Shown piece after piece: positions 1 to 64,000 of a stretch of 64,000 nucleotides of DNA. Position numbers and translations under genes: made by a program. Each line of letters begins with the position of its first letter. Position 1 is the first letter of the stretch. The DNA lies in assembly GCA_051362555.1 (NCBI GenBank), contig CM120642.1, positions 8,432,001 to 8,496,000 of the forward strand, in the 5' to 3' direction. The notes beneath the pieces were generated by a model. It had not been told where the DNA came from. It made no database searches and saw nothing but the letters and a program-made list of their open reading frames with translations. Source of the DNA: Lingula anatina. Its lineage: Eukaryota; Animalia; Brachiopoda.

Positions 1-1217
1 TTTAATTCCTTTCTACTTCTGCATTAAATATACGTTTTATTATACCTGTACACCATACACCCTTCACCATTGAATAAATGTTGAAAAAAATACTCTTGAT
101 TATTTGTCGTAATTGCTCATCTTATGCAAAATATATTTCGGAAAATAAGATTCTAGGTTTAATGCTAATTAAAAAAAGGCAGTTTATTCAAGAAGTGTTC
201 AAAACGTCTGACTTATGACAAATAATATTGAACTAGAATGCCAAACTGCACAGCGTCAAAGAGAGAAACTGGTGTAGATAAGGGCAGAGCATGCACAAAT
301 AGTAATGAAAATACCAAATCGGATGAATAGAACTAAGACTCATCAAACTTCAAATCGGGAAAATTCAACTAACATTTAAGAAGATTTAATTTGATATAAT
401 GCAACATGAATTATATTACCTCTGGCAATCAGTCACATTTTCATTCTATCCATTTATTTGTATTATCATTGTCAGACTTTTGACTCAGTAATTTTCACGA
501 CTTTTAAGTTAAAACCTGCGATGAACAAGACAAACATTGCAATAAGTGTTATCTATAGGAATCTCGCCCTCGTTAATAGAAAGACGCACCACTTTGTGTT
601 AAAGGGCCTTCAATAAAACTCAAGTTTGCTAGATGTTCCATGAAAGGAAATTTTATAAATCTTATTTGTAAAAAATATGATGTACTATGATATACAAAAT
701 AACATTAAATGAGATTAAAAAAAAAAAACGAATGTTTTCGTCTACTCGTCTCTCGTTGAAGTACCATGTGAAGCATTGTGCATCTTTGGTCAGGCACATA
801 AGTTGCGAATATATCCTCTGAAACATCTTTTTGGCATGTAAATTAAAAACGTGTCCAATACCCGAGAATAAATACCCAAAATATATACAATTCACAAAAC
901 CCACATATGTAATAACCATGCATTCATTCTATAACTGAATTTTCATCGAAACGATTGAATTTTTAAGTGCGCTTATTTCTCCCGTCCTTGCAGCATTGTG
1001 TTATATACTATCTACATATACTATCAAATACTAACAAACTGACCAGGAAAATTTGACCGGAATTCTGATCAGGACCTTGTAACCTTGACATTATGGTCAC
1101 GCCCTCACGAGCACGCGAGAACCACTCGGTCCTGCGAAGATTGCCATTCGTGAGGTCTCCGTCGCTGGGAGTTGCACGGCCGCTGGCGACCTGAACGGGT
1201 GCCCAGAAGGGAAGAAA

Positions 1218-1317
1218 ATGAAGATCGGCAACTTCGATAGCATATCCAGGTGGTTCCCCATCACGGCAGTGATTGTTCTAGGCCTATTGGGTGAGGTCCC
1301 CTCAAGCCATGTTCCTG
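1218..1317 (+). CDS. Gene A exon 1, signal peptide
   Basis: MKIGNFDSISRWFPITAVIVLGLLGEVPSSHVP has a hydrophobic core and ends in a phase-1 donor G|GTAAGT. Confidence 0.75.
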
Positions 1318-4300
1318 GTAAGTCTCGTGGCGAATATAGTGAATGAACGTGTACAGGCGACCTTTATACCCATGTGCCCAGAAGGAGCACCTCTTCTTTC
1401 TACAGAGAGCCTGCCTATTTACTGAGAATTTAACTGTCCTTTCGGCACATTGATCTTTGCCTCAGTTTTTTGGCCTCACATGCTACCATGTAGGTACAGG
1501 TACAATGTACTTTTACCCTGTAAGTAATGTATGTCCGCAACAGCAACATTACTATCTTCAATGTCTTTGATAAACAGAAATGCTTTGATAGATAATACTG
1601 TTTAGATTTTATGTATAAATGCAAAGTGTAGATCTGCACTTGGAACTGGCTATAAAATCCTTTATCCCCTTCGCGCACAGCATTACTCATTGCCTTACTT
1701 TGACCAAGATCTTTTAAAATGAGATAAATTAATGCCGTTACACCCTTTTAAATGTGTCATGCCATCAAGCGTGCACTTTTCAGTAATATACCTCGGGCAT
1801 ACATTATAAATAATTGCGAATTATACAACACCGCCCGAAGATCAGAATCAAAATGTTGAATAGCTACCACTAGATCTTAATCAAGATTTGAATAGTTGTA
1901 CATTCTATACAGTATATTGAAATTTTATGTAGGTGATGTGTTATTAAGTATTATCTTTTATAAGTATTTTTGTTTATCAACAATTTTATACGTCATTTCA
2001 CTGTAATGCAAATAATTGCAAAAAGGAATAGAATGAAAAAGTGTGATGTTTTTTTCAGAAAAATATAAGTACATTTAACTGTTAACTTAATAATGGAAGC
2101 GATTTTTATCAGTTAAGCATCATTTGAAAGGAAATGAAAGTGTTTGTTGTGTTTATATCTTCTGAGTGACAGAATAAATTAATGTTCTTAAGGTTAATAT
2201 GACTGCCAGATTTGTGGTCTAACAAAGGGTTGAAACCCCCACTTTCTCGTAGATAAAATGGCATCTTCACACTTAAATGGGCTCTAAAAAGGAGCCTCTA
2301 AATACAATTCGAAATAAACATTATGTTAATTCTTTCAGGATTCTGCCCCTGGTTCGAAGTTCTTCCCGGCTATGGCCAAGTCTGCTTATCAGGGTCCCCA
2401 TCAGATTTCTGGACCGCGAAACTGGAATGTGAAAAACTGTGTGGTCATCTTCTGATGGTTAAGACTGACCGCGACAAGCAAGTCCTGGACATGATGTTAA
2501 GGAGGTGAATTGTAGATATTTAAGTTGGTCAATTAGGAGAATGTGGCAATATTATTGTTATTGTTTGCTATTGTCTCTGACCATTACTTCCCCTGCGTGC
2601 GCGCTATTTCGTCTGATTTTGATAGCGAGATTTTCTCAAGTGCTGGGCGTAAAATTGTGTACTCACAATATGCTATATGGTAACGCAGAAAAATATTAAT
2701 TTCAGGGACGAAGTCCCCCTTAATTTGAGCCCGCAGGTTGGTTTGTGGATCGGAGGGTATCGGAACAACAAGACGGCACCACTCCGGTGGGTGGACGGAA
2801 CTGTAGTTGATGGTGAGGATCCGATTAGTATTTTCAGTTGTTCGTTATAGCCGTTATTTCATTTTTCATTCAACAGTAAATTTCAACAGCAGGGGAAGCA
2901 TAGTATAGTCGTTGTAAACAGAAAATAACTTGAAGAGAAAATGCTGGTAAGGAGAGTTAGAGTATCCTAAAAGGGAAGGTGAGGATGTTTGGGGATTCTC
3001 AAAATGTGGATAGAAACAGTTGTTTTTACACGTAACACATTTGTGTGTGTATGGGTTAAGGAAACGCCCTGGAACGTCAAAGTAGTAACTTTCCTAAAAA
3101 ACTTGTCATTTTCGCTCTTTTCTGTTTTATTTTTGTTATGTTACTTTTGATTCGTGCTTTTTATTATTTCAGACGTCTATCTTTTCTTTTCTTTTGTTCT
3201 TATTTATTTGTTCATTCGTGCTTCCAGACGCTGCCTTTGACAATATTAATCATACAGAATCCGTTTGCCAAGCGCTTCTGCTCCACAAACTCGATCAGTT
3301 TCAAGAGCACTTTAGGTTTGATAGCATACATCTTTCTATAATATATAAAATGTAAGGATTCATAGAATACACGAAACGTAGACACATTATGAAGAAATCG
3401 TGTAACCACGAGATGTAAGGCCCCATTTAGAATGGATGAACCGAGTACTTACTGATCTGCCGACTAAAATGGCTGACCACAGTTCAAAAGCGATGCCACT
3501 GATTCTTGACGGTCTCCCAAACTCCTTACGCGCCTTTAAACGGATTAAATCTCTGCTCCGAGGTTTAATTGCTAGGCCTCTGCAGCGACGGCGCGTGTGG
3601 AGGCGGGAAGACCATCAGGAATCAGCGGCATCGATTTTGAACTGTGGTCGGCCATATTTAGACGGCGGATCAGTAAGTACTCGGATCATCCATTCTGAAT
3701 AGGGCCCAAGACGCAGTTAACCTAAGTTTGACACAGTTCATTTGATTAAAAATATTGCGAACAAACGTCGCATTCTCAATATACAAGCATGCTATAGGTA
3801 ATACAGAATGGCAAAGGTGTCTCTGATCTAGAGCCTTCTTTAACATACACCAATATCTATATTTTCAGGGCCAGTTTAAGAGACTGCTATATAAGCAAAC
3901 ACCCATTCATATGCGCTAGAAACAACCACTCCGCTCACGGTAGGAGATCACGCCTAGCTTAAATATATGTGCAATTAAAACAATAATATTTGTAAAGGGG
4001 GCATAGATTAACAATGTTGATTACTACTTCATCAAGTCGTTGTTTGATATTATACTGAAAAGAGAATGATATTATCATAAGTGGCGGCATTCATTGTCTT
4101 ATTTGTTATGACCTATTTATTTATTCAGATTGTACCCATTCCGGAGGACCGTCGCTTGCCTGTGCACTCGAGGTCATTGACACGCCCGCCTACGTGTACG
4201 TAAACCAGAATGATATGACGATGACCACAGTGTGCAAACGTGGACATATATTTCCCGATGGTTCAAGAATAAAAACGGTATCTTACAATAGCGAGGGGTG

Positions 4301-7300
4301 GTCTCGTTCATTTCCGCCTTGTATAGGTAAGGTCTGCAAGTCATTTAGAGAACTTAATGGGTTTAATATATAAGATCAAATTTGACAGTTTTTTATAATA
4401 TATCATTTTTTATCTGTCTTCAATGGTTCATTTAAATGTTATATTATATCATTGTAATAATTATTGTTATTTTTATTAACATTGTTTTTATCATGTGTAA
4501 AAGTACGTCATTAGGTTATAGTTTAACGATTTCAGGTGGCATATTTCCACTGTTACTTATATCATCACGACACTTAAACTGAAGTCAATTTCATATGGTG
4601 CTACACGTAGTGGCGAAAACTGTTTTTTGTTGCAGCTATAGACCAGTATCTGAACGGAATCCGTGAATGTAACGCCTCTCGGCAGATCAACGCGGCGACC
4701 TTATTGTTACGTGAGCCTAGTGTCCCTCAAGATGGAACGCCTTGGACACCATATGGTTGGTCTCTCGCTCTTATCTCTCTCTCTCTCTCTCTCACACACA
4801 AACACACACATAAGCGATATTATTATTTCAGGCTTAAAAAGTGTCTACTGTCCCTTTGAGCCTCACCATACATTTTGGACATGGGAATACACGTAGGCCT
4901 ACATGTAACAAGAATAGTTGAGCGTAAAATCAACGTCATTTTAAGACAAAAATGACCCGAACTTATTATTTAATGATTCTTACTATACCAATTGTTCTTT
5001 TTTGGCTGACTTTTAGAACCTACAAAATGTGACAGCTCTGGAACATGCCACGTCGACCAAATAAAATGTCCGCCAGGCTACACCTACCGACGGGCCAACT
5101 CCTGCTACAAGGCTTTTGTCGGAATGAGGCCGTGGTCGGACGCACAAAATGTATGCAGTCAAGATGGCGGCCATCTTGTTTCCCTGGAATCAATGTCTGA
5201 ATTGAACCACGTTTTGGACCAATTTCGAAGACATTCGACTATGTTCCCAAGTAGGTGATACAGTGCTTGACGCGACTGAAAAATTCTTAAACACATGAAA
5301 ATGAAAAGACAAATTAGATTTTGATATATGTGCCAGTTATACCTATCCTCTGTAATGGTTTATAAACAATAAGCTTGATCATTCCACCCGTCCTTTGCAA
5401 GTTAGCAAAAGGCTAAAGCCGTTACTGTTATATACCTATTTTGTAATGCGTTGATGGTAGTGGAAGGGCTATTTTTAAACACATGTCCATTTTGTCCCGA
5501 AATTTCAGTGCTTTAGATATTGAATATTAAAAAGAAACATCTCTGCTAATTCAGTGGTATATCATACAGTTCCAGGCTTGCGTGGTTTATGGAAGCTTGG
5601 TCTGGAACATGGCGCTAGCGATCTCAGCGGCCAAGGTTTCCACGGACGGATGAACAACACCACGTACTCAATTGGAGTCAATGGTGAACCGGAAGGGGCA
5701 ATCGAATTTCTTGAGAATACAACGTCTTTCGTAGAGATAATGAGTCCAGATATCTTCAGCATGAAGTCGGCAATAACACTGATGTTTCAAATCAAACCCG
5801 TTGACGATGGTCGCGTGAGGCGGCATCAGATATTACTCTTCGGCGACATCCTTGATGTGTATTATCTCAATGGAAGTGTGCACTTTGTTATCAAAGATGG
5901 CGCCCCGATTCTCCTGCCCGGTGTCCGCGCGGCCAAGTGGACAAGCTTGGCGCTCACATATGACCACAGCACCAAGGTCTTAGTCCTTTGGAAGGCGAAT
6001 AATCCGGCAGTGAAAACCTCAATAGAGGTTCGTGAAGATGACCACGTTCCACCAAATGGTTTGACCCGTATTGTCCTTGGAAATGGATTCACTGTAGACG
6101 ATGAGCGTTATTACGGGGGAACAACACGGATGCACTGCTTTCAAATATATGACAGAGCACTGGGACTGGAGGATATGCTTTATACCTGGGAATTATGCAG
6201 GTCGAGCGGTATGTACAAACAGCATGGATGCCAACATCACATGTTCTATATGTCTAGAGACTTTTTTTAATTCAGCGAAATAGAAAACATTGTAAAAGGA
6301 ACTCCACATAGGGACCTAGTACTACTAGTAAAATGGCTTGCATATAAACTGTAGCAATCTAAACATAAATGAATTTTAACTTTATATAATGTGACTTAAA
6401 TGATATGATATGGTATACTTAGCTTCTGATGGAGGACTGTGGATAGGAGCCCACGAGGTCGGTGGTCAATTTCGGTGGACCAGCGGTTCCCTCTTGAGTG
6501 ACACGGAGACAAACGCGGCAGCCGCATGGAGTCCCACCGCACAACGCGGGGACGGCGGATGTTTGTTATTGAGACCTTTTGGATTCCACAACGTAGACTG
6601 CCAGCAGGAACAGAGGGAATTCATTTGTGAGATAGGTATATCTTTTGGAGAATTTTTGTTTTAAATTTCCACTTATTAAGCAATAGATTTAAATGTAGCT
6701 ATGAGATAATGTTTATACAGACTTGTATGTGCTCAGTCGCACGTTTATTGGTATGGCATTACTGTCAATAAATCTCTTACAGGTTTCACGTACCAGACAA
6801 ATATTTTGTAACTTGACAGTATAACAATTTCAAAGAAACTATTTTTACTTGAAGAACACCTAGACCATCCCCTAGGTCCAGCAGGCGAGGTTTTCAGGAC
6901 TTGTGAAGATGTAGGGTCCAATTCAAACGGTAGATGGCGACAGGTGCTTGTCCAGCCTGTGGACCACCTACCGCCGTTCACAGTAACCTGTGGTTTTGAC
7001 TACACCACGGGGACGTTCCACCTGAGCCTGGAAACAGACCAGAAATGGATAGATATCAAAAATGCATTCCTTTCCTCAGAAGTTGAGTTTTCCTACAATG
7101 AAAGTCTCGGGTTGAATTTACATTTGATACCATGGTATAAACAGCGCTCTATCCAGTGCCGACAGGTAAGTGTAACTACTGGGGTTGGGTAAGTATACAT
7201 GTACACTTACTAATAATTTAAGACTTGGAAAATATATAACCATTCTATCACTTTCAAATGTTCTATGGGTCTTTTGAATGGGAAACCAATAATGAGTTAT

Positions 7301-10300
7301 TTAAATTCGACAATGAAATTTTAAACATTTCGCTGAAAGTTGAAGATCAGTTAAGTGCTTGTATTAAATAATGTTTACGTTTTCATTATAGTCGATATTC
7401 AAAATAAAATGTCACATTTCTCCATTAACTTAAAAAAGATTGATTTGCTTGATGCACTTACTGATAACCTTTTTAATTTCGGCGAAAATTCCCGTTTTCT
7501 AAAACGCCCCAAGGGCTTGTCACTCGTCCGTGATACCTCAATCATTCAGACCACCTCGAGCGATTTTGCACCCCCTTATTACTGTCACAGTTTGAGGTAC
7601 GGAAAAGCCGATGTGTTCTTAATCATATCCCAATATGTTCGAAATCAAAAGCATAACTATAGAATGAAATTAGAAGAACCTGTGCCTAATAATGTTGGCA
7701 TCATTTGCAGTACGTTCAGGCCCATTGTAGCAACGCAGTTATCTTTGGAGGCGACTATTGGTGGAAGTCCATCCAGGGGTATCACATGACAGATTGGGGC
7801 GGAGCCTCAACCAACAGCTCTACTTGCGCATGTGCGGGATCCGAATCCGGTTGCAACAATCCATTGTGAGTACCTGGTACTTCAATCGTTAGGAATTATT
7901 GAAAGCGGGAAGGACTGAGGCATATCTTGAAGATAAAAGTGACTGTCTACATTTTAATGATCTTGGAGATACATGTAGAAGTGACTGTCTACTTGTACAT
8001 TTTAGTGATCCTTTATTCTTTATGCATCCTGACCGAGACGTACTAGATAGTTAAAACAAATTTTAGAACTAGTTTAAAAGAGGCTCATGTCAATATTTCA
8101 GGTCTCCCTGTCACTGCGACGGGAAGGGGAACGCGACCGACTCTGGGTTTCTCAGCGACCAACGCTATCTCCCACTTCGAGGTGTTTTTATATCGGGGAC
8201 AGACAACGCAGACGCAGTAACTACAATATATGTTGGCCCGTTTACCTGCAAAAGAGGTAAAGTCTGAGTGCGTTTTTGTTTTAAAGAATGCGAATAAGTA
8301 TAACACAATTTATTCAGAATGAAACATTATTGAATCGCACTTGTCATTATTGAATACTTTTTAAGCTCAGAGTTCAGCACACAGAGAAATTCAAAAGCAA
8401 TGGTAGGCCTAATCTAAGTAGTTAGCGTGACACATTTTACAGTTTGAGGATTCTTTATGTTGGAATAATCCCGCTGAAAGTATACTTATGAAGGCAAGAT
8501 TGTAACAGTAGGCTACGCCTATCCTTTACATGCATCTCTCATAATACTCTAGTCTAAACGATTCAAAAAGGAACATCGCTATTAAGCCATTATTGTATCT
8601 ACTGTTGTGCAACTGATAATTCCAAAGGTGTATATTTTTCAGTCCAATTGCTTGATCTTGGCATGTTGCTCCTTAATTCTATATACACAACAAAGGCGAA
8701 CAACATCCGGGCATCTGACATTGGAGCTGGAGCCGGTGGCGTAGGCGACGTAATTTATAGTTTTGTTGTCCAATCAACTGACCCTGTGGATATCATAATA
8801 GACCTCCATGCAGAGTATTCATTTGATGTGAATATGAGGCTGTACGGCGGCGTGAACCCACTCACTTTTCAACCTCTTGGCGACAGATTAATTGTTCTCA
8901 GTGACGACGACGGAGATTCTCTGAATCCTAGAATTATGGCAAGGTTACGGGGAAACCACACGTACTATATTGTCGTAAGCGGGACAGTGGGGACCTTCAC
9001 CAATCGAGGGTATTTTGAACTTCACTTAAGTACAAGTGGTTTTAACACATTTAAAGGTATTCAGTTATAATTCAGTTTTTGGAATTTAATGTCATGTCTT
9101 GTTGCATTTGAGCATGCTAATCTGCCATATAACAAAGAACACTGGTTTCATGCACATATGGTATGCGAAAATTATGATTACATTTTGTCTTTTCGCCAAT
9201 GGTATATAAAGTTCGTACATATTGTAATTTTATAGCTAGAGCATTTTTATATAGCCAGTTCTTGTCTTTGGGTATCAAAATTCTTTATTTACGGTGGTAT
9301 GTAAAGTAAGGCGACTTGAATTCCAGCATTATCCGAAGATTGTTTAACAGATGCGGCGTGTCAAAAATATGACGCCGCCAGTTGGTGTCCAGAACAAACA
9401 TACAGATGTGAGTGCCGCCCAGGTTTTGTGTCGGATCAGTTCTCACACTGTCGGAAAGGTATTTTTACTCATTTTAGTCCTTTAACTTTTAGTTTCGTGT
9501 TTTTACTATGATTGCTGCAATCGCATTTTATGGAGGCTTGTTTTTCTCTGTATCCGAAAGGCGCGATTCTCACTGTTTTAGTACCCTATTTTAACACAAA
9601 ACTTTATGTACAATAATTTAGAATTTGCTGAAGAATAGTAATTTCAACCAAAGAAGCGAATATCAACATTAAAAAATTATAACCTCGATTGTTATGGACA
9701 ATTGTATCTTTTCTAAATTGATCTCTACATCCAAAATCATCAGTGACTGATATGTACACTTATCCAAATAAGTCCTTAAACACTGAATATGATTTTATAT
9801 TATTTCAAAGTCACCCATTTGATTTTTTTTTTTTTAGTTCTAGGAATGGACTGTAACAACGATCTTGATTGTACCAGTGCGGTATACGGAAGTACATGTA
9901 ATGCGGACTCTACATTAGGACCGATCTGCACGTGCAAAACGAATTGGTACGAGAGAGAGAATGAGTGCAGTAAGTGCCGTTTTACCAAGCACGGGTTTCA
10001 GATGCAAATGTTATCCCAGATCACACGCATGCGCATTTGTAGCATTTGCAATTGTCACTGTTCTGTGTTGATGGGTCATTTTAATGATTAATTTCAAATA
10101 TTTTCTCTTTCGCGATAGTTTTAACTTGCTCTGCAAATTACTAAACTCTGCAGAACCGGGATCTTATTTCAACATTTGCAACCCAAATCGATGTAACATT
10201 TTAGATCACTACCACACTTGGCATTAGAGGTCACTGGTAACTAGCACACACTACCAGCCTAGTAGTCATTATTTCCCAATAATTTCTGAAACTCTATTTT

Positions 10301-13300
10301 CAACGTGCCACCTCTGTCTGCTTGCTTTACTGCTTGCTTTGGTTACAACGCCAAGGGAGCTGAGCTCCCAAACGGAAGTACGATGCGTTTACTGATGGCT
10401 CTGGCATTTTGTCTTTTTCACACACGGTACACTTAAAACAGAATGTGAAGCGCGTAACTGCATATATTAACTTTCTTCGTCCCAAAAGTGTATATTAAAT
10501 ATAACACAGCTGCTGAGCTTACTTATGTCCCGGTTGCAGTGTGCATCGAAAGGCTCACCAAATCGGGTCATGCCAGTATTTAATGGACACATTTGGGACC
10601 AAGTAATGTGGTTACTCGGTTCACACATTGATTCACATATTATTTTACGTGTGCTGTGCGTGAAATAGACAAACATCATTAGGTCTATTATCAATAAACT
10701 CAACGTACTTTTGTCTCGGGAGTTTAACATCCTTGAACATACATTAATCTCCTTATGTATTTCAGCCCCATGCATGTGTGCGTGTGATGTCACGGGGTTT
10801 TGTAGAAATAAAGACGAGGATGCCGCTCAGCTTTGTCACTGTGGGACGATGAGTCAGCCCTCTGCAGCTACACAAGGTTAGGGAGATGTTTCACAATGCA
10901 TCCTTATACTTCAGATTAAATATTGGCATATTCCGCAGAAAAACTGTTTCAGCGGATTCAGCAGGATTGGATTTGTACAAACAGAAGTGCCTTTATCGCA
11001 TCTCCACAATCTTTAATTATACATGTATCTACAATATTTTTGCTCCGTAAACAAAAATATTCGAGAGAAAAGACCATTTAGACAGCAGTTATATTTCATT
11101 ACCGTTGCGTGAAGTCCTTATGCTGCACTCACCCCCGCAAAAAAGCCTTTATATTTAGATTAACAAATTAAACACTCGCAGATAAGAGTAACAAAACACT
11201 TAATATTTAATTTCTACACTTCATTGAACAATTGACTACAAAATAAAAACTCCTGTTTTTTTTTCAATTGAAGGTAAAAAAGACAACGCAGGCAAAATGT
11301 TTCTACTATCTACAATAGACGGGTGTACGATGGCAGGCGACCCAGACATCGGGGTATACGTACAGATCTCCACGGACAGCGCAATCCCAGCTCACGTCAC
11401 AATTACGTCACCTCTACTGCAATCTAGATCCCTCCCGGACTTGGCTCAGGAAGTTCTACAGAGAGGCAAGCCATTTACCTTTCACCTTCCAACCGAGTTG
11501 TTCTGCACGAATTTAGAGAAGGCCGTGAACGATAGCATATTAGTTTTGAGCACACGGGATGTGTCTGTGTCTGTGATCATTCAAGGCCCAGATGTGGCCG
11601 GAGGGTATCTGGCCATACCGGTTGATGCTTGGGGGCAAGAGTATATGGCGGCGTGTGGCGAGTATCCAATTTATCCTAACCGTCATCACGAATTTGTTGT
11701 TTTAGCCATACATGAGAAAACGAAAGTCCGCATCCAAATACCGCAGCATACACCACAGATGCCTTTATTCCAATTTGAAGGCAGACACTACGCTGGCCAC
11801 GAGTCATTTGAAATCGAGCTTTCGAGATATCAAACATTCCACGTGTATCAATTGACACGACCACTGACAAGTGCATATATCGTCTCGGACAAACCCGTTG
11901 GGCTTATATGCGGTTCGAGGGTAATTCCATTGGCGGAGAGAAGTCCTGGCTTGTCTCATGATATGATGATTGAAATGATGCCACCGATTTCAACGTGGGG
12001 ACAGACTTACGTGTTCTTTCTACCAAGCACGCTCCCTGATGCAACTGGCATGGAATTGGCGTTACTGTCCCCTCGGTCCAAAACATCTGTACTTGTGTCT
12101 GATACAACCGCCACTTACGAAATACAAGTATACGAATATCCACAGCGAGGAATACTTATTCTGCCACTTGAGTTTGACGTAACTGACGATATGGGAGTTT
12201 TGATAAAGGTTTCGGGTGGAAATGACCCGGGGCTTGTAGTTCTAGGAGGAAGTCAGGGTGTATACAAACGTGAATCTCAAAAAGGGGGGCGTCATCTGCA
12301 TGTTCTTACGTCTCTCCAGCAGTCCCCTTCCCGGTCAACGTTCGTAGCAGGACAGCTTGAAAGTCGGTTGGGATTGAAGTCGACGCCATACGCACAGCAC
12401 TTCGTGAAGACCGATAACATGACACTGGATACCAGCGTTTGGCGTGGTTTTCCAGAAAATCTTGTGAACCCGGCTGAGTGTGTGATAAACCCGGGGGTCC
12501 ACACGCTGTCTAATGAAATGCCACAAGAAAGCGTGGAGGGAACACTTTATGGCACGGGAAAGCGGATTGAATATGCATTTGCTGTTGGAGCACTCTATCA
12601 AGAAACCCATGTAAGATATGTTTTCGTAAGATAAATATCCTATTTGAAATTAGATTCTCTTTTGATGTATAGAATTCAGTAATTAATGACCAACAGCGAG
12701 ATTGTTACGTGATGCACTGTATTATATCAAAATATACTTCCCTACACAAAATTAGATCACGCTGTATTTCGTTATCTTTTTGGATTCGAATTTACAATTA
12801 CTTCGAATATACTTCGCATCACATACAGCGTGTTTTTTGTAAAAGCCATCCATAAGGTTTATACATGTACGTGCAGCTTAGAAACTCTCAATGCTAATCT
12901 TAAATATATTTATGGGTGATGTATTTTTTTAGCCATGCCTTCCCAGTTTGTCGTCGGCTGGCGACCTGGTGGACAACGACTGTGACGGCTCTGTGGATGA
13001 AGAGGTGGTTAATGGTTTAGGTGCGGTTTCATTCTTTTCTTAAGTTTGCATTCAATGGACTGAGATGCTTGTCAGAAAGGCAGCTTTGATGGCATCGAAG
13101 GGTAATAGAATGTTGCCCAATGGCTAAATTTACAAGGAGCCCAACCCACATCGTTGAACACCCCGTGACGTAGGCCTACTAGTTTTCCAATGCTTTGTCA
13201 GAAATAAGCTTTACTTTTGTGACATACTTAACGATGTTAAGCAATGATACCACTTCACTTTTATTTCTGGCGTTCAAATCAAGTCTACTTAGCTATCTTT

Positions 13301-16300
13301 ATTTTGAATAATTGCGGTAATGCCATATATATATATCCCGTTTTCCTGTTGGAGTTAATTAACATGCAAGTGCGCCAACATCGTTTGTGTACAAATGTTT
13401 TGCGAAAATGTTCAAAACATCCTTTGTATTGCATTACATTTGGAATCAATTATATATCGTCAAGATTACATAATTACCGGAGTCATTGACTTAAATCAAT
13501 GACTCTTTTACTTGTTTTGTTAGCAACCAAACATGTCATTCTAGAAATACATATTGAAACATGAAGGTGCTATAATTGTATACCATTTTCTCCTTTTGGT
13601 CTTAAGCATCCACACAGATAGACCCGCATTTATTTTGCAGATGACGACAACGATGGTTTAATTGACGAAGACGTGGTCAACCACGGGCAGGTGTGAATAG
13701 GCCAAGTGTGGAATTGTGTGGCAGTGCACTGCCCATTGGTTTTGCTCCAGTTAATTTTAATCTAATATCAACTTGTATACCGGTTCCTTGTTTTATAACA
13801 CATTTGTACTTATTGGAAATGTAAAAAAAGAAGTAATATATTATGCTAGAGTAAACTAATATGATAATGTTGTCACTAGTTTACAGATTATGATGCTGGC
13901 AGATGCTTAAAATGTACATTTTCTCTTTCAAACATGTTTCCGGTAGCCACTACAAGAAGTACCACCCTGTAGGTGAAAGTAGTTTTATTTATCCTTAATG
14001 CTTAGTTTTGGTATTAAATTGTGTCAAATCTCCTTATTATGCACACCTTGTTTGGTGTGGTGAAACATTTTAATGATACTTACGATTAATTTATTAAATA
14101 CTTTTTAATGGAACTGAATAAATAACGCTCAGCTGAGAACCAGATTTATGTACTGTATGCTCATTAATCCCAATGTTTTAACAGGGCAAATTACCTGCAC
14201 CCGCACAAGCAGAGGCATGTTAATGAGCCTGCTATACGACTCCGGAACAAATTGGTCCATCATGAAAGCGGCCGGGATGTCATTAAAGCAGTGCCTTTTT
14301 AATCGCCATTTTCCTTATGGAACTGAATTTAGGAGAGATATTTTGTTGGACGACCAGGCTGACAGGGATGCCTGCGGAGTATCTGTGGTAAAATTTTTAA
14401 AACAATGTATTGACCGTACTATTGCCAACTGCTTTGATTAAATCTTCGGTATTTAGAAGGGCGAGGGCAAAATGTTAAAACCGTAAAAAGAAATCACTGG
14501 GAAATATGTTACAATGTTTCCTAATAAATGTTAATTTATTATCCCCCTTTGACTTCTTGATGACGTAAAAAAGAGTGTGCGACTAGATAATTGCAACATG
14601 AAAGTGACTGTTCCATTCACTGGTCTAGGGAGTTAATCTTCATTAAATCATAGGAGAAAGAAGAGGATTCGTTGGTCTACTTAATAAACGTGATTGCCCA
14701 GAAGGACCCGGATGTTGTTGCCATTGGAGACCATAGTTACGTAGTGAGCTGTATTTTCCCTCCTGACGACTCCTCTAGGGTCATAGCCACAGCTTCAGAG
14801 GTTGGTATGTAAGTATTCCCTCACGTTTCTATACTGTCAATCAGTTTAATGTGCCTGGTGGTTTAAAGTGTGTCCACTCACTAATAGGTATAAACTGCAG
14901 TCCATCATGCCTGTCAAAAATCATACTACATGTAGTAGGTACCCAGTATAAACTGCAGTACATCATCTTTCCGCAATCATACTAGTAGAACTCTTGCAAT
15001 CACTAAATTAATGAAACTCGGGATGCAAACACATTCTTTTTTACGATATATGTCGGCACTGGACACATTGTCAAAACACAATCAATATTGATCTTTTTCC
15101 CCAATTTGACTTTTCTTGATGATACATTCTTACATTATTATATTCCCATGTCACCTTTACTAAAACACCTAACAGAAATATTAGATCATATTAGATAAAA
15201 CTTAAATCCTTGTTTGTTCATCTACATGGTATCTTATAGTTTCATAAAAAATATCTTCTAGAAACCCTTTATCGGTGAGAGGCGCCAGTGGACGTATAGG
15301 CAGTGAACAGGCTGCAATTATTTTGAATATACGAAAACAAGACAAGAACGACGAGAGTTTAAGACCAGATGAAGATGTTGGTGTCGGTAGTAGGATTCGT
15401 CTGGAAGTAACTTTGGTCAGTAGTGGAGGTGAGCTCGGACCGATTCCTCTCTTTTAAAACTATTTTTTAATCTCTATAGTGCTCGAACCAAAATGCTTAC
15501 TGTTTCATAGCAGATAGTTGCTTTATTTTTGTGAACTGCAGTAGACCAAAAATCCCTGTCATAAAGTGTTGACCAACATTCGGCAAAGATTTATTCAGAA
15601 AATAGTTGAAACGTTAAAAGTATACCAGCTCTTCTTATTCATGAGATTCAAAATTCCACAATAAATAAATACACTGCAAACAAGTTACAACACATGGAAA
15701 CATAAATTCCCTCTTACTAAAACGGCGGTTAACGCAATTATTCTGAATCTTTGTTGCCATCGGTCCATGTGACCCTAGATGGCTACCCTCAGAAATAATA
15801 TCTTAGAGATTTTTATAAAATGAGCGTACATTAAAAACGATCGACGGACTTTGAATGTGGGAACGGATACACCAACCATTGGAAAGTATGGGATAATCGT
15901 TCTATACCCCTGAAAAATCCATTTCATCGTACTTTTTGCCAAAATGAAGGGTTTTTAACCCTTTCAGCAACATTTGCTACGTCAAGGGTAACTTTGTTTA
16001 ATTTCGACGTTTCAGTGTTTCAAGGAATACGTGTAGCGAATTGCACTGCTTATCCGACTGACACTTACAGCGAGACGGAGAAGCGGACAGTTACAGATCA
16101 GAATGGGTAAGGCGTAGGCCTATACATATAGATTTCCACATTATTTGGCGTGTTATGTCGTTGTTGTATTGAAGTTCAGTGGCAGATAAGTGTTCAATTT
16201 CAGTATATGGTGGTGTATTTTCTATTGTTGTAGGTGTGGAGATGGCCTCGTCATTGACCAAGGCGAAGGATTCATGCCACTAGAACAAAGTTCTACAAGA

Positions 16301-17353
16301 GCAGCGTCACCGTATTTCCCAGCATTCAAGTTCAATGATCACGAGGTCGTGTTTTTCAAGTGTGTTGTCCTACTTTGTGTGTTCCCCGGTGCCCCTTTTT
16401 GCACAATGGTAAGTTCCATAGAATTCCGAAGTTTCTGTCTCATAATTTGAAGCGTTAATTTTACAATCTTGCTATCAATCTAGCGCTTTTAGCTCATACA
16501 TGTAACACATGCAGAGTACTAGCAACATCGAATTCTCTTTAATATTTTTGGCATATTTAATAATGATAATATATTTTGCCAAAGGTCAAAATTATGAGGT
16601 CCGTACCTGAATACATTTTCTTATATAGCCCCATTGTCACGACCCGAACGAAATCCCAGAGAAATGGCCTAACTACCAACACTTGCTGTATAAAGACTAT
16701 CGGCGAAAGAGGAGGTCGGAAAAAGTCCTGCCAGACCTTGACACTTCCATTACAGCATCTGCATGGATGACGGTTCGAGAAAAGCTAAGTAAGCCGTATA
16801 CCTGGAGAAAGTTTTACTTTTTGTTTGTTTGTTTGTTTGTTTGTTTGTGCGTTAGGTTAGGTCGAGATTTCTCTTTGTCTGGTTGAACATTGTATGGCAT
16901 ATTTGATGCCATTTTGTTGGTTTACATGTGTGATGGTTTATCACAGAAAGCAGGGGTTAGATGTTATTGCTTTGAGTGGCTTTAGGAAAATTTCATCTCT
17001 GATAGCTGTTTTGTTATTGGCATTTATCCTGTTTTTCATAATTCAGTTTAACCTGTATGCACATGTCTTTTTCTTTTTCAGATAAACCGCACGCCCTTCC
17101 TTCTAAGAGCGACAACGGGTCTTTGTCAGAGGGTCCAAACCTGAATGCTGGACGCCTATTTAAAGAGTGCAGCGTATACAGTATCAACTTCTTTTCCACC
17201 GTTGTGGTAATATTATTTGTAGTCTTGGTGTTTGCCCTAACGGTGTCGTCTCTTATTGTGCGAATACGGAAATATGAAATGAGAGGGAGACGATATGTAG
17301 AGAGTTTTAGGTGGGATCGCAGTTCTCGAGACCGTATCCGTTGTGTAAGGTAG
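1218..17353 (+). CDS. Gene A: multi-exon mosaic membrane protein (SP-CTL-Sushi-CTL[LamG insert]-Caspr-type FBG-PPC-like-EB-EB-IgGFc-binding-acidic Ca motifs-ZP-furin-TM), ~2023 aa
   Basis: Hand-spliced GT-AG exons with consistent phases: 1218-1317, 2339-2504, 2706-2812, 3228-3315, 3869-3939, 4129-4326, 4636-4755, 5017-5250, 5555-6208, 6423-6635, 6864-7165, 7711-7865, 8102-8256, 8643-9056, 9327-9458, 9838-9969, 10766-10876, 11274-12610, 12933-13020, 13641-13690, 13947-13968, 14185-14387, 14654-14808, 15262-15428, 16016-16106, 16234-16408, 16629-16788, 17082-17353. Total 6072 nt, in frame. Most exons have a counterpart of matching phase in paralogue B. Confidence 0.85.
2339..4326 (+). CDS. Gene A C-type lectin domain 1 (4 exons) and Sushi/CCP-like exon
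   Basis: CTL: CP..C..W.A..EC..CGHL, LWIGG, RWVDG, C...DC..KHPFIC. Sushi-like: CKRGHIFPDG...W...PPCI. Confidence 0.75.
3419..3706. mobile_element. Foldback MITE (Tourist/PIF-Harbinger-like) in a gene A intron
   Basis: About 100-bp imperfect inverted arms (GGCCCCATTTAGAATGGATGA... / ...TCATCCATTCTGAATAGGGCC), flanked by TAA and CAA. Confidence 0.75.
5017..6635 (+). CDS. Gene A C-type lectin domain 2, split into two halves (5017-5250 and 6423-6635)
   Basis: N-half: CPPGY..SCYK..WSDAQNVCSQDGGHLVSLES..E. C-half: LWIGA..FRWTSG..C..VDC..FICE. Confidence 0.85.
5555..6208 (+). CDS. Gene A laminin-G/concanavalin-A-like (pentraxin-like) domain exon
   Basis: ORF 5554..6270: GLWKL..SDLSGQGFHG..G.NG..GAIEF, WTSLALTYD, GN...FQIYDRAL. 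654-nt phase 1-1 exon. Confidence 0.75.
6864..8256 (+). CDS. Gene A Caspr/neurexin-IV-type fibrinogen-like domain (3 exons)
   Basis: RTCE..P..LPPFTVTC..Y..L..S.QCRQYVQAHC..YWW...WGGA..CAC...C...CHCD....DSGFL....LPL matches the pattern of the CNTNAP fibrinogen-like region as I recall it. Confidence 0.7.
8643..9056 (+). CDS. Gene A PPC-like (pre-peptidase C-terminal-like) beta-sandwich exon
   Basis: GDVIYSF..IIIDL..FD..LY..SDDDGDSLNPRI..L.G.HTYYIVVSG. Phase 1-1 exon. Confidence 0.55.
9327..10876 (+). CDS. Gene A two EB/EGF-like Cys modules plus Cys-rich linker (3 exons)
   Basis: C.TD.AC...S.C...RCECRPGF; GMDCNNDLDC...GSTC...CTC..WY...C; PCMCACD..G.C...CHC. Confidence 0.7.
11274..12610 (+). 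CDS. Gene A IgGFc-binding (FCGBP N-terminal-like) domain exon
   Basis: ORF 11297..12634: DNAGKMF, GGYLAIPVDAWGQEY, L.RYQTF, IVSDKPVG..CG, DMMIEMMPP..TWG..Y, LYG....YAFAVG. Confidence 0.85.
12933..13690 (+). CDS. Gene A acidic putative Ca/metal-binding motifs
   Basis: GDLVDNDCDGSVDEEVVNGLDDDNDGLIDED, encoded across 88-nt and 50-nt exons. Confidence 0.75.
14185..17353 (+). CDS. Gene A zona pellucida (ZP) module, furin site and transmembrane helix
   Basis: ZP-N has 4 Cys (ITC..C..CG..YVVSC). ZP-C: VG.RI.L, I.V.NC.A, D.NGC, F.AFKF..V.FKC.V.LC. Then RRKRR, the hydrophobic helix FFSTVVVILFVVLVFALTVSSLIV and a basic tail. Confidence 0.85.
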
Positions 17354-19161
17354 CCATGACATAATTGGGAAAAGAGATCATTCCGTTTGTTAAACATGTG
17401 TTATCTGAATTCGCCCTTCAAACCATGAAAATTGATTTTTGATTAAAAAAAGGTATTTGAAATGATCCACATATTTATATAGATTTACAAATATATCTTG
17501 TGTCCCTGTTGTTTAAAGCACACTTCGCCGATTTTGAAGCTTAATTTTAAAGTTTGATGCAATTTGTGATATTATATCTATCAAGACTGCAGGGATTCTA
17601 TGAAATTGCACAAAGGCCAAATTCCATACATATATATTTTTTTTCATAAAAAGTTATTTGTATTATAAACATATTTTTGGCAGAAAAACTGAATTATACA
17701 CAAATGCCACGTACAATTTAAATAAATATTAATATTTCACACTTATTATTTAGTTTGTTTAGAAGCCACAGTTCAATGGGCTATATCTGAAGATTTTATT
17801 TTCAAGATGGACCACGAGTATTTCCAGACCTGTATGTTTTAATGACTCGGTGGAGACCCACATATAGTACCGGTACATACTGCATGTATTCTTGATCTAG
17901 GTCTCACACTTTTGGTATCCAAACGTACATGTTACAAAAAATTACCTTTCAATAAAGTTGAAGGTTTACCAACTTTGTGATAAACCTAATAACAATGGCA
18001 GATTCAGGGAGGAGACAGCATGCACCTGTCCACGTATTGCTCATTAAACTTTGGAGTTAATCCTTCCACCGCCTCCTCAAAAACGACAGTATGCCTGTCA
18101 CTATACTGAGATACATCTGTGAAACGATATAATTTTTCAAGCCCTTCGTTCAATATACTAATCTTTTTTATCACTCTTCTCGTTTTTTAAACCATGGCTC
18201 CTCCGGCACTGCCGAACTTAATAATACGGCGACAATATAAAGTGAGAAACTGTTAAACCAGTGTTCGATTGGCCAAAAAGTATGCTTCGTTAAGGTGATT
18301 TATAACCACAAACTATTCTCTTCTTTTTATGCAAGCCACTCAAGCAAGCCTGTCTCACGTACGGCACTTATAATCGATTCAAAGAGCCATAAAATAATTA
18401 AATGAATGAAAAGATTAAGGGATCAATTCACCACTTAGAATTTGTATCTTTACAACAGCAATCCATTTAGAATCTTAAGATTATACGGCTAAAGATTTTT
18501 TGCCAATTTTTTCGTGAACGGTTATATAACACGTATTGATTTAATGCGTTAAATACAATAATTTAATTTACAAACATTGCATTTAAATGCATCCCATATA
18601 CGCAACATTGGACAGAATTTATGTGTGTTGCATCTTCCACAGTGCTTACCCCATTTGGAACAGCTTCACTTCTCCTTATTGTACATTTTAAGGGCTTATT
18701 TTTAAATACTAAAAAACGAACAGAAATAAGCAAACTAAAGATCTTATTGTTGGGAGAACCGGACAACAAAGTATGTACAAACCAAGGCAAACTGTTATAT
18801 TTCGTCCACGTGGTTTTCATATTATGAGACTTCAATTTTGATTCACAGTCGTACTGGTGAGAAAAATCACCCGTGGCAGTAAATGTTTAAATGGACGAAA
18901 CTGCTTTCAAATCGGGTTTTTGATAGCGTATATACATTGTACTGGCACCTTTATGATGTTTGAAGGCAAATTTAAATATGATATTACTTATGAAATGAAA
19001 TAAATTGGCCAAAAAACATCTTTATTATTATCATTTCCTAAAGAATGAAGCAGCTAAAGATAACTCTTTGCAACCCCACAAACGAAATTTGTGCCAAATT
19101 GTTTGTAATAAATATTAACCTTTATTGACTCGTCACATCATAAATTTTAGGATGAGGACTC

Positions 19162-19162
<1 letters not shown>

Positions 19163-19222
<60 letters not shown>
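19163..19222. repeat. (TA)n microsatellite
   Basis: Perfect TA run bordering the Penelope-like element. Confidence 0.95.
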
Positions 19223-19229
<7 letters not shown>

Positions 19230-19298
19230 TGAAAACGTTTTTCCTGTACGAGTAATATTATATATAATAAAAGAAAAAGAAGAACAGCAACTTTCTTG

Positions 19299-19328
19299 CC
19301 CCGACCGGTTTCTTTCTTTCTTCAGGGG
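19299..19328 (-). ncRNA. Minimal hammerhead-ribozyme-like motif in the Penelope 3' repeat
   Basis: CCC-CTGAAGA-AAGAAA-GAAA-CCGG-TC-GGG has the core boxes and a palindromic ACCGGT helix III. Helix II cannot pair. Confidence 0.5.
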
Positions 19329-19602
19329 TTTTTTGTTTATTTGTTACTAGGTGATGTCATAAAGGCTTAAATGTGACGTCTTTAACAATGAGTGTTTAAT
19401 TGTTACTTTTACCAATGCTTTTATCTATTCAATGTAGGTTTATACTTATTAATGAATAGATTTTCTTTTATTTCCCTTTCTGTTTGGGTTGTTTCCCTGG
19501 TGAATTTATAAAATGGGAATACCGTAAAATCCTTGTTTTTGTTCATAGAGCATTCCCTAATGTGCCCACTCACAGACGTGCACTGATATTTAGGTTGTCT
19601 TA

Positions 19603-22012
19603 AGGCTGGGTCACACTGCGCTTGCAACCTTTTGGCAACCTCTTTGCAACCACAAAATCTGGTGGTCGCTTGCGATCACTTTGCGACCTAATTTGCATAT
19701 TTTGATCGGCAAGCAGTTGCTAACCGGTTGCAACAAGGTTACAGTATGGTATCTGCAACCTCTTACAGACAATCTTCAAGTCAGAGGTTACCAGTCGCAC
19801 ACCGTTAGGCGAGCGATAAACAACCTGTCAGCAACCACTTGGAGACTGAAAACCGGTTGCAGGACTGTAGCGATCGCTTGCCAACTGGTAGCAGCAAGGT
19901 TGCACAGACTATATATATTTTATAAGTTGTGACGATAGCTGCCTTCTCGTAAATTTCCCTCTCGGATGACAACAGAGGGAATATTTTAAACATTATACAA
20001 CGATTGGATCCGTTCCGTAGCAGCTTCAAATGATTTAATATTTTGAATATTAAAGTATGATTCTGCTATGAGATTCTGTTATAACGTCACAGTCGATTTC
20101 TGTACTACCAATATTGTCAAACTTACAATAATAAATAAGAAATATATTTGTACTATATATTGGCATTTATATCAAACCAGTGGTGTAATAAAACACATAT
20201 TTGGATGTTTTTTCAGCCTTATTAATGTAATAATAGGCATGCATAGTTTCTTTTTTCAATACTTGGTATCTTTGAGGTCGCAAGGCCTGTGCAGTTACGG
20301 TCACACTGAACATAAAACCTCCTTGCGACTTGCAACTGTCACCGGTTGCAGAAAGGTGGGCGACAAGTTGCAACAACTCGCAAAGTGGTCTCCAAATGAA
20401 CGCTGGGTTACTATCCGGTCGCGCCGGTTTTCGGTGCAGCACCGAAAACCTCCTGGCGACCGAAAAGCCTATTTGTGGTATCCAACCGGTTGCTAAAAGG
20501 TCGCCGACTGCTTAGCAACTGATTTGCGACCGATTGTGTGGTTTTCCCTTTGTCTTTGTAGCCCCAAGCGTTACACTTACAATACAACATCTTTAAATAG
20601 TGAAGGATCCTGCGCGTCATCAATTTGTTTCCGTCCTTGTGGTACGAATTCTAAGTACTGGGAGGAAGTTAATTTGTATTTATTTGACCTTCTTTATATT
20701 GGTGACACTGTTTTACTGTTATAAAAATGCCTGACAATTAAATTTATTGTAAAAAGTATGAATCAAACTTTGCTATTTACTTTTTTTCTCTGCGCCCGCC
20801 TATTTGCTTAATTTTTCTTCCATTGTGACTTGGCAAATTATGACTTGGCAAATTAAAAAGTAAGATATTTCCGGCTGCTTTAGTCATTAAAAATGTTTCC
20901 AGTAGATTTGACAACAATAGTTGTCAAAAATTAGCCATGATATAGGAATGGATAAAAAGATAACAGTTTATCGTTTACATTGTGATAATCATTATTGATT
21001 GTTTTGGCACTTTATTTGATTTGTTTTTAAAGTCTTTCAATTGTTGGTTATAGAAAAACTCGTTTTCCTTAAAAAAAATCAACTAATTCTTCTTCCTCTT
21101 TAATAGTAAATTTAGGCTCCCTGTCTCCTCCGCGTTCATCATCTTTCGGTTGATCCTCTTCGTGGGAAGCAGAGTCTGTGTTGGAACTTTGTGAAGAACT
21201 TTCTTCACGGGCATTTGCTTTCTCAAAATACATTCTGGCCACCCTTCCCACGCTGTTGGATGACATACTGGGGACTGAAGACACGGGCTCAGCGGCTTCT
21301 ATTTACAACACTTTTAGTCAAGTATGGTGGCTGATAGGGACTCATACATTTATTTATTTTATTGAAAAAAAATACTTATGAAAACCTTGTAAATAAATTT
21401 AAAAGGATGACAACAAATACAATCTACGTTTTAATTGAGAAATAACGATTTTTGTCAAGGTATTTAGAAAGCCTTAATGGCATGATATAAATGAAAAATA
21501 TATTTATATATTTAGTGGCCACCATCCTACGCTTATTTTATCACGGTTGCTTGCGACCTTCTCGCGACATGTTTTCGAGTGCATGCGAGCTGTAAGAAAC
21601 CTGTTAGAGACCAAGCGACTAAAGACCGTTAATCGACCATGAAGTTTCAACTGCAACCTCCTTGCGACCTGCTGCCCACCGCTTGCAACCGGTTAGTAAC
21701 CTGTTTGCAACTAAGCGACTAAAGACCGTCAATCGACCGTGCAGTTACAGATGGTATGCGACTGGTTTTAGTCTGGTTACAGCGACCTACTGGCAACCAA
21801 GAGGAGACCTATAGGCAACCTCTCAGTTACCAATCGTTTTCATTATCAGTCGCACTGGTTGTCGGTGCCAAAAAAATGGCCTTCGTGTGTCAACGATCGC
21901 AGGCGACCTGTTTGCAACCTAATGCGACCACTTTAAAACCTAGGGCAACCTCCTTGCGACTGAGGTTGCAAAGAGGTTGCCAAAAGGTTGCAAGCGCAGT
22001 GTGACCCAGCCT
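19603..22012. mobile_element. Non-autonomous PIF/Harbinger-type DNA transposon, 2.4 kb
   Basis: About 47-bp TIRs AGGCTGGGTCACACTGCGCTTGCAACCTTTTGGCAACCTCTTTGCAACC, a TTA target duplication (19600-19602 and 22013-22015), and dense subterminal GCAACC/GCGACC motifs. Confidence 0.85.
20980..21284 (-). pseudogene. Frameshifted Myb/SANT (MADF)-like ORF remnant inside the Harbinger element
   Basis: FTIKEEEELVDFF, then after a slip in a poly-T run KENEFFYNQQLKDFKNK. Harbinger elements encode a Myb/SANT partner protein. Confidence 0.5.
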
Positions 22013-23172
22013 TTATTTGTTGTCTGTGAACGGTCATTCTATGTCGGAGAGTGTCTCCAGTTTGTCCTATATAGTTCTCACCGCATCCACTGCAAGTTAA
22101 TACATAGATTAAATTTGAGCTGGTGCAGGTGAATGGGTGTTTGATTCTGAATGTAAGTCCATTTTTAAATGTTATATGGCTCCTCTCTTTAATTAGTGGA
22201 CAGGTGCCACACCTGGGTACCTCACATTTCTGTACTCGTATTGTTGAGGTTTCCACATATGTCCTGGAATTGTTTTCAAATTTTGCTTTTGTTAAAATTT
22301 GCTTTAGTGATGGACTTTGTCTCTTACTCTTTATAATCTGCATTTCGGTTAGTATCTCATTCATTTTGTCATCTTGTTTTACCAAAGGTAAGTTTCCAGT
22401 TATGACCTTATGTATTTCCGGATTTTTTGGATTATATGTTGATATGTACGGTATGGCTTCCTTTTTAATTTTAATTTTGTCTTTGGTGGTCCTCAGGTCG
22501 TTCTTCGGTATCTGTTTTGCCTTTTTAATCCCAGTTTGTATCAGTTGTCTTGGGTATTGTCTCCTTAATAGGAATCCTTCCAGCTCTTTGAGCCTTTGTT
22601 TTAATGTGGTTTCATTTGAGACAATTGTGCATAGTCTTCGAGCTAGATTGTATGGTATGTTGTGCTTAATGTGCCTGGGATGACACGAGTTAAAAGGGAG
22701 ATATTGTTTTGTGTCTGTTGTTTTGTAATACACATCTGTCTCAATTTTTCCTTTTACACTCATTACCATAACATCGAGGAATGGGAGTTGTGTTGAACTT
22801 GAATCCATCGTAAAATGTAAAGAGGGATGTAGGTTGTTGAGGATCAGGTTGAAATCTTCCAATTCATTTTCTGTTTTGTCCCAAATTATAAAACAGTCAT
22901 CAAGGAAACGTTTCCATGTGTTTTCTAATTGATTCCTAAATTCGACTCCAAACCGTTCTTCGCATCTTTTGTAAAGGCCTTTTTCGATGTATCCTAAGTA
23001 GACAAGTGTAGTGTAAGTGGGGGCTACTTTTGTACCCATTGCAGTTCCTATTTTTTGGCGGTAATGTTTGCCGTTGAAGTGGAAAGAATTGTTTGTCAAG
23101 ATTGTCACTCATTGTTAAAGACGTCACATTTAAGCCTTTATGACATCACCTAGTAACAAATAAACAAAAAAA

Positions 23173-23201
23173 CCCTGAAGAAAGAAAGAAACCGGTCGGG
23201 G
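23173..23201 (+). ncRNA. Second hammerhead-like motif in the inverted Penelope repeat
   Basis: CC-CTGAAGA-AAGAAA-GAAA-CCGG-TC-GGGG. Confidence 0.45.
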
Positions 23202-23227
23202 CAAGAAAGTTGCTGTTCTTCTTTTTC

Positions 23228-23231
<4 letters not shown>

Positions 23232-23286
<55 letters not shown>
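23232..23286. repeat. (TA)n microsatellite at the left boundary of duplication unit B1
   Basis: Perfect TA run. Confidence 0.95.
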
Positions 23287-23288
<2 letters not shown>

Positions 23289-23628
23289 TAAAGCCATGAC
23301 ATTTAATAGGGCAACAATTTGTTACATTGTTAAAATTGTTATAAATCTCGAACAAATAATTTATTATTGATATTCTTTATTGCCTTCTTTATTGTTGTGA
23401 AAAGGACTATGAAAGTTTGTGGTACATTGGGATGGAGGAGAAATGAAACGGCTTTAGAAAGATCTAAATCTAACTGATACGGCTTTAAACAGAGGATAAC
23501 GAACAAAAACAAGTTTTATAAATATCTTTATATCACATTGTTGTATAATTTACGACTGTTGATGGATCCAACAAACAAACATATGATTCGTAGTATATTC
23601 GTTGCCAATTATCGGCTCATTCGAACAT

Positions 23629-26600
23629 TTAATCATTATTTCCTGACAATACCAAATTCTTTTTAGATAAATTAACCAGCCTCGATTTAGAAGAATATGT
23701 CCTGCACAACAATATTGAAACAACCAACAAAAGAACGAAAACTAATCCAGTACAAGCTACAAGGAACATCAAATTGAAACTGTGTTCATTGCATTTTCCA
23801 CTATCTTTGGCAGTGTCCGGGGAAAAATGTGCCTTGTTGCCTTCATAATGGGACAGGATTTGCGACTCTCCTGCAATATAAGGAAATGAATCCAATTTTA
23901 AGAGCGAAAATGGTCCAAATTTAAAATTTCAAAACGTACAAAAATACATTATTAATCTAGATAATCCAAAATCTGCAAGATAGGGATAATATTTCGCCCC
24001 CTCAAGTTTATTAACACCACACTTTAAACGTGCTTAAGTCATTGGCACTTTAGTATCATTAGACAAACATATTATTTAACATACGTTCTAAGTTTGATTC
24101 AGTATCTTCCTGTACACGCAAGACTGTGGTCACAGCCATCTCTATGAATTTCTTCGCTGCGGGATCGTCATCCAGTGAAGCCTGTCTTTCCGGAAGGGAT
24201 AAACTCCACGCGTCGTGTTCCCCATTACTGCGTCGTTTACGACTGCGTGGCAGCTTGTCATGTCCCGGACCATGGCAGTGATTCTAATATTTTGAAAACC
24301 CATTATACATTGCTCAGTTGTAATGATGTAATACGTGTAATATGAAGATATGGGTGATGGTGACATTTACTTATTATTTTAAAACGATCTTTAAGTTACA
24401 GCTGTTATTCACATTGTTACAGATGGCATTCTGTATATAGATACAAAGGCCAATGAACTCCACAAAACCGCTGAATGAACTCATTTTTTTACGATTGACT
24501 CAACTATTTACAAAAAGAAACTGAACTGGTCTGTCTTTATTTGATTGATTTAAAGAAAAAAAAACAAAATATAACCAGAAGACAATTACCGTTGTGCAGT
24601 AAGTTTCCTCCGAGTCCGCACATAATGCCACCAAGCATCGGAAGTAAACATCGGAATATCCAGTGAATTTGAAGGCATAGAAGGGGGCAGACACCGCTCT
24701 TGCTGAGGAATGTTCCAGCGGGGTAAATCCTTCCGTTTCAGCCAGAACTCTCCCCGTACCACATCTGAACATGTTTAATGGAAATTGGTATTGATTGTAT
24801 AAATTGTTAAAATCATTAAAAATTGCTGTTTAGAAATTGTACTCATTTCAAACAGCATACTTCAGTACGTGTACTTAAAAGACATTTACATCCGCAGCGA
24901 GATTTTTTCCAGATAGTTACCTTCTAAGGTATACTACTCTTCTGATATGTATACTTTAAGTTGAAAGTGAGGTACTAATACTAGTCTGTATTAGGTACTA
25001 TTCATATATGACGATTACTTTTCATCTAAACTATTTTGGCCTTATCTCTTACAAAGGAGTTTTTTTTCTTCTGGAGATCCATTGCCAATGGTCATATGGT
25101 CTAAATACTTACCCATCCTCTTTAGTCAGCACACGAGATGGGCTTGGGTTTCTGAGTGAGGGATATGCTGTGCAGTTGATTACACGGATGCCCTGAAAGG
25201 CTGAAAAGGTTTCACTTTCGTTATCATGCATCCATGCAAATACTTAAAGATTCAAAAACCCGTTCCTTTGTCCTCATAATTTATTTTTATGTTTATTTGT
25301 GATTTCTCAAAACAAAAGTTAAAGAATTAAGATGCGTCCGTTAGAAATGTAACAAAGTACAATGTAAAATTCATCTTTCGGTAGGCCTATATGTACTATA
25401 TTGAACATAAAAAATCAAAACTATAGTGGGGCACACAAAAGTGACGACGAATAATTCAAAAGGGCAGTGAATGTTTAAAACTTGCCTGCGTGTCGACGTA
25501 ATGAAGCCTGGAGGTGAACCTGGTCGCCCACACGAACTGTTGGCACCAGTTCGTCCGCCATATTTTTTACGGAAAGAGTTACATGCGCACGTCCACTGTT
25601 GATTTCGCTTCCGGCTTGCCTGCTTTCTAGCGAGGGGCCACTATAAAACCGTTGATATCAACTGTTTATCTCACTTGTATTGTTTCTTTTCTTTTCATTT
25701 TTCTTTATATACACTTTTACATTTTACATTTTCATTCATATCACACACATACATTGCACTGTGTAGAAGACACTAAAAAAAACTTACTGCTCTACATTAA
25801 CACTACTGCCGACTACCCTTGAGTGGTCATCGGTCTGGAATACACAGCACACCCTGTAGTGGTGGTCTCCTATGCTTATAGCTCCGGCCTCCACTTGTGC
25901 TACCACATTGATACAATGCACCAGGCTGTCTTCCTCCTTGTTCTGAGCGTGGAAGTGAGAGGAAGAGTAAAAGTTAAAGAAAGAAGTGAATGTGCCTTAA
26001 CTTCTCTCTCATTCTACTTGTAGGTTTTTTTAAAACTAAAACCAATAATAATACATGTTTTGCTTAAACGATATTGCTGCCAAGTGTATTTTAGAAAAGG
26101 TTTAATATTCAATGTCTTGGATAACCATTATTATTATTTCAAAGCACCAACCAACTTTTGGTTGCAAATAAATATTATTGATATTATAGTATAATATATA
26201 CCACTAACGAGATAATATATAATACCACTAACGAGAAAGTAAATTCCCCCAAATACAAGGTATTTTTTTATTGACTACGAATATAACGGCATGATAATGA
26301 TGAATGAAAGGGGAGTTGGTTAAATATGCAATACCTTGTTTAAATACATAATACATAACATGCATAACGATTTAACTTACAATCGCAATTCCACACCTAT
26401 TCCTTTCAGCTGCGTCATCGAGCATGACGTCTCTCCGATACTCTGTGGCATAACTGTGGAGAAATGCGCATGCGCCAGCATCTTCTCCCTCGTTATACAC
26501 GGCCGACACATTTGCCCACAGAATTCTAGCGTCATATGTCAGACTCATTATGTTACCAAATTTGCTTTTACTGCAAACAATTTCCCCTAAAGTATCGACA

Positions 26601-29600
26601 AATCTTGGTAAAATTATCAATTTAAAGTCAGAGTTATTCAAAAATGCTTTATAAAAGAAATACACTGACATATCCAAATGTTCGACTTAAGCCTATTACA
26701 ACATTTAGCCAATATTTAAGTGCACATTTTATGCTATACATATCACTGACAATAGTACACAAGGAACATTAACTTATTTTTAAATTTGGATTATAAACTG
26801 TGACAAGGGAATTGCAGAGTAAGTTAGGTAGCTGTGCTTTACTTACATGGGTCAATGTGGTAATGCAATACCTGTTAAATAAGGATACACAATATTTATA
26901 TAAGAATATGATTTGTCAATAGTATTGACGATCTTCCTGTAGGATTGTTTTGATATAATCTTAATCTAAGACTGCAGCAGACAAATTATCACGAAATTCA
27001 CTGCCTCTAGGGGATTTCACATTTTCATAAACTGTTATATCGTAAAACTTACTAAACGGTCTTCTGTTAGATCCTCATCGATTTCCCCATCGTTATCGTC
27101 GTCTAAAAATTATTGAAAAGGATTCAGATACATGATATAATGGCTAATCAGGAATGGCTTTATTGCCGATGGAACACTTATACATACATGTGTATATAGC
27201 AATATATATATTTTCCCACAGTCAGTAATTCCCCTAATAATTTAAAGTATCCATCGTGACTTGGAGTTCCCTCTTAGAAATAAACACCTTTAGAATTATT
27301 ATTTACAATCGTAGTCACATGGAAATATATCCAAAGTGCCGGTCTCTTATTGCCTATATGCTGCCATATTGTAATTTTTCTCCACTCATCTATCCCAGAT
27401 AGGTCTGTTCGAGTACTCTCATTTATTCCATGGAACGCTTGCCAAATCCAAATTCGTGTTTTAATTTTTATCCATCTTATGAATCACTTACCGATATGGT
27501 TGTAGACCTCCTCGTCAACAAACCCGTCACAGTCGTTGTCAACTAAATCCCCAGCCACTGTGATACTTGGGTGACATGGCTGAAATAACGCGAACAAAAC
27601 TGAATTTCTTTTTTACCAATCGTTGCAGTCACAGCAACCTCAAAACAAATGAGTTCATGTTGCAGTCAAACCAAAAACTATATTATAGATGCAATACGAT
27701 CCAGCTAGGTGTTTGTAGCATTCACGAGTGGGTATCACACGTACATGCGTCATTCTGAGGCGTTATGTATGACGTTTACACAATGTCTCATTCATAAGAT
27801 GTAAAAGGCATACCTGTATGCAAGATACATAACGTTAGAGCGCTGCGTTTTCGACATCCACTTTGTTGTAATTTATCTACAAGTGTTATAATTATAATAG
27901 GGTAACAAGGAACTTTTCTTATAACCCAAATAATGGAAACAGGTATACTTACATGCGTTATAGTATACAACGCCCCAGCAGGGAAAGCATGCCCGACGTT
28001 ATCTCCATAACCATACACAGAGGCTAGAACTCCTTCCTGTGGCTGATCATTACTTATATAATGTGTTCCTCTATCAACATTTGCGGTGGTTGCGTTCAGT
28101 TGTAGCATGGGCGTTCCAATAGACAGGTCTGAATTCCAGTGCACTTGCCCTCCATCCAACGTTAGAGATTTGAGGCAATAGGAAATTGATATCATGCTGA
28201 CGCCGTTTAAACGCGATCCAGCCGAGACAAAGGTGACGTTTTTGGGGGTCTGTTCAAATGGGGTTGCCACTGCAGTATCTAGCCCCCCTACTGTTGTTCC
28301 ATCTTGGAAGTGATGCCTGCAAGACGTATGGACACCAACCAGAATTGGGTCATGTTCCAGTGCGGTAATGGTCAGGAGAGACTGCGCATACGTTTCGTAC
28401 GTTACATGCCTCTCGCGCGTTATTGATAAAGTTGGTTGATTATTCCCTTGTGCAACGACGTAACTCTGTTCAGAGCGACTGGACAAAATCACCAAGGTCC
28501 AATTGTTGCTGGCCTCTGAATGCCTTGGTGACATGGTGTACATTCTTCCCCATGCCGACATCGGCGGCATCATCTCTAGGACGATATCTTTCGTGGAGCC
28601 AAACTGTTCTCTGGCACCGCTTATCACGGCAATGGGCCTGTCAGAATTGATGAAGGTTTGAGTTAAAGAGAACGCCTCACTGTGAATATGAAATGTTTCA
28701 TACTTGGACAGCCTGATTTCCAACATACGGTGCCTTGTGAACTCGCTACCATTGTATATTACGAAAACACCCTCTACCTTTGGCATGGTGATTCGAACCC
28801 TGGTGTCGCTTTCCACTGCAATGATGATGATTTCCGAATGCTGGGAATAATCATCACTGTGCCGTGAGTCAATGGAGCACAAGGCGACGTATTCTTGGCC
28901 TAATACATCAACTGGAAGGGCAAGGTATCCGCCGGAGAAACCGGGACCTTCTGCGAGTCCAAATACTGCAATATCACGGGAACTTTCAACTAAGATGCTG
29001 TCTGTTGCAAAACCGGTCGCGTTCGACTTGAAAAGCGCTCTTGGCATGCTCACCGTAGTCTCTTTGCCTTTCTGGACACTGACTGATACTGGTGGATAGT
29101 CAGGGTGCAATGGGGTGGACACTCGGACATCAGCAGGGGTGTCACTATAACCTGTCATCTTTAACATCAAACGCACATCTTTTTTATCGTCCGTGCAAGT
29201 GAAAGACGACAGTAGTGCGTTTCCAAAGAATGACAGGACGAAGCGTTTACCCATGTTGTCTCTCTTCCCTGAAAGAGTGGTTGAACGGTAACGAGAATCG
29301 TGCTTTTGCCATGATGGAGTCATAAATTGTTTACGATCTCTTTTATAACTAATAGTAACTAATATAGTAACCACTACAACTAGTAGTATTTCACTTATGT
29401 ACTTGATATAAGAAAAACCAATGCACCACGCGCGATTCATGTTAGACATCTTCGCCAAAACGGCTTCCGCACCACGCGTTCACAGCCACTCACACAACTG
29501 CCTCACACATTATAACTGCTAGCGCTCGAGCGCGTGCGTGTGGATGTGCACTGCTGCATTATATTGTATTGTATCACTGGTAATCGATCTAACCAACATC

Positions 29601-32600
29601 TTCACGTTAATGCACGAACCTTCACTGGCCGCTGCTGTTCGGCTTGCTGGCTCACACGTGCAGTACACATAGGCCCTGTCATCTCCACTGTTGGTGCAGT
29701 TACCGTTACCGTCACAAAAGCAATGGCAAGGTGCTGAAATATTAAAGAAAATATACAAAAAAAAACATTCTAAGATATAAAAATAAAAAACAACAATAGA
29801 ACCATGCATTCAAAAATAAAAGTAACCGACAAAGCACTGAAAACTGACAATAAAAAATGATCCCAAAATTATTGTCGTTAAACATTTGTATTGGCTGCAT
29901 CTGAAAAGCAAGTACCGGTACATCTAATTTTGCTGCATCTTCTTACTCATAATGCATGTCAATGTTGCGTGCATTCATTGTGAGAAACAAAATTGTATCA
30001 TTTTTCAGATTCATACAAAATTATGAAATATGGATCTACTTACAGCACTCGAAATTCCTCTCATACCAACCAGGTTTGCATTTGCACACTGTCCCAAAAG
30101 GTTCGTCAAGGACACAATGGCTGCCATATACGTAACTTGCGCAATCCAGGTCATGATTGCAATCCATTCCCAGCACTGGACGAGATGACAAGACAATTGA
30201 ACATGAGGAAAATCAAATTAAATGATAACCAATATAATCATTTTTAATACCGTGCTTGTAGCTGTACACAACATGGTTTATTTTTAGCAAAATGATGGCC
30301 GACGTTTAGATAGTTTTATTCAAACGACAAAGACTTAATACCAAATATACCATTTCCAAAGATGAATCTCAAATGTCATTTTAGTTACTGCCATAGAAAG
30401 TAGTGTATCGAAGGGAGTATCGAAGGGAGTTTATATTCCCCATATAGAACAACACATCAACATACGGCAATGACACTGTAGAAGATACTATAGAGTAATA
30501 TAAAACCATTGACGTTAGATTCCAAGTATTTATATTGAAATATTATATAAATATTATAATATCAAATTAATATTTAATTTATTTATAAAAAAATTGTATA
30601 TAAATATTTTTTTGAGAAAATATAAAAAAACAGCTACAGTTGTTCATTGTATTTCAGTCGTGTTTGTACAAGATTTTGCAAGGTTGAGAACGTTAACAGA
30701 TATATTGAATAATAAAGAGAGTCTACCTTTCTCACAGTTACCCCTATGATCCGGTGCAAACCCAGGTCTACACTCACACCTTCCTCTCGTACACACACTG
30801 TTGATATCAGAATCCAAGCACATGCAATTAACTCTTGATGGAACGATTTCTTCATCAAATGCTAAAAAAAGAGAGACCATACACACATCCCATTGCGACA
30901 AGTCAGTGTTCCTTACAATCCACAGTAAATTGGTGACCGTTATCATAGCAATCAAATTGAATTCTTTAGCAACAATGATTTGTTTTGATGATCAAAGTGC
31001 CTCAGTTTCAGGCCTCAGTTTCAGGCCTAATAATCTAATTACCCGACATTGCTTTGGTAACTGTTGATAATATATATATACTTACTCTGATAACCGTGTG
31101 AACCATTGGTGACGATCGTCATTTCAATAATATCAGGTCCTTTTGGGTCGCTTTCTAAAGTACTGACCGTCAAGTAATAGGTATGTTGTCCCTGTAGACG
31201 AACATGAATCTCAGGATTTAATCTTGTATCTCCGTCGTCGTTTCTAACAATTATGCTTGAAGGCAGAGGTTGTGACGTCATGGGATCAATGGCGCCATAT
31301 AATTCAATGAAAGCATCATAGTCTTCATAATCCAACGAAATCCAAATGTCGTTGGTGTCTTCTAGAGTGAAACTGTACACAGTGTCCCCTTTTGATAAGA
31401 CGCTCCGTCCACCTGTGTGTATGTTTGGGGCGTTTTCATTGCACTTCGTGTTTACGTAATATGTTTGGTTGGAAACCAGTACTCCAAGATCCATGACAAG
31501 AACTGACAAAGAAAAGAAGAACACTGGTTTTTGCTTCGACGTGTTATTGACAACGGAAAAGGGGAGTGTTATGCAGCAAAGTGGGAAATGATTTACATCT
31601 TCTATCATGCGTAGGCCTAAGGAATATAATAAATGTGCTGAACGCTGCCAAAAATCAGGAACTGATTGTGACAACGACTAAAATCAAGGTCCTCAGCCTG
31701 AGCAGAACACCTTGGCTCCTTTTTACAAGTTGACATTTTACTGTGAGACCACGTTGCTGTCAATTTGACACGTTTTTGCGCTAAAAGCTTTTTGGTCCAA
31801 ACAACATCTACAGGACTGATTTGAGAACCATTTAGTCCACTTATACCCGTCATATATACTATAACATACCGGTCTGTGCTTGTGTAGTATCATCCAAATC
31901 CTACCTGTTTCGCAGATCGTTATATGCGTCGACACATTCACAACTGAATTAATTGCGTTTAACCCCGTAATATGCAGATCTCTTATCGGCAAGTACCGTT
32001 TATCGTCTATCACAGCTATATCGGCCGTTTCTTGTCTAGAATGACAGTTGCAGGCAAATCTGAAACAATTTTAGTGGAATCAGATGATTTATACACACCA
32101 TCTTTATTTCATTTCTGTGGCAGTTAACGCTTTTGTTATGTACCAGCACTCGTAGATATAAGATATTTCAAAGCGCTGCAGCATTGACTGGCTTCTACAA
32201 ATTGTAACACAGGATTGTCAAGAGACACGATATATTTTAATACACAGCGCACTGAAATATTGAGAAACATATTGGGAATTTTCTGCACATTTCATGCAAA
32301 ATTGTTGACTAAAAAAATTTTATAACTTTATTTAAAGCAACTCACGCATAGATGGTACAAGTTCTGACGGAAATAGACGAAACTAGTGTCCAGACATGTT
32401 TTTATCTAAAAAAAAATTAACTGTTTGAATCTACAACTGGATGGATCAGAATGCGCACATTGGTTTGCTAAAATATTTTGGATCCATGCCAATTGTAAGA
32501 CATCCGGGTTACCTGCTATCCACACACGTGTTCTCAAAGGTTGCATTACATGCGCAGTTTGAACTATTGATTGGTGCTCCCCAGCCCGTGATTGGGTAAC

Positions 32601-35600
32601 CCTGGCGCGAGGTCCACCACGTGCTGCCTCCAAACACGGTCGCATTGATGCAGCTGACTCCAATATGCTGAAAAGAAACAGGATTAAGCTCATAATGCAT
32701 AAAACAATAACAGAGTGAAAATATGCAAAGTCATACCCTTGGGGGTGGATACAGAGATATTTTCTGAGAGTCTTCCAAATTATCTTTGTTGATCCATCCT
32801 CCATTTTTGACCGTCTTCCGACAGAAAAAAAAAGATACCTGTCAATGTAAACTTAAAAATCTGACCGTGTTCCGGAAGACCCAGAAAAACGGCCTAAATC
32901 CGCCCTTGGCCCTAGTATAACTCGGTGACAGCATAAACTCACAGTTCTGCCATTCGATAGATCAAAATATTGCTGGTGTGGCGTGACGAAAGCGTTCTAC
33001 AGTAGGCCTATACCATACGCGTGTTCACTGTTTGAAATTATGTAATCAGTGCTGGCAAAAAGATACCGAATGTTTTGTGCCGGTAAGCTTACATGCCAAA
33101 TGACGGACAAATTTTACGACAGCATTCAGATTCAGACATCGTATTACTGGTTACCAGGTCCGTACAACTCTGCGGGGGATTCTCGTTGTGGTGAAATCAG
33201 TCATATCAACTTAATTGTCTGACACGACTCCTCGAGCAGCTCCTTTTAAGCCGATTCTTCTGATTGCACTTGGGCGAAACTCCCTGCACAGTTGGGCCGA
33301 CCCAGCTAGTACGATGCGTGAAATTGAATGCATCCTACAAAAAAAAAAAAAATAACACGGTGCATTGTGCTGGCTGTCATTCTGTGCCCTAGGGTTACCT
33401 GGGCATAATGGTACAAAGTCTGAGCGCACCTTTGGTGGCGAATGTGACTTCATGTTGAAAAAATTACCCAGAAAGTAACAAAAATATCACGACCTACTTT
33501 GTGTTTCATTCAAGTGGCATTCAAGTGACATTTACCGTACTATCGGTATCAGTTTAATTCAAGACACCTTACTTATTGCAGTATTAAGATATATACATAC
33601 ACAAATGTATAAATAACGTACTAACCTGTTCACAATTTAATGATACATCCGTAATGGCGGACAGAAAGTTTAAATTCAGCCTTTTTTCCTTATACGAGTA
33701 AGCTAAAGACACATTGCTGTTGCTTTGAAACTGATAATCTCTGTCACCGTAAATCGTGAAATCGTTGTATCCTCCAATTTCTGCCTCTTCACATCTGGCG
33801 TAAATGGGGGGAATGTTTGGTGATGGATATATCCATGCTTTCATACCAGTCGGGAATACATCGTGGCACGATCTGTAAGCATCTTTATCAAATACATCGT
33901 TCATATCTGAAATAAAAACAAATAAATACAGGACTGAAACGATAACTCTGCGAATGATCGAATAAACAGGGGTGATCTGAACGAACGTGATATTTGCAAA
34001 ACGGCAAGCACGTGCTCCCATGCCCAATACACAGCCAGTGTTGGGTAAGTGACGTAAGATATTATATTTTTACGTGAACTTTAAATATACAAACAAAAAG
34101 AGAAATTCAATTGATAAATCAGCACAATTTTAAATTAAACGTAACAACACTTGTTCGTGAATATAAGACTGCATTCCCACAGATTTAGATAGATCCATCT
34201 GGATCGACCCAACTCCCTGGGGGTTCAAGCTAAATTGCTGTCAGCCGAGCGCGCACGGAAGTTAATTACACCCTTACAGCTTTATGTAGGCGGGACAGAC
34301 ATTTAAGCCGGCTAAGCTGACAGTAATCTACTGAGACTCCCCACGGGGATAGATCGATCTAAAATCTGTGGGAATGTAGTCTTAACTTAATCTATTTAAC
34401 ACATGTTAGACATATTCTGATTGTGGTAAATAAGCGTGCATGCAAAACTTGACATTTTATAAGAACATCCATAAGCTAATTACCTACCAATTTCGCAAAC
34501 GAACTGGTACTTATCTTCGCACGGCGTATTAGACAGCGCCCCATTATCCCAGTATAATGTCATACAACTGGTGCTGTTCACCCAAATCAACTGATCTGAA
34601 AATATAGCGAGGTCAAAGGTCAGATTCAATCTCAGTTACCAAAGCACATTTGAGTAGTAAGAAATCGGGCTGAGGGTTCTTTTTCATGTGAGGATTGTGT
34701 GAGGAGTGTTTGCTTGTTTGTTTGTTTGTTTGTTTACAACATCTTTTGGGAGGGGGTAACTATGGCCAATTTTAAAGCCTTATTTATTTTTTCTTGTGTA
34801 TTTAAATTTTTATGACATCATTTTCTTTGTTTTTGAAACAACCCAATAATGCACTGTAACCAAATTCAGTGCAAGTGTACTATTACCTATAAAATAAGAC
34901 TCGACTGAAAATCAAAACAGCTAGACAAGAAAGGATTTTCAAAAACAAAGAAAATGATATCATAAAAAATCTAAATACACAAGAAAAATAAATCGGGCTT
35001 TATAAAAGAAAATGATTTTAAAAACATTGGTTGCCATTCTTACCCCCCTCCCCCCCCCCCCCCCCCCAAAAAAAAAAAAAGCAATCCTCTCACAATCCTC
35101 ACGAAATGAAGGTGTGTTCAGACCAGTAAAATTTAACATTAATAAAAATGAAAATTTATTCGATCTGAGTCGCGGGCTTGGGCGCGCGACTCGTAACAAG
35201 TGTCAATAGAAGTTTATATCTCTTATCTAACGTCAATCTTTTTCTTATCTTATCTGCTTTAATTATAGTAAAGTCACAATAAAGATATAAGTCTGTCACG
35301 CCAAGGTAGGTATAAAACCAGGCTGCGACCTGACAATAAAGGAGTTTTGATTTTCGTAACTAAACGGTGGTGTTGCATTACTCTTCTCTCCGGGCATAAT
35401 CCAAGTCGGGGTTCGCGTACCGTACCTAGAATCTTCCAGCGTAGGATTAGAGCCCCTAGCGTCTAGATTATACCCGCGGTATATCTAGGAACTTAGTACA
35501 AATCGTGAAAAGAACACTCAGCTTAATTTCTAACCACTCATTTGGTAATTGCAACGATAGAGAGAGAGGGAGAGAGGAACCATTTCTTACTAGTAATATG

Positions 35601-36175
35601 CGTATGATTGCCGAGATACTGGCCCATGAATAATAGCTCTGCTTGGGTTTCAAAATCTACCAGATTGCCGCCATCATTAGCACAGATCCCTCGCGCCATA
35701 TCCCAAGTAAGTTCAGTCATATATAACTTGTAACAGGAAGACCTGTGTCGAAAGTTGTAACCCGCGGGACAAGGTCGATAGTTGTTCACACAGACTGGAA
35801 CATTGTCGTCTACTAAGTGGGACTCGGGGAAGCACAGGCGCCTGTCATTCGGTCGCTTGCACATAAACTTCCCTTCCTCATTGCAATTTAGCGATTTCCA
35901 CATCCCGTGTTTATCCGGTGGATCGAGTGAATCGTAAAACAACCCGGCACAGTTGTCAGCGACATCTCCAGGATTCATGTTCTCATATTTAGCGCTGTTG
36001 CCGTCAGTCCAGTGAGATTGTCCGTCAAGGCCGATGTGAAACCATTCATCAGTAGTTGGCGAACTAATGACATAGATAAAGATACACATTAGTGGACATG
36101 ACTTTTTAAAGGATTGGTCAGCATAAGTATTAAATACGCTACACTCTAAAAGTCAAAGTGGCACAGAACTGTATG

Positions 36176-36233
<58 letters not shown>

Positions 36234-37149
36234 GGCGGGTCTAGGGGTCACAGAACGCCACGCCTCCCCCCATAGTCCTGAGGTATCCCTCCTCCCACTT
36301 TTCCCTCTAAAAACAAAATAACAAGCGTAACGAGAAAAAATAAGCAAGAGTTTGCACCCTCATTCCTACAGTTATATTGCCCTCGTTAGTATACCGTTTT
36401 ATATTTGTCGACCGAAGCAAGGCAAAATAATATGATATACCTAGGCGACACTGGCTTCTGGGAAACGCCCGTCTCTCCATCTCCAGAAAAGTCAGACTGT
36501 TCGTGGCCCGTGAAGCTTGAATTGACCGCATTTTCGATGCCTACAATAGACTGGACGAAGGCCTGTTCCTCAGCGTCAAGGATGCTCACCAGATGACCTC
36601 CTGATACAACACAGGAGGCCTCAGCAAGATCGTGTGGCAGTTTGGGTGTTTCAACCAACTTGTAACAGAATGGTGGTTGCGCCAGACTCCGAACCCATCC
36701 GTCTGGACAGCCTGTATCTGTCACGGTAAATACAATTATACGATTATCAAAAGTTTAATATACTTACAACTGTTGTTATTTTAATATTGGGATGGATAAA
36801 ACGTTTTTGTAACATTTAATCTGTTGCAGCGTCATACATAAAAGCACATACAGGCGTCCTCGACCATCACTTCTTTCTGATGATTCGTTTATATATCGGA
36901 GCTTGCAATACAGTATACTCAACTAGCACATTCTTAGTATGCAGTTAGGGTTTGCTATTTGCTTGTTATATGCCAGTTGAAGACAGTAAGACTAGAGGAC
37001 CTACCAATAACTGGACGCTGGTACGGTGTCCCTGAGGCTGGCACACGTGGCCTCGGTTCCACCAGTGTGGCCGCCGTGATGTGCTTCCCCTCTGACCAGT
37101 TCGGTGGCAAACCTGCCAGATACTCATCAATTACTGAAATGTGGATCAG

Positions 37150-37227
<78 letters not shown>

Positions 37228-40200
37228 AAACAAAGAATATAAATTATTTTGTGCAATGTGTGGGTAAAATAGTTAATCGCTGATAACTTGAAAGCGTAAA
37301 AGTTAGTTTGCCTGTCTGAGAACAGCCACAAATCTAAAGTATATATATATATAACAAAGTTTACTCCACCTTTACGCACTGATTTTTTTTTAACAAAGGT
37401 CGACTTTCTTTTTAAATATACACAAAGGTGTGTGAACAATGTTAATAAAATCACAATTTTATGGGTAAGGTAATATAATTTATGTGTTTTGTTTGTAAAA
37501 CATCTTCAAAGAGGCCCTGCTGAGAATCCCGATAGCGGTACTTCTTGGGGGTCACAGGATGGCATTTTCTCAAAGGTCCGCTTGTCGTGAAAGAGTCAAA
37601 GAAAGGGAATGCTTCTCACTTACGTATGCAAGGAGGAAGTGTTTCCAAAAAGTTGCCCTTATCACAGGTTAGTACTTTCTTTTTCGTTCCATCTGGAAAT
37701 ATGTGGCCCCTTTTGCATTCTACTGTGGCGTTGTTGGAGAACGGATCGTAGTACGCGTAAGCTTGTGTTTGAACGCCATCTATTGGGCAACTATTGACTA
37801 GGCACTCTACATGAAATATGCAAAGGAAATGTGACCTTTAATTTAATTCATTTTTACATATCTAAAAAAAGGTACATGATAGACAAAACCTTAGAGCAAT
37901 GATTGCCTTCGACTGCTCAGGTATAGTAAAAATCGCTCAGTATATAAAGTTTTATTATCATGATAATTTTTACTTTTCATCGTTACTGATAATGCCAATT
38001 ATTTACTATATAAACTTGTTTTCACAACACAAAATATTTAAACACCTAGCCTTATGATCTACCCAATGTCACAGGTACCTGTATATAACAATAAAGTAAA
38101 CATCTTGTATCCACAGCAGACTTAAGACTTACACGCCCACCCCGACACGCACACCCACAATGAGGGACGCACGCAGGTATGCGCAAACACACCTAACACC
38201 AGCAGCGCCCTATTTTCCAATCACACTTTGATGGAGCGAGACCCAGTTTCTCCCACCTTTTGGTTCAGAGTAGCTGCTACTTCTCATACACACAAAATTA
38301 TGGCCCGTTTCCGGCCCGATGCAAGAATAGTTGCCGGCAACAAAGTCCTCCGTTCTTCTGTAGGGCTCTACGTATGCCGTCAGTGCCGAACAGCCTAACC
38401 TGGACGAAGTGAACGCGAGGGTAGGTCTCTCCATCAGGGTTGAATCCGACCAGACGGGGGCACTGCCGTTTTTACTGTAGGCGCCTAACCATACCCGCTT
38501 GTGGTATGAAAGTTTTATGGTCGAAGCTTCTCTGAAATCAATAATTCTTAACAAATAGAGAGGTAGTAGATACTAAGAAAAAAATATATATGTATTAGTG
38601 TTACTTATCTATACAAGGCAAACTGATTGTCTGTGTTCTATACGTGAAAATGGAAAGACCACACACACCGAAAATGAGTGTAACTTTTTTGTTTTTCATT
38701 ATTATGCAATAAGTTTAACACCCCATTTCCAAAGATTAGATCGACCTACTTTAGATCGACATAACTCCCTGGGGGTTCACGCTAAATAGCTGGACACGAA
38801 AGTTAATTACCCCCTTACAGCTTGTAGTAGGCGGGACGGACATTTAAGTCGGATTATCTGAAAGTAATCTAGTGAGACTCCCCGCGGGGATAGATCGATC
38901 TAAAATCTATGGGAATAGAGCCTAAGAGTCAGGAAAAGCTCTTTCCCTCAAGGATCTTTATATTTTTTTTCTAAATTCTATGTCGTGGATAGATATTAGA
39001 GTACACTTAATTTGTACCAGTAGTGAAGCGTGAAAATACCAAAAGGCCAGTAACACATTCACCGACTTTTCATTGAAACTTCATACAGAGTAAGAACGAC
39101 TTGTAGATCTTATTGACTTTAAATGTGTCCATTGTAGTCACGTTAGTAAACGCACATCAATTACCTGTCCTCTGAAAGATTGCAGTGAAAGGATGTCAAC
39201 CTTATTTGAAAATAAAACACGTCATTACAACAGATACAGACAAGCTTGTTCTAAAAGTGAAAACTAATCCATATAACCATTACCTGTTCAGTATCGTTCC
39301 CAACACGTGGTCATCCGTTGGATTTTTAGGCATGAACAGCCGTCCGCACATCTTGGCACACCGGTACACCGCCTGGTCCCAGCTTTCGGCCATAGACCGG
39401 GACACACACACCTCACCGTAGCCTGGCAACACCTCAAAGTTGGGACAGATACCTGAAATATAGACACTGAGCAAAAGTCTAAATGTCACGTGTGAATTAT
39501 AATGGGCTACGGAATCTCTTATCTGTATAGCTACGGACAGTACGGACAGTAATCTGTATAGTTACGGACAGTACGGACAGTAGGCTAATCTGTATAGCTA
39601 CGGACAGTACGGACAGTAATCTGTATAGCTACGGACAATACGGACAGTAATCTGTATAGCTACGGACAGTACGGACAATAATCTGTAGCACATTGAACAA
39701 CAAAATTCCCTTTTTAAGATTTAATATATAAATAACTCATAATGCTGATAATTTTTAAAAAGTATTGCGTTTACATTTTTTGTTCAGTGTGTAGTACAGT
39801 GTAAACATATAGGGGTACTATATAAATATTCATCGCATAATCTGCATCATCATATTTTACTCGAATTTGGAAACAATATCATAAGCTGGTTTGCAATTGA
39901 ACTTTTTAAATAAATGAATTGTAAAAACTACCTTTATCATTTTATTTAATTATGACACCCTTTCTAAAATAATCCCTGAATTAAAAGCCATCTATTATCC
40001 AGAAGCTAGTTAGAAAATAATTACATCACTTGATGACAAAAAAGTATAATCAAAAGTACAGTGTTTGACAAATAAACTGTCCTGTCGTCCACGATACATT
40101 TGTGCACAGTTGAATAGTTCGCTATGTATTTTCAAATAAACAAATAGGTTTTTATTTGTCAACCGCGGTTAATTTTTTCCGTGCCTAGAAATGAGACTAC

Positions 40201-40448
40201 TCGTTTAATCCCTTTTTTTAAATTTCATCTACTTAAATGAAAGGCAAAATATTGATTTAAATGGATGATCATGCAATTTCTGTCAAGTAAAAGACTTGTT
40301 AAAACTCCTCGAACGTTTCATTTGACGTTTTCTCTGAACATTCTCCGAATTTCAGGCTTTATTAATCACTTTAAATCAGTACCCTAAGGCGATATTTTTT
40401 CAGGCTTTATTAATCACTTTAAATCAGTCCATCCAGTAAATACGTACC

Positions 40449-40498
<50 letters not shown>

Positions 40499-40970
40499 AA
40501 AAACATCACAACAGTATCCCATAGTCATGTTTGGCTAATTTATCATTCTTTATATAGATGGCTGAATTTGATCAACGGAATGACGTGAGCGTTATCCCTT
40601 TCCCAACAGAACAATACAGTACGGAACATTACAACTCAGTTAGTAATATACTCGTCTTTTTTTTTTTTCATTTTAACTATTTATTTTGTCGTCTAACTTT
40701 CTTATAATAGGTACTGCCAAGATTAAAGTTTGATCCATTTTGCATATTAACGATGGATTTCTGATTCAGTAAAAAACGTGACCCACGACCGACATGGTAA
40801 TCACAGCTGTGAGATAAATAGCCGTTACGGTGTGTGGTTGTTTTTATGGCAAGTGTGGAAAGTAAAGTACAAAACCTAACGTTACCTCCCATCCCCGTGG
40901 CACACGTCGTCGCAGACAGGACGGCAAACGCCGCCACTGCAGTTATGATATTGAATCTGCTCATGTTCAT
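23629..40970 (-). CDS. Gene B1: paralogue of A (SP-CTL-Sushi-CTL-CTL-FBG-PPC-like-EB-EB-IgGFc-binding-acidic motifs-ZP-furin-TM), ~1928 aa
   Basis: Exons 5'->3': 40886-40970, 39284-39452, 38257-38531, 37624-37806, 37005-37133, 36441-36717, 35591-36063, 34488-34595, 33626-33906, 32513-32667, 31905-32059, 31086-31502, 30727-30861, 30044-30175, 29620-29733, 27953-29268, 27492-27579, 27053-27102, 26847-26871, 26381-26586, 25788-25942, 25486-25640, 25113-25200, 24590-24764, 24085-24283, 23629-23870. Total 5787 nt, in frame. Signal MNMSRFNIITAVAAFAVLSATTCATG, furin site RKRR, TM FLVACTGLVFVLLLVVSILLC. Confidence 0.85.
27953..29268 (-). CDS. Gene B1 IgGFc-binding domain exon
   Basis: ORF 27788..29458: DNMGKRF, GGYLALPVDVLGQEY, INSDRPIAVISG, DIVLEMMPP..AWG. 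Confidence 0.85.
31086..31502 (-). CDS. Gene B1 PPC-like exon
   Basis: GDTVYSF..IWISL..YD..LY..NDDGD..LNPEI..L.G.HTYYLTVS, homologous to A 8643-9056. Confidence 0.6.
34167..34381. mobile_element. ~210-bp MITE family copy
   Basis: TIRs GACTGCATTCCCACAGATTTAGAT / ATCTAAAATCTGTGGGAATGTAGTC with TAA/TTA flanks. Confidence 0.8.
34488..36717 (-). CDS. Gene B1 C-type lectin domains 2 and 3
   Basis: CTL2: CPDGW..CYKL..A..SC..GGHLVSI..E, FHIGL..WTDG..NC..W....C..FMCK. CTL3: CPAGY..SCYKL..WD.A..IC..DGG.LV, C..FVCE. Confidence 0.85.
36178..36232. repeat. (GT)n(GA)n compound microsatellite (counterpart at 56156-56229)
   Basis: Seen directly. Confidence 0.9.
37156..37225. repeat. (TA)n microsatellite (counterpart at 57152-57208)
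   Basis: Seen directly. Confidence 0.9.
38719..38922. mobile_element. Same MITE family, present only in B1
   Basis: TAA target duplication. Empty site at ~58781-58790 in B2. Confidence 0.85.
39520..39688. repeat. ~31-bp minisatellite, ~5 copies
   Basis: Unit AATCTGTATAGCTACGGACAGTACGGACAGT. Only ~2 copies at 59379-59450. Confidence 0.9.
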
Positions 40971-41628
40971 ACTCCTCCCGGTGGTCTCCGCAGTCTTAGT
41001 CAGCACCACTGTCTTCCCCAGCGCACGGGTTTCGTCTCACTGAGGGTAAAAGGCACGACGGTCTCATTTGACGACCACACTGTGAAGACTGGCATGTGTT
41101 GAAGTGACACCTGATCGACAATGACAATGTGACCAATGCCAGTCCAAGGAGAGATGACAAGATCTCCGTGGTTGACAGCCTTCAGAAATTCTCGGAAATT
41201 GGAAGGTCAAGTCCATGTCACTGTGACCTCCAAACAAATATATGAGCATAATAAGAAGATAAAAGAGCTTTTTTTTTTTGCTTAATTTATAAATTTTAGA
41301 GAGAGAGAGAGAGAGAGAGAGCATTGATTTTGGCACCTTTTATGATTTATCTGCAAGCTAGTGTCAAAAATATCGTATCCCGTTTTATGGTTTTCTTTTT
41401 CACCTTTTCCCCATTATATCACCTCTTGTATCCTATGATCGAATAAAGAAACTATACAATTATAAGGATTCCAAGTTTTCCATTTATTCCACCTTATCCG
41501 AGCCTAGAACACACGAAACTTGTCCGAGCTAATAGCCTCCTCTGTTCCTTATAGGGTCATTTTTTTTTTCAACAAAAAGACGTTTCTTTTTTCAGTTGAC
41601 TAACGTAGTCTACATATTGACAGACTAA

Positions 41629-41854
41629 GGGTGCTTTCCCAGAGATTTAGATCGATCTAAAGATTAAGATTTAGATCGACCTAACTCCCTGGGGTTTCCC
41701 GCTAAATTGCAGTCAGCCGAGCGGGCACCATAGTTAATTACCCCCTTACAGCTTTTAGTAGGCGGGACAGACGCTTAAGCCGGCCAAGCTGACAGTAATC
41801 TAGTGAGACTCCCCACATTGATAGATCGATCTAAAAATCTATGGAAATGGGGTG
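41629..41854. mobile_element. Same MITE family copy upstream of B1
   Basis: TAA on both sides, same internal sequence. Confidence 0.8.
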
Positions 41855-42732
41855 TAATACCCTAAGGCGATGTTTTTAGGCAAATGTTAAGATTTTCTTC
41901 CAGTGTTGAGTAACGTAGTCATTATAATTCGACAAAAAGACACTTCTTTTTTTCAGTTGAGTGACGTAGTCTTAGAGTCGCCAGATAAATACCTGAAGGC
42001 GATTTTTCCTGACCAATGTTAAGATTTATCAAAACAAAAATCTGGTACAGACTTGCTAACGACCCAGACAGTTGACACTACATTGCATACACGCTAAAAG
42101 CTGTCATTACTGTCCCAAAATTATGGTCCTCAAGTTAATAACATATGCTGAGATAACCATTTTATCATTTTATCATGTGAAGATGATATAAAAAAACGAT
42201 TTTTTTACCTGTTGCAGATACTGTAATGATCATCATATTAAATACTAAGTTAAAAAATAGTCCCTACATGTACGACCTTTTTGGTAAAGCAATAAAAGCC
42301 ATGCGCAATCGTGATCCTTTTTTTCTCTTGACACAACCTTGAAGAGGAAATGGCCTTAATACTGCCCGCTATCAATCATAAACAAGCAGGTGGAAGTATC
42401 ATCGCTGTGTGTGTGTGTGTGTTTTCAGTGTCAGAGAAAAGCACACTGTATTTTTAATATTCTCGTCTTTACAAATGGAAGGAGGACCTCAATTATCTTG
42501 AAAAAAATTACCCCCCCCCCCCCCCACTTCTTATGTACTACTCTGGATACACTATATGCAGTAATGGACATGCCTTAGAATAATATGTACGAAATAAAGA
42601 ACAACACTTAATTTTAAAGTTCGTCCTTAACATTTTAAGAAAAAGTCAATTCATATCTGTATATTTCCTTCAGTCCCTTAGCGAACCCTTCTTTTTCATC
42701 TAGGGCGATGTCCTGGAGCATGCCCTTACGCC

Positions 42733-42735
<3 letters not shown>

Positions 42736-42807
<72 letters not shown>
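42736..42807. repeat. (TA)n microsatellite at the junction of the two duplication units
   Basis: Homology between the units begins immediately after this run. Confidence 0.9.
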
Positions 42808-42810
<3 letters not shown>

Positions 42811-42985
42811 AAGGCAACATTTTGTTACATTGTTAAAACTGTTAAAATGATAAGGATATTATTATTAATTTCGAACAATACATTATTGATATTTTTGTTG
42901 CCTTCTTTCTTGTTGCGAAATGGACTATGAAAGTTTGTGGTACACTGGGATGGAAGAGAAATGAAACTGCTTTAAAAAGATCTTA

Positions 42986-43494
42986 AGCATCCCGCACACG
43001 GTGAGCAATTGGCGCGCGCCACTTGCGCTGCGCCAGATGCTCAGGCTTCAGTTCCCCGCAAACGCTGCGCTCTTTGCTCAGCAGAGGTGCCTCCCAGCCT
43101 GCCCCTATCGGACGCACCGTGAACTGTGGGATCATGTGATTTAGGAAACATTACATATTGATTTTTTTTTCTGAAAGTAATGGAAAATGGTGACCACGTT
43201 AATCAATCAGACTATCTTAAACTGTGTACATTTTTGTTGACTTCGCTGGGGGCTGCCATTTTTGTTTGTTTCCGGCTACTGGCACATGCACATTGTTGGC
43301 ATGACTTGAGCAATCGGCGCTTGCACACCGCACACGCTGAGCCATTTGCCTCAAGAGGCCAAAAATATCAAACACGTGAGATTTTTGCTCAGCTGCGCGA
43401 GAGGCAAAAATCTCACCAAAATACCCCCGCAAACGATGAGAAAACGGCGCAGCGCTAGTGGCACGCACCAATTGCTCACCGTGTGCGGGGTACT
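42986..43494. mobile_element. ~510-bp MITE in the B2 3' region, absent from B1
   Basis: About 49-bp imperfect TIRs AGCATCCCGCACACGGTGAGCAATTGG... / ...CCAATTGCTCACCGTGTGCGGGGTACT. Empty site near 23465-23480. Confidence 0.8.
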
Positions 43495-43649
43495 GCTTCA
43501 AACAGAGGATAACGAACAAAAAATTTATATAAATATCTTTATATCACATTGTTGTATAATTTACGACTGTTGATGGATCCAACAAACAAACATGTGATTC
43601 GTAGTATAGGCCTATTCGTTGCCAAACATCGGCTCATTCGAACATTTAA

Positions 43650-46600
43650 TCATTTATTTCCTGACAATACCAAATTCTTTTTAGATAAATTAACCAGCCT
43701 CGATCTAGAAGAATATGTCCTGCACAACAATATTGAAACAACCAACAAAAGAATGAAAACTAATCCAGTGCAAGCCGCAAGGAACATTAAATTGAAACTG
43801 TGTTCATTGCATTTTCCACTATCTTTGGCAGTGTCCGGTGAAAAGTGTGCCTTGTTGCCTTCATAATGGGACAGAATTTGCGACTTCCCTGCAATACAAA
43901 GAAATGAATCCAATTTGAAGAGCGAAAATGGCGAATTTTAAAACAGGCAAAACATACAAAAATATATTATAAATCTAGATAATCTTAACTCTGCAAGACA
44001 GGCATAATATGTCGCCCCCTCAAGTTTATTAACACCACACTTTAAACGTGCTTAAGTCATCAATTGGCACTTAAGTATCATGAGACAAACATAGTATTTA
44101 ACATTCCACATACGTTCTAAGTTTGATTCAGTATCTTCCTGTACACGCAAGACTGTGTTCACAGCCATCTCTATGAATTTCTTCGCTGCGGGATCGTCAT
44201 CCGGTGAAGCCTGTCTTTCCGGTAGGGATAAACTCAACGCGTCGTGTTCCCCATTACTGCGTCGTTTACGACTACGTGGCAGCTTGTCATGTCCCGGACC
44301 ATGGCAGTGATTCTAATATTTTGAAAACCCATTATATATTGTTTAGTTGTAATGATGTAATGCGTGTAATATGATGATATGGGTGATTGTGACATTTACT
44401 TATTTAAACAAGATCTTTAAGTTACAGCTGTTATTCACATTGTTACAGATGGCATTCTGTATATAGATACCAAGGCCAATAAAGAAACTGAACTGGTCTG
44501 TCTTTATTTGATTGATTTAAAGAAAAAAAAACAAAATATAACCAGAAGACAATTACCGTTGTGCAATAAGTTTCCTCCGAGTCCGCACATAATGCCACCA
44601 AGCATTGGAAGTAAACATCGGAATATCCAGTGAATTTGAAGGCATAGAAGGGGGCAGACACCGCTCTTGCTGAGGAATGTTCCAGCGGGGTAAATCCTTC
44701 CGTTTCAGCCAGATCTCTCCCCGTACCACATCTGAACATGTTTAATGGAAATTGGTATTGATTGTATAAATTGTTAAAATCATTAAAAATTGCTGTTTAG
44801 AAATTGTACTCATTTCAAACAGCATACTTCAGTACGTGTACTTAAAAGACAATTACATCCGCAGCGAGTTTTTTTCCAGATAGTTACCTTCTAAGGTATA
44901 CTACTCTTCTGATATGTATATTTTAAGTTGAAAGTGAGGTACTAATACTAGTCTGTATTAGGTCCTATTCACATATGACGATTACTTTTCATCTAAACTA
45001 TTTTGGCCTTATCTCTTACAAAGGAGTTTTTTCTTCTGGAGATCCATTGCCAATGGTCATATGGTCTAAATACTTACCCATCCTCTTTAGTCAGTACACG
45101 AGATGGGCTTGGGTTTCTGAGTGAGGGATATGCTGTGCAGTTGATTACACGGATTCCCTGAAAGGCTGAAAAGGTTTCACCTTCGTTATCATGCATCCAC
45201 GCAAATACTAAAAGATTCAAAAACCCGTTACTTCGTCCTCATAATTTATTTTTATATTTATTTGTGATTTCTCAAAACAAAAATTAAAGAATTAAGATGC
45301 GTCCGTTAGAAATGTAACAAAGTACAATGTAAAATTCATCTTTCGGTACATGTACTATATTGAACATAAAAAATCAAAACTATAATGGGGCATACAAAAG
45401 TGACGACGAATAATTCAAAAGGGCACTGAATGTTTAAAACTTGCCTGCGTGTCGACGTAATGAAGCCTGGAGGTGAACCTGGTCGCCCACACGAACTGTT
45501 GGCACCATTTCGTCCGCCATATTTTTTACGGAAAGAGTTACATGCGCACGTCCACTGTTGATTTCGCTTCCGGCTTGCCTGCTTTCTAGCGAGGGGCCAC
45601 TATAAAACCGTTGATATCAACTGTTTATCTCACTTGTATTGTTTCTTTTCTTTTCATTTTTCTTTATATACACTTTTACATTTTACATTTTCATTCATAT
45701 CACACACATACATTGCACTGTGTAGAAAAAACTACAAAAAAAACTTACTGCTCTACATTAACACTACTGCCGACTACCCTTGAGTGGTCTTCGGTCTGGA
45801 ATACACAGCACACCTTGTAGTGGTGGTCTCCTATGCTTATAGCTCCGGCCTCCACTTGTGCTACCACATTGATACAATGCACCAGGCTGTCTTCCTCCTT
45901 GTTCTGAGCGTGGAGGTGAGAGAAAGAGTAAAAGTTAAAGAAAGTAGAAATGAATGTGCCTTAACTTCTCTTAGGATACATGTAATACCTCATTCTACCT
46001 GTAGGTTTTTTTAAAACTAAAACCAATAATAATACATGTTTTGCTTAAACGATATTGCTGCCAAGTGTATTTTAGAAAAGGTTTAATATTCAATGTCTTT
46101 CTTGGATAACCATTATTATTATTTCAAATGCACCAACCAACTTTTGGTTGCAAATAAATATTATTGATATTATAGTATAATATACCACTAACGAGAAAGT
46201 AAATTCCCCCAAATACAAGGTATTATTGACTACGAATGTAACGGCATGATAATGATGAATGAAAGGGGAGTTGGTTAAATATGCAATACCTTGTTTAAAT
46301 ACATAATACATAACATGCATAACGATTTAACTTACAATCGCAATTCCACACCTATTCCTTTCAGCTGCGTCATCGAGCATGACGTCTCTCCGATACTCTG
46401 TGGCATAACTGTGGAGAAATGTGCATGCGCCAGCATCTTCTCCCTCGTTATACACGGCCGACACATTTGCCCACAGAATTCTAGCGTCATATGTCAGACT
46501 CATTATGTTACCAAATTTGCTTTTACTGCAAACAATTTCCCCTAAAGTATCGACAAATCTTGGTAAAATTATCAATTTAAAGTCAGAGTTATTCAAAAAT

Positions 46601-49600
46601 GCTTTATAAAAGAAATACACTGACATATCCAAATGTTCGACTAAGCCTATTACACTATTTAGCCAATATTTAAGTGCACATACATATCACTGACAATGGT
46701 ACACAAGGAACATTAACTTATTTTTAAATTTGGATTATAAACTGTGACAAGGGAATTGCAGAGTAAGTTAGGTAGCTGTGTTTTACTTACATGGGTCAAT
46801 GTGGTAATGCAATACCTGTTAAATAAGGATACACAATATATATATAAGAATATGATTTGTCAATAGTATTGACGATCTTCCTGTAGGATTGTTTTGATAT
46901 AATCTTAATCTAAGACTGCAGCAGACACAAATTATCACGAAATTCACTGCCTCTAGGGGATTTCACATTTTCATAAACTGTTATATCGTAAAACTTACTA
47001 CACGGTCTTCTGTTAGATCCTCATCGATTTCCCCATCGTTATCGTCGTCTAAAAAATATTCGAAAAGGATTCAGATACATGATAAAATAGCTAATTAGCA
47101 ATGGTTTTATTTCCGATAGATTACTTCTATATACATGTGTATATGGCAATTTATATTTACCCACAGTCAGTAATTCCCCTAATAATTTAAAGTATCCATC
47201 GTGACTTGGAGCTCCCTCTTAGAAATAAATACCTTTAGAATTATTATTTACAATCGTAGTCACATGGAAATATATTCAAAGTGCCTGACTCTTATTGCCT
47301 ATATGCTGCCATATTGTAATTTTTCTCCACTCATCTATCCCAGATAGGTCTGTTCGAGTACTCTCATATGTTCCATGGAACGCTTGCCAAATCCAAATTC
47401 GTGTTTTAATTTTTATACATCTTATGAATCACTTACCGATATGGTTGTAGACCTCCTCGTCAACAAGCCCGTCACAGTCGTTGTCAACTAAATCCCCAGC
47501 CACTGTGATACTTGGGTGACATGGCTGAAATAACGCGAACAAAACTGAATTTCTGTTTTACCAATCGTTGCAGTCACAGCAACCTCAAAACAAATGAGTT
47601 CATGTTGCAGTCAAACCAAAAACTATATTATAGATGCAATACGATTCAGCTAGGTGTTTGTAGCATTCACGAGTGGGTACCACACGTACATGCGTCATTC
47701 TGAGGCGTTATGTATGACGTTTACACAATGTCTCATTCATAAGATGTAAAAGGCATACCTGTATGCAAGATACATAACGTTAGAGCGCTGCGTTTTCGAC
47801 ATCCACTTTGTTGTAATTTATCTGCAAGTGTCATAATTGTAATAAGGTAACAAGGTACCTTTCTTATAACCCAAATAATGGAAACAGGTATACTTACATG
47901 CGTTATAGTATACAACGCCCCAGCAGGGAAAGCATGCCCGACGTTATCTCCATAACCATACACAGAGGCTAGAACTCCTTCCTGTGGCTGATCATTACTT
48001 ATATAATGTGTTCCTCTATCAACATTTGCGGTGGTTGCGTTCAGTTGTAGCATGGGCGTTCCAATAGACAGGTCTGAATTCCAATGCACTTGCCCTCCAT
48101 CCAACGTTAAAGTTTTGAGGCAATAGGAAATTGATATCATGCTGACGCCGTTTAAACGCGATCCAGCCGAGACAAAGGTGACGTTTTTGGGGGTCTGTTC
48201 AAATGGGGTTGCCACTGCAGTATCTAGCCCCCCTGTTGTTGTTCCATCTTGGAAGTGATGCCTGCAAGACGTATGGACACCAACCAGAATTGGGTCATGT
48301 TCCCGTGCGGTAATGGTCAGGAGAGACTGCGCATACGTTTCGTATGTTACATGCCTCTCGCGCGTTATTGATAAAGTTGGTTGATTATTCCCTTGTGCAA
48401 CGACGTAACTCTGTTCAGAGCGACTGGACAAAATCACCAAGGTCCAATTGTTGCTGTCCTCTGAATGCCTTGGTGATATGGTGTACATTCTTCCCCATGC
48501 TGACATCGGCGGCATCATCTCTAGGACGATATCTTTTGTGGAGCCAAACTGTTCTCTGGCACCGCTTATCACGGCAATGGGCCTGTCAGAATTGATGAAA
48601 GTTTGAGTTAAAGAGAACGCCTCACTGTGAATATGAAATGTTTCATACTTGGACAGCCTGATTTCCAACATACGGTGCCTTGTGAACTCGCTACCATTGT
48701 ATATTACGAAAACACCTTCTACCTTTGGCATGGCGATTCGAACCCTGGTGTCGCTTTCCACAGCAATGATGATGATTTCCGAATGCTGGGAATAATCATC
48801 ACTGTACCGTGAGTCAATGGAGCACAAGGCGACGTATTCTTGGCCTAATACATCAACTGGAAGGGCAAGGTATCCGCCGGAGAAACCGGGTCCTTCTGCG
48901 AGTCCAAATACTGCAATATCACGGGAACTTTCAACTAAGATGCTGTCTGTTGCAAAACCGGTCGCGTTCGACTTGAAAAGCGCTCTTGGCATGCTCACCG
49001 TAGTCTCTTTGCCTTTCTGGACACTGACTGATACTGGTGGATAGTCAGGATGCAATGGGGTGGACACTCGGACATCAGCAGGGGTGTCACTATAACTTGT
49101 CATCTTTAACATCAAACGCACATCTTTTTTATCGTCCGTGCAAGTGAAAGGCGACAGTAGTGCGTTTCCAAAGAATGACAGGACGAAGCGTTTACCCATG
49201 TTGTCTCTCTTCCCTGAAAGAGTGGCTGAACGGTAACGAGAATCGTGCTTTTGCCATGATAGAGGTATAAATTGTTTACGATATCTTTTATAACTAATAG
49301 TAACTAATATTGTAACCACTACAACTACTAGTATTTCACTTATGTACTTGATATAAGAAAAACTAATGCACCACGCGCGATTCATGTTAGACATCTTCGC
49401 CAACACGGACTTGTGAAGGCATGCACGCACACACGTCTACGCTTGCGCATGCACGTCTACGCTGCGCCACGCGTTCACAGCCACTCACACAACTGCCTCA
49501 CACATTATAACTGCTTGCGCGCGCGCGCGTGCGTGTGAATGTGCACTGCTGCATTATATTGTATTATATCACTGGTAATCGATCTAACCAACATCTTCAC

Positions 49601-52600
49601 GTTAATGCACGAACCTTCACTGGCCGCTGCTGTTCGGCTTGCTGGCTCACACGTGCAGTACACATAGGCCCTGTCATCTCCACTGTTGGTGCAGTTACCG
49701 TTACCGTCACAAAGGCAATGGCAAGGTGCTGAAATATTAAAGAAAATATACAAAGAAACATTCTAAGATATAAAAATATAAAACAACAATAGGACCATTC
49801 AAAAATAAAAGTACCCGAGAAAGCGCTGAAAACTGGCAATAAAAAATGATCCCAAAATTATTGTCGTTTAACCGGTGTATTGGCTATATCTGAAAAGCAA
49901 GTACCGGTAAATATAATTTTGCTGCATCTTCTCTTACTCGTAATTCAAGTCAATGCTGCGTGCATTCATTGTGAGAAACAAAATTGTGTCATTTTTCAGA
50001 TTAATAAAAAATTATGAAATATGGATCTACTTACAGCACTCGAAATTCCTCTCATACCAACCAGGTTTGCATTTGCACACTGTCCCAAAAGGTTCGCCAA
50101 GGACACAATGGCTGCCATATACGTAACTTGCGCAATCCAGGTCATGATTGCAATCCATTCCCAGCACTGGACGAGATGACAAAACAATTGAACATGAGGA
50201 AAATCAAATTAAATGATAACCAATATAATCATTTTAAAACCGTGCTTGTAGCTGTACACAACATGGTTTATTTTTAGCAAAATGATGGCCGACTTTCAGA
50301 TAGTTTTATTCAAACGACAAAGACTTTTAATTAAAATACCAAATATACCATCCCCAAAGATGAATCTCAAATGTCATTTTAGTTACTGCCATAGAAAGTA
50401 GTGTATCGAAGGTAGATTATATTCCCCATATAGAACAACACATCAACATACGGCAATGACACTGTAGAAGATACTATAGAGTAATATAAAACCATTGACG
50501 TTCGATTCCAAGTATTTATATTGAAATATTACATGAATAAAAATAAAAAATTTGTATAGAAATATTTTTTTTTTGAGAAAATATAGAATACAGCTACAGT
50601 TGTTCATTGTATTTCAGTCGTGTTTGTACAAGATTTGACAAGGTTGAAAACGTTAACAGATATATTGAATAATAAAGAGAGTCTACCTTTCTCACAGTTA
50701 CCCATATGATCCGGTGCAAACCCAGGTTTACACTCGCACCTTCCTCTCCTACACACACTGTTGATATCAGAATCCAAGCACATGCAATTAACTCTTGATG
50801 GAACGATTTCTTCATCAAATGCTAAAAAAAGAGAGACCATACACACATCCCATTGCGACAAGTCAGTGTTCCTTACAATCCACAGTAAATTGGTGACCGT
50901 TATCATAGCAATCAAATTGAATTCTTTAGCAACAATGATTTGTTTTGATGATCAAAGTGCCTCAGTTTCAGGCCTCAGTTTCAGGCCTAATAATCTAATT
51001 ACCCGACATTGCTTTGGTAACTGTTGATAATATATATATACTTACTCTGATAACCGTGTGAACCATTGGTGACGATCGTCATTTCAATAATATCAGGTCC
51101 TTTTGGGTCGCTTTCTAAAGTACTGACCGTCAAGTAATAGGTATGTTGTCCCTGTAGACGAACATGAATCTCAGGATTTAATCTTGTATCTCCGTCGTCG
51201 TTTCTAACAATTATGCTTGAAGGCAGAGGTTGTGACGTCGTGGGATCAATGGCGCCATATAATTCAATGAAAGCATCATAGTCTTCATAATCCAACGAAA
51301 TCCAAATGTCGTTGGTGTCTTCTAGAGTGAAACTGTACACAGTGTCCCCTTTTGATAAAACGCTCCGTCCACCTGTGTGTATGTTTGGGGCGTTTTCATT
51401 GCACTTCGTGTTTACGTAATATGTTTGGTTGGAAACCAGTACTCCAAGATCCATGACAAGAACTGACAAAGAAAAGAAGAACACTGGTTTTTGCTTCGAC
51501 GTGTTATTGACAACGGAAAAGGGGAGTGTTATGCAGCAAAGTGGGAAATGATTTACATCTTCTATCATGCGTAGGCCTAAGGGATATAATAAATGTGCTG
51601 AACGCTGCCAAAAATCAGGAACTGATTGTGACAACGACTAAAATCAAGGTCCTCAGCCTGAGCAGAACACCTTGGCTCCTTTTTACAAGTTGACATTTTA
51701 CTGTGAGACCACGTTGCTGTCAATTTGACACGTTATTGCGCTAAAAGCTTTTTGGTCCAAACAACATCTACAGGACTGATTTGAGAACCATTTAGTCCAC
51801 TTATACCCGTCATATATACTATAACATACCGGTCTGTGCTTGTGTAGTATCATCCAAATCCTACCTGTTTCGCAGATCGTTATATGCGTCGACACATTCA
51901 CAACTGAATTAATTGCGTTTAACCCCGTAATATGCAGATCTCTTATCGGCAAGTACCGTTTATCGTCTATCACAGCTATATCGGCCGTTTCTTGTCTAGA
52001 ATGACAGTTGCAGGCAAATCTGAAACAATTTTAGTGGAATCAGATGATTTATACACACCATCTTTATTTCATTTCTGTGGCAGTTAACGCTTTTGTTATG
52101 TACCAGCACTCGTAGATATAAGATATTTCAAAGCGCTGCAGCATTGACTGACTTCTACAAATTGTAACACAGGATTGTCAAGAGACACGATATATTTTAA
52201 TACACAGCGCACTGAAATATTGAGAAACATATTGGGAATTTTCTGCACATTTCTTGCAAAATTGTTGACTAAAAAAATTTTATAACTTTAATTAAAGCAA
52301 CTCACGCATAGATGGTACAAGTTCTGACGGAAATAGACGAAACTAGTGTCCAGACATGTTTTTATCTAAAAAAAAATTAACTGTTTGAATCTACAACTGG
52401 ATGGATCAGAATGCGCACATTGGTTTGCTAAAATATTTTGGATCCATGCCAATTGTAAGACATCCGGGTTACCTCTTATCCACACACGTGTTCTCAAAGG
52501 TTGCATTACATGCGCAGTTTGAACTATTGATTGGTGCTCCCCAGCCCGTGATTGGGTAACCCTGGCGCGAGGTCCACCACGTGCTGCCTCCAAACACGGT

Positions 52601-55600
52601 CGCATTGATGCAGCTGACTCCAATATGCTGAAAAGAAACAGGATTAAGCTCATAATGCATAAAACAATAACAGAGTGAAAATATGCAAAGTCATACCCTT
52701 GGGGGCGGATACAGAGATATTTTCTGAGAGTCTTCCAAATTATCTTTGTTGATCCATCCTCCATTTTTGACCGTCTTCCGACAGAAAAAATAGATACCTG
52801 TCAATGTAAACTTAAAAATCTGACCGTGTTCCGGAAGACCCAGAAAAACGGCCTAAATCCGCCCTTGGCCCTAGTATAACTCGGTGACAGCATAAACTCA
52901 CAGTTCTGCCATTCGATAGATCAAAATATTGCTGGTGTGGCGTGACGAAAGCGTTCTACAGTAGGCCATACGCGTGTTCACTGTTTGAAATTATTTAGTC
53001 AGTGCTGGCAAAAAGATACCGAATGTTTTGTGCCGGTAAGCTTACATGCCAAATGACGGACAAATTTTACGACAGCATTCAGATTCAGACATCGTATTAC
53101 TGGTTACCAGGTCGGTACAACTCTGCGGGGGATTCTCGTTGTGGTGAAATCAGTCATATCAACTTAATTGTCTGACACGACTCCTCGAGCAGCTCCTTTT
53201 AAGCCGATTCTTCTGATTGCACTTGGGCGAAACTCCCTGCACAGTTGGGCCGACCCAGCTAGTACGATGCGTGAATTTGAATGCATCCTACAAAAAAAAA
53301 AAAAAAATAACACGGTGCATTGTGCTGGCTGTCAGTCTGTGCCCTAGGGTTACCTGGGCATAATGGTACAAAGTCTGAGCGCACCTTTGGTGGCGAATGT
53401 GACTTCATGTTGAAAAAATTACCCAGAAAGTAACAAAAATATCACGACCTACTTTGTGTTTCATTCAAGTGGCATTCAAGTGACATTTACCGTACTATCG
53501 GTATCAGTTTAATTCAAGACACCTTACTTATTGCAGTATTAAGATATATACATACACAAATGTATAAATAACGTACTAACCTGTTCACAATTTAATGATA
53601 CATCCGTAATGGCGGACAGAAAGTTTAAATTCAGCCTTTTTTCCTTATACGAGTACGCTAAAGACACATTGCTGTTGCTTTGAAACTGATAATCTCTGTC
53701 ACCGTAAATCGTGAAATCGTTGTATCCTCCAATTTCTGCCTCTTCACATCTGGCGTAAATGGGGGGAATGTTTGGTGATGGATATATCCATGCTTTCATA
53801 CCAGTCGGGAATACATCGTGGCACGTTCTGTAAGCATCTTTATCAAATACATCGTTCATATCTGAAATAAAAACAAATAAATACAGGACTGAAACGATAA
53901 CTCTGCGAATGATCGAATAAACAGGGGTGATCTGAACAAACGTGATATTTGCAAAACGGCAAGCACGTGCTCCCATGCCCAATACACAGCCAGTGTTGGG
54001 TAAGTGACGTAAGATATTATATTTTTACGTGAACTTTAAATATACAAACAAAAAGAGAAATTCAATTGATAAATCAGCACAATTTTAAATTAAACGTAAC
54101 AACACTTGTTCGTGAAAATAAGACTGCATTCCCACAGATTTAGATAGATCCATCTGGATCGACCCAACTCCCTGGGGGTTCAAGCTAAATTGCTGTCAGC
54201 CGAGCGCGCACGGAAGTTAATTACACCCTTACAGCTTTCAGTAGGCGGGACAGACATTTAAGCCGGCTAAGCTGACAGTAATCTACTGAGACTCCCCACG
54301 GGGATAGATCGATCTAAAATCTGTGGGAATATAGTCTTAACTTAATCTATTTAACACATGTTAGACATATTCTGATTGTGGTAAATAAGCGTGCATGCAA
54401 AACTTGACATTTTATAAGAACATCCATAAGCTAATTACCTACCAATTTCGCAAACGAACTGGTACTTATCTTCGCACGGCGTATTAGACAGCGCCCCATT
54501 ATCCCAGTATAATGTCATACAACTGGTGCTGTTCACCCAAATCAACTGATCTGAAAATATAGCGAGGTCAAAGGTCAGATTCAATCTCAGTTACCAAAGT
54601 ACATTTGAGTAGTAAGAAATCGGGCTGAGGGTTCTTTTTCATGTGAGGATTGTGTGAGGAGTGTTTACTTGTTTGTTTGTTTGTTTGTTTACAACATCTT
54701 TTGGGAGGGGGGTAACTATGGCTACCAATGCTTGTTTTAAATTTTCTTTTTTAAAGCCTTATTTATTTCTTCTTGTGTATTTAAATTTTTATGACATCAT
54801 TTTCTTTGTTTTTGAAACAACCCAATAATGCACTGTAACCAAATTCAGTGCAAGTGCACTATTACCTTTAAAATGAGACTCGACTGAAAATCAAAACAGC
54901 TAGACAATAAAGGATTTTCAAAAACAAAGAAAATGATATCATAAAAAATCTAAATACACAAGAAAAATAAATCGGGCTTTATAAAAGAAAATGATTTTAA
55001 AAACATTGGTAGCCATTCTTACCCCCCCCCCCCCCAAAAAAAAAAAAAAAAAAAAAAAAGCAATCCTCTCACAATCCTCACGAAGTGAAGGTGTGTTCAG
55101 ACCAGTAAAATTTAACATTAATAAAAATGAAAATTTATTCGATCTGAGTCGCGGGCTTGGGCGCGCGACTCGTAACAAGTGTCAATAGAAGTTTATATCT
55201 CTTATCTAACGTCAATCTTTTTCTTATCTTATCTTCTTTAATTATAGTAAAGTCACAATAAAGATAAGTCTGTCACGCCAAGGTAGGTATAAAACCAGGC
55301 TACGACCTGACAATAAAGGAGTTTTGATTTTCGTAACTAAACGGTGGTGTTGCATTACTCTTCTCTCCGGGCATAATCCAAGTTGGGGTTCGCGTACCGT
55401 ACCTAGAATCTTCCAGCGTAGGATTAGAGCCCCTAGCGTCTAGATTATACCCGCGGTATATCTAGGAACTTAGTACAAATCGTGAAAAGAACCCTCATCT
55501 TAATTTCTAACCACTCATTTGGTAATTGCAACGAGAGAGAGAGAGGGAGAGAGGAACCATTTCTTACTAGTAATATGCATATGATTGCCGAGATACTGGC

Positions 55601-56152
55601 CCATGAATAATAGCTCTGCTTGGGTTTCAAAATCTACCAGATTGCCGCCATCATTAGCACAGATCCCTCGCGCCATATCCCAAGTAAGTTCAGTCATATA
55701 TAACTTGTAACAGGAAGACCTGTGTCGAAAGTTGTAACCCGCGGGACAAGGTCGATAGTTGTTCACACAGACTGGAACATTGTCGTCTACTAAGTGGGAC
55801 TCGGGGAAGCACAGGCGCCTGTTATTCGGTCGCTTGCACATAAACTTCCCTTCCTCATTGCAATTTAGCGATTTCCACATCCCGTGTTTATCCGGTGGAT
55901 CGAGTGAATCGTAAAACAACCCGGCACAGTTGTCAGCGACATCTCCAGGATTCATGTTCTCATATTTAGCGCTGTTGCCGTCAGTCCAGTGAAATAGTCC
56001 GTCAAGGCCGATGTGAAACCATTCATCAGTAGTTGGCGAACTAATGACATAGATAAAGATACACATTAGTGGACATGACTTTTTAAAGGATTGGTCAGCA
56101 TAAGTATTAAATACGCTACACTCTAAAAGTCAAAGTGGCACAGAACTGTATG

Positions 56153-56204
<52 letters not shown>

Positions 56205-57146
56205 GGAGAGAGAGAGAGAGAGAGAGAGATGGCGGGTCTAGGGGTCACAGAACGCCACGCCTCCCCCCATAGTCCTGAGGTATCCCTCCTCCCACTTTTC
56301 CCTCTAAAAACAAAATAACAAGCGTAACGAGAAAAAATAAGCAAGAGTTTGCACCCTCATTCCTACAGTTATATTGCCCTCGTTAGTATACCGTTTTATA
56401 TTTGTCGACCGAAGCAAGGCAAAATAATATGATATACCTAGGCGACACTGGCTTCTGGGAAACGCCCGTCTCTCCATCTCCAGAAAAGTCAGACTGTTCG
56501 TGGCCCGTGAAGCTTGAATTGACCGCATTTTCGATGCCTACAATAGACTGGACGAAGGCCTGTTCCTCAGCGTCAAGGATGCTCACCAGATGACCTCCTG
56601 ATACAACACAGGAGGCCTCAGCAAGATCGTGTGGCAGTTTGGGTGTTTCAACCAACTTGTAACAGAATGGTGGTTGCGCCGGACTCCGAACCCATCCGTC
56701 TGGACAGCCTGTATCTGTCACGGTAAATACAATTATACGATTATCAAAAGTTTAATATACTTACAACTGTTGTTATTTTAATATTGGGATGGATAAAACG
56801 TTTTTGTAACATTTAATCTGTTGCAGCGTCATACATAAAAGCACATACAGGCGTCCTCGACCATCACTTCTTTCTGATGAATCGTTTATATATCGGAGCT
56901 TGCAATACAGTATACTCAACTAGCACATTCTTAGTATGCAGTTAGGGTTTGCTATTTGCTTGTTATATGCCAGTTGAAGACAGTAAGACTAGAGGACCTA
57001 CCAATAACTGGACGCTGGTACGGTGTCCCTGAGGCTGGCACACGTGGCCTCGGTTCCACCAGTGTGGCCGCCGTGATGTGCTTCCCCTCTGACCAGTTCG
57101 GTGGCAAACTTGCCAGATACTCATCAATTACTGAAATGTGGATCAG

Positions 57147-57210
<64 letters not shown>

Positions 57211-57353
57211 AAACAAAGAATATAAATTATTTGAAATTATTGGTATTTCAATGTGGACCCTTTCTGTGCAATGTGTGGGTAAAATAGTTAATCGCTGATA
57301 ACTTGAAAGCGTAAAAGTTAGTTTGCCTGTCTTAGAACAGCCACAAATCTAAA

Positions 57354-57403
<50 letters not shown>

Positions 57404-60400
57404 CAAAGTTTACTCCACCTTTACGCACTGATTTTTTTTAACAAAGGTCGACTTTCTTTTTAAATATACACAAAGGTGTGTGAACAATGTTAATAAAATC
57501 ACAATTTTATGGGTAAGGTAATATAATTTATGTGTTTTGTTTGTAAAACATCTTCATAGAGGCCCTGCTGAGAATCCCGATACGATAGCGGTACTCTTTG
57601 GGGGTCACAGGATGGCATTTTCTCGAAGGTCCGCTTGTCGTGAAAGAGTCAAAGAAAGGGAATGCTTCTCACTTACGTACGCAAGGAGGAAGTGTTTCCA
57701 AAAAGTTGCCCTTATCACAGGTTAGTACTTTCTTTTTCGTTCCATCTGGAAATATGTGGCCCCTTTTGCATTCTACTGTGGCGTTGTTGGAGAACGGATC
57801 GTAGTACGCGTAAGCTTGTGTTTGAACGCCATCTATTGGGCAACTATTGACTAGGCACTCTACATGAAATATGCAAAGGAAATGTGACCTTTAATTTAAT
57901 TCATTTTTACATATCTAAAAAAAATGAATTTTATAATAGAGGTACATGATAGACAAAACCTTAGAGCAATGATTGCCTTCGACTGCTCAGGTATAGTAAA
58001 AATCGCTCAGTATATAAAGTTTTATTATCATGATAATTTTTACTTTTCATCGTTACTGATAATGCCAATTATTTACTATATAAACTTGTTTTCACAACAC
58101 AAAATATTTAAACACCTAGCCTTATGATCTACCCAATGTCACAGGTACCTGTATAAAACAATAAAGTAAACATCTTGTATCCACAGCAGACTTAAGACTT
58201 ACACGCCCACCCCGACACGCACACCCACAATGAGGGACGCACGCAGGTATGCGCAAACACACCTAACACCAGCAGCGCCCTATTTTCCAATCACACTTTG
58301 ATGGAGCGAGACCCAGTTTCTCCCACCTTTTGGTACAGAGTAGCTGCTACTTCTCATACACACAAAATTATGGCCCGTTTCCGGCCCGATGCAAGAATAG
58401 TTGCCGGCAACAAAGTCCTCCGTTCTTCTGTAGGGCTCTACGTATGCCGTCAGTGCCGAACAGCCTAACCTGGACGACGTGAACGCGAGGGTAGGTCTCT
58501 CCATCAGGGTTGAATCCGACCAGACGGGGGCACTGCCGTTTTTGCTGTGAACGCCTAACCATACCCGCTTGTGGGATGAAAGTTTTATGGTCGAAGCTTC
58601 TCTGAAATCAATAATTCTTAACGAATAGAGAGGTAATAGATACTAAGAAAAAAATATATATGCATTAGTGTTACTTATCTGTACAAGGCAAACTGATTGT
58701 CTGTGTTCTATACGTGAAAATGGAAAAACGACACACCGAAAATGAGTGTAACTTTTTTGTTTTTCATTATTATGCAATAAGTTTACGAGTCAGGAAAAGC
58801 TCCTTTCATCAAGGATCTTTATATTTTTTCTAAATTCTATGTCGTGGATAGATATTAGAGTACACTTTACTTGTACCAGTAGTGAAGCGTGAAAATGCCA
58901 AAAGGCCAGTAACACATACACCGACTTTTCATTGCAACTTCACACATAGTAAGAACGACTTATAGATCTTATTCACTTTAATTGTATCCATTGTAGTCAC
59001 GTTAGTAAACGCACATCAATGACCTGTCCTCTGAAAGATTGCAGTGAAAGGATGTCGACCTTATGTGAAAATAAAACACGTCATTACAACAGATACAGAC
59101 AAGCTTGTTCTAAAAGTGAAAACTAATCCATATAACCATTACCTGTTCAATATAGTTCCCAACACGTGGTCATCCGTTGGATTTTTAGGCATGAACAGCC
59201 GTCCGCACATCTTGGCACAACGGTACACCGCCTGGTCCCAGCTTTCGGCCATAGACCGGGACACACACACCTCACCGTAGCCTGGCAACACCTCAAAGTT
59301 GGGACAGATACCTAAAATATAGACACTGAGCAAAAGTATAAATGTCACGTGTGGATTATAATGGGCTACGGAATCTCTTATCTGTATAGCTTCGGACAGT
59401 ACGGACAGTAATCTGTATAGCTACGGACAGTACGGACAATAATCTGTAGCACATTGAACAACAAAATTCCCTTTTTAAGATTTAATATATAAATAACTCA
59501 TAATGCTGATAATTTAAAAAAGTATTGCGTGGGGCGTTTACATTTTTTGTTCAGAGTGTATTACAGTGCTATACGGGTACTATATAAATAATCATCGCAT
59601 GATCGGCATCATCATATTTTTCTCGAATTTGGAAACAATATCATAAGCTGGTTTGCAATTGAACTTTTTAAATAAATGAATTGTAAAAACTACCTTTATC
59701 ATTTTATTTAATTATAATAATAATAATAATAATAATATATTTATTTAAAGTCTAAAATCCATAAAATATGTTCTGTAGACTTTACAAACTAAAAACTTAA
59801 AACACAGTAAGATGAATTGAATTAATAAAATTATGACTTAATAGTCTGAGTTAAGATAATGATGTCCAGTTAATATTTCCGAGTTATAAAATGTTCTTTA
59901 ATAAAATTTGTGAAAAAGGTATGTTTTTAAAGCTTTTTTAAAATCCTTCACTGAGCTAATGCTTCTCAAGTCTAGAGGTAATTTATTCCACTCATGTGGT
60001 GCTGCGTACTGGAATGATTTTTCGCCAAAAGATTTTAGTCTTGCGTTCTGTGGTTTTAGTAATAATTGATCCTTAGATCTTAAGGTACGGTTTGGTGTGT
60101 AATGGGATACAAGATCACAAATAAAATCTGGTGCAAGTCCGTAAAAAGCCGCATGAGCATGAGTTAAAAGTTTGAATAAGATCCGGGCGTTTACAGGTAG
60201 CCAGTGAAGTTGTTTTAATATCGGTGTCATGTGATTCTCCATAGAAGTTCGGGTAAGAAGACGTGCTGATATATTTTGAATGCGTTGGACTTTCTTTGTT
60301 CTTTCTATGCCGCATCCATAAAGCAAGGAGTTACAGTAATCAAGCCTTGATGTTACTAGGGCATGAATGACCGTGGCAGTGGCAGAACCTGTTAAATTAT

Positions 60401-62295
60401 TTCGTAGGGAACTGATGTTTCTTATGTGATACAAACAAGATTTTTTCACGTTGGCTATCTGCTTGTCCATGTTTAAAGTAGTATCAAAATACACCCCCAG
60501 ATTTTTTGCATGAGGAGAAACCCCAACTATTGCAGATCCAATTTGTAGAGATAGTCCTTCAGCTAAGTGTTTTGAGTGTGGTTGAGTGATGACCATGAAT
60601 TCGGTTTTTTCATCATTTAATTTTAGTTTACTTTTGATCATCCATTCTCGCAAATCTGAAATGGCATAGGTCATTCTAGTTATTGCATCTCCAGGCTTAA
60701 GAATATCACAGTTAAGGTACAACTGGGTGTCGTCTGCATATATGTGATAGCCAACTTGATGATGTCGTAGTATAGCACCCAAGGGTAGTGTGTACATGCA
60801 AAATTTAATCGGTCCAAGAACGCTGCCCTGTGGAACACCAAAAATCATCTGCTCAAGATCTGAAAGTACACCGTTGATGGATATCTGCTGTGTTCTACCA
60901 GTAAGATAAGACCGTAGGAGAGACAACGCCTTGTCCTTAATTCCAGCTGATTTCTCGAAGAATGATAGAAGAGTGTCATGGTCAACTGTATCAAATGCTG
61001 CTGAAAGATCTAATAGCACCAGTAAGACTGCCGAATGATTGTCAACACCAGTCAGAAGGTCATTTTTTATTCTCAGAAGAGCAAGCTCAGTGTTATGTTT
61101 TGCTTTATAAGCCGATTGCATTTGTTCCACCAAGTTATTCTGTTTTAGATGGTCAAATAGCCTCGTTGCCATGACTCTTTCAACCACCTTTGACAAGAAA
61201 TAAAGATTACTCACAGGTCTATAGTGATTAAAGACATTATGATCCAAATTATTCTTTTTCAGAAGAGGTTTGATTACTGCACTTTTGAATGAGTCTGGAA
61301 ATATTCCCTCTTTAAAGCATAAGTTCACCAGTTCTGTGATAAGATTTATGACAGTTGGTAGAATCTGGGTCAGCAGTGTTGTTGGGATGGGAATTATGGC
61401 ACCCCTTCTAAAATAATCCCTGAATTAAAAGCCATCTATTACCCAGAAGCTAGTTAGAAAATAATTACATCACTTGATGACAAAAAAGTATAATCAAAAG
61501 TACAGTGTTTGACAAATAAACTGTCCTGTCGTCCACGATACATTTGTGCACAGTTGAATAGTTCGCTATGTATTTTCAAATAAACAAATAGGTTTTTATT
61601 TGTCAACCGCGGTTAATTTTTTCCGTGCCTAGAAATGAGACTACTCGTTTAATCCCTTTTTTTAAATTTCATCTACTTAAATGAAAGGCAAAATATTGAT
61701 TTAAATGGATGATCATGCAATTTGTTTCAAGTAAAAGACTTGTTAAAACTCCTCGAACGTTTCATCTGACCTTTTCTCTGAACATTCTCCGAATTTCAGG
61801 CTTTATTAATCACTTTAAATCAGTCCATCCAGTAAATACGTACCAGTTTTTTTTTTTTTTTTTTTTTTTTAATTTTATGTAAAAACATCACAACAGTATC
61901 TCATAGTCATGTTTGGCTAATTTATCATTCTTTATATAGATGGCTGAATTTGATCAACGGAATGACGTGAGCGTTTTAACTATTTATTTTGTCGTCTAAC
62001 TTTCTTATAATAGGTACTGCCAAGATTAAAGTTTGATCCATTTTGACATTTTGTATATTAACGATGGATTTCTGATTCAGTAAAAAACGTGACCCACGAC
62101 CGACATGGTAATCACAGCTGTGAGATAAATAGCCTCATTTTCACCGCTGTAACGGTGTGTGGTTGTTTTCATGGCAAGTGTGGAAAGTAAAGTACAAAAC
62201 CTAACGTTACCTCCCATCCCCGTGACGCACGTGGTCGCCAGCAGGACACCAAAAGCCGCCACTGCAGTTATGATATTGAATCTGCTCATATTCAT
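43650..62295 (-). CDS. Gene B2: near-identical tandem copy of B1, apparently intact
   Basis: Same exon series: signal exon 62211-62295, 59143-59311, 58327-58601, 55568-56040, PPC-like 51046-51462, IgGFc 47898-49213, last exon 43650-43888. I saw no stops or frameshifts in the exons I checked, except a 1-nt change altering the last two residues. Confidence 0.8.
47898..49213 (-). CDS. Gene B2 IgGFc-binding domain exon
   Basis: ORF 47733..49430, nearly identical to the B1 exon. Confidence 0.85.
54122..54336. mobile_element. Same MITE family, counterpart of the 34167 copy in unit 2
   Basis: Same position and sequence within the duplication. Confidence 0.8.
59716..61391 (-). mobile_element. 5'-truncated L2/CR1-group LINE in B2 intron 1
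   Basis: Open RT ORF 59898..61328 (KPLLKK, YRPVSNL, LDLSAAFD, GVPQGS, YADD, LHWLPV). 3' AATAAA plus an (ATT)n tail. AATTAT target duplication at 59710-59715 and 61392-61397. Empty site at ~39948 in B1. Confidence 0.92.
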
Positions 62296-63033
62296 ACTCC
62301 TACCGGCGGTCTCCGCAGTATTGGTCAGCACCACTGTCTTCCCCAGCGCACGGGATTCGTCTCACTGAGGGTAAAAGGCACTGAGGGTAAAAGGCACATT
62401 TGACGACCACACAGTGAAGACTGGCATGTGTTGAAGTGACACCTGATCGACAATGACCATGTGACCAATGCCAGTCCAAGGAGAGATGACAAGATCTCCC
62501 TGCTTGACAGCCTTCAGAAATTCTCGGAAATTGGAAGGTCAAGTCCATGTCACTGTGACCTCCAAACAAATATATGAGCATAATAAGAAGATAAAAGAGC
62601 TTTCTTTTGCTTAATTTATAAATTTTAGAGAGAGAGAGAAACTGTAAAGATTTAACGAAAAAAATATATTTCTAAAAACAAAGACGAACAAATTGTTGAA
62701 CTTAAATCTAATCTTTATTGTTCTTGTTTGCATTGATTTTGGCACCTTTTATGATTTATCTGCAAGCTAGTGTCAAAAATATCGTATCCCGTTTTATGGT
62801 TTTCTTTTTCACCTTTTCCCCATTATATCACCTCTTGTATCCTATGATCGAATAAAGAAAGTATACAATTATAAGGATTCCAAGTTTTCCATTTATTCCA
62901 CCTTATCCGAGCCTAGAACACACGAAACTTGTCCGAGCTAATAGCCTCCTCTGCTCCTTATAGGGTCATTTTTTTCAACAAAAAGACGTTTCTTTTTTCA
63001 GTTGACTGACGTAGTCTACATATTGACAGACTA

Positions 63034-63259
63034 GGGTGCTTTCCCAGAGATTTAGATCGATCTAGAGATTAAGATTTAGATCGACCTAACTCCCTGGGGG
63101 TTCACGCTAAATTGCAGTCAGCCGAGCGGGCACCATAGTTAATTACCCCCTTACAGCTTTTAGTAGGCGGGACAGACGCTTAAGCCGGCCAAGCTGACAG
63201 TAATCTAGTGAGACTCCCCACAGGGATAGATCGATCTAAAAATCTATGGAAATGGGGTG
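63034..63259. mobile_element. Same MITE family, counterpart of the 41629 copy in unit 2
   Basis: Same position and sequence within the duplication. Confidence 0.8.
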
Positions 63260-64000
63260 TAATACCCTAAGGCGATGTTTTTAGGCAAATGTTAAGATTT
63301 TCTTCCAGTGTTGAATAACGTAGTCATTATAATTCGACAAAAAGACACTTCTTTTTTTCAGTTGAGTGACGTAGTCTTAGAGTCGCCAGATAAATACCTG
63401 AAGGCGATTTTTCCTGACCAATGTTAAGATTTATCAAAACAAAAATTTGGTACAGACTTGCTAACGACCCAGACAGTTGACACTACATTGCATACACGCT
63501 AAAAGCTGTCATTACTGTCCCAAAATTATGGTCCTCAAGTTAATAACATATGCTGAGATAACTATTTTATCATTTTATCATGTGAAGATGATATAAAAAA
63601 ACGATTTTTTTTACCTGTTGCAGATACTGTAATGATCATCATATTAAATACTAAGTTAAAAAATAGTCCCTACATGTACGACCTTTTTGGTAAAGCAATA
63701 AAAGCCATGCGCAATCGTGATCCTTTTTTTTATCTTGACACAACCTTGAAGAGGAAATGGCCTTAATACTGCCCGCTATCAATCATAAACAAGCAGGTGG
63801 AAGTATCATCGCTGTGTGTGTGTGTGTGTGTGTTTTCAGTGTCAGAGAAAAGCACGCTGTATTTTTAATATTCTCGTCTTTACAAATGGAAGGAGGACCT
63901 CAATTATCTTGAAAAAAATTACCCCCCCCCCCCCCACTTCTTATGTACTACTCTGGATACACTATATGCAGTAATGGACATGCCTTAGAATAATATGTAC

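What the first reader, a model, noticed from the sequence alone, without database searches (positions are those of the whole stretch)
1218..62295. Clustered family of ~2000-aa lectin / Caspr-FBG / PPC / IgGFc / ZP membrane proteins with an architecture I do not recognise
Seen in sequence: three apparently intact genes join CTLs, Sushi, a Caspr-type fibrinogen-like domain, a PPC-like domain, EB modules, an IgGFc-binding domain and acidic metal motifs to a ZP-furin-TM tail. Established: ZP modules followed by a furin site and TM helix are cleaved and polymerise into extracellular filaments (egg coats, uromodulin, cuticlins). Inference: the products are polymerising coat or mucus filaments tipped with variable recognition domains, acting in gamete recognition, surface immunity or matrix formation. 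From memory, the ZP-C stretch GCGDGLV...GF...SPYFPAFK resembles abalone vitelline-envelope (VERL/VEZP) ZP domains.
Basis: partly seen in the sequence, partly recalled or inferred. Interest (0 to 1): 0.85.

Follow-up and report, generated by a model that had tools for sequence, protein, structure and literature searches.

The report
Brachiopod swappable-head ZP filament proteins
Three intact, transcribed genes of the lamp shell Lingula encode ~2,000-residue membrane proteins that join lectin-like and mucus-protein domains to a zona pellucida module, so they are likely cut free and assembled into surface filaments; the parts are familiar, but this combination had no name in the papers searched.

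Summary
Confirmed. The window is Lingula anatina. It holds gene A (+, 28 exons, 2021 aa) and two 97.6%-identical tandem copies, B and C (-, 26 exons, 1928/1927 aa), all without stops. Stranded RNA reads show 17 of 27 A introns and 11 of 25 B/C introns, and an independent RefSeq model joins A end to end. The ZP module is real: VERL_C E 2e-19, ZP-type cysteines, furin site, hydrophobic patch, TM helix, and ZP filaments as top fold hits. Corrections: the acidic motif belongs to the IgGFc cassette (111 of 150 hits); the five lectin-like domains lack EPN/QPD; Caspr-FBG, PPC and Sushi labels stay unconfirmed; IgGFc+ZP pairs already occur in frog, urchin and oyster; the coding changes counted look purifying, not VERL-like. 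Additions: A has a LamG-like exon inserted inside a lectin domain; a fourth Lingula gene puts seven MAM domains on the same IgGFc-ZP stalk; a bivalve protein nests IgGFc inside ZP-C. Best reading: furin-released apical-matrix filaments with swappable heads, tissue unknown. New variant of a known kind.

The parts
1218..17355 (+). Gene A, 28 exons, 2021 aa (= L. anatina LOC106173434)
   Evidence: open frame; stranded RNA, junctions; RefSeq model
1218..1317 (+). A exon 1, start codon and signal-peptide-like leader
   Evidence: sequence; junction 1317-2339 in 45+34 reads; no signal-peptide predictor was available
2339..3939 (+). A C-type lectin-like domain 1 (exons 2-5), no EPN/QPD
   Evidence: Lectin_C at P0001 55-170
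4129..4326 (+). A Sushi-like exon, one cysteine missing relative to B
   Evidence: alignment to B; no Pfam hit; label recalled
5017..5250 (+). A lectin-like domain 2, first half
   Evidence: Lectin_C profile positions 4-37
5570..6208 (+). LamG/concanavalin-like exon (212 aa, phase 1-1) inserted inside lectin-like domain 2; absent from B/C
   Evidence: Laminin_G_3 E 0.031; BLASTP pairwise E 1e-11 to the Laminin_G_3 domain of P0023; junction 5250-5570 and loose end at 6208; fold search inconclusive
6423..6635 (+). A lectin-like domain 2, second half
   Evidence: Lectin_C profile positions 42-106
6855..8256 (+). A cysteine-rich domain (exons 11-13), Caspr/fibrinogen-like by recall only
   Evidence: conserved with B; no profile, Atlas or PDB hit
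8643..9056 (+). A PPC-like exon
   Evidence: 36% to B exon 12; PPC E 0.07 in B only
9327..10876 (+). A two EB/EGF-like modules and a short cysteine module
   Evidence: weak EB/cEGF hits; junctions
11274..12610 (+). A IgGFc-binding (FCGBP-N) domain, one exon
   Evidence: PF17517 E 1.2e-24; junction 10876-11274 in 35+76 reads
12933..13690 (+). A acidic DNDCDG/DDNDG motif, tail of the IgGFc cassette
   Evidence: MopE-like E 0.0004; similar motif in 111 of 150 hits
13947..16408 (+). A ZP module (ZP-N with 4 Cys, ZP-C)
   Evidence: VERL_C E 2.1e-19; alignment
16629..16788 (+). A last ZP-C cysteine, furin site RRKRR (aa 1903) and hydrophobic-patch-like strand
17082..17355 (+). A transmembrane helix, short tail, stop
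   Evidence: hydropathy 3.1
23629..40970 (-). Gene B, 26 exons, 1928 aa: three lectin-like domains (third shortened), no LamG; last 18 intron phases identical to A
   Evidence: RNA
27953..29268 (-). B IgGFc-binding exon
   Evidence: PF17517 E 4.1e-32
23629..26871 (-). B ZP module, furin site RKRR (aa 1797), TM
   Evidence: VERL_C E 6.7e-20 on the RefSeq fragment P0154; Foldseek
43650..62295 (-). Gene C, 26 exons, 1927 aa, tandem copy of B (97.6% aa)
   Evidence: P0003 equals C at 11 of 11 diagnostic sites
42735..42810 (.). (TA)n tract at the junction of the two ~19.5-kb duplicated units; the B unit also begins at a (TA)n tract near 23233

Best explanation
These are intact, transcribed Lingula genes for type I membrane proteins with a ZP module, furin site and transmembrane helix, which are likely cleaved and polymerised into extracellular filaments of an epithelial surface matrix. 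Shown: one reading frame from leader to TM in A, B and C; spliced sense-strand RNA; ZP module followed by a polybasic site, a hydrophobic strand and a TM helix; the same IgGFc-acidic-ZP stalk under a different (7x MAM) head in a fourth gene. Inferred from uromodulin/ZP2/ZP3: cleavage at the polybasic site releases the blocking strand, ZP-N and ZP-C of neighbours interlock, and the ~1,500-1,600 upstream residues project as side arms. Inferred: the IgGFc cassette with its acidic, probably Ca-binding motif cross-links filaments or ties them to mucus, and the lectin-like, LamG-like and cysteine-rich domains bind partners that are more likely proteins or matrix than simple sugars. Inferred: the site is a secretory epithelium such as mantle or lophophore. 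The heads were likely assembled by shuffling of phase-1 exons, one of which landed in an intron inside a lectin domain.
For: Open frames. RNA in X1, X3 (A) and X2 (B/C); all 15 listed A joints fall on modelled introns with 21-68 reads each in X1 from first to last, as one transcript would give. Independent RefSeq model. VERL_C E 2e-19. Four ZP-N cysteines, six ZP-C cysteines, polybasic site, hydrophobic strand and TM aligned in A, B and P0010. The top 21 Foldseek rows for the B-type model are all ZP proteins. Cleavage mechanism as stated in 10.1101/2023.06.21.544075 (passages). P0010 architecture; a single origin of the Lingula IgGFc-ZP domains is not rejected (p-AU 0.64). No spliced A reads in X4 or X7, and 2 reads at one B/C joint in X8, so expression is restricted. 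Two FCGBP-like genes and a uromodulin-like gene are mantle-enriched in Lingula (PMC4595640 Suppl. Table 19), not shown to be these genes.
Against: No long reads or contigs (table 8 empty); 10 of 27 A introns and 14 of 25 B/C introns were not displayed, and the PPC-to-EB joint was displayed in neither. Foldseek E-values were only 0.002 or worse, from a model of mean pLDDT 32. Polymerisation was not tested. Tissue of the runs is not given. No Pro/Thr/Ser-rich mucin stretch (max 0.38 per 60 aa). In both trees P0010's IgGFc domain did not group with A/B (long branch). B places about 25 residues between the furin site and the candidate patch, and the patch is assigned by position only.
Confidence: 0.6

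Rival explanations
1. Egg-coat (vitelline envelope) subunits whose heads recognise sperm, like abalone VERL/VEZP.
For: VERL_C is the best ZP profile; clustered duplicates; restricted expression; five substitutions within 11 residues of A's ZP-N between two assemblies.
Against: VERL_C also hits the MAM paralogue, so it is not egg-specific; no tandem ZP-N repeats, which carry sperm binding in VERL; B versus C dN/dS 0.40; listed A read variants give 19 synonymous and 15 non-synonymous codons (39 of the 40 variant rows shown, 111 in all); no substitution in A's first 831 residues between assemblies.
Confidence: 0.15
2. Surface immune decoys or pattern-recognition filaments that trap microbes, like uromodulin, GP2 or DMBT1. 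This is a functional sub-case of the best explanation with microbes as ligand.
For: Lectin-like, LamG-like and IgGFc domains; 18-24 N-glycosylation sequons; copy-number expansion with mosaic B/C sequences. Decoy role of uromodulin/GP2/DMBT1 is recalled.
Against: 0 of 5 lectin-like domains have EPN/QPD; only purifying signals found; no induction data.
Confidence: 0.15
3. Non-polymerising membrane receptor or adhesion molecule (betaglycan/endoglin-like use of the ZP module), shed at the polybasic site.
For: TM helix and short tail; betaglycan ZP-C among the fold hits (rank 21); many adhesion-type domains.
Against: Polybasic site right after ZP-C and a following hydrophobic strand in A, B/C and P0010; filament-forming ZP proteins fill the higher fold ranks.
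Confidence: 0.1
4. The IgGFc domain is a filament-bound enzyme, a peptide L/D-isomerase as in Bombina skin.
For: PMC3325411 states that the frog isomerase is related to the N-terminal domain of human FCGBP (passages).
Against: A and B IgGFc domains are long-branch and score only 88-112 bits on the profile against 150-280 for most hits; no catalytic residues were available to check.
Confidence: 0.05
5. B and C are two haplotypes placed in tandem by the assembler, so the cluster has two genes, not three.
For: Coding divergence 90 of about 5,780 bases and intron divergence 2.3% equal the reported 1.6% heterozygosity (PMC4595640); units are bounded by (TA)n tracts; 13 of 22 listed X2 read variants are C alleles (list truncated).
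Against: The RefSeq assembly holds three distinct B/C-type IgGFc regions: P0003 (C at 11 of 11 sites), P0154 (B at 12 of 13) and P0005 (16 private changes); P0003, P0005 and P0007 share a 26,023-base contig length and neighbouring locus numbers. One diploid locus cannot give three.
Confidence: 0.2

Closest known systems
Uromodulin, GP2, DMBT1, alpha-tectorin (somatic ZP-module filaments with N-terminal binding arms)
   Same: Leader, modular arm, ZP-N/ZP-C, polybasic cleavage site, hydrophobic patch, membrane anchor; uromodulin is the top fold hit.
   Different: Arm built from lectin-like, LamG-like, cysteine-rich, PPC-like, EB and IgGFc domains; no SRCR, CUB, VWD or NIDO found; ZP-C is VERL_C-type.
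Abalone VERL/VEZP
   Same: VERL_C profile match E 2e-19; gene duplication.
   Different: No tandem ZP-N repeats seen; about 1,600-residue mosaic arm; purifying selection between copies; no ovary evidence.
FCGBP and invertebrate FCGBP_N proteins (PMC4948705)
   Same: IgGFc_binding domain followed by the acidic motif; FCGBP_N+Zona_pellucida labels on 3 Xenopus, 2 sea urchin and 1 oyster protein in Fig. S5; a 127-member, mostly chordate Atlas cluster carries both domains (score 0.81, lead only).
   Different: Domain lies at residue 1,033-1,118 instead of near the N-terminus (126 of 140 proteins have it within the first 200 residues); no VWD-C8-TIL.
Lophotrochozoan LZP1/LZP2/LEZ and molluscan EGFZP shell-matrix ZP proteins (PMC9290575)
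   Same: ZP module plus TM with shuffled N-terminal domains; 10 Lingula EGF+ZP proteins listed.
   Different: Their listed domains are EGF, SRCR, LDLa, CUB, ZnMc; no IgGFc in the supplement text. Whether any LanLEZ id is one of these genes could not be checked.
L. anatina XP_013416941.1 (P0010, annotated as MAM and LDL-receptor protein)
   Same: Cysteine module, IgGFc, acidic motif, VERL_C-type ZP, KR site, TM.
   Different: Seven MAM domains replace the whole lectin/FBG/PPC/EB head; about 25% identity; on another contig.

Membership tests
ZP-module proteins | ZP-N with four conserved cysteines | tested here: met
   Four Cys aligned in A, B, P0010; CUT_N E 0.006 on P0010; disulfide pairing not tested
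ZP-module proteins | ZP-C domain | tested here: met
   VERL_C E 2e-19, Zona_pellucida E 2.5e-9 on P0154; top 21 Foldseek rows are ZP proteins, E 0.002-0.1
ZP-module proteins | Polybasic cleavage site after ZP-C, then membrane anchor | tested here: met
   RRKRR in A, RKRR in B/C, TM hydropathy about 3
ZP-module proteins | External hydrophobic patch folding as ZP-C strand G | tested here: inconclusive
   Candidate strand by position; model there has pLDDT under 40 and shows helix
ZP-module proteins | Forms filaments after cleavage | not testable with these tools
   Needs expression and EM; the complex prediction was never run
VERL/VEZP egg-coat family | VERL_C-type ZP module | tested here: met
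VERL/VEZP egg-coat family | Tandem N-terminal ZP-N repeats (VERL) | tested here: not met
   Self-BLAST shows no such internal repeat in A; upstream region is made of other domains
VERL/VEZP egg-coat family | Ovary expression and presence in the vitelline envelope | not testable with these tools
   Run tissues not given
VERL/VEZP egg-coat family | Groups with VEZP in a ZP tree | not tested
   No VEZP sequence was returned
FCGBP | FCGBP_N domain | tested here: met
   PF17517 E 1e-24 and 4e-32
FCGBP | N-terminal position followed by VWD-C8-TIL repeats | tested here: not met
   Internal domain, no VWD
Ca-dependent C-type lectins | C-type lectin fold sequence and cysteines | tested here: met
   Lectin_C E 1.2e-14, 3.8e-17 on P0011; alignment
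Ca-dependent C-type lectins | EPN or QPD and WND sugar-binding motifs | tested here: not met
   0 of 5 domains have EPN, QPD or WND
Caspr/CNTNAP fibrinogen-like domain | Profile or structure match | tested here: inconclusive
   No hit in Pfam, Atlas or PDB; resemblance recalled only
PPC domain | PF04151 match | tested here: inconclusive
   E 0.07 in B, none in A; no bacterial relative
Gel-forming mucins | PTS-rich region and VWD repeats | tested here: not met

The most novel reading that the evidence does not exclude
Lingula has a family of ZP filaments in which a fixed IgGFc-acidic-ZP stalk carries interchangeable heads (lectin/LamG/FBG/PPC or seven MAM domains), one with a whole LamG domain plugged inside a lectin domain; and IgGFc has been coupled to ZP modules repeatedly in animals, upstream here and nested inside ZP-C in a bivalve, because FCGBP-N is a general cross-linker or modifying enzyme for extracellular filaments. 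That would give the long-unexplained FCGBP-N domain a testable role.
Probability: 0.3. Interest if true: 0.7.

Novelty: new variant of a known kind. Interest (0 to 1): 0.45.

Why it matters
It adds an unnamed family of large ZP-filament candidates in a phosphate-shelled brachiopod whose surface and shell matrices are little understood. A shared stalk with swapped heads is a clear case of exon shuffling, and the LamG exon inside a lectin domain is a domain insertion with a paralogue as uninserted control. The recurring IgGFc-ZP pairing offers a handle on FCGBP-N, whose biological role is stated as unknown in PMC9737082 (passage). It is not a new mechanism: ZP proteins with mosaic arms are common, and Lingula is known for domain shuffling.

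Tried and rejected
No whole genome was held. The run index listed no RNA holder; same-species raw runs were laid instead. Word-based homologue searches gave only P0001 and one RHS-type protein, and nothing shorter for the ZP region. AlphaFold models were poor (LamG exon pLDDT 46; B-type ZP fragment 32); Foldseek on the LamG model found nothing significant, with weak LNS/pentraxin rows at E 0.3-0.9. VIA-align searches and the complex prediction did not run, so there is no result on binding or polymer interfaces. PDB sequence searches found only C-type lectin and MAM chains, no ZP chain, and nothing useful for the FBG- and PPC-like exons. A bacterial origin for the PPC-like exon found no support. 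A bacterial origin for the IgGFc cassette was considered and dropped: the named nearest hits are animal proteins. An extra exon in B intron 7 was rejected on phase and depth (0.18). P0146 as a nested ZP protein was not supported by the HMM (E 0.33). Earlier scan findings returned nothing. Paper searches 'IgGFc + zona pellucida + C-type lectin' (2 hits; one read in passages and unrelated, one seen only as a listing), 'Lingula anatina + zona pellucida' (10), 'brachiopod/ZP domain/mantle/periostracum' (78, 12 listed) and lectin domain insertion (0) showed no description of this family. The library lacks most subscription papers, and file 1 of the PMC4948705 supplement was not searchable.
Full report
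Observation. The window is intron-rich animal DNA. A self-comparison shows a 15.5-kb block at 95% identity between 23478-38717 and 43491-58785, continuing to the window's end. From splice sites I built gene A on the + strand (1218-17355, 28 exons, 2021 aa after two boundary corrections) and genes B (40970-23629, 1928 aa) and C (62295-43650, 1927 aa) on the - strand, 26 exons each. None has an internal stop. A and B are about 35% identical, B and C 97.6%, and the last 18 intron phases of A and B are the same. The IgGFc exon of A found one protein, Lingula anatina XP_013410029.1 (P0001, 2020 aa), which matches A from end to end with 35 substitutions.

One transcript or several? Two of four runs laid on A carry it, on the sense strand, with depth in 30 and 29 of 30 bins. 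The tool showed 15 of 33 joints; all 15 are modelled introns. Intron 16 appears in table 5c and intron 9 as a loose end, giving 17 of 27. The joints include EB-EB, EB-cysteine module and cysteine module-IgGFc; counts in X1 run 21-68 throughout. For B/C, 10 of the 15 listed rows are modelled introns (five come from repeats) and one more is in table 5c, giving 11 of 25, including FBG-PPC and IgGFc-acidic, which A's list lacked. The PPC-EB joint was shown in neither but is in RefSeq models P0001 and P0011. No long reads were available, so a single full-length mRNA is well supported, not proven. Runs X4 and X7 had no spliced A reads and X8 had 2 reads at one B/C joint; tissues are not given.

Domains. 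Solid: Lectin_C, IgGFc_binding and VERL_C. The ZP module has four ZP-N and six ZP-C cysteines, a polybasic site, a hydrophobic strand and a TM helix. A poor model of the B-type fragment still returned ZP proteins in the top 21 Foldseek rows, best E 0.002. Weak: EB, the acidic motif, PPC. Unconfirmed: Caspr-type FBG and Sushi, whose labels are recalled patterns. None of five lectin-like domains has EPN, QPD or WND. There is no mucin-type PTS stretch.

A split lectin. In A, exon 8 matches Lectin_C positions 4-37 and exon 10 positions 42-106; between them lies a 212-codon phase 1-1 exon with a weak Laminin_G_3 hit and a pairwise E of 1e-11 to the Laminin_G_3 domain of an amphioxus protein. RNA includes it, as does RefSeq. 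B has a phase-1 intron at the like place and no insert. Its fold could not be confirmed.

Relatives. A HMMER search of 1.84 billion representatives with the IgGFc-to-ZP part gave 1,051 hits, 150 listed. I scanned the 149 non-self proteins with Pfam: only P0010 has both IgGFc and ZP; P0007 is a ZP fragment of B type. P0010 is a Lingula protein with seven MAM domains on the same stalk. Its IgGFc domain is long-branched and did not join A/B in free trees (146 and 36 rows, duplicates dropped), but a tree holding them together is not rejected (p-AU 0.64). The acidic motif occurs in 111 of 150 hits, so it belongs to the IgGFc cassette. A bivalve protein and an unnamed similar one carry that cassette inside ZP-C. 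The ranked list favours IgGFc hits, so ZP-only relatives and orthologues in other brachiopods may be missed.

Are B and C real? Their divergence equals Lingula heterozygosity and the units meet at a (TA)n tract, so a haplotype artefact is possible. Against it, RefSeq holds three distinct B/C-type IgGFc regions, two apparently on one 26-kb contig. I put real duplication at about 0.8. dN/dS is 0.40.

Literature. PMC4948705 (abstract, passages, Fig. S5 text parts 21, 25, 26) lists FCGBP_N with Zona_pellucida in Xenopus (3), sea urchin (2) and oyster (1), and says the domain is usually N-terminal. PMC9290575 (section 6, passages, supplement search) classifies lophotrochozoan ZP families without IgGFc. 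PMC4595640 (passages, supplement part 7 and searches) shows mantle-enriched FCGBP-like and uromodulin-like genes that I could not link to these. 10.1101/2023.06.21.544075 (passages) gives the cleavage and polymerisation mechanism. PMC3567151 (abstract) ties VERL sperm binding to ZP-N under positive selection. PMC3325411 (passages) links the frog L/D-isomerase to the FCGBP N-domain. PMC9737082 (passages) says FCGBP's role is unknown. PMC7333891 and PMC13361971 (passages) held nothing on this family. No search described it.

Mechanism and verdict. Most likely the precursors are cleaved at the polybasic site, lose the blocking strand, and polymerise into filaments with long side arms in an epithelial surface matrix (0.6). 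Egg coat (0.15), microbe-trapping decoy (0.15), non-polymerising receptor (0.1) and enzyme (0.05) remain open. They work like uromodulin- or DMBT1-type ZP proteins but belong to none of VERL, FCGBP or mucin by the features tested.

Noticed in passing
P0035/P0155 (Potamilus streckersoni) and P0141 (unnamed Logan record): The IgGFc-acidic cassette sits inside the ZP-C domain: ZP-N and the start of ZP-C lie before it, the rest of ZP-C, a KR site and TM after. With the cassette left out, a Lingula ZP profile scores 21-44 bits against a maximum of 4.9 in 600 shuffles. Pfam sees no ZP there.
   Followed up: partly
P0010 (L. anatina XP_013416941.1): Seven MAM domains on the same IgGFc-acidic-ZP-TM stalk; its RefSeq name hides this.
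   Followed up: partly
window 19163-23286: About 4.1-kb element between genes A and B with 136-nt, 99% inverted ends running into (TA)n, and an ORF at 21936-23108 (-) with a weak GIY-YIG hit; Penelope-like by recall.
   Followed up: partly
window 59901-61424 (-): Reverse transcriptase ORF (RVT_1 E 3e-26) in intron 1 of C, absent from B.
   Followed up: no
window 42986-43494: About 500-bp element with 58-nt inverted ends downstream of C, absent from the B unit.
   Followed up: no
window 34164-34376, 38716-38923, 41626-41849, 54119-54337, 63037-63254: Dispersed ~210-bp repeat with internal inverted arms, abundant on both strands in RNA reads.
   Followed up: no
gene A versus P0001: All 35 substitutions between the two assemblies lie after residue 831; none in the lectin/LamG head; five cluster in ZP-N. 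Haplotype mosaic or selection, not resolved.
   Followed up: partly
window 25486 (B) and 45445 (C): GC-AG intron in the ZP-C coding region, used in 17 reads.
   Followed up: yes
window 34488-34595 (-): B/C third lectin-like domain lacks the WIG strand and long loop (99 aa against about 130).
   Followed up: partly
P0095, P0114: Two single-domain IgGFc proteins of unchecked origin are the nearest relatives of the A/B/C IgGFc domains (support 99).
   Followed up: no
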